From the NCBI RefSeq assembly GCF_000143415.4, contig NW_003314267.1, positions 994,909 through 1,058,908 on the forward strand: a stretch of DNA of 64,000 nt, in the 5' to 3' direction. This DNA comes from Selaginella moellendorffii (Eukaryota; Plantae; Lycopodiophyta). A program made the translations under genes and the position numbers. Numbering within the stretch: the stretch's first letter is position 1; each line of letters starts with the position of its first letter. The notes under the pieces were generated by a model. That model was not told where the DNA came from, ran no database searches, and saw nothing but the letters and a program-made list of their open reading frames with translations. This document shows positions 1 to 64,000 of this stretch, piece after piece.

Positions 1-59
1 TATGATCACCTTTTAGTAATGTCCAAGAACCATATAGATAGTCATGAAGTTTTTTAAAA

Positions 60-450
60 CCCCAAACTACTAATAAACACTCTTTCTTTATTGTGAGTAG
101 TTCATCTCCACTAGTTGTAATATATGGTTGATATATGCAATGGGATAGCGCCAACTAGGCACACTTGAGCTTTCTTGTATTAACACACTTTTAAGATCAA
201 TATCAAAAACATCCATGTGTAAAGTGAAAGGTTGAGTGTAATCAAGATATACCAAAACTGAAGGAGTCGTTAACAACTTTTTGAGATTAGTAAACATTTG
301 TTCATAGTTTATAGACTAGATAAAAGACGACATTGACAACTTCAACAATACTTGCAATAGTACAGTACAATCAAAGAGATGATAAATGAAATGGCCAAAA
401 TATTGCACTTTGCCTAAGAAGTGTTGTATATCATTCACACACTTTGGAAT
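60..450 (-). pseudogene. Decayed Ty3/gypsy pol fragment (RT/RNase H junction)
   Basis: ORF pieces 'IQHFLGKVQYFGHFI' and 'LKKLLTTPSVLVYLDYTQPFTLHMD...VLIQ...PIAY...NYS' match gypsy RT thumb/RNase H motifs; interrupted by stops. Confidence 0.75.
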
Positions 451-451
451 A

Positions 452-605
452 AAGGTGCAAAGGAGGAGTGGCATGAATGCCATTCTTAGAACTACCAAGT
501 CCCAAGTCCTGAATTGGACTTAAGGAGGTTGTGAGTGAGACTCCTCCAAGTGGTCGGAGGTGCGGTTAAGTGACTAAAGTAAAATGGAAAAATTAATTGC
601 TTACA
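452..605 (+). mobile_element. Truncated 3' end of an LTR of the same family as 1301-8931
   Basis: Diverged match to ~2930-3085, ending in ...TTACA. Confidence 0.85.
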
Positions 606-1300
606 CAAAATACAAGTAATGGAACAAAGATACAACATTTTGATAATCATCTAAGGTAAGCACTTTGGTTTCTTCTTAAATCTTGATGACATATTGTGTG
701 TTTATCTTATTTTGCCCTCCACTTTACTACAAAGTGCCTTGTTTATAAGGATGCTTATTTAGTGAGTGTTTAATGTTAAATTTTTTTACTTCCTCTAAGC
801 TTCACTTTAAAAGTTTAAGTCAAGAGTCTTCAATGAATTCATTGTTAATTTATATAAGTTATAAATTTTCTTTTTCCAATTTACCAACTTACCTCATCTA
901 TCCGACCATCTTTGCCTTAGCCTTAGCTAAGTTCTCTTGCTAAGGTTTTTGCTTATTGCACCAACTTTGACTTAGTCTTACTTAAGTTCATCTAGTTACT
1001 ATATGAGTAACAAAGTGTTAACCAACTTTTCATGGATTCTCAAACTCTCTCCCAATTCCCTTCCCCATGTTAGATTGGAATTAAAGTTTGGCTACACTCC
1101 TTATAAACACAAGCAACCAAATACAACAAACCTCTAAGTTCCTAACATCCTATGGTACATAAAACTTTTTCATGTGACCCTTTAAATCCAAAGCCTTAGG
1201 CACATTTCTTTATTTAGGACACCAGGGGGAAACACCATGGCCTAATGGTTTGGTATAAATACCTCAACTCCCCACCTTCATCTCAAAGGAAAGGCCCAAG

Positions 1301-3085
1301 TGTGAGACACAAAATCCCTAGGCCCCAAAGTGGAGCCGGAAGGGCGCCACATGGTAGTGGCCGAAGCGAGAGCCAAACGAGCGTAACACGTTTGGACCAA
1401 AAGCTCCGACTTGAAAAGTCAAGAGCGGGAGTGGAACTCCCAACGAAGTGCTCGAGGAACGAGCACGAAGCGAGCAAAAGGCAAGGCTCCAAAAAGAGAC
1501 CCAAAAGGACCAACACATGACACATGGGAGTGTCCGAGATGGACTCGAGATGGAGTCCGAGATGGAGTCCGAGATGGACCCGAGATGGAGTCCGAGATGG
1601 AGTCCGAGATGGAGTCCGAGGTGGACCCGAGATGGACCCGAGTTGGAGTCCGAAGTGGAGTCCGAGATGGACCCGAGATGGAGTCCGAGATGGAGTCCGA
1701 GATGGAGTCCGAGGTGACCCGAGATGGACCCGAAAAGGAGTCCGAGATGGAGTCCGAGATGGAGTCCGAGGTGGACCCGAGATAGACCCGAAATGGAGTC
1801 CGAGATGGACCCGAGATGGAGTCCGAGATGGAGTCCGAGATGGACCCGAGATGGACCCGAGATGGAGTCCAAGATGGAGTCCGAGATGGAGTCCGAGATG
1901 GAGTCCAAAGTCGAGACCGAGACCGGAACCGAGACCGGGACCGAGACCGAGACCGAGATCGGGACTGAGACCGAGACCGAGGCCGAGGCCAAGACCGAGC
2001 CCGAACCCGAGTCCGAGTCCGAATCCGAATCCGAGTCCGAGTCCGAGTCCGAGTCCGAGTCCGAGTCCGAGTCCGAGTCCGAAGCCTGAGAGGGTGAAAG
2101 CCCAAAGCGTTCGTCTCCCAGACCCTGGGGGGTTTGGTGAGCTCCAAAAGTATAGTAGGGGGAGGATTGCAGTGGAGCCAGTTTGGCCAGGAAAGGCCAG
2201 TTTGGCCCAGGAAGGCCAGACCCAGTGTTGGGTGATGAACTGACCACTGGGAAGTCCAAGACTAGAGTGAATACGGACCGACAAGCGGGGTAGCTTGGTG
2301 AAGTGTTCAAGAGCCGGCTCTAGTTCCCCCGGGAGATCGACTAGCCGATGCTCCCAGTCCAAGTGTGGGTGGCACTACCTACTTGGATACCAGGCGTGGC
2401 TCAACGGAACCTCGCTCTAAGCCCATGGCTAGAGCACCTAAAGGCGATAGGTGGGGAGAGTACCCAGGTGGCTCGCGTAAGGCCACGGTGTTCCGAAACG
2501 TTGTCCCAAAGGCCCAGACTGTGGAAAGGAAGAGGAGCAGTCCTCTGGGGTAGTGACCAAGGACACAGTCATGTGGTGAGGAAGTCCCAGAGGACCGTGG
2601 GACTTAGGGGTCGGGCCTGTGGGCCTCGATCCAGTGGCAGTGTTGGCAAACACGGCCAGGGGCAGAAAGGGACTTGGTAGGAACTGACAAAGGGACTTTG
2701 GGGAAGGCAATTCCCCAGGTCTGTGGGCATCCTAAGGATGTTAAGGAGTGGATCTAGGATGACCCCTTGTGGACACATGGCCTAGTCTTGGAGAGACGAG
2801 GTGGTGATGCAAGTGGTGTTGAACCACTAGTGCAGCAAAGGTGAATGGGCATGGCTTTAGCGTAACGGGCCGAGATGTCAGTGGTACCTTTGGGTGTCGG
2901 TCTCAGGACCGGACACGTGGAGCACTTGGACCAGGTGCAAGTGTGGAGTGGCATGGATGCCATTCTTGGGGCTAGCAAGTCCCAAATCCTGAATTGGATT
3001 GATGGAGGTTGTGAATGAGACTCCTCCAAGTGGTCGGAGGTGTGGTTAAGTGACTAAAGTAGAATGGAAAAATTAGTCGCTTACA
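1301..3085 (+). repeat. 5' LTR
   Basis: TGTGAGACAC...GTCGCTTACA; direct repeat of 7147-8931. Confidence 0.95.
1532..2082 (+). repeat. Minisatellite inside LTR: GAGATGGAGTCC/GAGATGGACCC units grading into GAGACC/GAGTCC hexamers
   Basis: Directly visible tandem repeats. Confidence 0.95.
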
Positions 3086-3088
3086 ATT

Positions 3089-3100
3089 TGGTATCGGAGC
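3089..3100 (+). other. Primer binding site (tRNA-iMet type)
   Basis: TGGTATCGGAGC 3 nt after the LTR; canonical is TGGTATCAGAGC (difference allows a G:U pair). Confidence 0.85.
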
Positions 3101-6100
3101 TGTTCCTTAGTCCGACTTTTATTGGTGCTCAAGTATATCACCACTAGTGTTGGCATCGGAAGGTCCGAGGAGTGGGCCTATCCTTGAGGAGTAGCAAGTC
3201 GGGAAGACATGGCTCTCCATTACAGTTCATGTGTGAACTTGTAGATGAGGTGGTGGATAGAAAAGGGCCAATAATGGAACGACTTTGGGATCTTGGGAAC
3301 AGTATATGGTTTTCCTCAAAGAGTTGAGGATGTGATCCAGATGAGCGTTTGACTTAGCAAACTGGCTAATGTAGTTGTGGTAAACAACTACAGTTGGGAT
3401 CACGGGAAAGATAAAGACTCCAAAGCAATAAAGGAGTCACAAGATTTTCCTCATATAGTTGAGGTTGGTGCTCATGAATGTGAGACCAGAAGTAATGACC
3501 GTGGGAGGTCAAATACGGAAGAGGACTCAAGTCCTTGAAAAGGTAGCCGGGGCTACCTCTAATAAATGCTGGAACAAACCCAGGAGTTGGGGGTGTATTA
3601 AGTGGATGAGTTGGTGTTCTCATCGCATGGACAAGTAGTCCTAAGGAGCAAAAGTTGCCCCCAGAGAACAAAATCAAGTGTCGGAGTAACACTTGTGAAA
3701 ATAGTCCTTTTGAGTAGGACAGGAATACAAGAAGTGTATTCCAGTGAGCTAGTGCCTCACAAGTAAGACCTTACGGGTCTGTGGATTAACCAAGTCCAAA
3801 ACTGCTGGATGACTCAAGTAGAGTCAAGGGATGGTCCTAAAAGGACTGATGGAAGCATTTGGACTGAGGTGTGTTGTACCCCACAAAGGATGTGGGGGGA
3901 TCATAGGATCCAAGGATGAGAACAGAGGGTATCTCATCAATGGCAGAATGTGCCATGCTAAAGTTATGGGAAAGGTGTTCCCAGAAGAAAACAACTTTGA
4001 CATAAAGTTGTGTGTGACCTCTATGGTGCAGTGCTAACGGATGGTTGGCATGAGAAAGAGCGGTGTTGGTCTTGGCAAAGACTTAGACACGAAGGGGAAA
4101 TGTCATAGAGGTAGGCTCGTGGAGCCGATGGTGTGGAGACACCAAATGTGCCAAGGTGTGATACCTTGAGGCTATGTTGGTGGGTTCATGAAAACCCCTT
4201 GCCAAAGGAATCCCAATGGAAATGGGAATAGCATAGCCTAAGTTGCAGAGCATGCAGTTGGAGTGTGGTGACCCAAATAATGATGGAGGTGTGAAAGCAC
4301 CAAGCAATGAGTTGTAGGACTTGACAACTATGAGGCAACTAAGCAAGAGGTGCAAAATAACTGGTTAAACGGGTAGAAGGTAGCTACCCAAGACTTCTTA
4401 ATAGCATAAGGAAGTTGGATATACCCTTACGGGGGATAAGTTGCTTGTGTTGCGATATAGTAAGTCAATGTCATAAAAGGAAATACTCATTGTCAAGAAA
4501 GCCATCATTGGGACACCTGAACACTCTAAAACACCAGAAGGTGGTGTTTGATGTCGCGAGGGCAATGGAGAAAGCCCAAGGGACTAAGTCCCTAGCGAAT
4601 GATGGATAGAAGGTGCTATCCAAATGTCCAAGGTTGCGGAGACAGGAGAGGACTGTCTACCCAAGTTGGACAAAGCCAAAAATGGAATTTTGGCAAGGCT
4701 AGTGATGGGCATGTAAAGGCCCATAAGCAACAATGTAATCCCAGTGTGTGGGATTATAAGGTGAGCATACCCGGATTGAGGAACCACTCCCTAGGCTATT
4801 GGGTAGGTTCATCCCTAAGAATACTTGCTAAAGCAAGATAGAAAGTGCAAAGCTATCCTCCCGGTCTAAAGGAGAATGACCAAAGGAAAGGTGTGAAGCC
4901 AAAAAGCAAGAAGTAAGGGGATAGAACCGAACCGTAGGAATCAAAGGGCATAACCAAGGTTGGTTATGCCAGCTGGGAGTGGAAAATCAAGTGGGGGCTC
5001 AAGGGTGTTGCCGCTAGCAACCGTGATGCCATGGAGAGTCTAAAATATGGAATTGTCCATGTTAGACTATATGGCATTTGGAAGGCTTGCAAAAAAGGAG
5101 GCCTTAGCAAGCTGAGGGATAGAGTTCCTTCAAGGTTCCCAAAGACGATTCTAGGTAGCGTAGTACCTAGAAAGGCCAAGTGTAAATGGTTCATGGAACG
5201 CGCGAAATCAGAGTGGCGCAGCAGAAGCGTGGTCTTGAAGCTTGCCATGAGGCAAGGTTATCAAGGTTAGGGAAGTAGTTCCCGAGTGTTCAAAGAGAGG
5301 GCTTTGAACGAAAGTCGATGGTCAAGGACTTTCACGCTTATGCAGGAACCATGTTACAATGGTCGGAGAACTTGCCAAGTGAGATTGGCACGTCGGGGGA
5401 ACAAAGACCCTAGTTGAAGGTGATAACTTCAAAAAGGGTGGGCCATGGGGCTGAGCATGGAGGAGTCCATGCATGATCACAGACATGTCAAGTGAGAGGA
5501 CTTGGCAGTGTGGAGGAACTAGGTTCCTAAGCTGTGATCTGTAGCGCGCTTTAAAAATAGGTTGGTGCACCGGCGTGGGGAGTCACGCCAGGCATCTAGT
5601 GTGATGCCGTCCGTAGATGCATATACGGAGGTTGGGTTCGAGTCCCGACCCTTTAGTGCTTGGGTTCGAGTCCCAAATCACTAGGGCGTGGTGATGGTTT
5701 GGAATATGAGGACACTCATATTTCGGTGGTCATGGACTCTCAGTGGGGAGATTGGTTTGGGCACACCGCCAAGCGAGGGATGCCTCGGAGTCGTGATGCA
5801 CGGTTAGATTGCTTAGTGTGAAAGCTCAGCATATCTAACTTGAACACTTTGGTGCAAGTGGCACCAAGGTCGTGGTGAGTGAGATGGGGACACCTAATCT
5901 CAGTTGCTATGAACCCTTGGCCGTAAGGGCTAGCTTGGGTGCACCGCCAAGTGTGGGGGATGCCCCCGGGGTTATAGTCAACAACTTGGAGGTCTAGAAG
6001 ACCAAGTACCTCTTGGCAACTCTGTTAAGGTGCCAAGGTGAGATCACTAGGTGATCTTATGGCCAGATAAGGACATGGTCCTTGGTTGGCTAAGGAATGA

Positions 6101-7132
6101 AGTTCCTGGTTCAAAATGTTGAAATTGAACTGTTTAAGGTGGTGTGGCTTGGTCGTGATAGCCAAGTGGGAAGAGCACCTAAGGGAATTAAACTATGTCC
6201 GTGCGATGGCATAGTGAGTCCGAGGAAAGTAGTCTCTATAAAAGACCCATGGGAGGGTCACGAAGTTGGGCCGTGGATAGAGCCCATAGCAGAAGATGCT
6301 AAAGAGACGTACTAGGGGTGAACATCCTCCGGACTTGGCAAAGAAAAGTCTTTGCTATGGAAAAGGAACAATACCTCAAGGAGGGAGGTAGAGATTCGAT
6401 GTTGCTTGGTGCAACAATCAACGGATAGGAGCAAAAGATGAGTGGCCAAGATAGGGCCGTGGAATCCATTGGAAGGAATCCAAGTGACAAAGTTAGGCGA
6501 GGAACACTAATGTGTTGGACGCTAACGAGTTGCGGGAAAGGAAGTGTGTTTCCAAGGAGGGATTCCGAAATGCTCCAATTTGGCAAAAGTGGAAGCTCCA
6601 AGGGAGGGAGCGGTAAGGTAGCCAAATGATAGGGCCATGAACAGCCCTAGCACAAAGCATGATAACTGGAACTTTGGCACGAAATAGAAGAGAGGATGAT
6701 GGTGCCCTCGAGTAGAGAACTTCCTAGGATGGGAAGTGGAGTTGCACAAAAGGTGCAAGGCAAGGTGTCAGAGACACCTAGGAAATCGACTCCAAGAAGT
6801 CAAAATTCAAAGTTCCAAAGTGCAAAGGTTATAGCGATGGAAATTGAAACTACTCGAGAAGGAGTAGTGGGATTGACTTAGAGAAGGGTCTCTAAGAGGT
6901 TTAGGAAAAAAGAAAAAGAAACCAATAAAAGGAGAGAACCACTATACGTGGTCCAATCAGTCTCTAAGTTGGAGAGACTACCCTCCTTAGAGGATATGCA
7001 AAAGGCATGGTGAGCCTTTGATGTCAAACCATAGACAAAGATTGGCTAGGTGCCAAAGATGGAAATGGTAACACATGTGGGTGTTACTTTATGAAAGGGT
7101 TTACCGTTCGATGAGGACATCGAACTTCGTCT

Positions 7133-7146
7133 ATGGGTGGTGGAGT
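7133..7146 (+). other. Polypurine tract
   Basis: ATGGGTGGTGGAGT immediately before the 3' LTR. Confidence 0.65.
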
Positions 7147-8931
7147 TGTGAGACACAAAATCCCTAGGCCCCAAAGTGGAGCCGGAAGGGCGCCACATGG
7201 TAGTGGCCGAAGCGAGAGCCAAACGAGCGTAACACGTTTGGACCAAAAGCTCCGACTTGAAAAGTCAAGAGCGGGAGTGGAACTCCCAACGAAGTGCTCG
7301 AGGAACGAGCACGAAGCGAGCAAAAGGCAAGGCTCCAAAAAGAGACCCAAAAGGACCAACACATGACACATGGGAGTGTCCGAGATGGACTCGAGATGGA
7401 GTCCGAGATGGAGTCCGAGATGGACCCGAGATGGAGTCCGAGATGGAGTCCGAGATGGAGTCCGAGGTGGACCCGAGATGGACCCGAGTTGGAGTCCGAA
7501 GTGGAGTCCGAGATGGACCCGAGATGGAGTCCGAGATGGAGTCCGAGATGGAGTCCGAGGTGGACCCGAGATGGACCCGAAAAGGAGTCCGAGATGGAGT
7601 CCGAGATGGAGTCCGAGGTGGACCCGAGATAGACCCGAAATGGAGTCCGAGATGGACCCGAGATGGAGTCCGAGATGGAGTCCGAGATGGACCCGAGATG
7701 GACCCGAGATGGAGTCCAAGATGGAGTCCGAGATGGAGTCCGAGATGGAGTCCGAAGTCGAGACCGAGACCGGAACCGAGACCGGGACCGAGACCGAGAC
7801 CGAGATCGGGACTGAGACCGAGACCGAGGCCGAGGCCAAGACCGAGCCCGAACCCGAGTCCGAGTCCGAATCCGAATCCGAGTCCGAGTCCGAGTCCGAG
7901 TCCGAGTCCGAGTCCGAGTCCGAGTCCGAAGCCTGAGAGGGTGAAAGCCCAAAGCGTTCGTCTCCCAGACCCTGGGGGGTTTGGTGAGCTCCAAAAGTAT
8001 AGTAGGGGGAGGATTGCAGTGGAGCCAGTTTGGCCAGGAAAGGCCAGTTTGGCCCAGGAAGGCCAGACCCAGTGTTGGGTGATGAACTGACCACTGGGAA
8101 GTCCAAGACTAGAGTGAATACGGACCGACAAGCGGGGTAGCTTGGTGAAGTGTTCAAGAGCCGGCTCTAGTTCCCCCGGGAGATCGACTAGCCGATGCTC
8201 CCAGTCCAAGTGTGGGTGGCACTACCTACTTGGATACCAGGCGTGGCTCAACGGAACCTCGCTCTAAGCCCATGGCTAGACACCTAAAGGCGATAGGTGG
8301 GGAGAGTACCCAGGTGGCTCGCGTAAGGCCACGGTGTTCCGAAACGTTGTCCCAAAGGCCCAGACTGTGGAAAGGAAGAGGAGCAGTCCTCTGGGGTAGT
8401 GACCAAGGACACAGTCATGTGGTGAGGAAGTCCCAGAGGACCGTGGGACTTAGGGGTCGGGCCTGTGGGCCTCGATCCAGTGGCAGTGTTGGCAAACACG
8501 GCCAGGGGCAGAAAGGGACTTGGTAGGAACTGACAAAGGGACTTTGGGGAAGGCAATTCCCCAGGTCTGTGGGCATCCTAAGGATGTTAAGGAGTGGATC
8601 TAGGATGACCCCTTGTGGACACATGGCCTAGTCTTGGAGAGACGAGGTGGTGATGCAAGTGGTGTTGAACCACTAGTGCAGCAAAGGTGAATGGGCATGG
8701 CTTTAGCGTAACGGGCCGAGATGTCAGTGGTACCTTTGGGTGTCGGTCTCAGGACCGGACACGTGGAGCACTTGGACCAGGTGCAAGTGTGGAGTGGCAT
8801 GGATGCCATTCTTGGGGCTAGCAAGTCCCAAATCCTGAATTGGATTGATGGAGGTTGTGAATGAGACTCCTCCAAGTGGTCGGAGGTGTGGTTAAGTGAC
8901 TAAAGTAGAATGGAAAAATTAGTCGCTTACA
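7147..8931 (+). repeat. 3' LTR
   Basis: Direct repeat of 1301-3085, followed by TSD CCAAG. Confidence 0.95.
7378..7929 (+). repeat. Minisatellite inside 3' LTR
   Basis: Same array as 1532-2082. Confidence 0.95.
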
Positions 8932-8969
8932 CCAAGCCTCTAGGAATGAGTGAGGACTAATGAACTTTA

Positions 8970-9410
8970 TAATACTTAAATGGGGTACCATTTCATTTGA
9001 GTCAAGAACATTGCAATTGCTTTCCCTTCTAGAAATGGGAATTACTCTTGAGCACTTGGTGAACTAACGATTTTTCCCTAAATGATCCAGGAGATCAGTA
9101 GTGTGAAGAAGAGGGTATTATTACTTCATTTAATGAATGATAATTGATTAAAAAAATGAATACTCCCATTAGGCTTCATCATAAAATGAGGTTCACACTC
9201 TCAAGGACTCCATAACTTTCAAATAACACTTTTTTCTAGCATCTCCTTAATGTTTATATGTAAAATTTTGATCTCTTTTGGTGATCGATAACGAATAAAA
9301 ACTTTAATTAGACGAGCATCCTTGATTGGAATAAGATGATATGTTACAATCTTGGCCCTAGATGACAAATCACATTCAATTATATCAACATACTCCTTCA
9401 TGAGTTGGTC
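8970..9410 (-). pseudogene. Decayed Ty3/gypsy reverse transcriptase N-terminal fragment
   Basis: 'HLIPIKDARLIK..YRSPKE...IKEMLEKSVI' resembles the gypsy RT start; degraded. Confidence 0.6.
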
Positions 9411-9417
9411 AACTCCT

Positions 9418-11386
9418 TGTAAGCGACTAAATTTTCCATTCTACTTTAGTCACTTAACCACACCTCCGACCACTTGAAAGAGTCTCATTCACAACCTCCA
9501 TAAATCCAATTCAGGACTTGGGACTTGTTAGCCCCAAGAATGGCATCCATGCCACTCAACCGTTGCACTTGGTCCAAGTGCTCCACGTGTCCGATCCCAT
9601 GACCGACACTCAAAGGTACCACCGACATAGCAGCCTGTTACACTAAGGCCATGCCCAATCACCTTTGCCGCATTGGTAGTCCAATACCACTTGCAACACA
9701 GTCTTGTCCCTCCAAGACTGGGCCAACCATCCGTGAGTGGTCATCCCAGATCCACTCCTTATCATCCTTAGGATGCCCACCGACAAGGGGAATAGCCTTC
9801 CCCAATATCCCTCTGCCAATCCCCACTAAGTCCCTTTTTGCCCTTGGCCGTGTTTGCCAACACTGCCACTGGATTGAGGCCCACAGGCCTTACCACTAAG
9901 TCCCATGGTCCTCTGGGACTTCCTCACCACGTGACCGTATCCTTGGCCACTACACCAAAGGACTGCTCCTTTTCCTTTCCACAGTCTGGGACTTGGGGAC
10001 AACACTTCGGAACACCGTGGCCTTACGCGAGCCACCTGGGTAATCTCCCTGCCTTCCGCTTTTGGGTGCTCTAGCCATGGGCTTAGAGCGAGGTTCCATT
10101 GAGCCACGCCTAGTATCCAAGTAGGTAGTGCCACCCACACTTGGACTGGGAGCATCGGCTAGTCGATCTCCCGGGGGAACTAGAGCCGGCTCTTGAACAC
10201 TTCACCAAGATACCCCGCTTGTCGGTCCGTATTCACTCTAGTCTTGGACTTCCCAGTGGTCAGTTCATCACCCAACACTGGGTCTGGCCTTCCTGGGCCA
10301 AACTGGCATTTCCTGGCCAAACTGGCTCCACTCCCCCTTACTATACTTTTGGAGCTCACCAAACCCCCCAGGGTCTGGGAGACGAACGCNNNNNNNNNNN
10401 NNNNNNNNNNNNNNNNNNNNNNNNNNNNNNNNNNNNNNNNNNNNNNNNNNNNNNNNNNNNNNNNNNNNNNNNNNNNNNNNNNNNNNNNNNNNNNNNNNNN
10501 NNNNNNNNNNNNNNNNNNNNNNNNNNNNNNNNNNNNNNNNNNNNNNNNNNNNNNNNNNNNNNNNNNNNNNNNNNNNNNNNNNNNNNNNNNNNNNNNNNNN
10601 NNNNNNNNNNNNNNNNNNNNNNNNNNNNNNNNNNNNNNNNNNNNNNNNNNNNNNNNNNNNNNNNNNNNNNNNNNNNNNNNNNNNNNNNNNNNNNNNNNNN
10701 NNNNNNNNNNNNNNNNNNNNNNNNNNNNNNNNNNNNNNNNNNNNNNNNNNNNNNNNNNNNNNNNNNNNNNNNNNNNNNNNNNNNNNNNNNNNNNNNNNNN
10801 NNNNNNNNNNNNNNNNNNNNNNNNNNNNNNNNNNNNNNNNNNNNNNNNNNNNNNNNNCAGACTCCATCTCGGACTCCATCTCGGGTCCATCTCGGACTCC
10901 GTCTTCGGACTCCGTCTCGGGTCCATCTTGGACTCCATCTCGGACTCCGTCTCGGTCCATCTCAGACTCCATCTCGGACTCCGTCTCGGTCCATCTTGGA
11001 CTCCATCTCAGACTCCACTTCGGACTCCATCTCGGACTCCGTCTCGGTCCATCTCGAACTCCATCTCGGACTCCACCTCGGACTCCACCTCAGACTCCAC
11101 CTCGGACTCCATCTCGGACTCCAACTCGGGTCCATCTTGGACTCCATCTCGGACACTTCCACGTATCATGTGTTGGTCCTTTTGGGTCCCTTTTTGGAGT
11201 CTCACTTATTGCTCACTTCGTGCTTGTTCCTCGAGCACTTTGTTGGGAGTTCCACTCCTGCTTTTGACCTTCCAAGTCGGAGCTTTTAGTCTAAACGTGT
11301 TACGCTCGTTTGGCTTTCGCTTCGGCCACTACCACGTGGCACCCTTTCCAGCTCCACTTTAGGGCCTAGGGATTTTGTGTCTCACA
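9418..11386 (-). mobile_element. Solo LTR of the same family (minus strand), spans an assembly gap
   Basis: Diverged reverse complement of the LTR, TG...CA ends, TSD CTCCT at 9413-9417 and 11387-11391. Confidence 0.88.
10390..10857. other. Assembly gap (N run)
   Basis: N bases, located at the LTR minisatellite. Confidence 1.
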
Positions 11387-12705
11387 CTCCTACAACACAA
11401 AGATTGTCAGAAGGATTGGAGGGAATAAAGGAACAACGCAAAAATATAAAAAGAAAGTAATGGGAAGACAAAAATAATGGAAGCAAAAACAGAAGTAGAG
11501 GGATGAAGAGGAATAGAAGAAATATAAAGAAGTATAAGACAAATGGGAGAAACTTAAAGTTACATATAGCATAATTACATTGCAATCAATCCATACCAAG
11601 GATGAAGTCAAAAGCTTGACTTGGCACCACCCATAACAACTACAACTCAAGCTTGAGATCACCTATACACACAATTAAATCCGTCTCATCCCATACACAT
11701 AGTTCTTTCCATAAAAAATGAAAATTAACTCTGTTGCATGACACAAATATAGATAGCAACATGTGGCAACAGACCAAGCAATAGAGGATAAATTTGAGCA
11801 TATATCAACCAATACAAAAAAAATAATAAAAGACTTCTTGTTATAAAAATAAGTTTGGAAAATAAAAATTGGATAAATTGGTGCTAAGTGAACCCCTTGA
11901 TGATACTTCTAAAAGAAAGATGGAGAGGTAAGACCCTTTGCTACTCGTGCAATTCTTTATTTCCTAGAAGCATCTTAGTGTCTAGACTTTCTACTGTAGC
12001 AGCACTAATAATACATTGTTGATGCTAAAGTCTTCACCTAAGAAATAAAGGTTGCCAATTTTGAAAACACTGATAACATTAATAAATGTGATTAACTTCA
12101 TTACATGCTTAACAACAGACATCATGGCCACAACCACATCCTTGCCTTTGTCCTTGAATTTAAGCAATAGTTACATCAACTTGCATTAGAACAAAACCAT
12201 CTTTTACAAGAAGTGGAATTAAAAGATATGCAATGAAAAGTGGAATAAACAATATCTCATAAGGTTATGCCAAGTGAAAAGCATCATTAAGGGTGGTTGA
12301 AGTAAATATATGTGCAAATTTTACAGGATTTTAATGAAGTGTTAGCCACAATATTCCCAATTTAATATGCTCCAAAGAAGTTTCGAAAACAAATGCCAAA
12401 TTGCATCACTTACTGAAATAGCCTTTAATGAAAACAATGCAATTACATCACAAAAAACTAAGGCACTTTTCTTAATCAAATGGATTTTTGTTAGCATTCT
12501 TTTTGCCTAATCCTCTTGTCTTGCGTGCAGCTTTGTCTTTGCAATATCTTGCATAATATCCTGTCCACTTTCAGACACACCCTTCTTACTTGGGGAATCA
12601 TGCCATCAGTGTTGTCACTGCCATGAGCTTTCTGGAAACTCCATGTGGCTGGACTGCTATCTCATCGACCTGAGGAACTCCTCCCTGACCTCAAATTTGA
12701 GCCAG

Positions 12706-12915
12706 CTACAAAGAGTGCAGCTCCTGGATTTTCTTGTTTGGTGGATTCTTCTGTGCCTTATCATTCAGCAGTGATGCACAAATTTCTTTGTTTAAAACGT
12801 ATCTCAATGTCCCTTGTTCTGGTTGTGCAGCCAAAGCATTCAGTAGAACTGCCTTGTTGTCTGCTTCTTTTACGACCTCACCTAAACTGGTGAGTTGAGA
12901 CATAATAGACTTCAT
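12706..12915 (-). pseudogene. Possible Ty1/copia gag remnant
   Basis: 'KSIMSQLTSLGEVVKEADNKAVLLNAL' resembles the copia gag (UBN2-like) motif; short and isolated. Confidence 0.3.
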
Positions 12916-13401
12916 CCTAGAAATGTCGCTGGGGACCCATCAGATCCCATCCTAAGCTCAAAAAACTTGGACTTCAACTCTACTTTCTTGGGCTTGATTA
13001 CCAAATGTGGTCCTCAAGGTTTCAGCAGCTATCTTTGTGAGGTCAAAATGTGACCAAGTCCAATGACACCATTCCTCACCTACCACCCTTTTTCATCAGA
13101 GGCTGCTGATTTGAGCTCTGTCCCCTGGACAATTTGAAGGCAATTGTCCATGAACGAAATCTCTTTTGCCCAGTTTTCAAAATCAGTGCCACTAAACACC
13201 AGGATCAGAAGGGCTTTGCTTGTCATCATTCCTGCAAGGGTCTCAACCACTGGCCAAACTTGCTAGACAATAAAGTGTTCGATTGCCCGACATCGTTTTT
13301 CTTGTGTCTTCTTCTGCAATCGATTGTTCACTCACTGGAGAATGGCTCGTGAGTGATTGAGATCTGCTTGCTCTCGCCCCATTGCTTCTCTATATAAATA
13401 T

Positions 13402-15127
13402 TCACATGGTCTCCACGTTAGCTTGTGGATCCGATCTGGATATTTCTACGGTACCACAATCCATGGAATCCTCGCTTAAAAGCGTCCGGCAACTCTCAAG
13501 CTCAACTCTACACTCTGCTATACTAGGCCGATCTGAGGGATCCACCGCCGAACATTTTTTCGACAACTCCCACAGGACGTCATCCACCATCTTATTAAGA
13601 GCAGGAACATTGCTGGCACTCCTGATAAGATGACCCAGGCCCCAGACGTCCACAGGAGAACCATGGTAACCTGTAAGCATTTCTGGCGCATGCACCCGTG
13701 AATTTAACGGATGTGCCGTTGTAGCCTCTTCAAACGTGCACGCCTCCTCCACATCTATCAGCGTCCACACCCCAGCTACTTCGTCCAAGGCCACGTTGCC
13801 CCAATGGACGTCCCTGTGGATCCACCTCTTTTCCTTGAGCCAGGCCAGAGCTTCAGAGACATCAAGAAGAGCTCTCACAAGTGATTCCTGCGTTGAAGGC
13901 CGAGCTGTTCTGTTTAGACGAGGAGAAAAGCTAAGCATATACTCGCCGATCCTCCTTTTAAAAGGGCCATTCTCATGTCGCGGCTTCCTGCTCAAGCAAG
14001 TCTCCATGTTGGGGCAGCCCTTGAGAGCGTAATATATTTTCCAAACTTTCATCCTCTTCCCCTTCGTCAGGTAGCCTTTGATCACCTGATCTCCAGCTAG
14101 CCTCACAGATTTCCCGGTCGTTATACCTTTCACAACTTCAAATTCCGTATTCTCGTTGTTTATAATGCACATATCGTGCAAACCTCCCAGTACCCGACCA
14201 ACGTTGGACATAACCATGAAGAGTTTGACCCTGTCACCAATTTCGTACAAATTGAACGTTGCCAGGTGCCTGCTCTTAACCCTCCCCCCTTCATAATAAA
14301 GCGCGACCAACGTCACCGCAAGACCGCTCGCATAGTAACCGAGAATGTAAGGAATTGCCTTGTAACACCAGTTCCGCTTGGAAACCAGCTCTTTAAGAAG
14401 ATTGCCAGTTCCTCCCGGTTCCTCTTCGGCAATCCAAAGCGAAAAACGAGCACCAACATATCCCACGACGTCGGGAAGTAAATTGTCCATTCCAGTATTT
14501 GTATTACGGTCCTTACTGAAGGCCACATTCATGAACACTCTCAGGGGAGTGTTGATCAAGTTATCCCATGCCTGAATAAATGAGAGCTCGGAAACACCTG
14601 CAACGAAGATACCATCAGTATGACATAATACAGCGACGTCAAACCTGTTTCTGGTGGTGGAAGTATACAGCCGGAGAGATGCTCCTCAAGCCCCAAACAG
14701 CGATCACCATCCGAAGGCTCGAAGAGGCCCTGCACATCGTAGTCTCGAACCCGGTTGTATGTCCTGGAACTCACGCGGATCGTAAGCCCGTCGGGCCTCT
14801 TGAGGAGAAACCCTGCCAAGCCTTGAAGCTCGGGTACTACTGGCGTGCAATATTCGCTGACAGTCTTGTAGGTGAGATCCAAGGAATTCTCGTTAGCAAT
14901 TCGAGGGGCCGACTCTGAAAGAAAATGCGTCAGTAGCCTCAACAGCCGAAGACTGTACCTTTGAGAAAGCTCCTGAGCACGTCCGCTTTGTCCTCCGGTG
15001 TGGGCGCGAGGAAAAGTACTGAGGGATCCTTTCCTTCTAGCCGCAGCATACCCAGCTTCACAGAGAGCTGGCACTTCTCATCATTGCTCAATGGCAAATT
15101 CCACAAGTCAATTAGCGGATCCGCCAT
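13402..15127 (-). CDS. Crinkler (CRN)-like protein: REase-fold domain + Ser/Thr kinase; exons 15127-14959, 14914-14645, 14597-13402 (~544 aa)
   Basis: Two GT-AG introns (44 and 47 nt) join three ORFs in phase. Motifs: SELSFIQAWDNLINTPL, DRN..PD..AEEE, WCY..IPYILGYYASG; kinase VIK, IHRDVHWGN, LIDVEEA, HAPEM, DVWGLG. Confidence 0.75.
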
Positions 15128-15425
15128 GACAAAAAAAACCCTAGAAAGTGAAACCCTTTAAAGGCTCTCATTTGACTTTTAGGGCTCTCATTTGACTTTT
15201 ACCTTGTTACACTTGGTTTTGATTGAAGAGAAAGCTTTAAACAAAATTGATGGCACTCACAATCTGGCCCGAGTCCATCTCCGACTAACTCGCAAGCTAC
15301 ATTCTCAGAGCCTTACAGATCTGAGAAACCCGGAAGAGGAAAGAGAACGCTGAATCTACAAATTCCACGGACTATACCACGAGGCGAACGAGAAGACGAG
15401 TGTGCCACCCACCGCTCTCATCGTC

Positions 15426-17273
15426 TCAAACTGCGTTTCCATTTGCGAGCGAGTCAACAGAAGTGTCCTGTGTCCGTTGCCTCTGTAAGAAAACAAAGAA
15501 AATTTTAGACTGCGTTAGCCAGATCATATGAAACACGCGACAGATCCTTTAGAATCCTTTCTCGTTAGTGATGCTCTCACGTACCCCCAACACTAGACTT
15601 CGAGATAAGAGCCACCAGCAGCCACGACTCTCTACGACACCTCTACTGACAAAATCTCTCGAGACTAAACTCAATCTCCTGGAAAAACCACTCGAGGTTA
15701 GCATGCTTGTCGTCTTGGCCTTTCCGCTTCTTTAACTCGTGTACTACTACTACTACTTGAAGACCACCGAAACGGATAGGAAAGAAAAACGTACCCAGTC
15801 AGTAGCATCTCCTGTAGAAACCCCGTTCATGAGCTTGTGCATCTCCTCCTTGCTTCTGCTATCTTTTCCCCTCAATGGCAGCAAAGGACCAGAGGAACGC
15901 TCCGAGATATCTGCAAGCGTCGTGCATGAGCCAGAGAAGGCAGTTATAAACAAATATATCCTCTCACCGGAATCCGAGAGCTGCCTGTCCACAAAGTAAA
16001 ATACAAGGGCAACGGTATACCTGGAGAGAACAAAAATTAAAAATCCACAAAAGTTAGAGCTCTGGCAATCAAAACAAGAGAAGAGAAAACGCTGACCAGG
16101 CCACCACAACATCGACAGTGTAGTGCTTTCTCGAGGCAATAATAAGGAGGCTCAAAACAACGCTGACGAGCCAAGCAAGCCGCTTTATCCACCTGGATCC
16201 AGAAAAGCCACGATGGTCTCACATGCAGCACGAGAAACGAAAAGAGAAAAAAGAAAAATACTTGCCTCTTTGTCCCGTATTTCTGGTATGTCCAGATGAA
16301 AACAAGAGTAAATATCATGTGCGAGGAGAAGATCAAGTCCCCGCAGCCAAAGATTACGCCATACGGAACTGCAGGTTACAATCTGATTAAGCCTCGACAG
16401 GACGAGAGATTTTTTACTCACAGTTGAGAAACACGACTTCCGAGATACTTTTTGGAGGCGCCAATGTTGCTGACGGGGATCCCTGGAAAGAAACGAGTTA
16501 GAAGCACTTCACTTTCGATTTTTAAAGGAGGATATACCTCGTGACAGTGGTAGTTTGGTCCTGGAAGCGACGTGGAAAGAAATGACATGATTCGGAGGCA
16601 CTGAGCAACCTGTGGATGGCAAGTGTTGAGTGACAAAGCATACGAACGAAAAAGATTGGGAAGGAAAGAGACTCACGACTAAAGTAGCAAGAACTCGGTA
16701 CCACACCAAGACTGTATAAAATCGCTTGTTGTGGAACACAAATGGATGAAAAGTCCACTGCAGTAACGACCGATTCAGCGCTGGAAAGAGAACTTCTAGA
16801 TCGTACCAGGAAAAATGTAACAAACACAAAGGTGAACAAGGTCTCGCTGATGTATGCCCTTTCGCGTCCTAGCTCCTGGATGCTGGAAAGGTCAATCTCT
16901 AGACGAGGAGAAAAGAATTTGTCCAAGCCTTACAGGGAGAAATCGAAAGCCAATATCCGGAAGGATTCGACCAGGTTGATGGAGGTAGTGAGCGACTTTA
17001 GCAGCAATACCATGTACATACTGCCCAGAGAACGAAGCAAAAGAAGCAAGAGAGCATGAGAAAGGCAGAAGGAACCAAATTTGTTCTACCTGGAAGATGA
17101 TAGCTAGCAGCAGGAGCTTCCATTTCTCGGACAAAATCTTGAGCTCCAGCATCAACTCCATCACGATCCTCTTCCATAGCTTGATTACCCCCAACAAAGT
17201 CAAACAACTGTGGATACAAAGAAACCAATCGATAACTCACCTTGTATGCCTCCCGAGCAATGTAGGGCGGCAT
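15426..17273 (-). CDS. IPCS: Inositol phosphorylceramide synthase (ERH1-like), multi-exon
   Basis: Exon peptides [68 protein letters not shown] match plant IPCS; last exon RQRTQ..NGNAV*. Confidence 0.9.
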
Positions 17274-17895
17274 AACTGGAGCGCCCCAAAGCCCTCCGCT
17301 CGTCGCTGGCCTATCCACCCCCCAGCTATAGCATTGCTAGAGCTCCCAGACGAATCGAGCTTGGATCATCTGGTAATCCGCGGCACGGATCTTGCCGATG
17401 CGATTCCTCGATGAGTAGAACGGTCGGCGCGCTGTACAGGGAGCTCTCCAAATGCCGCGCGCGCGTCGCTGTGCTCGGCCGCCCACAACAGCGCAGCGCG
17501 ACACCCACAGAGAGAGAAAGAGATCAATGAATCAAAACCCTAACGAATATGCCCCGCATATTTTTGGAAACGCGGAAAGGGAGACCGAAGGAATAAAAAA
17601 AGCACAACTGAGATAATCATATTTTTATTACGATTTTGATCAATATACCCTCAATCTTGGATCAACCAAGTCCTCTTGGTCATGAGCAAGGAATATTTTT
17701 ATTCCTACACGATGAGATATTTATTTTCATGGATTTTGATTACCCTCAATCTTTGGATCACTCAAGTCTTCTTCTTTCTCATGTTCTATTTTGTTTAGTG
17801 AAAATGGGGGTTGTCAACTTTTTATTATTTTCATGGAAACTTGGGAGTCGATCGACAAACTCAAGACACTCTCAATCACATACTCTTTGAATCAA

Positions 17896-18564
17896 TCAAG
17901 TTCTCCTGATGAGCTCTCTCATGTTCTTGAGCTGCTGCGCGCTGTAGATCTGGAACGCCTTCGCGACGACGCGATCATCCACAAGAGGAATGGACGCAAA
18001 CACCGCCTTTGCAACCTGGGAAGTCCCCGGGTTCTGGCTGTTAAGCGCCGAGTAGGCGATCGCAGGGGTCCGCCCAACATTGCGCAGGAAGTGGACGAGA
18101 CCCCTGGGAAAGATGAAGATCTCCCCGGGATACAGCACCTGGGCAAACACGCGATTGTCAGTGCTCACGAATCCAACATACAGGGAGCCCTGCACGACGA
18201 GGATGAGCTCGCTGGCGCGGGGGTGGATGTGCGGGGGATTCACGCCGTCCGGGGCGAAATCCAGGCGCGAGAGCGAGAGGCCCTGGGCGTTGAGGCCCGC
18301 GAAGGAGGCGGCGTTGGCGATGGTGGCGGCGAAGCCGAGCTTGTTGGCGGTGTTGCCACGGGCGCGCAGGCCCGAGTACTTGAAGTCGGAGGCGGCGACG
18401 CGCTCGCTGGGCTTGCAGGCGTAGTCCGCGTTGGGGGCCTGGCTGCGGTCGCGGACGCAGAAGTCCTGGAGTGGGTCCTCGTCGGCTCCAAGCACGAAGG
18501 TGGCGGAGGAGGCGATGGCAGCCACGAGCATGAGCGCTACGATGTTCTTGATTACAGGGGACAT
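17896..18564 (-). CDS. Germin-like protein (cupin), 222 aa, intronless
   Basis: Signal peptide, DEDPLQDFCV, germin box [21 protein letters not shown]. Confidence 0.93.
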   Translation of the reverse strand: MSPVIKNIVALMLVAAIASSATFVLGADEDPLQDFCVRDRSQAPNADYACKPSERVAASDFKYSGLRARGNTANKLGFAATIANAASFAGLNAQGLSLSRLDFAPDGVNPPHIHPRASELILVVQGSLYVGFVSTDNRVFAQVLYPGEIFIFPRGLVHFLRNVGRTPAIAYSALNSQNPGTSQVAKAVFASIPLVDDRVVAKAFQIYSAQQLKNMRELIRRT

Positions 18565-20364
18565 TGTTGCTGCTGCTGCTGCAAAGCGATTGAAAGCAGA
18601 GTGGAGAGAGAAGCCAATGATGGATTTGAGCTTTTTGTGTACGTGAAACTTATAGTCGAGATTGTGTAGAGCTTTGCCAACCGGTCGACGTGCGTTTCGC
18701 AACAGGCAAGTTCTCCTTTCTCGTTTTCCCTCTCTCACGCATTGTGTTAAGATTTCTCCTCAGCTTTCCAGCCGACTCTAAAGTAAACGTTTCGTAAAAT
18801 AAAATATACTAGGTCCTCACCATATTTAAATGTTTACTGTGTCCCCAGTAAACAAATTTCATTAAAAATTCTATTGATTTGAAAATTAAAATAAATTATA
18901 ATAGAAAATAATTTATATATGCAATTTATACATATTTTTCTGTGAGAATATTGCATAAAAGAAATTACTTAGTAAAACTCTTCAATTTATCAAGTTTGCA
19001 TAAGAAATTTAATTAATGGAGCTCTCTAATTTTTCAAATCAAGAATGATATGATATGTTAATCACCTCACTCTTTGGCTAACATAATAGTTAAAAATTTA
19101 AATTAAATTTATAATTATAAATAGATAAAATTAGTTTAACTATATAGTTATTTTCAAAATAAAATTTTAATTTGTTCACAATGAATTACTTATATCATCA
19201 AAAACTTTATAAATTTTGTTTGTGGCCATATTAATGAGGAGTGTAACTATATTATGAATAAATTATAAGTGATAATTTCCTTATATTTGTTTTTTCTCAC
19301 TAGAAAAACAAATATACTTAAATGAATATTTTTAATTAATATAGCATTTAAAATTTGAGAATATTTGATGATATAAAATTAAATGCAAATAAATTTTATC
19401 ACTTACATCATATACAAATGAGCATTTTCCAATCATTGTTTTTAATTTATGGCTTGTTGATCTGGAGCTTTAGCATTCAATTCAGTGATCTATGCATTGC
19501 AAAAGAGAATTGAACTGATACTATCAATATTACCCAGACTCTTATGTGTGTGCAAGCATTCTCAACAGTAAGTGGGTTGCGCACTGGAAGCCTGGCCTGG
19601 TAAATGAGTAGAATCTTGGAACCCAATGATGCTTGCCATGAAACAAAACGCCGTAAGAAACAAAGGCTCCTCTTTTGAGTCATGATGAACAAGCGCTCCT
19701 GATTTAGTGCTGACGTGGAGTTCTATATTTGCTGATGTGGCAAATAACAAATGCTATCTCTTCAGTGATTTCATTAGTGCCGCTCGACGCTCCCGAGATC
19801 TTCTTTGACCAGATCAAAACACAAAGCGACTATAAGCCTCAAAAAGGAAGAAAAAAGTACTTTTTTCACCTGAAGAGCACGGCGCCGGCAGTGAGACCAA
19901 GGCGCAAGCGGCTACGATGGAACGCCGGGCCGGCTAACTTGCACACGTGGCTACTGTTCCATGTTCCGTTCCTTGAGTGCAGATAACCTAGAGCCTGTAT
20001 GAATCGAAAGATATCAGTCCTTCCTGTTGCTTATCCAAAACCAAAAGCTTGAGAAGAATCAAGTGATGAAGAAGACTGAAAACTTAGCTCGAAGCAATAT
20101 AAGAGAAAACAATCATGAAGACAGAAGAAAGAAAGAAACGGAACTATGATGGCGAGAAAGGAAGGAGGCTCGCAGCAAGAGATCAAGGCCGCGATGGTAG
20201 CAGCGAAACCAATCCCTCCGGACGTCCCACACAAGATCAAGAACAATGACTCGGGCTTGAAGAGGGAAAATTGGCCGAAGCTTGGTCAGGACCTAGGACG
20301 CAGAGAGTGTGTGGAGATTTCTATCGTAGAGAATGTGCCTTTTATACTGGTTTTGTAATATTGC

Positions 20365-20880
20365 AAATGTGGCAGCATGGTGGAAGCCGAGCGAGTGTTT
20401 GCCACTCTCAAGGGGAGGCGAGACTCAGAAACTTGGAACGCACTGATAGCAGCATACCACCATCAAAGAAACACCTCCAAGGTGTTTGAATCATTCGGGA
20501 GGATGCAAGATGAGCGGTGCAAGCTCGATGCTGCGACATTCCTCTCGGTTCTCACGACTGCCAGACTGGTTGATCGAGGCAGGGAGCTCTTCGAGACGAT
20601 GAAGATTTAGCTCTTGGGATCGAGCACTACTCTTGCATGGTGGATTTGCTGGGATGAGGAAACCAAATCGAGGAGGCTGTAGGTGCTTTGAGGATCATGC
20701 CAGTGGAAGCAAACGTAAGGATTTGGATGGCAGTGCTGGCGGCGTGTGTGAAATGGAAGCATGTGGAGTTTGGAAGGGTGGCGTTTGAGCTGACGTTCTC
20801 ATGGTGAATATCTATGTTGCTGTGGGGAGGATGGAGGAGCATGCCCAGCTTGAGCAAATTATCTCTAGAACCAAATCTTG
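20365..20880 (+). pseudogene. PPR 3' fragment (copy of the end of 52825-55710), disrupted
   Basis: MVEAERVFATLKGRRDS..WNALI, followed by deletions and stops. Confidence 0.85.
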
Positions 20881-21284
20881 ATGAGTAAAACTTCAGAGAA
20901 TGATGGTGATTACTTCTTGAAGTTTTGTCACACCAGTGGTTTCTATTTTCTGTTGCCTGCATAAAGAAACACCGATATAAAGGAAGTGGATTAGTAAGAA
21001 CCACTTAGGTCAAGTGCATGAAGGAAACTAGCCTGAGTTGCCTTACCTATGTTTTACAAGTTCAACTCCTATTTTTTCTATGGACAATCAAAATATCAAG
21101 ATTGAACTGTGCATTTATAATTAAAAATATTACCATATTATTATTGTTTATTTTAGGCTAAATAAAAAAGAAAAAGACTAGGAAAAAGGTACATGCGAGA
21201 GAGAGGTTTCTAAGTATTCACTCATGTTCCTAGTGCAACGGTGCTACGATCACAGTGTGTCCTCTGGGCCTCCCACCAGATCTC

Positions 21285-21831
21285 TTTGAGAACATTTTCA
21301 ATAGCAGTTCAAACAACTTCCCTTTAGCAGCAAGCATTACACATCAACAATCACTCTTCCCAGATCTCGCCGAGATCACCCCAAGATCACAAGCTTACGG
21401 TCTTGGGCCTGGGAAGGAGCTGGTTCTTCGACTTGGGCTCCTTGTTGGATCTCATCCTGTGGAGATTCGGGCAGTTGCCAGGGAGGGCTTGTGCTGGAAG
21501 CCGTGAGAGACGACTATGGCGGAAGGGTGGCAGCTCATCGTACGCTGTACAGTGCCTGCCAGCTACAGGATAAATATGTTGCTGGATCCCGAGTGCAGTG
21601 TGTGCGGGGGAGGGGCCGAGAACAAAAGTGCTGCTGCCGTGCAACCATCTCATGTGTGAGGAGTGCACGGTGCAAATGGTGACCATCCAGATGAAGTGCC
21701 TGATTTGCAGCAAGTGGATCAAATCGTGTACGGTAGATGTGGAGGAGGCGTACGAAGCGATGAAGGAAGAGGAGGAGCCGCGAAGGCCAGACGAGGGTTT
21801 TATGCCACGGAAGAAAAGCCAGTGGGATTAA
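21285..21831 (+). pseudogene. C3HC4 RING-finger gene remnant
   Basis: C..C...LLPCNHLMCEEC...CLIC; upstream part broken. Confidence 0.7.
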
Positions 21832-22188
21832 AGGTGCATCTTTCGTGGAAATCCAAAGACTATCCACATTACTTTTTGGATTCTTACTTAAGTATCCTTG
21901 CACGTAGCCACATACTTGGAGAAGAATCTTTTGTTTGATATGGTGCACGTTTTGCATACAATTGTCACCAACTTGAACGCTTCATGTTTAGAACAGTATT
22001 TTGTTTCCATATGGGTCAGACGGAAATAAAACACGTGAAATGTGATCTCTGATGGCTCTGATAGTATAAAAGACCCTTCTCCAGCCTCTGTTTCCTCAAC
22101 CCACAGAGGAGTAGAAAACAAAAGCAGCCATTCTCCAATCAATTTGATCAGATCGATCACACAGTCTTCACAACGCAGCCATTTCAAA

Positions 22189-23232
22189 ATGGCTGCAATG
22201 GTGTTGATGATTGCGTTTCTCGTGATGGCTGTAGCACGGAAGACGGTGTGTATCCGCAAGAGACAAGAGAGGGCACGATTTCTGGCGTCGCTCCACCCCG
22301 TGAGAGACGCACACAAGATCCTGTGGTACATGTACTCGGTGGAATTCCCCTTCCTCTCGCAAAAGGCGCTCGAGTTTGGCACAATCCGCACGCTGGGCAT
22401 CCCGGGGATCACAAATCTGCTCTTCAAGACCAAGTACGGCCTCAAGGATCCGCAGAAGCGCGCCGCCGAGACCAACATTCTGGTGAGCGAGATGATCCAC
22501 CACCACGTCGACAGCGATCGCGGCTCGTACGCGGTGAGGAGATTGAATGGAATCCACAACAAATTCAAGATCCCAAACGACCAATTCGCCTACGTCCTCT
22601 GCCTCAACGTGGTCAGCCCCATTGATTTCTCCGAGAGATTTGGATTCCGCAAGTGGACCGACAGCGAGAAGGAGGCCGCGTATGTTGTGTGGCACGACGT
22701 GGGCGTGAGGATGGGCATCACAACCATCCCAGATAGCATTCCAGAGATGCGGGAGTACATTCGCGATTACGAGGCCAAGAACGCCATCTTCACGGACAAG
22801 AACAAGAGCATCGTCCAGGATCTCAAGCATCTGGTGCTGGATGCATTTCCTCACCCCGTGCAGCCGCTGGTCGAGACTGGGATCTGTGCACTCATCGATC
22901 CCACAATCAGGAGCGCTGTTGGATTGGAAAGGCCTCCAGCAATTGTGGAGTGGATCATCTTGGGTGCGTTCAAGCTGCTGGCCGGGAGCTTCGTGTCCGC
23001 GTTCTTGCCTCCCAGACGTGTGGAGGATGCAAAGGGCAGCATTGAGGTGGACTGGTGTCCCAATCCCGCTGCCAATCCGGAAGAGTACCGGCAGCTCAAC
23101 GTGAATGTGTATCGCCCACCAGCATTCGAGAAGGGATACAAGCTGGCGGAGCTGGGAGCGCTGAAATCAGGCAAACTTGGACCATACTACGATGGAGGCT
23201 TGCGCTGCCCCTTCCGGCAAATGCACGCATAG
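22189..23232 (+). CDS. MpaB/DUF2236 (Lcp-like) ER-bound heme oxygenase, 347 aa, intronless
   Basis: N-terminal hydrophobic anchor; EFPF..KALEF..RT.GIP.I..LL, PQKRAAET, RRLNGIH, NDQF.YVL, FGFRK, W..VG.RMGI..IP; C-terminal CPF. Confidence 0.85.
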   Translation: MAAMVLMIAFLVMAVARKTVCIRKRQERARFLASLHPVRDAHKILWYMYSVEFPFLSQKALEFGTIRTLGIPGITNLLFKTKYGLKDPQKRAAETNILVSEMIHHHVDSDRGSYAVRRLNGIHNKFKIPNDQFAYVLCLNVVSPIDFSERFGFRKWTDSEKEAAYVVWHDVGVRMGITTIPDSIPEMREYIRDYEAKNAIFTDKNKSIVQDLKHLVLDAFPHPVQPLVETGICALIDPTIRSAVGLERPPAIVEWIILGAFKLLAGSFVSAFLPPRRVEDAKGSIEVDWCPNPAANPEEYRQLNVNVYRPPAFEKGYKLAELGALKSGKLGPYYDGGLRCPFRQMHA

Positions 23233-23409
23233 GAATAGGACGGGCATAGGACATTCGGTCGGAGAACAGAGCATCATTTAAAAATGCGTAGTTTACATGA
23301 ATCTTTTTGTAATTTTAGCGGAAAGGTGGCTAACAAAACCAGATATTCGAAACAAAATTTAGTTTTATCCAAATGGGGAAAAAGAATATCATAAACACAC
23401 TTCTTTCTC

Positions 23410-24069
23410 TCAAGTGGTCATTATGAGCTCCCGGAGGCGGTCGACGAGCTCCGGATTGATCTGGAACGCCTTCTCAAGCACAGCATCGGTGATGGCGGGA
23501 TTGGACGCAAACACGGCCTTGGCAACTGCGGTGACACCTGCGTTCTGGGAGTTGAATCCCGCGAGAGCCACGGCAGGGGTCTCGCCGACATTGAGCTGGA
23601 AGTGCACAAGGCCCCGAGGGAACACGAAGAGATCACCTTGATGCAAGGTCTGCGCGAAGAGCGTGTTGTTGGTGGTGCTCACGAATCCCGCGTAGAGAGT
23701 CCCTTGCTGAACGTAGAGGATCTCAGTGCCCCGGGGATGGACGTGAGGGGCATTGAGACCGAATGGAGCGTAGTCGACCCTTGCGAAGGAGACTCCGAGG
23801 GTGTTGAGCCCCGGGAAGGAGATCACGTTTGCGGCGGTGACGGCGGAGCCAAGCTTGTTGTTGGTGTTCCCGGATTTCTGGAGGCCCGAGAACTTGAAGT
23901 CGGCAGCGGCGGTGGCGGCAGCGGGCTTGCAGGTGAAGCCGTTGATGATGGGGGCAGTGGCGCTGGTGTCGCGCACGCAAAAGTCTTGGAGTGCGTCCGG
24001 GTCGGCGAGTGAGAATGCAGCAGAGATGGTGACGAGGATCGCGAGGAGAATTGCACGGGAACTAGACAT
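23410..24069 (-). CDS. Germin-like protein, 219 aa, intact
   Basis: Signal peptide, [32 protein letters not shown]. Confidence 0.93.
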   Translation of the reverse strand: MSSSRAILLAILVTISAAFSLADPDALQDFCVRDTSATAPIINGFTCKPAAATAAADFKFSGLQKSGNTNNKLGSAVTAANVISFPGLNTLGVSFARVDYAPFGLNAPHVHPRGTEILYVQQGTLYAGFVSTTNNTLFAQTLHQGDLFVFPRGLVHFQLNVGETPAVALAGFNSQNAGVTAVAKAVFASNPAITDAVLEKAFQINPELVDRLRELIMTT

Positions 24070-24815
24070 GGCGATGATGTTGCTTTGAAAACTCGCTTTG
24101 CTTTGCTTTCTTGGTGATAGAAACCAGGAGATTTAGCTGATTGATGTAAGGACTTGCTTGTTCTTTCTTGAGAAGCTCCTTGTTGCTCTTGAGAGATGAA
24201 ATGCTATCCTGATTTTGCTGGCTTTTGAACTGGGATGAGATGCTTGGTTTGATCTCAAGGCTAAGATCGTTTATATAGTCGCAGAAAAACACTGACTTTG
24301 TCAAACTGATTTCTCCAAGGATGACGAAATCCAGTGTGTAGGGAGTCACAAAACAAAAGGCAACGCGTATATCAAACTATTGCTAAGCCTAGTGCCGGCC
24401 CACCTTTGTGCAGTTCATCTCCACCAGGGTCGGTAGCAGCATATTAGAGAAGCATTTTCTTGAATTTTAAAGAAATAAATAAGAGACATAACTTTGCTCA
24501 AGAACATTCCTCTGGAAGAGTAAGAGCTGCAAGGAGCTCTGGAGGAGGATTGTCAAGAATCAGTGAAGTGTGAAGGGCCCTCCTTCCAGTGGGATCTTGA
24601 CAAGGTCTGTCGTAAACCCACATCCTCACGATGTGGCAAAAGAGATACATTGTGCATGCAAAACACAGAACCTCCATTGTAAAGAAAAAATGGAAGCTTA
24701 CCCCAGCATCGATAAGCATGTCTTAAAAAGTCCTCAGCATCCCCTTGATTGATCTTGCAATTCTTGAGCGGTTCCTCAGCCAGCATCCATATACATAGTA
24801 AAAATTTCTTCTTGT

Positions 24816-27659
24816 TCACCAGAACCCTCCACAAGAGCATTTCCCATTTTCAAACACATGAAACCTGCTCGAATCCCTGCACACCACACTCCTGTTCTCA
24901 ACCCTCGAAACTAAAGCAGTCACAGCGTGACAATCCTCGCAAACCCTCAAGTTCTTGGCAATCCGAATGGCACCCTCATCACCCTTCAAGTTGACGAGCG
25001 CGCAAGCCATAGCAAACCTCTCACTATGCCCACACAAGGCATCCCTCCTATCCCCCTCGGCCATCTCTTCGCCCCGCAAGGCACACCTCAAATCCGGGAC
25101 GAAGCCATGATCGCAAATCTTGGCCATAAACTCCGCCACCTTTGCCACGATCATCTCGCCCTGCGGGTGATGGCTGCAATCCCCGGCCCAAAACCTGTGC
25201 ACGCCACCACCCTCGTCGATCCACCAGCTTTCTCCAGCTTGCTTGAAAGCTCCCGCACTCCTCCGCATGGCCTGGATCGCCATGGATTCCTCCCACATTC
25301 CAGCGCCAGCGTACGCATTCGCCATGAGAGCGTACGCCGCGCCGTCGCCAGCGTCGATCTTGACGAGCTCCTCGAACGCCACCCTCCCGATCTCGGTGTT
25401 CCTCCACTTGGAGCACGCGCCCAGCAGCGTCGTCCAGATCATCGCGTTGGGTTCCAGCGGCATCGCCCGGATCGTCGCGAGCGCATCGCCCAGGTGCCGC
25501 GCTCGCCCCAGGAGATCCACCATGCAGCCGTAGTGCTCGATCTTTGGAGCTATGCCGTGGTGGAGCTCCATTGCCAGGAAGAACTCGCGGCCCTTGTCCA
25601 CGAGCCCGGCGCGGCTGCACGAGGTGAGGATCGAGAAGAAGGTAGGGCTCGTCGGCGGGATCTTTCGCTCGATCATCCGGTCGAAGAGCTCGAAGACGCG
25701 ATCCTCGCGCGATCCCTGGTGGCTGTATCCGGCGATGAGCGCGTTGTAAGTCACGGAGTCTCTCTCACCACTGGCAATGGCGTCGAAGATCCTGTGAGCT
25801 TCTTCCATCTCTCCACACCTTCCATAGAAACCAATGAGGGAATTCGCCACCACCGTGCTGTTCTTGAGCCGCCCGGCACGGATCATCGCGTGGATCTTCT
25901 TCCCGGTCGCCAGATCTGCGAGGCTGGCGCACGCCTTGAGTGCTGCGATGAAGCTCTGCGCGCTGGCCTCCATTCTTTCCTGCTGGACCAAGCGGTGGAA
26001 GAGCTCCAGCGCGATCTCGCCATCGCCGGCGTGGGCGTAGCCAGCGATCATCGCGTTCCACGCCACGAGATCCCGCCGGGGCAGCCTATCGAACACCCCT
26101 CTCGCCTCCGCCACCGATCCAGCTCGCGAGTAGCCCTCGATGAGCGCGCTGGCGACGAAGAGATTGGTCTCGAATCCATCCCTGGCGAGCTGCGTGTGGA
26201 TCGCTGCGATCCTCTCCACGCTCGCGGCCTTCACCACTGTCCCATTCATCGATCTCTTCCCTTCCTCACTGGATCCCGCGGCGATGGAAGCCTTGATCCC
26301 CGCGACGTAAGCCCGCGCATCGATCGCCGAAAGCTCGCTCCTCATCCTCGCAAATGCCGCAAGAGCTCGTTGGCCATCGTCGCACTGCGCATACCCCATC
26401 ACCATCGTCGTCCACGCCGCCACACTCTTGCGATCGATCCTCTCAAAGATTGTGCTCGCCTCGTCCATTCTCCCACACTTGGCGCACAGGTCCACCATCG
26501 CAGTGGCCGCGAATCCATCCAGATCGTCGCCGGTCGCCGCGAGGAAGCCATAGATCACCCGTCCTCGATCCAAGAACACCGCCCTCGATGGGATCTTCTT
26601 CTCCTTGGCAGCAGCGATGGCGCAATCTCCGATAGCCGCCACGCTCGCCCGGCGATTGATCGCGAGCCCGTGCCGTCTCATCCGATCAAAGAACTCAACC
26701 GCCGCAGCCACCTCGCCGGATTGGACGTAGCCCAGGATCAGTGCCGTCCACGCCAGCGCGTTGCGACGATCGCCCAGGAAGACTTTCCTTGCATCAGCCA
26801 TGCTTCCACACTTGGAATACATCTCCACCAGCGCGCTCGCCACGGATGGATCTCTCTCGAGATTCAAACTGGAGAGCTTTGCGTGGAGAGCTCTCCCTCT
26901 CTCCAGGCTCGCCATCTTCCCATGATCTTCACTGGTGGCCATGCTCGAGCAAGCAGTGATCGCAGCGATGAAACTCCTAGCATCTGGTCTGATGTGACGA
27001 TCGTTTTCTTTCTCCATCCGGTGGAAGATCTCCAAGGCCATGACTCCTTTGCCAGTGTGAGCGTATCCCTCGATGAGCGCGTTCCAGGAATCCAAGCCTC
27101 GCTCCACCGGCATTGTCTCGAAGAGCTGGCGGGCTGTGGCGATGCTGCCACACTTCGCGTACATTTCCACCAGAGCGTTCCATATGCCGGTGTGGAGGTT
27201 TCTCCCATCGCCGTGGAGATGGACTAGCTCGGCGTGGATTCTCGAGCCTCGATCTAGATCCCGGATGGAGCGGCAGGCTTTGAGAGCGGCGATGGAGGTG
27301 GCGAGAGGCGGAGTGGTGCCGGAGTCGAGCGTTTCTTGGTAAGCTTGTCGAGCTTCTCTGTTGTTGATCTTCTTCCGGGAAGATGATTTGGGAAGAGATG
27401 GATCGCTAAATTTCTTTGACTCGAGATTTTCGCATCGCTTCTCGCAGATGGAAGTCGACTGTGGTACAAAGAAAGAAATGAAATAGACTGCGAAATAAGA
27501 AGAAACTCTACCTTGTTCTTCCTTTCGTGGAAATGCCCTTGCTCCACGGCCGCATTCCTTAGCGCAGTGGAGAAATCTCGCAGGAAAGAACAGATCGCGG
27601 GCGCTCTTGAGATGGGCAGGGGCAAGCGCATCGCGGCTCACCCTGGAATCGTGCGCCAT
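24816..27659 (-). CDS. PLS-class PPR protein with E and DYW deaminase domain (organellar RNA editing factor); likely ATG 27631 with intron 27511-27459
   Basis: Tandem P-L-S motifs; HSE, NLRVCEDCH, RDSSRFHVFENGKCSCGGFW. The spliced form gives a transit-peptide-like N-terminus MRLPLPISRAPAICSFLRDFST. Confidence 0.92.
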   Translation of the reverse strand: MAHDSRVSRDALAPAHLKSARDLFFPARFLHCAKECGRGARAFPRKEEQGRVSSYFAVYFISFFVPQSTSICEKRCENLESKKFSDPSLPKSSSRKKINNREARQAYQETLDSGTTPPLATSIAALKACRSIRDLDRGSRIHAELVHLHGDGRNLHTGIWNALVEMYAKCGSIATARQLFETMPVERGLDSWNALIEGYAHTGKGVMALEIFHRMEKENDRHIRPDARSFIAAITACSSMATSEDHGKMASLERGRALHAKLSSLNLERDPSVASALVEMYSKCGSMADARKVFLGDRRNALAWTALILGYVQSGEVAAAVEFFDRMRRHGLAINRRASVAAIGDCAIAAAKEKKIPSRAVFLDRGRVIYGFLAATGDDLDGFAATAMVDLCAKCGRMDEASTIFERIDRKSVAAWTTMVMGYAQCDDGQRALAAFARMRSELSAIDARAYVAGIKASIAAGSSEEGKRSMNGTVVKAASVERIAAIHTQLARDGFETNLFVASALIEGYSRAGSVAEARGVFDRLPRRDLVAWNAMIAGYAHAGDGEIALELFHRLVQQERMEASAQSFIAALKACASLADLATGKKIHAMIRAGRLKNSTVVANSLIGFYGRCGEMEEAHRIFDAIASGERDSVTYNALIAGYSHQGSREDRVFELFDRMIERKIPPTSPTFFSILTSCSRAGLVDKGREFFLAMELHHGIAPKIEHYGCMVDLLGRARHLGDALATIRAMPLEPNAMIWTTLLGACSKWRNTEIGRVAFEELVKIDAGDGAAYALMANAYAGAGMWEESMAIQAMRRSAGAFKQAGESWWIDEGGGVHRFWAGDCSHHPQGEMIVAKVAEFMAKICDHGFVPDLRCALRGEEMAEGDRRDALCGHSERFAMACALVNLKGDEGAIRIAKNLRVCEDCHAVTALVSRVENRSVVCRDSSRFHVFENGKCSCGGFW

Positions 27660-27730
27660 TGCCCAAGAACCCTAATCCCCATTTCTCTACGCGGGGGTTT
27701 TAGCTGCTCTGTTTTTCTAGGGTTAGGTCG
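27660..27730. promoter_or_regulatory. Very short bidirectional intergenic region with telo-box-like motifs
   Basis: Divergent ATGs ~70-100 bp apart; AACCCTAA (27668-27675) and TAGGGTTAG (27718-27726). Confidence 0.5.
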
Positions 27731-28931
27731 ATGCTGCTACTGGCGCTATGGGCGACGCTGGCGACGATCGCGTCCACAACCGGTGAGACTAGCCCTCTCT
27801 CCAATTGGATTGATGTGATCGCATTCTTCGGGCAGGAGAGGTATGCGTCTCGCAAGGCAATCGATTCCCGAAATTCTCCCTGGAGGGGTGGGCTCCTCGC
27901 AAATCGCCCCGCGGCACAGACGCGCTGAAGCTGTGTAGGATCTTCAGCGGCAGGACGTGCTGCACAGGGATCCAGACGCAACACGCGCTGCTAGCACTGA
28001 GAAATCTGGCCGTGAATGGAGAGGGCGATGAGGTGTGCCAGTCCGTGTGGGAAGTTCTCGAGTGCTCCGTGTGTCATCCTCGGGTTGGAACTTCGGCGGG
28101 GCCTCCAGCGATCTGCCAGGATTTTTGCAATGTGGTATTCTCGTCTTGCTCCTCGGCATTCTTCGCCATGGATCAACCCAAGCAAGTAAGCTTTTTTCTT
28201 TCCTTTCTTTCTTCCTTTAACACCATCTTAGTTCTTCTCGAGCTTTTTTTCTTTGTTTTCTCTTCTTCCGATCATCTTGCTTCCTGCTTTTGTTAAGTTT
28301 TTCTCTTCGTCAGAGTCTTCGTCACCTCATTCTTCTCGAGCTTTGGTTTTTTCTTTGGTTTTGGCTTTGGTGTTGGTTTTTGGTTGCTTCCTATCTTCTC
28401 GCATTGTAGAGGAAGGACTGATATCTTTCGATTCATACAGGCTCTGCTACCTTGCGGCTCGTCCGAGATTATCTGCGCGCAAGGAACGGAGTGGACAAGG
28501 AACAGTAGCCACTTCTGCGAGTTAGCCGGCTTCCGAGTGGTGGAACGCGCAAGCGGAGAGTTTTGCTACGATGGAACGCCAGGGGAATCACTGGAGAAGA
28601 CGAGTCCATCAAGCAAAGATCAGAAAACGAAGAAGCAGAAGAAGCAAGGCAGAACGCCGAGTCCGGAAAGCCCGAGCAAGAAGTTTGATCGCGCGTTCCT
28701 GATGACGGACAAGGTTCTCTGGGCGGTCGCAGGCCTCGTTCTCACAGCCGGTGCCGTGCTCTTCAGGTGAATTTTTTTTTTTCTTTCTTCTCCTTTTTCT
28801 TAGGCTGAGTCGCTTTGTGTTTTGGATCCAGGCAAAGAGGATCACGATCTCGGCAGCGTCGAGCCGCACTGATGAAATCATTGAAAGAGGCGCGAGCTTC
28901 TCAGCAGGCGGCGTACGATAAGAAAAGCTAA
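27731..28931 (+). CDS. Plant folate-receptor-family Cys-rich membrane protein, ~4 exons
   Basis: Signal peptide, VCVSQGNRFP..LCRIF..TCC, LECSVCHP.VG..GPP.IC..FC, FCELAGF, CYDG, C-terminal TM WAVAGLVLTAG; GT-AG introns. Confidence 0.82.
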
Positions 28932-29618
28932 GCTTTTCTTGTGTATTTTTACTTCTGTAAAGATGCATTTGTTATTTGCATCTCTAAAGAAATGGCGCGT
29001 CGACCTTACCAGGACTCAAAAGCGGAAGCCGTTGATGCTTGGTTTGCAGCTTGTCATGCTGCCATAGTTTCTTTCTTTATAGCTGAACAGGAAGCATTGC
29101 TTGAGAGTACGCAGAGGTCCAATGCTTCACTGCGAAGGAGGGCCCTTCACACTTCACTGATTCCTGACAATCCTCCTCCACAGCTCTTACTCTTCCAGAG
29201 GAAAGTTCTTGATCAAAGTTGTGTTTCTTATTTATTTCTTTAAAATTCAAGAAAATGCTTCTCTAATATGGTGCTACCGACCCTGGTGGAAATCAACTGC
29301 ACAAAGGCGGGCCGGCACTAGGCATAGGAATAGTTTGATATACGCGTTGTTTTGCGACTCCCTACACACTGGATTTGGTCATCCTCGGAAACATCAGTTT
29401 GACAAAGTCAGTGTTTTTCTGCAACTATATAAACGATCATAGCTTTGAGATCCTACCAAGCATCTCATCCCAAGCCACCAAACATTTCAGGGCAACATTT
29501 CATCTCTCAGGAGCAACAAGGAGCTTCTCAAGAAAGAACAACATCGATCTGCTAAATCTCCTGGTTTCTATCACCAAGAAAGCAAAGCGAAGCGAGTTTT
29601 CAAAACAAGATCATCTCC

Positions 29619-30278
29619 ATGTCTAGTTCCCGTGCAATTCTCCTCGCGATCCTCGTCACCATCTCTGCTGCATTCTCACTCGCCGACCCGGACGCACTCC
29701 AAGACTTTTGCGTGCGCGACACCAGCGCCACTGCCCCCATCATCAACGGCTTCACCTGCAAGCCCGCTGCCGCCACCGCCGCTGCCGACTTCAAGTTCTC
29801 GGGCCTCCAGAAATCCGGGAACACCAACAACAAGCTTGGCTCCGCCGTCACCGCCGCAAACGTGATCTCCTTCCCGGGGCTCAACACCCTCGGAGTCTCC
29901 TTCGCAAGGGCCGACTACGCTCCATTCGGTGTCAATGCACCGCACGTCCATCCCCGGGGCACTGAGATCCTCTACGTTCAGCAGAGGACTCTCTACGCGG
30001 GATTCGTGAGCACCACCAACAACACGCTCTTCGCGCAGACCTTGCATCCGGGTGACCTCTTCGTGTTCCCTCGGGGCCTTGTGCACTTCCAGCTCAATGT
30101 CGGCGAGACCCCCGCCGTGGCTCTCGCGGGATTCAACTCCCAGAACGCAGGTGTCACCGCAGTTGCCAAGGCCGTGTTTGCGTCCAATCCCGCCATCACC
30201 GATGCTGTGCTTGAGAAGGCGTTTCAGATCAATCCGGAGCTCGTCGACCGCCTCCGGGAGGTCATCATGGCCACTTGA
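29619..30278 (+). CDS. Germin-like protein, intact ORF (G>R change in YVQQRT)
   Basis: Near-identical to 23410-24069, no frameshift. Confidence 0.88.
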   Translation: MSSSRAILLAILVTISAAFSLADPDALQDFCVRDTSATAPIINGFTCKPAAATAAADFKFSGLQKSGNTNNKLGSAVTAANVISFPGLNTLGVSFARADYAPFGVNAPHVHPRGTEILYVQQRTLYAGFVSTTNNTLFAQTLHPGDLFVFPRGLVHFQLNVGETPAVALAGFNSQNAGVTAVAKAVFASNPAITDAVLEKAFQINPELVDRLREVIMAT

Positions 30279-30465
30279 AAGAAAGAAGTGTGTTTCTCTT
30301 TGTGTATGATATTCTTTTTCCCCATTTGGATAAAACTAAATTTTGTTTCGAATATCTGGTTTTGTTAGCCACCTTTCCGCTAAAATTACAAAAACATTCA
30401 TGTAAACTACGCATTTTTAAATGATGCTCTGTTCTCCAACCGAATGTCCTATGCCCGTCCTATTC

Positions 30466-31509
30466 CTATGCGTGCATTTGCCGGAAGGGGCAGCGCAAGC
30501 CTCCATCGTAGTATGGTCCAAGTTTGCCTGATTTCAGCGCTCCCAGCTCCGCCAGCTTGTATCCCTTCTCGAATGCTGGTGGGCGATACACATTCACGTT
30601 GAGCTGCCGGTACTCTTCCGGATTGGCAGCGGGATTGGGACACCAGTCCACCTCAATGCTGCCCTTTGCATCCTCCACACGTCTGGGAGGCAAGAACGCG
30701 GACACGAAGCTCCCGGCCAGCAGCTTGAACGCACCCAAGATGATCCACTCCACAATTGCTGGAGGCCTTTCCAATCCAACAGCGCTCCTGATTGTGGGAT
30801 CGATGAGTGCACAGATCCCAGTCTCGACCAGCGGCTGCACGGGGTGAGGAAATGCATCCAGCACCAGATGCTTGAGATCCTGGACGATGCTCTTGTTCTT
30901 GTCCGTGAAGATGGCGTTCTTGGCCTCGTAATCGCGAATGTACTCCCGCATCTCTGGAATGCTATCTGGGATGGTTGTGATGCCCATCCTCACGCCCACG
31001 TCGTGCCACACAACATACGCGGCCTCCTTCTCGCTGTCGGTCCACTTGCGGAATCCAAATCTCTCGGAGAAATCAATGGGGCTGACCACGTTGAGGCAGA
31101 GGACGTAGGCGAATTGGTCGTTTGGGATCTTGAATTTGTTGTGGATTCCATTCAATCTCCTCACCGCGTACGAGCCGCGATCGCTGTCGACGTGGTGGTG
31201 GATCATCTCGCTCACCAGAATGTTGGTTTCGGCGGCGCGCTTCTGCGGATCCTTGAGGCCGTACTTGGTCTTGAAGAGCAGATTTGTGATCCCCGGGATG
31301 CCCAGCGTGCGGATTGTGCCAAACTCGAGCGCCTTTTGCGAGAGGAAGGGGAATTCCACCGAGTACATGTACCACAGGATCTTGTGTGCGTCTCTCACGG
31401 GGTGGAGCGACGCTAGAAATCGTGCCCTCTCTTCTCTCTTGCGGATACACACCATCTTCCATGCTGCAGCCACCACGAGAAACGCAATCATCAACGCGAT
31501 TGCAGCCAT
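30466..31509 (-). CDS. MpaB/DUF2236-family oxygenase, array copy 1
   Basis: Intact 347-aa ORF from MAAIALM. Confidence 0.85.
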   Translation of the reverse strand: MAAIALMIAFLVVAAAWKMVCIRKREERARFLASLHPVRDAHKILWYMYSVEFPFLSQKALEFGTIRTLGIPGITNLLFKTKYGLKDPQKRAAETNILVSEMIHHHVDSDRGSYAVRRLNGIHNKFKIPNDQFAYVLCLNVVSPIDFSERFGFRKWTDSEKEAAYVVWHDVGVRMGITTIPDSIPEMREYIRDYEAKNAIFTDKNKSIVQDLKHLVLDAFPHPVQPLVETGICALIDPTIRSAVGLERPPAIVEWIILGAFKLLAGSFVSAFLPPRRVEDAKGSIEVDWCPNPAANPEEYRQLNVNVYRPPAFEKGYKLAELGALKSGKLGPYYDGGLRCPFRQMHA

Positions 31510-31869
31510 GTTGAAATTGATCGATCTGATCAACTTGATTGGAGAATGGCTGCTTTTGTTTTCTACTCCTCTGTGGGTTGAGGAAACAGAGGCTGGAGAA
31601 GGGTCTTTTATACTATCCGAGCTATCAGCCACGTTTTTTTATTTCCGTGTGATCCGTATTTTGTACCATACACGTAGCCATATACTTGGGAGAGAAATCT
31701 TTTTTGTTCTATTCGGTGCACGTTTTCCATACAGTTATCTGGTCCATGCAATATATCGGTCCTACCAACTTCGTTTAAGATAGTTTCACCATCCACAAAG
31801 TAATGCGGATAATCTTAATTACAAGGTTTCCACGAGATATAATCCCACGGGCTTTTCTTCCTTGCCTTC

Positions 31870-32350
31870 GCCCCTCCTCCTCCTCCTCTTCCTTCATCAC
31901 GGGTTTGTATGCCTCCCCCGTGTCTTCCGGACACGACTTGATCCACTGGCTGCAAATCGGGCACTTCATCTGGATGGTCGATATTTGCACCGCGCACTCC
32001 TCACACATGAGATGGTTGCACGGCAGCAGCGCTTTTGTTCTCGTCCCCTCCCCGCATACACTGCACTCAGGATCATATTTATCCTGTAGCTGGCATTCGG
32101 CTTAGGCACCGTACAGCGTACGATGGGCTGCCACCCTTCCGCCATAGCCGTGATCTTGGCCCCGAGCACGTACTTGATGGCAGCGAAGCCGTAATCTCCA
32201 ACTGCCCGAATCTCCAAGGATTGTCGTGAGGATGAGATCCACGAAGGAGCCCTAGTCGAAGAACCAGCTCAATCCCAGGCCAAAGACCGTAAGCTTGTGA
32301 TATTGGGGTGATCTTGGTGAGATCTGGGAAGAGTGATTGTTGATGTGTTC
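31870..32350 (-). pseudogene. RING-finger remnant (recurs in each unit)
   Basis: CEECAVQ..CPICSQW with indels upstream. Confidence 0.7.
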
Positions 32351-32734
32351 TTGTTGTTGCTGCCTGCTAAAGGAAGTTGTGGTTTTACTACCTTGTTGTT
32401 GCTGCCTACCTAAGTGGTTTTACTACTTTCAATCTTGATTTTTTTGTTGTTTCCATAGCTAAAAATTGTAAGAAATAGTTAACACAACTCAAGCTACTTC
32501 TCTCTACACTTGTTATGCAGGCAACAATGACTAGTGGCTGGCTCACTGGTTTGATCGAGCATGATAGTAAGGACTTCATACTGCCACTGCTTCTTTCCCC
32601 GCTGCTGGGCGGCCTTTTAAGCGAGTTGCTCGTATTTAACCCAGGGCACAAAATGTGGAGCATAGTCATTATGTCACCAAACTTTCAAGTAATCCCCATC
32701 ATTCTGTGAAGTTTTACTCATCGAGATTTGGTTC

Positions 32735-33235
32735 TTGCTCAAGCTGGGTCCTCCCTACAGCTGCCGCATAGATATTGGCCATGAGAACGTAAGCTCAAAC
32801 ACCACCCTTCCAAACTCCATATTCTTCCAATTCGCACACGCGCCAGCACCACCATCCAAATCCTCACGTTTGCTTCCACCGGCATGCTCCTCAAAACACC
32901 TACAGCCTCCTCGATTTGGTTTTCTCCTCCCAGCAAATCCACCAGGCAAGTGCAAGTGCAGTGCTCGATCCCAAGAGCTAAATCGCATGTTTTCTTCAGC
33001 ATCTCGAAGAGCTCCCTGCCTGGATCGACCAGTCCGGCAACCGTGAGAACCAAGAGGAATGTTGGAGCATCCAGCTTGCACCACTCCTCTTGCATCCTCC
33101 CGAACAATTCAAACACCTTGGCGGTGTTTCGTGGATGGCGGTACCCTGCTATCAGTGCGTTCCAAGTTACCGACTCTCGCCTCCCCTCAAGAGTGGCAAA
33201 CACTCGCCGGGCTTCCACCATGCTGCCGCATTGGC
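32735..33235 (-). pseudogene. PPR 3' fragment (long unit type)
   Basis: Degenerate copy of ~52850-53400. Confidence 0.85.
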
Positions 33236-34780
33236 CGTAGACAAAACCAGTATAAAAGGCACATTCTCTACGATAAAAATCTCCACACTGTCTGCGTCCT
33301 AGTTCCTGACCAAGCTCCGGCCGATTTTCAGCAGCCTCTTTAAGCCCGAGTCATTGCTCTTGATCTTGTGCGGGACGTAGATCACTTCCACATCCGGAGG
33401 GATTGGTCTCGCTGCTATCATGCCTTGCACTCGCGGCTGGAAGCTCGCGGCCTTGATCTCTTGCTGCGAGCTTCCATCCTTTGTCGCCATCTTAGTTCTT
33501 TTTCTTTCTTTCTTCTCTCTTCGCGATTGTTTCCTCTTATCTTGCTTCGAGCTTTTGTTAAGTTTTCAGTCTTCTTCATCACTTGATTCTTCTCGAGCTT
33601 TTGGTTTTGTTGGTTTTGGGTTTGGGTTCTCTAAAATGCAAGAAGATAAGCAACAGGAAGGACTGATATCTTTCGATTCATACAGGCTCTGTTATCCGAG
33701 GTTATCTGCGTGCAAGGAACGGAGCAAGGAACAGTAGCCACGTCTGCGAGTTAGATGGCTTTTGAGTGGTGGAACGCCTGCAACCGCCCAGAGAACTCTG
33801 TCCGTCATCAGGAAGGCGCGACCAAACTTCTTGCTTGGGCTTCCTGGACTCGCCGTTCGTTCGTGCTTCTTCTTTTTCTGATCTTGCTTGTCCAATGACT
33901 CCCCTGGCATTCCATTGTAGCAAACCTCTCCGCTTGCGCCTCGTTCTCACTGCCGGTGCCATGCTCTTCAGGTGAAAAAAAGTACTTTTTCTCCTTTTTT
34001 GAGGCTTATAGTCGCTTTGTGTTTGATCCGGGCGCAGCGTTGAGCGGCACTAATGAAATCACTGAAAGAGGCCAGAGCTTCTCGCATTTGTTATTTGCCA
34101 CATCAGCAAATATAACTCCACGTCAGCACTAAATCAGGACCCAACATGTTCAACATGACTCAAAAGAGGAAGCGATTGATGCTTGGTTTTCATCGCATAG
34201 TTTCTTTCTTTTTTTTTTCTAGCTGAAGAGGAACAATACGTTCAGAGTAAATGCTCGTGAGTATATTGGGCTTTTCATGCTTCACTGCAAAAGAGGGCCC
34301 TTCACACTTCACTGATTCCTGACGATCCTCCTCCACAGCTCTTACTCTTCCAGAGGAAAGTTCTTGATCAAAGTTGTGTTTCTTATTTATTTCTTTAAAA
34401 TCCAAGAAAATGCTTCTTTAATATGGTGCTACCGACCATGGTGGAGATGAACTGCACAAAGGTGGGCCGGCACCAGGCATAGGAATAGTTTGATATACGC
34501 ATTGCCTTTTGTTTTGCAACTCCCTACACACTGGATTTCGTCATCCTCGGAAACATCAGTTTGACAAAGTCAGTGTTTTTCTGCAACTATATAAACGATC
34601 ATAGCTTTGAGATCCTACCAAGCATCTCATCCCAAGCCACCAAACATTTCAGGGCAACATTTCATCTCTCAGGAGCAACAAGGAGCTTCTCAAGAAAGAA
34701 CAACATCGATCTGCTAAATCTCCTGGTTTCTATCACCAAGAAAGCAAAGCGAAGAGAGTTTTCAAAACAAGATCATCTCC

Positions 34781-35441
34781 ATGTCTAGTTCCCGTGCAAT
34801 TCTCCTCGCGATCCTCGTCACCATCTCTGCTGCATTCTCACTTGCCGACCCGGACGCACTCCAAGACTTTTGCGTGCGCGACACCAGCGCCACTGCCCCC
34901 ATCATCAACGGCTTCACCTGCAAGCCCGCTGCCGCCACCGCCGCTGCCGACTTCAAAGTTCTCGGGCCTTCAGAAATCCGGGAACACCAACAACAAGCTT
35001 GGCTCCGCCGTCACCGCCGCAAACGTGACCTCCTTCCCGGGGCTCAACACCCTCGGAGTCTCCTTCGCAAGGGCCGACTACGCTCCATTCGGTGTCAATG
35101 CACCGCACGTCCATCCCCGGGGCACTGAGATCCTCTACGTTCAGCAGGGGACTCTCTACGCGGGATTCGTGAGCACCACCAACAACACGCTCTTCGCGCA
35201 GACCTTGCATCCGGGTGATCTCTTCGTGTTCCCTCGGGGCCTTGTGCACTTCCCGCTCAATGTCGGCGAGACCCCCGCCGTGGCTCTCGCGGGATTCAAC
35301 TCCCAGAACGCAGGTGTCACCGCAGTTGCCAAGGCCGTGTTTGCGTCCAATCCCGCCATCACCGATGCTGTGCTTGAGAAGGCGTTTCAGATCAATCCGG
35401 AGCTCGTCGACCGCCTCCGGGAGGTCATCATGGCCACTTGA
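34781..35441 (+). pseudogene. Germin-like protein, +1 frameshift
   Basis: TTCAAAGTT versus TTCAAGTT at 34955-34957; also HFQL>HFPL. Confidence 0.9.
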
Positions 35442-35628
35442 AAGAAAGAAGTGTGTTTCTCTTTGTGTATGATATTCTTTTTCCCCATTTGGATAAAACT
35501 AAATTTTGTTTCGAATATCTGGTTTTGTTAGCCACCTTTCCGCTAAAATTACAAAAAGATTCATGTAAACTACGCATTTTTAAATGATGCTCTGTTCTCC
35601 GACCGAATGTCCTATGCCCGTCCTATTC

Positions 35629-36672
35629 CTATGCGTGCATTTGCCGGAAGGGGCAGCGCAAGCCTCCATCGTAGTATGGTCCAAGCTTGCCTGATTTCAG
35701 CGCTCCCAGCTCCGCCAGCTTGTATCCCTTCTCGAATGCTGGTGGGCGATACACATTCACGTTGAGCTGCCGGTACTCTTCCGGATTGGCAGCGGGATTG
35801 GGACACCAGTCCACCTCAATGCTGCCCTTTGCATCCTCCACACGTCTGGGAGGCAAGAACGCGGACACGAAGCTCCCGGCCAGCAGCTTGAACGCACCCA
35901 AGATGATCCACTCCACAATTGCTGGAGGCCTTTCCAATCCAACAGCGCTCCTGATTGTGGGATCGATGAGTGCACAGATCCCAGTCTCGACCAGCGGCTG
36001 CACGGGGTGAGGAAATGCATCCAGCACCAGATGCTTGAGATCCTGGACGATGCTCTTGTTCTTGTCCGTGAAGATGGCGTTCTTGGCCTCGTAATCGCGA
36101 ATGTACTCCCGCATCTCTGGAATGCTATCTGGGATGGTTGTGATGCCCATCCTCACGCCCACGTCGTGCCACACAACATACGCGGCCTCCTTCTCGCTGT
36201 CGGTCCACTTGCGGAATCCAAATCTCTCGGAGAAATCAATGGGGCTGACCACGTTGAGGCAGAGGACGTAGGCGAATTGGTCGTTTGGGATCTTGAATTT
36301 GTTGTGGATTCCATTCAATCTCCTCACCGCGTACGAGCCGCGATCGCTGTCGACGTGGTGGTGGATCATCTCGCTCACCAGAATGTTGGTCTCGGCGGCG
36401 CGCTTCTGCGGATCCTTGAGGCCGTACTTGGTCTTGAAGAGCAGATTTGTGATCCCCGGGATGCCCAGCGTGCGGATTGTGCCAAACTCGAGCGCCTTTT
36501 GCGAGAGGAAGGGGAATTCCACCGAGTACATGTACCACAGGATCTTGTGTGCGTCTCTCACGGGGTGGAGCGACGCTAGAAATCGTGCCCTCTCTTCTCT
36601 CTTGCGGATACACACCATCTTCCATGCTGCAGCCATCACGAGAAACGCAATCATCAACACGATTGCAGCCAT
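35629..36672 (-). CDS. MpaB/DUF2236-family oxygenase, array copy 2
   Basis: Intact ORF. Confidence 0.85.
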   Translation of the reverse strand: MAAIVLMIAFLVMAAAWKMVCIRKREERARFLASLHPVRDAHKILWYMYSVEFPFLSQKALEFGTIRTLGIPGITNLLFKTKYGLKDPQKRAAETNILVSEMIHHHVDSDRGSYAVRRLNGIHNKFKIPNDQFAYVLCLNVVSPIDFSERFGFRKWTDSEKEAAYVVWHDVGVRMGITTIPDSIPEMREYIRDYEAKNAIFTDKNKSIVQDLKHLVLDAFPHPVQPLVETGICALIDPTIRSAVGLERPPAIVEWIILGAFKLLAGSFVSAFLPPRRVEDAKGSIEVDWCPNPAANPEEYRQLNVNVYRPPAFEKGYKLAELGALKSGKLGPYYDGGLRCPFRQMHA

Positions 36673-39566
36673 GTTGAAATTGATCGATCTGATCAACTTG
36701 ATTGGAGAATGGCTGCTTTTGTTTTCTACTCCTCTGTGGGTTGAGGAAACAGAGGCTGGAGAAGGGTCTTTTATACTATCCGAGCTATCAGCCACGTTTT
36801 TTTATTTCCGTGTGATCCGTATTTTGCACCATACGCGTAGCCATATACTTGGGAGAGAATTCCTTTTTGTTCTATTCGGTGCACGTTTTCCATACAATTA
36901 TCTGGTCCATGCAATATATCGGTCCTACCAACTTCGTTTAAGATAGTTTCACCATCCACAAAGTAATGCGGATAATCTTAATTACAAGGTTTCCACGAGA
37001 TATAATCCCACGGGCTTTTCTTCCTTGCCTTCGCCCCTCCTCCTCCTCCTCTTCCTTCATCACGGGTTTGTATGCCTCCCCCATGTCTTCCGGACACGAC
37101 TTGATCCACTGGCTGCAAATCGGGCACTTCATCTGGATGGTCGATATTTGCACCGCGCACTCCTCACACATGAGATGGTTGCACGGCAGCAGCGCTTTTG
37201 TTCTCGTCCCCTCCCCGCATACACTGCAGTCAGGATCATATTTATCCTGTAGCTGGCATTCGGCTTAGGCACCGTACAGCGTACGATGGGCTGCCACCCT
37301 TCCGCCATAGCCGTGATCTTGGCCCCGAGCACGTACTTGATGGCAGCGAAGCCGTAATCTCCAACTGCCCGAATCTCCAAGGATTGTCGTGAGGATGAGA
37401 TCCACGAAGGAGCCCTAGTCGAAGAACCAGCTCAATCCCAGGCCAAAGACCGTAAGCTTGTGATATTGGGGTGATCTTGGTGAGATCTGGGAAGAGTGAT
37501 TGTTGATGTGTTCTTGTTGTTGCTGCCTGCTAAAGGAAGTTGTGGTTTTACTACCTTGTTGTTGCTGCCTACCTACGTGGTTTTACTACTTTCAATCTTG
37601 ATTTTTTTGTTGTTTCCATAGCAAAAAATTGTAAGAAATAGTTAACACAACTCAAGCTACTTCTCTCTACACTTGTTATGCAGGCAACAATGACTAGTGG
37701 CTGGCTCACTGGTTTGATCGAGCATGATAGTAAGGACTTCATACTGCCACTGCTTCTTTCCCCGCTGCTGGGCGGCCTTTTAAGCGAGTTGCTCGTATTT
37801 AACCCAGGGCACAAAATGTGGAGCATAGTCATTATGTCACCAAACTTTCAAGTAATCCCCATCATTCTGTGAAGTTTTACTCATCGAGATTTGGTTCTAA
37901 GAGATAACTTGCTCAAGCTGGGCATCCTCCTCCCTCCTCCCTACAGCTGCCGCATAGATATTGGCCCTCCCCTCAAGAGTGGCAAACACTCGCCGGGCTT
38001 CCACCATGCTGCCGCATTGGCCGTAGACAAAACCAGTATAAAAGGCACATTCTCTACGATAAAAATCTCCACACTGTCTGCGTCCTAGTTCCTGACCAAG
38101 CTCCGGCCGATTTTCAGCAGCCTCTTTAAGCCCGAGTCATTGCTCTTGATCTTGTGCGGGACGTAGATCACTTCCACATCCGGAGGGATTGGTCTCGCTG
38201 CTATCATGCCTTGCACTCGCGGCTGGAAGCTCGCGGCCTTGATCTCTTGCTGCGAGCTTCCATCCTTTGTCGCCATCTTAGTTCTTTTTCTTTCTTTCTT
38301 CTCTCTTCGCGATTGTTTCCTCTTATCTTGCTTCGAGCTTTTGTTAAGTTTTCAGTCTTCTTCATCACTTGATTCTTCTCGAGCTTTTGGTTTTGTTGGT
38401 TTTGGGTTTGGGTTCTCTAAAATGCAAGAAGATAAGCAACAGGAAGGACTGATATCTTTCGATTCATACAGGCTCTGTTATCCGAGGTTATCTGCGTGCA
38501 AGGAACGGAGCAAGGAACAGTAGCCACGTCTGCGAGTTAGATGGCTTTTGAGTGGTGGAACGCCTGCAACCGCCCAGAGAACTCTGTCCGTCATCAGGAA
38601 GGCGCGACCAAACTTCTTGCTTGGGCTTCCTGGACTCGCCGTTCGTTCGTGCTTCTTCTTTTTCTGATCTTGCTTGTCCAATGACTCCCCTGGCATTCCA
38701 TTGTAGCAAACCTCTCCGCTTGCGCCTCGTTCTCACTGCCGGTGCCATGCTCTTCAGGTGAAAAAAAGTACTTTTTCTCCTTTTTTGAGGCTTATAGTCG
38801 CTTTGTGTTTGATCCGGGCGCAGCGTTGAGCGGCACTAATGAAATCACTGAAAGAGGCCAGAGCTTCTCGCATTTGTTATTTGCCACATCAGCAAATATA
38901 ACTCCACGTCAGCACTAAATCAGGACCCAACATGTTCAACATGACTCAAAAGAGGAAGCGATTGATGCTTGGTTTTCATCGCATAGTTTCTTTCTTTTTT
39001 TTTTCTAGCTGAAGAGGAACAATACGTTCAGAGTAAATGCTCGTGAGTATATTGGGCTTTTCATGCTTCACTGCAAAAGAGGGCCCTTCACACTTCACTG
39101 ATTCCTGACGATCCTCCTCCACAGCTCTTACTCTTCCAGAGGAAAGTTCTTGATCAAAGTTGTGTTTCTTATTTATTTCTTTAAAATCCAAGAAAATGCT
39201 TCTTTAATATGGTGCTACCGACCATGGTGGAGATGAACTGCACAAAGGTGGGCCGGCACCAGGCATAGGAATAGTTTGATATACGCATTGCCTTTTGTTT
39301 TGCAACTCCCTACACACTGGATTTCGTCATCCTCGGAAACATCAGTTTGACAAAGTCAGTGTTTTTCTGCAACTATATAAACGATCATAGCTTTGAGATC
39401 CTACCAAGCATCTCATCCCAAGCCACCAAACATTTCAGGGCAACATTTCATCTCTCAGGAGCAACAAGGAGCTTCTCAAGAAAGAACAACATCGATCTGC
39501 TAAATCTCCTGGTTTCTATCACCAAGAAAGCAAAGCGAAGAGAGTTTTCAAAACAAGATCATCTCC

Positions 39567-40227
39567 ATGTCTAGTTCCCGTGCAATTCTCCTCGCGATCC
39601 TCGTCACCATCTCTGCTGCATTCTCACTTGCCGACCCGGACGCACTCCAAGACTTTTGCGTGCGCGACACCAGCGCCACTGCCCCCATCATCAACGGCTT
39701 CACCTGCAAGCCCGCTGCCGCCACCGCCGCTGCCGACTTCAAAGTTCTCGGGCCTTCAGAAATCCGGGAACACCAACAACAAGCTTGGCTCCGCCGTCAC
39801 CGCCGCAAACGTGACCTCCTTCCCGGGGCTCAACACCCTCGGAGTCTCCTTCGCAAGGGCCGACTACGCTCCATTCGGTGTCAATGCACCGCACGTCCAT
39901 CCCCGGGGCACTGAGATCCTCTACGTTCAGCAGGGGACTCTCTACGCGGGATTCGTGAGCACCACCAACAACACGCTCTTCGCGCAGACCTTGCATCCGG
40001 GTGATCTCTTCGTGTTCCCTCGGGGCCTTGTGCACTTCCCGCTCAATGTCGGCGAGACCCCCGCCGTGGCTCTCGCGGGATTCAACTCCCAGAACGCAGG
40101 TGTCACCGCAGTTGCCAAGGCCGTGTTTGCGTCCAATCCCGCCATCACCGATGCTGTGCTTGAGAAGGCGTTTCAGATCAATCCGGAGCTCGTCGACCGC
40201 CTCCGGGAGGTCATCATGGCCACTTGA
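39567..40227 (+). pseudogene. Germin-like protein, same +1 frameshift
   Basis: Same lesion as the 34781 copy. Confidence 0.9.
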
Positions 40228-40414
40228 AAGAAAGAAGTGTGTTTCTCTTTGTGTATGATATTCTTTTTCCCCATTTGGATAAAACTAAATTTTGTTTCGA
40301 ATATCTGGTTTTGTTAGCCACCTTTCCGCTAAAATTACAAAAAGATTCATGTAAACTACGCATTTTTAAATGATGCTCTGTTCTCCGACCGAATGTCCTA
40401 TGCCCGTCCTATTC

Positions 40415-41458
40415 CTATGCGTGCATTTGCCGGAAGGGGCAGCGCAAGCCTCCATCGTAGTATGGTCCAAGCTTGCCTGATTTCAGCGCTCCCAGCTCCG
40501 CCAGCTTGTATCCCTTCTCGAATGCTGGTGGGCGATACACATTCACGTTGAGCTGCCGGTACTCTTCCGGATTGGCAGCGGGATTGGGACACCAGTCCAC
40601 CTCAATGCTGCCCTTTGCATCCTCCACACGTCTGGGAGGCAAGAACGCGGACACGAAGCTCCCGGCCAGCAGCTTGAACGCACCCAAGATGATCCACTCC
40701 ACAATTGCTGGAGGCCTTTCCAATCCAACAGCGCTCCTGATTGTGGGATCGATGAGTGCACAGATCCCAGTCTCGACCAGCGGCTGCACGGGGTGAGGAA
40801 ATGCATCCAGCACCAGATGCTTGAGATCCTGGACGATGCTCTTGTTCTTGTCCGTGAAGATGGCGTTCTTGGCCTCGTAATCGCGAATGTACTCCCGCAT
40901 CTCTGGAATGCTATCTGGGATGGTTGTGATGCCCATCCTCACGCCCACGTCGTGCCACACAACATACGCGGCCTCCTTCTCGCTGTCGGTCCACTTGCGG
41001 AATCCAAATCTCTCGGAGAAATCAATGGGGCTGACCACGTTGAGGCAGAGGACGTAGGCGAATTGGTCGTTTGGGATCTTGAATTTGTTGTGGATTCCAT
41101 TCAATCTCCTCACCGCGTACGAGCCGCGATCGCTGTCGACGTGGTGGTGGATCATCTCGCTCACCAGAATGTTGGTCTCGGCGGCGCGCTTCTGCGGATC
41201 CTTGAGGCCGTACTTGGTCTTGAAGAGCAGATTTGTGATCCCCGGGATGCCCAGCGTGCGGATTGTGCCAAACTCGAGCGCCTTTTGCGAGAGGAAGGGG
41301 AATTCCACCGAGTACATGTACCACAGGATCTTGTGTGCGTCTCTCACGGGGTGGAGCGACGCTAGAAATCGTGCCCTCTCTTCTCTCTTGCGGATACACA
41401 CCATCTTCCATGCTGCAGCCATCACGAGAAACGCAATCATCAACACGATTGCAGCCAT
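40415..41458 (-). CDS. MpaB/DUF2236-family oxygenase, array copy 3
   Basis: Intact ORF. Confidence 0.85.
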   Translation of the reverse strand: MAAIVLMIAFLVMAAAWKMVCIRKREERARFLASLHPVRDAHKILWYMYSVEFPFLSQKALEFGTIRTLGIPGITNLLFKTKYGLKDPQKRAAETNILVSEMIHHHVDSDRGSYAVRRLNGIHNKFKIPNDQFAYVLCLNVVSPIDFSERFGFRKWTDSEKEAAYVVWHDVGVRMGITTIPDSIPEMREYIRDYEAKNAIFTDKNKSIVQDLKHLVLDAFPHPVQPLVETGICALIDPTIRSAVGLERPPAIVEWIILGAFKLLAGSFVSAFLPPRRVEDAKGSIEVDWCPNPAANPEEYRQLNVNVYRPPAFEKGYKLAELGALKSGKLGPYYDGGLRCPFRQMHA

Positions 41459-44352
41459 GTTGAAATTGATCGATCTGATCAACTTGATTGGAGAATGGCT
41501 GCTTTTGTTTTCTACTCCTCTGTGGGTTGAGGAAACAGAGGCTGGAGAAGGGTCTTTTATACTATCCGAGCTATCAGCCACGTTTTTTTATTTCCGTGTG
41601 ATCCGTATTTTGCACCATACGCGTAGCCATATACTTGGGAGAGAATTCCTTTTTGTTCTATTCGGTGCACGTTTTCCATACAATTATCTGGTCCATGCAA
41701 TATATCGGTCCTACCAACTTCGTTTAAGATAGTTTCACCATCCACAAAGTAATGCGGATAATCTTAATTACAAGGTTTCCACGAGATATAATCCCACGGG
41801 CTTTTCTTCCTTGCCTTCGCCCCTCCTCCTCCTCCTCTTCCTTCATCACGGGTTTGTATGCCTCCCCCATGTCTTCCGGACACGACTTGATCCACTGGCT
41901 GCAAATCGGGCACTTCATCTGGATGGTCGATATTTGCACCGCGCACTCCTCACACATGAGATGGTTGCACGGCAGCAGCGCTTTTGTTCTCGTCCCCTCC
42001 CCGCATACACTGCAGTCAGGATCATATTTATCCTGTAGCTGGCATTCGGCTTAGGCACCGTACAGCGTACGATGGGCTGCCACCCTTCCGCCATAGCCGT
42101 GATCTTGGCCCCGAGCACGTACTTGATGGCAGCGAAGCCGTAATCTCCAACTGCCCGAATCTCCAAGGATTGTCGTGAGGATGAGATCCACGAAGGAGCC
42201 CTAGTCGAAGAACCAGCTCAATCCCAGGCCAAAGACCGTAAGCTTGTGATATTGGGGTGATCTTGGTGAGATCTGGGAAGAGTGATTGTTGATGTGTTCT
42301 TGTTGTTGCTGCCTGCTAAAGGAAGTTGTGGTTTTACTACCTTGTTGTTGCTGCCTACCTACGTGGTTTTACTACTTTCAATCTTGATTTTTTTGTTGTT
42401 TCCATAGCAAAAAATTGTAAGAAATAGTTAACACAACTCAAGCTACTTCTCTCTACACTTGTTATGCAGGCAACAATGACTAGTGGCTGGCTCACTGGTT
42501 TGATCGAGCATGATAGTAAGGACTTCATACTGCCACTGCTTCTTTCCCCGCTGCTGGGCGGCCTTTTAAGCGAGTTGCTCGTATTTAACCCAGGGCACAA
42601 AATGTGGAGCATAGTCATTATGTCACCAAACTTTCAAGTAATCCCCATCATTCTGTGAAGTTTTACTCATCGAGATTTGGTTCTAAGAGATAACTTGCTC
42701 AAGCTGGGCATCCTCCTCCCTCCTCCCTACAGCTGCCGCATAGATATTGGCCCTCCCCTCAAGAGTGGCAAACACTCGCCGGGCTTCCACCATGCTGCCG
42801 CATTGGCCGTAGACAAAACCAGTATAAAAGGCACATTCTCTACGATAAAAATCTCCACACTGTCTGCGTCCTAGTTCCTGACCAAGCTCCGGCCGATTTT
42901 CAGCAGCCTCTTTAAGCCCGAGTCATTGCTCTTGATCTTGTGCGGGACGTAGATCACTTCCACATCCGGAGGGATTGGTCTCGCTGCTATCATGCCTTGC
43001 ACTCGCGGCTGGAAGCTCGCGGCCTTGATCTCTTGCTGCGAGCTTCCATCCTTTGTCGCCATCTTAGTTCTTTTTCTTTCTTTCTTCTCTCTTCGCGATT
43101 GTTTCCTCTTATCTTGCTTCGAGCTTTTGTTAAGTTTTCAGTCTTCTTCATCACTTGATTCTTCTCGAGCTTTTGGTTTTGTTGGTTTTGGGTTTGGGTT
43201 CTCTAAAATGCAAGAAGATAAGCAACAGGAAGGACTGATATCTTTCGATTCATACAGGCTCTGTTATCCGAGGTTATCTGCGTGCAAGGAACGGAGCAAG
43301 GAACAGTAGCCACGTCTGCGAGTTAGATGGCTTTTGAGTGGTGGAACGCCTGCAACCGCCCAGAGAACTCTGTCCGTCATCAGGAAGGCGCGACCAAACT
43401 TCTTGCTTGGGCTTCCTGGACTCGCCGTTCGTTCGTGCTTCTTCTTTTTCTGATCTTGCTTGTCCAATGACTCCCCTGGCATTCCATTGTAGCAAACCTC
43501 TCCGCTTGCGCCTCGTTCTCACTGCCGGTGCCATGCTCTTCAGGTGAAAAAAAGTACTTTTTCTCCTTTTTTGAGGCTTATAGTCGCTTTGTGTTTGATC
43601 CGGGCGCAGCGTTGAGCGGCACTAATGAAATCACTGAAAGAGGCCAGAGCTTCTCGCATTTGTTATTTGCCACATCAGCAAATATAACTCCACGTCAGCA
43701 CTAAATCAGGACCCAACATGTTCAACATGACTCAAAAGAGGAAGCGATTGATGCTTGGTTTTCATCGCATAGTTTCTTTCTTTTTTTTTTCTAGCTGAAG
43801 AGGAACAATACGTTCAGAGTAAATGCTCGTGAGTATATTGGGCTTTTCATGCTTCACTGCAAAAGAGGGCCCTTCACACTTCACTGATTCCTGACGATCC
43901 TCCTCCACAGCTCTTACTCTTCCAGAGGAAAGTTCTTGATCAAAGTTGTGTTTCTTATTTATTTCTTTAAAATCCAAGAAAATGCTTCTTTAATATGGTG
44001 CTACCGACCATGGTGGAGATGAACTGCACAAAGGTGGGCCGGCACCAGGCATAGGAATAGTTTGATATACGCATTGCCTTTTGTTTTGCAACTCCCTACA
44101 CACTGGATTTCGTCATCCTCGGAAACATCAGTTTGACAAAGTCAGTGTTTTTCTGCAACTATATAAACGATCATAGCTTTGAGATCCTACCAAGCATCTC
44201 ATCCCAAGCCACCAAACATTTCAGGGCAACATTTCATCTCTCAGGAGCAACAAGGAGCTTCTCAAGAAAGAACAACATCGATCTGCTAAATCTCCTGGTT
44301 TCTATCACCAAGAAAGCAAAGCGAAGAGAGTTTTCAAAACAAGATCATCTCC

Positions 44353-45013
44353 ATGTCTAGTTCCCGTGCAATTCTCCTCGCGATCCTCGTCACCATCTCT
44401 GCTGCATTCTCACTTGCCGACCCGGACGCACTCCAAGACTTTTGCGTGCGCGACACCAGCGCCACTGCCCCCATCATCAACGGCTTCACCTGCAAGCCCG
44501 CTGCCGCCACCGCCGCTGCCGACTTCAAAGTTCTCGGGCCTTCAGAAATCCGGGAACACCAACAACAAGCTTGGCTCCGCCGTCACCGCCGCAAACGTGA
44601 CCTCCTTCCCGGGGCTCAACACCCTCGGAGTCTCCTTCGCAAGGGCCGACTACGCTCCATTCGGTGTCAATGCACCGCACGTCCATCCCCGGGGCACTGA
44701 GATCCTCTACGTTCAGCAGGGGACTCTCTACGCGGGATTCGTGAGCACCACCAACAACACGCTCTTCGCGCAGACCTTGCATCCGGGTGATCTCTTCGTG
44801 TTCCCTCGGGGCCTTGTGCACTTCCCGCTCAATGTCGGCGAGACCCCCGCCGTGGCTCTCGCGGGATTCAACTCCCAGAACGCAGGTGTCACCGCAGTTG
44901 CCAAGGCCGTGTTTGCGTCCAATCCCGCCATCACCGATGCTGTGCTTGAGAAGGCGTTTCAGATCAATCCGGAGCTCGTCGACCGCCTCCGGGAGGTCAT
45001 CATGGCCACTTGA
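44353..45013 (+). pseudogene. Germin-like protein, same +1 frameshift
   Basis: Same lesion. Confidence 0.9.
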
Positions 45014-45200
45014 AAGAAAGAAGTGTGTTTCTCTTTGTGTATGATATTCTTTTTCCCCATTTGGATAAAACTAAATTTTGTTTCGAATATCTGGTTTTGT
45101 TAGCCACCTTTCCGCTAAAATTACAAAAAGATTCATGTAAACTACGCATTTTTAAATGATGCTCTGTTCTCCGACCGAATGTCCTATGCCCGTCCTATTC

Positions 45201-46244
45201 CTATGCGTGCATTTGCCGGAAGGGGCAGCGCAAGCCTCCATCGTAGTATGGTCCAAGCTTGCCTGATTTCAGCGCTCCCAGCTCCGCCAGCTTGTATCCC
45301 TTCTCGAATGCTGGTGGGCGATACACATTCACGTTGAGCTGCCGGTACTCTTCCGGATTGGCAGCGGGATTGGGACACCAGTCCACCTCAATGCTGCCCT
45401 TTGCATCCTCCACACGTCTGGGAGGCAAGAACGCGGACACGAAGCTCCCGGCCAGCAGCTTGAACGCACCCAAGATGATCCACTCCACAATTGCTGGAGG
45501 CCTTTCCAATCCAACAGCGCTCCTGATTGTGGGATCGATGAGTGCACAGATCCCAGTCTCGACCAGCGGCTGCACGGGGTGAGGAAATGCATCCAGCACC
45601 AGATGCTTGAGATCCTGGACGATGCTCTTGTTCTTGTCCGTGAAGATGGCGTTCTTGGCCTCGTAATCGCGAATGTACTCCCGCATCTCTGGAATGCTAT
45701 CTGGGATGGTTGTGATGCCCATCCTCACGCCCACGTCGTGCCACACAACATACGCGGCCTCCTTCTCGCTGTCGGTCCACTTGCGGAATCCAAATCTCTC
45801 GGAGAAATCAATGGGGCTGACCACGTTGAGGCAGAGGACGTAGGCGAATTGGTCGTTTGGGATCTTGAATTTGTTGTGGATTCCATTCAATCTCCTCACC
45901 GCGTACGAGCCGCGATCGCTGTCGACGTGGTGGTGAATCATCTCGCTCACCAGAATGTTGGTCTCGGCGGCGCGCTTCTGCGGATCCTTGAGGCCGTACT
46001 TGGTCTTGAAGAGCAGATTTGTGATCCCCGGGATGCCCAGCGTGCGGATTGTGCCAAACTCGAGCGCCTTTTGCGAGAGGAAGGGGAATTCCACCGAGTA
46101 CATGTACCACAGGATCTTGTGTGCGTCTCTCACGGGGTGGAGCGACGCTAGAAATCGTGCCCTCTCTTCTCTCTTGCGGATACACACCATCTTCCATGCT
46201 GCAGCCATCACGAGAAACGCAATCATCAACACGATTGCAGCCAT
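45201..46244 (-). CDS. MpaB/DUF2236-family oxygenase, array copy 4
   Basis: Intact ORF. Confidence 0.85.
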   Translation of the reverse strand: MAAIVLMIAFLVMAAAWKMVCIRKREERARFLASLHPVRDAHKILWYMYSVEFPFLSQKALEFGTIRTLGIPGITNLLFKTKYGLKDPQKRAAETNILVSEMIHHHVDSDRGSYAVRRLNGIHNKFKIPNDQFAYVLCLNVVSPIDFSERFGFRKWTDSEKEAAYVVWHDVGVRMGITTIPDSIPEMREYIRDYEAKNAIFTDKNKSIVQDLKHLVLDAFPHPVQPLVETGICALIDPTIRSAVGLERPPAIVEWIILGAFKLLAGSFVSAFLPPRRVEDAKGSIEVDWCPNPAANPEEYRQLNVNVYRPPAFEKGYKLAELGALKSGKLGPYYDGGLRCPFRQMHA

Positions 46245-47469
46245 GTTGAAATTGATCGATCTGATCAACTTGATTGGAGAATGGCTGCTTTTGTTTTCTA
46301 CTCCTCTGTGGGTTGAGGAAACAGAGGCTGGAGAAGGGTCTTTTATACTATCCGAGCTATCAGCCACGTTTTTTTATTTCCGTGTGATCCGTATTTTGCA
46401 CCATACGCGTAGCCATATACTTGGGAGAGAATTCCTTTTTGTTCTATTCGGTGCACGTTTTCCATACAATTATCTGGTCCATGCAATATATCGGTCCTAC
46501 CAACTTCGTTTAAGATAGTTTCACCATCCACAAAGTAATGCGGATAATCTTAATTACAAGGTTTCCACGAGATATAATCCCACGGGCTTTTCTTCCTTGC
46601 CTTCGCCCCTCCTCCTCCTCCTCTTCCTTCATCACGGGTTTGTATGCCTCCCCCATGTCTTCCGGACACGACTTGATCCACTGGCTGCAAATCGGGCACT
46701 TCATCTGGATGGTCGATATTTGCACCGCGCACTCCTCACACATGAGATGGTTGCACGGCAGCAGCGCTTTTGTTCTCGTCCCCTCCCCGCATACACTGCA
46801 CTCAGGATCATATTTATCCTGTAGCTGGCATTCGGCTTAGGCACCGTACAGCGTACGATGGGCTGCCACCCTTCCGCCATAGCCGTGATCTTGGCCCCGA
46901 GCACGTACTTGATGGCAGCGAAGCCGTAATCTCCAACTGCCCGAATCTCCAAGGATTGTCGTGAGGATGAGATCCACGAAGGAGCCCTAGTCGAAGAACC
47001 AGCTCAATCCCAGGCCAAAGACCGTAAGCTTGTGATATTGGGGTGATCTTGGTGAGATCTGGGAAGAGTGATTGTTGATGTGTTCTTGTTGTTGCTGCCT
47101 GCTAAAGGAAGTTGTGGTTTTACTACCTTGTTGTTGCTGCCTACCTACGTGGTTTTACTACTTTCAATCTTGATTTTTTTGTTGTTTCCATAGCAAAAAA
47201 TTGTAAGAAATAGTTAACACAACTCAAGCTACTTCTCTCTACACTTGTTATGCAGGCAACAATGACTAGTGGCTGGCTCACTGGTTTGATCGAGCATGAT
47301 AGTAAGGACTTCATACTGCCACTGCTTCTTTCCCCGCTGCTGGGCGGCCTTTTAAGCGAGTTGCTCGTATTTAACCCAGGGCACAAAATGTGGAGCATAG
47401 TCATTATGTCACCAAACTTTCAAGTAATCCCCATCATTCTGTGAAGTTTTACTCATCGAGATTTGGTTC

Positions 47470-47970
47470 TTGCTCAAGCTGGGTCCTCCCTACAGCTGCC
47501 GCATAGATATTGGCCATGAGAACGTAAGCTCAAACACCACCCTTCCAAACTCCATATTCTTCCAATTCGCACACGCGCCAGCACCACCATCCAAATCCTC
47601 ACGTTTGCTTCCACCGGCATGCTCCTCAAAACACCTACAGCCTCCTCGATTTGGTTTTCTCCTCCCAGCAAATCCACCAGGCAAGTGCAAGTGCAGTGCT
47701 CGATCCCAAGAGCTAAATCGCATGTTTTCTTCAGCATCTCGAAGAGCTCCCTGCCTGGATCGACCAGTCCGGCAACCGTGAGAACCAAGAGGAATGTTGG
47801 AGCATCCAGCTTGCACCACTCCTCTTGCATCCTCCCGAACAATTCAAACACCTTGGCGGTGTTTCGTGGATGGCGGTACCCTGCTATCAGTGCGTTCCAA
47901 GTTACCGACTCTCGCCTCCCCTCAAGAGTGGCAAACACTCGCCGGGCTTCCACCATGCTGCCGCATTGGC
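47470..47970 (-). pseudogene. PPR 3' fragment (long unit type)
   Basis: Same as 32735-33235. Confidence 0.85.
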
Positions 47971-49515
47971 CGTAGACAAAACCAGTATAAAAGGCACATT
48001 CTCTACGATAAAAATCTCCACACTGTCTGCGTCCTAGTTCCTGACCAAGCTCCGGCCGATTTTCAGCAGCCTCTTTAAGCCCGAGTCATTGCTCTTGATC
48101 TTGTGCGGGACGTAGATCACTTCCACATCCGGAGGGATTGGTCTCGCTGCTATCATGCCTTGCACTCGCGGCTGGAAGCTCGCGGCCTTGATCTCTTGCT
48201 GCGAGCTTCCATCCTTTGTCGCCATCTTAGTTCTTTTTCTTTCTTTCTTCTCTCTTCGCGATTGTTTCCTCTTATCTTGCTTCGAGCTTTTGTTAAGTTT
48301 TCAGTCTTCTTCATCACTTGATTCTTCTCGAGCTTTTGGTTTTGTTGGTTTTGGGTTTGGGTTCTCTAAAATGCAAGAAGATAAGCAACAGGAAGGACTG
48401 ATATCTTTCGATTCATACAGGCTCTGTTATCCGAGGTTATCTGCGTGCAAGGAACGGAGCAAGGAACAGTAGCCACGTCTGCGAGTTAGATGGCTTTTGA
48501 GTGGTGGAACGCCTGCAACCGCCCAGAGAACTCTGTCCGTCATCAGGAAGGCGCGACCAAACTTCTTGCTTGGGCTTCCTGGACTCGCCGTTCGTTCGTG
48601 CTTCTTCTTTTTCTGATCTTGCTTGTCCAATGACTCCCCTGGCATTCCATTGTAGCAAACCTCTCCGCTTGCGCCTCGTTCTCACTGCCGGTGCCATGCT
48701 CTTCAGGTGAAAAAAAGTACTTTTTCTCCTTTTTTGAGGCTTATAGTCGCTTTGTGTTTGATCCGGGCGCAGCGTTGAGCGGCACTAATGAAATCACTGA
48801 AAGAGGCCAGAGCTTCTCGCATTTGTTATTTGCCACATCAGCAAATATAACTCCACGTCAGCACTAAATCAGGACCCAACATGTTCAACATGACTCAAAA
48901 GAGGAAGCGATTGATGCTTGGTTTTCATCGCATAGTTTCTTTCTTTTTTTTTTCTAGCTGAAGAGGAACAATACGTTCAGAGTAAATGCTCGTGAGTATA
49001 TTGGGTTTTTCATGCTTCACTGCAAAAGAGGGCCCTTCACACTTCACTGATTCCTGACGATCCTCCTCCACAGCTCTTACTCTTCCAGAGGAAAGTTCTT
49101 GATCAAAGTTGTGTTTCTTATTTATTTCTTTAAAATCCAAGAAAATGCTTCTTTAATATGGTGCTACCGACCATGGTGGAGATGAACTGCACAAAGGTGG
49201 GCCGGCACCAGGCATAGGAATAGTTTGATATACGCATTGCCTTTTGTTTTGCAACTCCCTACACACTGGATTTCGTCATCCTCGGAAACATCAGTTTGAC
49301 AAAGTCAGTGTTTTTCTGCAACTATATAAACGATCATAGCTTTGAGATCCTACCAAGCATCTCATCCCAAGCCACCAAACATTTCAGGGCAACATTTCAT
49401 CTCTCAGGAGCAACAAGGAGCTTCTCAAGAAAGAACAACATCGATCTGCTAAATCTCCTGGTTTCTATCACCAAGAAAGCAAAGCGAAGAGAGTTTTCAA
49501 AACAAGATCATCTCC

Positions 49516-50176
49516 ATGTCTAGTTCCCGTGCAATTCTCCTCGCGATCCTCGTCACCATCTCTGCTGCATTCTCACTTGCCGACCCGGACGCACTCCAAG
49601 ACTTTTGCGTGCGCGACACCAGCGCCACTGCCCCCATCATCAACGGCTTCACCTGCAAGCCCGCTGCCGCCACCGCCGCTGCCGACTTCAAAGTTCTCGG
49701 GCCTTCAGAAATCCGGGAACACCAACAACAAGCTTGGCTCCGCCGTCACCGCCGCAAACGTGACCTCCTTCCCGGGGCTCAACACCCTCGGAGTCTCCTT
49801 CGCAAGGGCCGACTACGCTCCATTCGGTGTCAATGCACCGCACGTCCATCCCCGGGGCACTGAGATCCTCTACGTTCAGCAGGGGACTCTCTACGCGGGA
49901 TTCGTGAGCACCACCAACAACACGCTCTTCGCGCAGACCTTGCATCCGGGTGATCTCTTCGTGTTCCCTCGGGGCCTTGTGCACTTCCCGCTCAATGTCG
50001 GCGAGACCCCCGCCGTGGCTCTCGCGGGATTCAACTCCCAGAACGCAGGTGTCACCGCAGTTGCCAAGGCCGTGTTTGCGTCCAATCCCGCCATCACCGA
50101 TGCTGTGCTTGAGAAGGCGTTTCAGATCAATCCGGAGCTCGTCGACCGCCTCCGGGAGGTCATCATGGCCACTTGA
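49516..50176 (+). pseudogene. Germin-like protein, same +1 frameshift
   Basis: Same lesion. Confidence 0.9.
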
Positions 50177-50363
50177 AAGAAAAAAGTGTGTTTCTCTTTG
50201 TGTATGATATTCTTTTTCCCCATTTGGATAAAACTAAATTTTGTTTCGAATATCTGGTTTTGTTAGCCACCTTTCCGCTAAAATTACAAAAAGATTCATG
50301 TAAACTACGCATTTTTAAATGATGCTCTGTTCTCCGACCGAATGTCCTATGCCCGTCCTATTC

Positions 50364-51407
50364 CTATGCGTGCATTTGCCGGAAGGGGCAGCGCAAGCCT
50401 CCATCGTAGTATGGTCCAAGCTTGCCTGATTTCAGCGCTCCCAGCTCCGCCAGCTTGTATCCCTTCTCGAATGCTGGTGGGCGATACACATTCACGTTGA
50501 GCTGCCGGTACTCTTCCGGATTGGCAGCGGGATTGGGACACCAGTCCACCTCAATGCTGCCCTTTGCATCCTCCACACGTCTGGGAGGCAAGAACGCGGA
50601 CACGAAGCTCCCGGCCAGCAGCTTGAACGCACCCAAGATGATCCACTCCACAATTGCTGGAGGCCTTTCCAATCCAACAGCGCTCCTGATTGTGGGATCG
50701 ATGAGTGCACAGATCCCAGTCTCGACCAGCGGCTGCACGGGGTGAGGAAATGCATCCAGCACCAGATGCTTGAGATCCTGGACGATGCTCTTGTTCTTGT
50801 CCGTGAAGATGGCGTTCTTGGCCTCGTAATCGCGAATGTACTCCCGCATCTCTGGAATGCTATCTGGGATGGTTGTGATGCCCATCCTCACGCCCACGTC
50901 GTGCCACACAACATACGCGGCCTCCTTCTCGCTGTCGGTCCACTTGCGGAATCCAAATCTCTCGGAGAAATCAATGGGGCTGACCACGTTGAGGCAGAGG
51001 ACGTAGGCGAATTGGTCGTTTGGGATCTTGAATTTGTTGTGGATTCCATTCAATCTCCTCACCGCGTACGAGCCGCGATCGCTGTCGACGTGGTGGTGGA
51101 TCATCTCGCTCACCAGAATGTTGGTCTCGGCGGCGCGCTTCTGCGGATCCTTGAGGCCGTACTTGGTCTTGAAGAGCAGATTTGTGATCCCCGGGATGCC
51201 CAGCGTGCGGATTGTGCCAAACTCGAGCGCCTTTTGCGAGAGGAAGGGGAATTCCACCGAGTACATGTACCACAGGATCTTGTGTGCGTCTCTCACGGGG
51301 TGGAGCGACGCTAGAAATCGTGCCCTCTCTTCTCTCTTGCGGATACACACCATCTTCCATGCTGCAGCCATCACGAGAAACGCAATCATCAACACGATTG
51401 CAGCCAT
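50364..51407 (-). CDS. MpaB/DUF2236-family oxygenase, array copy 5
   Basis: Intact ORF. Confidence 0.85.
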   Translation of the reverse strand: MAAIVLMIAFLVMAAAWKMVCIRKREERARFLASLHPVRDAHKILWYMYSVEFPFLSQKALEFGTIRTLGIPGITNLLFKTKYGLKDPQKRAAETNILVSEMIHHHVDSDRGSYAVRRLNGIHNKFKIPNDQFAYVLCLNVVSPIDFSERFGFRKWTDSEKEAAYVVWHDVGVRMGITTIPDSIPEMREYIRDYEAKNAIFTDKNKSIVQDLKHLVLDAFPHPVQPLVETGICALIDPTIRSAVGLERPPAIVEWIILGAFKLLAGSFVSAFLPPRRVEDAKGSIEVDWCPNPAANPEEYRQLNVNVYRPPAFEKGYKLAELGALKSGKLGPYYDGGLRCPFRQMHA

Positions 51408-51763
51408 GTTGAAATTGATCGATCTGATCAACTTGATTGGAGAATGGCTGCTTTTGTTTTCTACTCCTCTGTGGGTTGAGGAAACAGAGGCTGGAGAAGG
51501 GTCTTTTATACTATCCGAGCTATCAGCCACGTTTTTTTATTTCCGTGTGATCCGTATTTTGCACCATACACGTAGCCATATACTTGGGAGAGAAATCCTT
51601 TTTGTTCTATTCGGTGCACGTTTTCCATACAATTATCTGGTCCATGCAATATATCGGTCCTACCAACTTCGTTTGAGATAGTTTCACCATCCACAAAGTA
51701 ATGCGGATAATCTTAATTACAAGGTTTCCGCGAGATATAATCCCACGGGCTTTTCTTCCTTGC

Positions 51764-52516
51764 CTAGCTATGACTAAGATAGGAGGAAGAAGATCGCTCA
51801 CTATGCACTGAGCAGCTGGACGAGGCTGGCGGCCTTTCGCGCCGCGCGGCTCGCCCCTCCTCCTCCTCCTCTTCCTTCATCACGGGTTTGTATGCCTCCC
51901 CCATGTCTTCCGGACACGACTTGATCCACTGGCTGCAAATCGGGCACTTCATCTGGATGGTCGATATTTGCACCGCGCACTCCTCACACATGAGATGGTT
52001 GCACGGCAGCAGCGCTTTTGTTCTCGTCCCCTCCCCGCATACATTGCACTCAAGATCCAGCAACATATTTATCCTGTAGCTGGCATATGGCTTAGGCACT
52101 GTACAGTGTACGATGAACTGTTACCCTTCTGCCATATCCGTGATCTTGGCCCCGAGCACATACTTGATGGGAGCGAAGCCGTCTCTCATGGCTTGAAGCA
52201 CAAGCCGTCCCTGGCAACTGCCCAAATCTCGGCGGATTGTTGTGAGGATGATTCACCAAGGAGCCCAAGTCGAAGAACCAGGTCCTTCCCAGGCCCAAAA
52301 CCATAGGCTTGTGATCTTCGGTGAGATCTGGGAAGAGTGATTGTTGATGTGTTCTTGTTGTTGCTGCCAAACATTTGCTGCTAAAGGGAAGTTGTTTGAA
52401 TCACTATTGAAGATGTTGTCAGTGCTGCCCAAAGAAGCCAAAGTTGCTTTAATGTGGTGGTGGTGGGAGGCCCGGAGGAAAGACTGTGATTGTAGCGAAG
52501 AAGAACTGTTAGCCAT
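51764..52516 (-). pseudogene. C3HC4 RING-finger gene, most complete copy but disrupted
   Basis: ECNVC..LLPCNHLMCEEC..CPIC; in-frame TAA (TGG in other copies) in MAEG*QFIV, plus frame breaks upstream. Confidence 0.7.
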
Positions 52517-52824
52517 GAGTAAATACCTAGAAAGCTCTACTTTTTTCCCAATCTTTAAATTAAGCCAGAGTTAGATTTTTATTTCCTTTTTATGTACATT
52601 CATAAATAGAAAATAAAAGTATAATTATCATATTTCTAATTAGAAATAATATAGCTTTGTTCAATCTTGATGTTTTGATAGAGTTGAACTTGTAAAACAT
52701 GGACGAGTTAAGGTTAACTGGATACTCCTTGTTTTTGACATTGGTTTTGCTTGCTCACTGGTTTGATAAAACTTCAAGAAGTGATCACAATCAGTCTGTG
52801 AAGTTTTACTCAAATGGATGTAAT

Positions 52825-55710
52825 TCAAGATTCGGCTCTGGAGATAATTTGCTCAAGCTGGGCATGCTCTTCCCACCTCCCCGCAGCCGAATAGATATTC
52901 GCCATGAGAACGTAAGCCGCAGCTTTCTTCTCCTCCATCCTCACAATCTCCTCAAACGCTACCCTTCCAAACTCCACATTCTTCCACTTCGCACACGCCG
53001 CCAGCACCGCCATCCAAATCCTCACGTTTGTTTCCACCGGCATGCTCCTCAAAACACCCACAGCCTCCTCGATCCGGTTTGCTCGTCCCAGCAAATCCAC
53101 CATGCAAGAGTAGTGCTCGATCCCAAGAGCTAAATCGCCTGTTTTCTTCATCGTCTCAAAGAGCTCCCTGCCTCGATCGACCAGTCCGGCATGGCTGCAA
53201 GCTGTGAGAACCGAGAGGAAAGTCACGGCATCGGGCTTGCACCGCTCCTCTTGCATCCTCTCGAACGATTCAAACACCTTGGCGGTGTTTCCTTGATGGC
53301 TGTATCCTGCTATTAGAGCGTTCCAAGTTACCGAGTCTCTCCTCCCTTCAAGAGTGGCAAACACTCGCTCGGCTTCCACCATGCTGCCGCATTTGCCGTA
53401 GAAATCCACCAGAGAGTTTCCAACAATCGGGTCCATGTCGAGTCGAGCACTACGGATCAGCGCGTGAACTTCTCTGCCGGTTGCCATAGCTGCGAGGCTT
53501 CCGCAGGCCTTGAGAACAGCGACGAAGGTGACGCAGTCTGGAGAACAGCAGCCTTCCGCCAGCATTCGCGAGTAGAGTTCCAGAGCAGTGCCGCTCTCGC
53601 CGTTCTCCTGATAGCCCATGATCATTGCCGTCCAGGAAACTGTGTCTCGGTGCTTCGTCCTGTCGAAAACCTCGCGAGCTTCTTCCAGGCTGCCACACTT
53701 GACGTACATGTCCACCAGGGAGCTCGCGACGAACATCTCCATCTCAAGCCCCATGCTCACGGCTCTGGAGTGGATGTCCCTGCCTTTAAGCAAGAACTCC
53801 GGCTTGCGAGCCTCGCTTCTTGTTGCAGCACTAGCACAGGCCTTGAGAACCGCAACGTAACTCCGAGCGTCTGGTAGAATCCTGTCCCTTATTTGCATGC
53901 GGTCGAAGAGCTCAAGAGCTGATTCTCCGTCCCCGTTCTCGGCATAGCCGAGAATCAAAGTGTTCCACAGTACCAAGTTGCGGCCCTTGATCCCGTCAAA
54001 AGCTCGACGAGCACACCCAATGTTTCCACACTTTGCGTAGGCGTCCACCAGGCTGCTCGCCACGAAAATGTCTTGGTCCAGTCCAGTTTTTGCAGCTCGA
54101 GAGTGTATCTCTTTCACTCTCTGAAAACAGCAAGCCTTGATAGCTTTCCCTTCCACCTGTTTGCCTTCCACCTTTGGTACCACGCTTAAACAGGCCTTTA
54201 CTGCTGCGAGATAAGTCACGCGATCTGGAGTCCACCCTTCTTCTTGCATTCTCCAAAACAGCTCAACAGCAACTTCACCCTCCTTGTTCTCGGTATAGCT
54301 TTGAATCAGTGCACTCCACGAAGCTACGTCGCGCGTCCGCATCTTGTCAAACACTCGCTGAGAATCCATCAAGCTTCCACACTGCGAGTAAACGAAGATC
54401 AAACTGTTCGCGAGGAAGTGATCCAACTTGCAACCGCACTTCATTGCCTGCGAGTGAATTGCCATGGCTTGCTCCAAGCACGTAAGTTTCACCATCTTTC
54501 CACCGAATCCCTGTAGCCTTTCCGCTGTAAAAGCCGCGCACGCTTTCAGTGCCGCAAGGAAAGTAACTCGATTCGGCCTGAAGCCTTCACTTTGCATCCC
54601 AACGAATAACTCCAAACCCAGCCCGCCTTCACCATTCTCCGCATAAGCTAGAATCATCGCATTCCAAGACACCAAAGTTGGCTGGATCATCCTGTGAAAG
54701 ACCCCGCTGGCATCGACTAAACTTCCACAACCAGCGTACGTAGAGATCAGCGTGTTGGCCACCGAAGAACCGATTCCACACCCATCTCGAGCAGCCAGAG
54801 AGTGTATTGCTAAAACCTTCTCCAGGCACTGAACCTTCACAGCTTTCCCGTTTATCTTCTCGCCTCTCTCCTTCTCTGCCAAGTCCGAGCAGGCCTTGAG
54901 AAGAGCGATGAAAGTTACCGAGTCGGGAGCACAGCCATCTCCTTCACTTCTCATGCTCGAGAAAACGTCCAAAGCCGACTGCCCGTCACCACCCTCGGCA
55001 TAACCCAGCATGATCGAGTTCCAAGTAACCACGTCGCGTTTCACCATCCTGTCAAACACGGCCCGGGCGTCCACCAAGCTTCCACACTTTGCGTACATAT
55101 CCACCAGAGTGCTGGCCACGAATATGTCCGAGTTTAATCCGCTCCTCACAGTTCGAGCGTGAATCTCTCGTCCAGTCTCTAGCGCTGCGAGCTTGACAAG
55201 CTTTCCTCCAACTCTTCTCCCTTCTTCTTTCGCAGCAAAGCGAGAGCAGGCTTTGATCGCTGCCAGGAAAGTCACTCGATTCGGAGCAAGGCCCTCGACG
55301 TCCTCCATGCGAGAGAAAAGCTCCAAGGCCTCTTCGCAGCCTCCATTCTCCGCATAGCCCAGGATAATGGTGTTCCACGACACTAGATCGTGCTCCCGGA
55401 TCCTCTCAAACACGCGACGAGCTTCCTCCATGGAGCCACACTTCGCGTACATTGCCACCACACTGTTGGCCACAAAAACGTTTGAGTCGTCCCCATTGCT
55501 AGCAACATCCATATGAATTCGCTTACCAGATTGGAGGTCGCGCGCGCTGCCACACCACTTCAATGCGGCCAAGACGACTGGAATCCCCGGCCGTATCCCG
55601 CGAGCGCGCAGCTCCTCGTAGATTTCGCCGCCAGATCTAGAGCTCATGGGGGGATGTGGCCATGGCGGCTTGGCGAGATCCGAAACATGTGTCTGGGGGA
55701 GATCGCCCAT
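52825..55710 (-). CDS. PLS-class PPR protein with E motifs, no DYW (a further 5' exon is possible)
   Basis: 961-aa ORF of repeated 'LVDMYAKCGS..AR.VFD' / 'VSWN.MI.GY' motifs, ending AAAYVLMANIY. Confidence 0.93.
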   Translation of the reverse strand: MGDLPQTHVSDLAKPPWPHPPMSSRSGGEIYEELRARGIRPGIPVVLAALKWCGSARDLQSGKRIHMDVASNGDDSNVFVANSVVAMYAKCGSMEEARRVFERIREHDLVSWNTIILGYAENGGCEEALELFSRMEDVEGLAPNRVTFLAAIKACSRFAAKEEGRRVGGKLVKLAALETGREIHARTVRSGLNSDIFVASTLVDMYAKCGSLVDARAVFDRMVKRDVVTWNSIMLGYAEGGDGQSALDVFSSMRSEGDGCAPDSVTFIALLKACSDLAEKERGEKINGKAVKVQCLEKVLAIHSLAARDGCGIGSSVANTLISTYAGCGSLVDASGVFHRMIQPTLVSWNAMILAYAENGEGGLGLELFVGMQSEGFRPNRVTFLAALKACAAFTAERLQGFGGKMVKLTCLEQAMAIHSQAMKCGCKLDHFLANSLIFVYSQCGSLMDSQRVFDKMRTRDVASWSALIQSYTENKEGEVAVELFWRMQEEGWTPDRVTYLAAVKACLSVVPKVEGKQVEGKAIKACCFQRVKEIHSRAAKTGLDQDIFVASSLVDAYAKCGNIGCARRAFDGIKGRNLVLWNTLILGYAENGDGESALELFDRMQIRDRILPDARSYVAVLKACASAATRSEARKPEFLLKGRDIHSRAVSMGLEMEMFVASSLVDMYVKCGSLEEAREVFDRTKHRDTVSWTAMIMGYQENGESGTALELYSRMLAEGCCSPDCVTFVAVLKACGSLAAMATGREVHALIRSARLDMDPIVGNSLVDFYGKCGSMVEAERVFATLEGRRDSVTWNALIAGYSHQGNTAKVFESFERMQEERCKPDAVTFLSVLTACSHAGLVDRGRELFETMKKTGDLALGIEHYSCMVDLLGRANRIEEAVGVLRSMPVETNVRIWMAVLAACAKWKNVEFGRVAFEEIVRMEEKKAAAYVLMANIYSAAGRWEEHAQLEQIISRAES

Positions 55711-56110
55711 GCTCCTCTAGAAAGCCCTATCTAGTGACAATTAACAATGCAAGAGAATATCTAGAAGGAAAGAAGCTCACTTGACATTCTCTACGAGAAA
55801 AATCGCCACTCTTGCTTCTAGCTCTTCTTGTGCGGGACGTCATCCGGTGGCTTTGGTTTCGCTGCTACCATGCCTTCCACTCGCTGGCGGCCTTGATCTG
55901 CGAGGCTGGCGGCTCCAGTGCATCACTGCGAGCTCGCCACTTTGATCGGTCGAAACCGGTTCCACTTTCGAGCTAGCGGCTTTGATCTGCGAAACCGGTT
56001 CCACCACTTTCGCGCTGGCAGCTTCGATCTCATCTCCAACTTCTTTGTTCCACCTGCGAGACTTTGATCTGCTCTCCACCGCAGAGGCCATAAATTCCTC
56101 CATCACCCTT

Positions 56111-56292
56111 CCAGAACGCCGGTGTCACCGTGGTTGCCAAGGCCGTGCTCGCATCCAATCCTGCCATCACGGATGCCGAGAAGGTGTTCCAGATCAGTCT
56201 GGAGCTCGTCGATCGCTCATCAAAAAAACGTGTGAGATCCTCAAGCGGTGACGATTGCCGGAAGGGGCAGCGCCGATTTCAGTGCTCCCAGC
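56111..56292. pseudogene. Decayed remnant of GLP 3' end (+) and oxygenase 3' end (-)
   Basis: CAGAACGCCGGTGTCACC...AATCCTGCCATCACGGATGCC matches GLP; TGCCGGAAGGGGCAGCGC/GATTTCAGTGCTCCCAGCT matches the oxygenase end. Confidence 0.75.
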
Positions 56293-59200
56293 TAAAGACA
56301 TTGTCGTGTTTCTACGTTTCTTCCGCCATAGCTCCATTTTGACGGTTTTTCTTGAAGATCACATCGACCTTGGCGTACATGGTTCTTTTAATCAAAGGAA
56401 TGGATGCGCTTTGCATTTGGATTCGAGAGTTATACAAGTTCTACCATATAATCTCTTGCCTTTTTATTTTTACTCTTTTTCTTTCTCTCTTCAGAAGTTT
56501 GTATATTCTGCTTCTAGTATATATAAACTAAGGATCAACAGGTTCTCAAGTACTATGAATTTTCCCACTTTTATATATATGGGCCCATAGATTAAATGTG
56601 ATTAATTAATAGTGAATTAGAAATAATTCTAAAGTTGTGACTTTTAAGGTGGTTGGGATGAAGACTTTTATATCAATTGTGACAGTTAAAATATAAAAAA
56701 ATGCTTTAGTGTGATGGAAAGCAATGACAACACTGCTGAAGAACTTAGTGTCAAGGAGGATTAACTTCCAGATGGTTGTGATGATAATTAACACTGGGGC
56801 ATAAGGAAGCTTAAGTCCTTAAACAATAGTGGTTTATCCATGCTCACTCATCTTGGTGTTTCTAAAGTTTTTTTCCATAGTTACTTAGTAGCACAATGCT
56901 TTGAAAACAAGGGTAATGAAAGAGCCTTTATAAAGATATTAGCTAAGTAATATTCTTTTTACACACTTCAAATCAAACTAATGGTAATATGTATAGACAT
57001 AAAGTAAAGAGTTAGATTGTTTGCCAAAGCAATAGTTGATTGATTATCACAATATAGAAATGTAGTTAATGATATCAATCATAAGTCAGTCTCTATAGCC
57101 ATAATTTCAGGAGTAACTAGACTAATGACAATATATTCAACTTTGGTAGACAATACTGCTATACAATATTGATGCTAAGAAAATTAAGATAACATTAGAA
57201 TTAATAAAAAATGAATTAAGAATGAGTTCTAGAGCAAGTATAGATGGTGCCATGATTAATTGTTCTTTTAAAATATCAAAAAACTCATTTTATTCAATTT
57301 CTAACAATATTTTATAGACTTTAGATACTACTCTAAAGTATAGTAAAGTGAAGCTTATGCTCAATAGAAGGTCCCTTCAAAGATATAAAAAAGATATTAA
57401 AATAAAAATAAAAAAGTGAATAAAATAGTTAAAAATTACTAGCAAAAGTTACTATAAGTGATATTAACAACCTCTAACATATGCTTGGAATTCAAAGCAA
57501 TCTAGATCTTAACTGTATAGGCAACCATAGAGAATTGCCACAAGCCCTAATATAGGGGGATGGTCCAAAATTAAGTTGAGCTCAAGTCAACATAAATTAA
57601 TGCAAGTCAATGTAGTCAATTAGAAGTTTGATAAAGTAAATTTAAATTGAAGAAATAAAAGTTCTAACAAACTTTAAAATATTGAAAAATGTAAGTACCT
57701 TGGTCAAAAATTTCTACCAGATTGAGTCGTTTAAAATAGACAAAGTTAACAAGAACCTATCTTTTATAAAGCCATCTTATTTTACTATAACTACCATTAC
57801 AATTGTCATATTTTGATTTGGCTACTTCATATTTTTTATTAATTTACAGCTGTCATATATTTATATACTATTCCTTCATTCTAGGGTTCTTGAAAAGATG
57901 GGAAGCAAGGAAAACAAAAACATTTTGAGTAAAAGTTGTAGTGCAAAGAAATGTAAGAATGTTAGCTTTATTTCATTACCACAGTTTCCATATTACACTC
58001 ATGTGGTCTTTATTACCCATTTGGGAATGTGGAAACCACCATCACTGTTGATAAAAATGTTTCTATTACTTGTAAAATAACAGTTCATAGCAAAAGAAAT
58101 GAAGAAATGAACAATATAGTGGAAAGTACTAACAAATCTACTTCATAAAACTTTTCATGACATTTATATTTTATATAATACTTCATATAAAAAACTCTGC
58201 TTGCTTGAGTATATCTTAATCCTCCCATATGAGAAGAGTAAAATATATTTTCATAGTGAATCCCCACTAGGAATTTTTGGGAGTTGTTTGTGAATAATAA
58301 TAATCACGTTCTGAGAACTAGAACACCTTGGCAATCATGTCATCGCTCATGTCTGGCTTGACAACACTTGAAAAGTTCCAGAAATCAAAATCTTTGAAAG
58401 ACTCAAAAGTAATCACATTAAAAAATCAAGTCTATCTACATTTCCAAAACTAAAAAGTATTTTCAAACAAAAGAATGCCAAAGTGCCAGTGTGCCCACTA
58501 TAATATGGTCTATATTTCTCTATAGTTTATTTCCCTAGAAAGTTTGTATAACTGTAAAAAAAATGGAGTATGTTTTCATCAAAATGATTGAGCATTTGTA
58601 TACACATAAATCTAGAATTTTTGTTTACAAGTAAGATATGATTATGAAGCCATATTTATGAGATTGAAATTTAAAAAATCTGAGTATTATTAGTGTCATA
58701 ATAAATAGACCTCATTCCCAAGACTAAAACTTAACATATAAACTACTAAAAACATTATAGTCATTATAGTTTTTTTATTGAGCTCTTTGCAAAGTTGAAA
58801 AACTTATATAGGAATAGCTTAAAAGAAAAGTTATCACTACTCATACTTGGGCCCCTAGCATTTCATATCGATTTCCACCTCCATCTACAAGTTCTACCAA
58901 CTTTCCACCTTCACTTTCATATAATAATCATCTTTTTGTTAGGGGCTTTAGTGAAGTTAAACTAAAACTCCTTATATATGAAATTCTTGATCTTTTTACT
59001 AGAGAGGGAATGCCTTTAATGCTTCAAAAGCAGTGCCACATGTTTCTGTAACATCTTGCTCTTGACATAGTGGGATTACTTGAAAGTATAAAACACTATT
59101 ATATTCAATATCCAATATACTATTGTTTTTTGGACAAGACAAATGACTCCATGGGTTTATAAACTTTTCTTGAGCACTATAGCAATTGCTCAATGACAAA

Positions 59201-60139
59201 TCTAGAAATGTGCATAGGTGTATAATAGATTCAAGAACAAGTTATAGACACATAGCCACTATCGCTTTATAGTGAAGAATAAGATACCCTTGGGAAACAT
59301 TATATCACCTAGTGTAAAATATGGGGTTATCTAGTCATCGTATAATGGAATGTAAGGTCTAGGATTGCTTTACAATATTATAGTATCTATTTTAAAAGGA
59401 AAAAAATAATGAAATGATATTAGTTGTAGGTAACATATCTTGTTTTAGAGTGGAATATCCACTATAGAAAAGAACAACAAACAAGGTATTAAAAGTGTTA
59501 TATTCAATTTAGAAATGACTCAAAAGAAGAAAATGTGTAAGCTCTCTTGCTAGCCTTTACATCAATGCAATAGTCATCTTGGTTTAGTGGGAAGCAATGA
59601 ACACATTGAGAATTTGATTCTAAGGTGCTTAATATGCCTCAAGAATTCATTTCTATGGGCTCGAATAGTTTTCTTGAGCATTGCTGCCATTGCCACAAAT
59701 GGTGTTATCATTTCATATATAATTGTTTATAAGATGTTGAAAGACGAGATGGCAACACACAAGTGTTATAGAGTGATGGTGGCAAGTGAGAATGACAATC
59801 TACAATTATGATATGAGCTCTTCCTAACTCTTCTTTAGATGCATAAGTTTGTTAGCATTTTGTTTGACATTCACTAAAGACTAGAACCAAAATAATAAAA
59901 AAGGCCCTGATAAAGTGAAAGGGAAAGATATACCTTGCACTATACTACAAGTATAAAACTGATTGCGTTGTTGAACCATCGTGTACCATCATTTCTAATG
60001 TGCGAGTGTCAAACAAGTGTTTGCAGATCATCACTATAAATGTGTCAAATGTCATCCTCACTCCAGTTTGCCAAAACTTGGAATTACTTTGATGTATGGA
60101 CAAGGTCTGTTTTTGTAACACAACTACCTAGCTTGCATC

Positions 60140-60239
60140 NNNNNNNNNNNNNNNNNNNNNNNNNNNNNNNNNNNNNNNNNNNNNNNNNNNNNNNNNNNNN
60201 NNNNNNNNNNNNNNNNNNNNNNNNNNNNNNNNNNNNNNN
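60140..60239. other. Assembly gap (100 N)
   Basis: N run. Confidence 1.
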
Positions 60240-60254
60240 ATTGTCAAGTTCCCC

Positions 60255-60801
60255 TATCTGGGATGGTTGTGATGCCCATCCTCACGCCCACGTCGTGCCA
60301 CACAACATACGCGGCCTCCTTCTCGCTGTCGGTCCACTTGCGGAATCCAAATCTCTCGGAGAAATCAATGGGGCTGACCACGTTGAGGCAGAGGACGTAT
60401 GCGAATTGGTCGTTTGGGATCTTGAATTTGTTGTGGATTCCATTCAATCTCCTCACCGCGTACGAGCCGCGATCGCTGTCGACGTGGTGGTGAATCATCT
60501 CGCTCACCAGAATGTTGGTCTCGGCGGCGCGCTTCTGCGGATCCTTGAGGCCGTACTTGGTCTTGAAGAGCAGATTTGTGATCCCCGGGATGCCCAGCGT
60601 GCGGATTGTGCCAAACTCGAGCGCCTTTTGCGAGAGGAAGGGGAATTCCACCGAGTACATGTACCACAGGATCTTGTGTGCGTCTCTCACGGGGTGGAGC
60701 GACGCTAGAAATCGTGCCCTCTCTTCTCTCTTGCGGATACACACCATCTTCCATGCTGCAGCCATCACGAGAAACGCAATCATCAACACGATTGCAGCCA
60801 T
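60255..60801 (-). CDS. MpaB/DUF2236-family oxygenase, partial (cut at contig edge)
   Basis: Matches the 5' half of the array copies. Confidence 0.7.
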
Positions 60802-63695
60802 GTTGAAATTGATCGATCTGATCAACTTGATTGGAGAATGGCTGCTTTTGTTTTCTACTCCTCTGTGGGTTGAGGAAACAGAGGCTGGAGAAGGGTCTTT
60901 TATACTATCCGAGCTATCAGCCACGTTTTTTTATTTCCGTGTGATCCGTATTTTGCACCATACGCGTAGCCATATACTTGGGAGAGAATTCCTTTTTGTT
61001 CTATTCGGTGCACGTTTTCCATACAATTATCTGGTCCATGCAATATATCGGTCCTACCAACTTCGTTTAAGATAGTTTCACCATCCACAAAGTAATGCGG
61101 ATAATCTTAATTACAAGGTTTCCACGAGATATAATCCCACGGGCTTTTCTTCCTTGCCTTCGCCCCTCCTCCTCCTCCTCTTCCTTCATCACGGGTTTGT
61201 ATGCCTCCCCCATGTCTTCCGGACACGACTTGATCCACTGGCTGCAAATCGGGCACTTCATCTGGATGGTCGATATTTGCACCGCGCACTCCTCACACAT
61301 GAGATGGTTGCACGGCAGCAGCGCTTTTGTTCTCGTCCCCTCCCCGCATACACTGCAGTCAGGATCATATTTATCCTGTAGCTGGCATTCGGCTTAGGCA
61401 CCGTACAGCGTACGATGGGCTGCCACCCTTCCGCCATAGCCGTGATCTTGGCCCCGAGCACGTACTTGATGGCAGCGAAGCCGTAATCTCCAACTGCCCG
61501 AATCTCCAAGGATTGTCGTGAGGATGAGATCCACGAAGGAGCCCTAGTCGAAGAACCAGCTCAATCCCAGGCCAAAGACCGTAAGCTTGTGATATTGGGG
61601 TGATCTTGGTGAGATCTGGGAAGAGTGATTGTTGATGTGTTCTTGTTGTTGCTGCCTGCTAAAGGAAGTTGTGGTTTTACTACCTTGTTGTTGCTGCCTA
61701 CCTACGTGGTTTTACTACTTTCAATCTTGATTTTTTTGTTGTTTCCATAGCAAAAAATTGTAAGAAATAGTTAACACAACTCAAGCTACTTCTCTCTACA
61801 CTTGTTATGCAGGCAACAATGACTAGTGGCTGGCTCACTGGTTTGATCGAGCATGATAGTAAGGACTTCATACTGCCACTGCTTCTTTCCCCGCTGCTGG
61901 GCGGCCTTTTAAGCGAGTTGCTCGTATTTAACCCAGGGCACAAAATGTGGAGCATAGTCATTATGTCACCAAACTTTCAAGTAATCCCCATCATTCTGTG
62001 AAGTTTTACTCATCGAGATTTGGTTCTAAGAGATAACTTGCTCAAGCTGGGCATCCTCCTCCCTCCTCCCTACAGCTGCCGCATAGATATTGGCCCTCCC
62101 CTCAAGAGTGGCAAACACTCGCCGGGCTTCCACCATGCTGCCGCATTGGCCGTAGACAAAACCAGTATAAAAGGCACATTCTCTACGATAAAAATCTCCA
62201 CACTGTCTGCGTCCTAGTTCCTGACCAAGCTCCGGCCGATTTTCAGCAGCCTCTTTAAGCCCGAGTCATTGCTCTTGATCTTGTGCGGGACGTAGATCAC
62301 TTCCACATCCGGAGGGATTGGTCTCGCTGCTATCATGCCTTGCACTCGCGGCTGGAAGCTCGCGGCCTTGATCTCTTGCTGCGAGCTTCCATCCTTTGTC
62401 GCCATCTTAGTTCTTTTTCTTTCTTTCTTCTCTCTTCGCGATTGTTTCCTCTTATCTTGCTTCGAGCTTTTGTTAAGTTTTCAGTCTTCTTCATCACTTG
62501 ATTCTTCTCGAGCTTTTGGTTTTGTTGGTTTTGGGTTTGGGTTCTCTAAAATGCAAGAAGATAAGCAACAGGAAGGACTGATATCTTTCGATTCATACAG
62601 GCTCTGTTATCCGAGGTTATCTGCGTGCAAGGAACGGAGCAAGGAACAGTAGCCACGTCTGCGAGTTAGATGGCTTTTGAGTGGTGGAACGCCTGCAACC
62701 GCCCAGAGAACTCTGTCCGTCATCAGGAAGGCGCGACCAAACTTCTTGCTTGGGCTTCCTGGACTCGCCGTTCGTTCGTGCTTCTTCTTTTTCTGATCTT
62801 GCTTGTCCAATGACTCCCCTGGCATTCCATTGTAGCAAACCTCTCCGCTTGCGCCTCGTTCTCACTGCCGGTGCCATGCTCTTCAGGTGAAAAAAAGTAC
62901 TTTTTCTCCTTTTTTGAGGCTTATAGTCGCTTTGTGTTTGATCCGGGCGCAGCGTTGAGCGGCACTAATGAAATCACTGAAAGAGGCCAGAGCTTCTCGC
63001 ATTTGTTATTTGCCACATCAGCAAATATAACTCCACGTCAGCACTAAATCAGGACCCAACATGTTCAACATGACTCAAAAGAGGAAGCGATTGATGCTTG
63101 GTTTTCATCGCATAGTTTCTTTCTTTTTTTTTTCTAGCTGAAGAGGAACAATACGTTCAGAGTAAATGCTCGTGAGTATATTGGGCTTTTCATGCTTCAC
63201 TGCAAAAGAGGGCCCTTCACACTTCACTGATTCCTGACGATCCTCCTCCACAGCTCTTACTCTTCCAGAGGAAAGTTCTTGATCAAAGTTGTGTTTCTTA
63301 TTTATTTCTTTAAAATCCAAGAAAATGCTTCTTTAATATGGTGCTACCGACCATGGTGGAGATGAACTGCACAAAGGTGGGCCGGCACCAGGCATAGGAA
63401 TAGTTTGATATACGCATTGCCTTTTGTTTTGCAACTCCCTACACACTGGATTTCGTCATCCTCGGAAACATCAGTTTGACAAAGTCAGTGTTTTTCTGCA
63501 ACTATATAAACGATCATAGCTTTGAGATCCTACCAAGCATCTCATCCCAAGCCACCAAACATTTCAGGGCAACATTTCATCTCTCAGGAGCAACAAGGAG
63601 CTTCTCAAGAAAGAACAACATCGATCTGCTAAATCTCCTGGTTTCTATCACCAAGAAAGCAAAGCGAAGAGAGTTTTCAAAACAAGATCATCTCC

Positions 63696-64000
63696 ATGTC
63701 TAGTTCCCGTGCAATTCTCCTCGCGATCCTCGTCACCATCTCTGCTGCATTCTCACTTGCCGACCCGGACGCACTCCAAGACTTTTGCGTGCGCGACACC
63801 AGCGCCACTGCCCCCATCATCAACGGCTTCACCTGCAAGCCCGCTGCCGCCACCGCCGCTGCCGACTTCAAAGTTCTCGGGCCTTCAGAAATCCGGGAAC
63901 ACCAACAACAAGCTGGAAACGCCGTCACCGCCGCAAACGTGACCTCCTTCACCGGCGATCAACACCCTCGGAGTGCTCGCTCTCGTCAGAGAGACGCGAC
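63696..64000 (+). pseudogene. Germin-like protein, partial, same frameshift; terminal bases look low quality
   Basis: TTCAAAGTT lesion present; sequence degrades after ~63915. Confidence 0.8.

Follow-up and report, generated by a model that had tools for sequence, protein, structure and literature searches.

Organisation of the locus

The window, that is, the whole stretch of 64,000 nucleotides that was analysed, belongs to Selaginella moellendorffii scaffold GL377571.1 (21,044 bases identical) and carries seven copies of an oxygenase gene together with germin-like protein (GLP) genes. Six of the oxygenase open reading frames (ORFs) are intact, run from ATG to stop, encode 347 aa and differ by 0–9 nt, as the first-pass annotation had described; the partial seventh copy, the amplification and the lack of introns were likewise borne out. 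The oxygenase copies are as follows:

22189..23232, forward strand: copy 1, intact, 347 aa, in the inverted unit
30466..31509, reverse strand: copy 2, intact, 347 aa
35629..36672, reverse strand: copy 3, intact, coding sequence (CDS) identical to copies 4 and 6
40415..41458, reverse strand: copy 4, intact
45201..46244, reverse strand: copy 5, intact, with one private synonymous change
50364..51407, reverse strand: copy 6, intact
60256..60801, reverse strand: copy 7, truncated (residues 1–182 only, by tblastn), cut off at the AT-rich block

Copy 2 served as query in all searches, Pfam included, and as input to the structure model; copy 1 is 98% identical to it, with the differences mostly in the N-terminal helix, and the homology of copy 7 begins at 60254.

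Regarding the surrounding architecture, self-BLAST defined units of 4.8–5.2 kb (4786 or about 5160 bp), five of them in tandem, in the order long, short, short, long, short; there is in addition an inverted unit (about 95% identity) at 22049–24591, and another unit, at 60254–63978, continues beyond the window end. The long units differ by a 444-bp pentatricopeptide repeat (PPR) gene fragment inside each, for which the 3' part of the flanking PPR gene is source-like (87% matches, 32794–33241 with 52951–53402, self-BLAST). The array and the PPR features are these:

29122..51765, no strand assigned: tandem array of five GLP + oxygenase units, 99.4–99.98% identity by self-BLAST
24816..27659, reverse strand: intronless PPR-DYW gene of the RNA-editing type, between inverted unit 1 and the array (Pfam PPR, E_motif, DYW_deaminase)
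32739–33221 and 47474–47956: PPR fragments in the long units
52825..55710, reverse strand: PPR (E-motif) gene on the array flank (Pfam)

The AT-rich block has a GC content of 0.31–0.33 over 56–60 kb, and neither long terminal repeats nor terminal inverted repeats were found within it.

We read the array as a tandem amplification of very recent date, specific to the lineage of S. moellendorffii. That it could instead be an over-expanded or misassembled repeat of the 2011 Sanger assembly, with a lower true copy number, is suggested by units up to 99.98% identical over 9.5 kb and by the fact that both haplotypes were kept as separate scaffolds; we regard such an artefact as highly improbable, given the structured differences between units (the long/short pattern, private SNPs and the one inverted unit at 95%), the arrays of the same gene on several other Selaginella scaffolds, and the 22 member sequences in the 90% protein cluster. 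Among the other scaffolds, GL377605.1 has three related oxygenase copies, 96.5–98% identical.

As for the functional state of the gene, the intactness of copies that are 99.98% identical is little informative, since they are too young to decay. Comparison with more distant copies gave dN/dS values of 0.13–0.30 against those on GL377605.1 and of 0.16 against a Selaginella paralogue of 70% identity; the intact oxygenase ORFs are under purifying selection. They also share a promoter element:

31595..31617, reverse strand: TATA-box promoter motif of copy 2 (GATAGTATAAAAG...), a 23-mer
22060, 36758, 41544, 46330, 51493 and 60887: the same 23-mer upstream of the other six copies

The 23-mer has seven exact matches against none expected, and it is found in the GL377605.1 copies too. 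Contigs from two runs, whose RNA status is a guess, span 30354–31560 without gaps and cover only that stretch, thus the oxygenase and not the GLP; one of them runs into an adaptor and stops at 31560, some 45 nt downstream of the 23-mer. Two raw RNA-seq runs of 2026 (X21, X23) had almost no reads on the unit, so that the case for expression rests on the contigs of the presumed RNA runs, and either expression may be restricted to certain conditions or the contigs may derive from a differently labelled source.

Germin-like genes as passengers

The stop codons of oxygenase and convergent Cupin_1 GLP lie 177 bp apart for copy 1 and 187 bp apart for copies 2–6, close to the 180–190 bp first reported. 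The GLP genes are in the following state:

23410..24069, reverse strand: GLP1, intact, 219 aa, with signal peptide and HxH...E...H cupin motifs by translation
29619..30278, forward strand: GLP2, intact ORF, 219 aa, Cupin_1 E 1.4e-45
34781..35441, forward strand: GLP3, frameshifted pseudogene (DNA alignment, translation and split tblastn hits)
39567–40227, 44353–45013 and 49516–50176: GLP4, GLP5 and GLP6, with the lesion of GLP3
63696..64000, forward strand: GLP7, start only, with the frameshift of GLP3, cut by the window end

GLP2 was the query for the Pfam Cupin_1 search. The frameshift common to GLP3–7 is a 1-bp insertion after codon 59 (+1 A, TTCAAG to TTCAAAG) that leads to a stop near codon 115; these five also have Pro instead of Gln in germin box C, and in GLP2 the last Gly of germin box B is replaced by Arg. 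The lesion would predate units 3–7, having been present in their founder unit. The window thus has only two intact GLPs out of seven, and it is these two that the public annotation calls, the frameshifted ones being left out.

The first-pass annotation had the oxygenase always paired with a GLP, and saw in the latter an H2O2-related partner. The adjacency holds for the units of the window; it does not extend to the other loci, as no GLP was found within 21 kb of the three GL377605.1 copies or of the 70% paralogue, so that within the loci examined the linkage is confined to this one duplication. Moreover, the homology between the array and GL377605.1 is limited to the stretch from −262 to +91 around the oxygenase CDS, the latter value being 91 nt past the stop. 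A two-gene cassette, in which the oxygenase acts jointly with the GLP and its H2O2 or oxalate chemistry, and in which both were multiplied as one unit of defence or specialised metabolism, would account for the constant tail-to-tail spacing of 177–187 bp in all seven units and for the signal peptide and metal-binding motifs kept by the intact GLP1 and GLP2. It is nonetheless very unlikely, considering the lesions in GLP3–7, the substitution in GLP2, the absence of a GLP at the related loci, the limits of the inter-locus homology, and the RNA-like contigs, which fall on the oxygenase and never on the GLP. In addition, a further, divergent GLP lies at 17899–18537, implying that more than one GLP gene was already at the locus. 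The GLP is a passenger, duplicated with the unit and no functional partner, and most of its copies are dead. Tandem GLP genes of plants similarly encode Cupin_1 proteins with a signal peptide, several at one locus; this array departs from the usual ones in that most copies are frameshifted and were duplicated in a unit whose intact gene is the oxygenase.

Family, fold and active-site residues of the oxygenase

The product of the amplified gene is a member of the MpaB/DUF2236/Lcp family, as first proposed. Copy 2 scored 47.5 bits with Pfam PF09995, above the gathering cutoff of 23, at E 3.1e-12 and over positions 38–216 of the 231 in the profile, and a profile search of the PDB led to trans-anethole oxygenase (TAO, 8s1j) with E 3e-17. 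The AF2 model of copy 2 (pLDDT 89.4, pTM 0.89) has an all-alpha fold with a 3/3 globin core, like Lcp and TAO.

Across 48 homologues, three residues (R91, T95 and H123) are kept in 90% or more of the sequences; the Ginkgo homologue has Ser at the position of Arg91. In Lcp, Arg164, Thr168 and His198 are the active-site residues and heme ligand (PMC5522427). H123 lies within RRLNGIH, aligns with the N.IH of TAO, and corresponds to the proximal heme ligand His198 of Lcp by motif spacing, not by residue-level structural alignment. R91 and T95 lie within KRAAET, with the same R-x3-T spacing as the distal Arg164 and Thr168, and they precede His123 by 28 residues (30 in Lcp). The oxygenase is probably heme b-dependent, by analogy with these relatives.

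At the N-terminus, a hydrophobic stretch, MAAIALMIAFLVVAAAW, is followed by RKREER, with a predicted helix at residues 2–34, as expected of a membrane anchor; the same feature aligns in fern, chytrid and protist members.

Among the known systems, TAO of Stenotrophomonas maltophilia is a soluble bacterial enzyme with 19–20% identity to the plant protein; it is devoid of the N-terminal membrane helix and of the C-terminal extension, both of which occur in the eukaryotic members, the extension with a conserved GY.I..LG motif. Lcp of Streptomyces sp. K30 (PDB 5o1l/5o1m) is also bacterial, and differs from the plant protein in being secreted and in having additional N- and C-terminal domains; identity is 12–15%, without a match at the sequence level, and its distal Lys167 is replaced by Glu94 in the plant protein and by Asp in most eukaryotic members. 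As an oxygenase bound to the ER, MpaB/MpaB' of Penicillium cleaves the farnesyl chain of FDHMP in the mycophenolic acid pathway (PMC11934065). It belongs to the same Pfam family and has the same layout, the catalytic domain coming after an N-terminal membrane anchor, and NCBI names the Selaginella paralogue "mycophenolic acid synthesis protein B-like"; unlike for MpaB, mycophenolate cluster genes are absent nearby, and the plant genes, those of ferns and Ginkgo included, make up a separate clade. Finally, LdrE and LdrF of Aspergillus oryzae are lipid-droplet-associated DUF2236 (PF09995) proteins that regulate lipid droplets (bioRxiv 10.1101/2022.11.24.517872); they too are eukaryotic PF09995 members, and the link with lipid droplets fits a lipophilic substrate at the ER. 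No publication dealing with PF09995 members of plants turned up in the literature searches.

Origin of the gene and proposed role

Reaching homologues outside Selaginella required an exhaustive HMMER search, as word-based protein searches, with the Selaginella protein or with a 16-sequence alignment, returned the Selaginella cluster only. The best non-Selaginella matches were from Adiantum and Ceratopteris (36–42% identity), with chytrids next, and Ginkgo Gb_25975 had 38% identity over 333 aa. Selaginella, ferns and Ginkgo form one clade (96% in FastTree, 98% SH-aLRT in IQ-TREE), nested in a eukaryote-wide group of membrane-anchored members with 99% support, bacteria being outside. This group spans chytrids, Blastocladiomycota, Basidiobolus, Amoebozoa, Heterolobosea, a cryptophyte, a choanoflagellate and a pedinophyte; the other neighbours of the plant clade are Paraphysoderma, Gaertneriomyces, Pharyngomonas, Phalansterium, Basidiobolus, Hemiselmis, Salpingoeca and the pedinophyte green alga. 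Constraining plants and pedinophyte together gave a higher likelihood, and this topology was not rejected (AU p 0.81).

As for the gene structure, the 70% paralogue and contig L002 have a GT-AG phase-2 intron in common at codon 152, which the window copies lack; given the common position, the absence is derived, and the removal was precise. The fern genes are longer in DNA than their coding length, so introns occur there too. An origin of the dispersed copies by retrocopying was rejected, because the inter-locus homology takes in the TATA box and extends upstream beyond the inferred transcript start by about 210 bp.

The first-pass annotation had suggested a horizontal acquisition, namely that the oxygenase passed from a bacterium or fungus into Selaginella and was later expanded. 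The family is indeed mostly known from bacteria and fungi, its neighbours by the language model are clusters of fungal proteins, the amplified copies are intronless, and of the best 150 representatives none from an angiosperm or a bryophyte fell in the plant clade; with the Ginkgo protein as query, the Atlas returned fungal clusters only, all of 50 or more members, and is uninformative on plant range. Furthermore, many forks of the tree backbone are under 80%, and with deep branches so poorly supported an early-diverging fungus or protist could have been the donor of an ancient transfer to the vascular-plant ancestor. The closest relatives are nevertheless ferns and Ginkgo, in the single clade described above, and not members of a donor lineage within which the Selaginella genes would be nested; bacteria fall outside the eukaryotic group, monophyly with the green alga has the higher likelihood, the spliceosomal intron of the paralogue, at the position found in the contig, indicates that the intronless state is a secondary loss, and the fern genes have introns as well. 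Acquisition from a microbe is thus unlikely; judged by the sequences, the oxygenase gene comes from an old vascular-plant clade (lycophyte, ferns and Ginkgo) and is no recent microbial import.

Taken as a whole, the locus is likely to represent a recent Selaginella amplification of a membrane-anchored oxygenase of the MpaB'/TAO/Lcp type, from an old plant clade, with loss of the intron and with the GLP as a passenger. Heme binding, ER location, reaction and substrate of the plant protein we infer by analogy with the homologues. Like its counterpart in fungal MpaB', the hydrophobic helix (residues 2–34) would anchor the protein in the ER membrane, and the globin-like core would hold heme via His123, with a distal O2 site presumably lined by Arg91 and Thr95; a C=C bond of a lipophilic substrate, in a prenyl or propenyl side chain, would then be cleaved to an aldehyde or ketone. 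The phase-2 intron of the family was lost secondarily in the amplified copies.

More tentatively, non-angiosperm vascular plants might keep unstudied ER-anchored heme dioxygenases that cleave prenyl or propenyl chains, the burst in Selaginella being a response in gene dosage that serves a specialised metabolite or defence compound of that lineage. If true, this would be a new class of plant alkene-cleavage enzymes, beside the carotenoid cleavage dioxygenases. An active enzyme would give plants a second route of oxidative alkene cleavage, based on heme and so far known only from bacteria and fungi. Lycophytes, ferns and Ginkgo would have kept this route (the searches made here found none for angiosperms), with a strong amplification in one spikemoss. 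The negative outcome for the GLP guards against over-reading its pairing with the oxygenase, and an intronless gene of microbial look is no evidence of transfer. The oxygenase, if active, would offer a target for Selaginella and fern chemistry and, in biocatalysis, for obtaining aldehydes from propenylbenzenes or prenylated phenols.

Organisation of the oxygenase array

The six 347-aa oxygenase reading frames reported in the first-pass annotation are present exactly where they had been placed, counting from the conserved ATG (longer GTG-started ORFs take in the 5' leader), and so is the partial seventh copy. The stop of each oxygenase faces that of a convergent germin-like (GLP, Cupin_1) gene at a distance of 177 or 187 bp, close to the ~180-190 bp first estimated. 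The features discussed here are as follows.

Features of the locus (window positions unless a scaffold is named; strand in brackets)
22189-23232 (+), oxygenase copy 1
30466-31509 (-), oxygenase copy 2
35629-36672 (-), oxygenase copy 3
40415-41458 (-), oxygenase copy 4
45201-46244 (-), oxygenase copy 5
50364-51407 (-), oxygenase copy 6
60256-60801, oxygenase copy 7, with residues 1-182 kept, cut off at an AT-rich block
56112-56213, GLP tail fragment
29122-51765, tandem array of five units of 4786 or ~5160 bp, 99.4-99.98% identity (self-BLAST)
22049-24591, inverted unit, ~95% identity (self-BLAST)
17899-18537 (-), third, divergent germin-like gene upstream of the array, Cupin_1 E 3e-43, 55% identical to GLP1
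24816-27659, intronless PPR gene with a DYW deaminase domain
~27731-28931 (+), folate-receptor-like gene
52825-55710, intronless PPR gene
13402-14559 (-), ORF that includes part of a protein kinase domain (Pfam E 3e-8)
1301-3085, 7147-8931 and 9417-11403, ~1.8-kb repeated segment, two direct copies 99.8% identical and one inverted copy 85-90%
GL377605.1:261711-282754, second oxygenase array on another S. moellendorffii scaffold, with three copies, two of them convergent and 1.5 kb apart, one shortened to 321 aa

The near-identity of the copies was borne out: copies 3, 4 and 6 have the same coding sequence, copy 5 has one synonymous change of its own, copy 2 is set apart from these by 4 sites, and between copy 1 and the rest there are 7-9 differing sites, mainly within the first 30 codons. 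A further repeat unit extends past the end of the window (self-BLAST). In the long units there is also a 444-bp fragment with similarity to the flanking PPR gene. The inverted GLP and oxygenase units at 22049-24591 and 29128-31628 form a palindrome-like structure with arms of ~2.5 kb and 95% identity; between them lie the PPR-DYW gene, which is intact, and the folate-receptor-like gene. As for copy 7, its 3' half and most of its GLP are replaced by the AT-rich block (56200-60250, ~4 kb, GC 0.31-0.33), in which no ORF above 111 aa, no LTRs and no inverted repeats were found. Between the genes of the repeat unit, short pieces at 32552-32649 and 33408-33597 match very deep contigs or reads (word depth up to 5763), the remainder of which is unrelated to the unit; these pieces look as if they had been captured from highly expressed genes, or from a repeat elsewhere in the genome.

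From position 20466 on, the window matches 21,044 bases of S. moellendorffii scaffold GL377571.1 (GCA_000143415.2) without a single difference. Regarding the wider surroundings, the PPR, folate-receptor-like and several germin-like genes are typical of S. moellendorffii lycophyte DNA. The kinase-domain ORF is probably either a fragment or a single exon of a receptor-like kinase gene, and the ~1.8-kb segment is probably a transposon or satellite-bearing repeat; each of its copies holds a 12-nt tandem array (GTCCGAGATGGA, ~25-32 copies) that yields long spurious ORFs in several frames. The three copies on GL377605.1 are 96.5-98% identical to those of the window; their array adjoins strictosidine-synthase-like and alpha/beta-hydrolase genes, and has assembly gaps (runs of N) within promoters. 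A 70% paralogue on GL377594.1, named 'mycophenolic acid synthesis protein B-like' by NCBI, is flanked by a GDSL lipase and receptor kinases.

Family, fold and catalytic residues of the oxygenase

Assignment to the MpaB/DUF2236/Lcp family was confirmed by the HMM check, with 47.5 bits for PF09995 (MPAB_Lcp_cat) over a Pfam cutoff of 23. At the sequence level, a profile of 48 homologues matched a single solved structure, that of trans-anethole oxygenase (TAO, PDB 8s1j, E 3e-17); the AlphaFold model is all-helical and confident (pLDDT 89.4, pTM 0.89), and with it Foldseek returned 8s1j (E 1e-7, TM 0.69) and Lcp, the latex clearing protein. Arg91, Thr95 and His123 are kept in at least 90% of homologues, with the spacing of Arg164, Thr168 and His198 of Lcp, which the Lcp structure paper (PMC5522427) assigns to the active site and to proximal heme ligation. 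In Ginkgo Gb_25975, Ser occupies the otherwise conserved position of Arg91, the equivalent of Lcp Arg164. The protein starts with a hydrophobic helix and, after it, RKREER; the same feature is seen in the fern, chytrid and protist members, and it matches the membrane anchor of fungal MpaB, which is ER-bound (PMC11934065).

Family membership and catalytic residues were tested in this analysis, and we infer heme binding, location and reaction. TAO, MpaB' and Lcp, which share their Pfam family with the spikemoss protein, are heme-dependent enzymes that cleave an alkene in a hydrophobic substrate, and by analogy the spikemoss oxygenase may act in the same way; its fold is nearest to TAO and its architecture nearest to the eukaryotic, ER-anchored MpaB type. 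The literature searches turned up no paper on PF09995 proteins of plants.

Origin of the oxygenase and of its intronless form

Searched exhaustively with HMMER, 1.84 billion representatives yielded 1197 relatives; after the Selaginella cluster, the best matches were from Adiantum nelumboides and two Ceratopteris richardii proteins (36-42% identity), followed by chytrids and a Chloroflexia bacterium. Seeding with the Adiantum protein recovered six Adiantum paralogues, four Logan contigs and Ginkgo biloba Gb_25975, the last with 38% identity to the window oxygenase across 333 residues. Selaginella and ferns form one clade with 96% support (FastTree, 131 sequences); with Ginkgo included, the plant clade has 98% SH-aLRT support (IQ-TREE, LG+C20 PMSF, 57 sequences). 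In this second tree it lies within a group with 99% support, in which every member of known identity is a eukaryote (chytrids, Paraphysoderma, Basidiobolus, Phalansterium, Pharyngomonas, Hemiselmis, Salpingoeca and a pedinophyte green alga), and the single identified bacterium is placed outside. When plants and the pedinophyte were forced to be monophyletic, the resulting tree scored 23 log-likelihood units above that of the free quick search (AU p 0.81).

As for introns, the GL377594.1 paralogue has a 98-nt GT-AG phase-2 intron in codon 152 (CRE|FGFR), and a related Logan contig has one at the same codon and in the same phase; the Adiantum and Ceratopteris genes are longer in DNA than their coding length, and therefore also contain introns. 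The window copies, which read straight through codon 152, have therefore shed their intron.

This comparison does not bear out the horizontal acquisition first proposed: the nearest relatives are ferns and Ginkgo, the absence of introns is secondary, and the data lend no support to a recent origin from microbes. As a less likely reading, an early vascular plant may have gained the gene by ancient transfer, because the tree backbone has no settled order.

Germin-like neighbours, transcripts and selection

Alignment of the GLP 5' regions revealed a one-base insertion (TTCAAG to TTCAAAG) common to GLP3-6, in which the frame opened at the ATG is lost after codon 59, with a stop near codon 115; the lesion recurs in GLP7. 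The frameshifted copies are split over two frames by tblastn, and of these genes the public annotation includes just GLP1 and GLP2; therefore, five of the seven window GLPs are pseudogenes, and the GLP was already dead in the ancestral unit of units 3-7. The downstream frame of the frameshifted copies also has Gln to Pro in germin box C, and in GLP2 the final glycine of box B is changed to Arg.

No GLP occurs in the 21 kb around the GL377605.1 copies; DNA homology between these and the window copies begins 262 nt upstream of the ATG and breaks off in mid-spacer, 91 nt beyond the stop codon. Contigs of two public runs, whose RNA nature is a guess, cover 30354-31560 only, without a gap, and leave the GLP and intergenic DNA uncovered; one ends in adaptor at 31560, ~45 nt downstream of the TATA box, a motif found 7 times in the window in the shared upstream part, against none expected. 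If the runs are indeed RNA, such coverage is consistent with a short-UTR mRNA from an intronless gene. In two raw RNA-seq runs of 2026 hardly any reads fell on the unit, and expression therefore seems not to be constitutive.

The functional GLP-oxygenase cassette earlier envisaged is not supported: against it stand the frameshifts, the GLP-free copies on GL377605.1 and the restriction of the RNA-like contigs to the oxygenase. What is new is that the oxygenase has mostly a pseudogene as its neighbour, and that the linkage is limited to this locus among the loci compared. More than one GLP gene was already at the locus, as shown by that at 17899-18537, and the pairing is a local accident, copied along with the unit.

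Between units 1 and 2, identity is 99.1% in the oxygenase CDS, 97.9% in the GLP CDS and 81% in the GLP upstream region; dN/dS of the window copies is 0.13-0.30 against those on GL377605.1 and 0.16 against the paralogue. Of the parts of the unit, it is the oxygenase that is conserved, be it by selection or by gene conversion.
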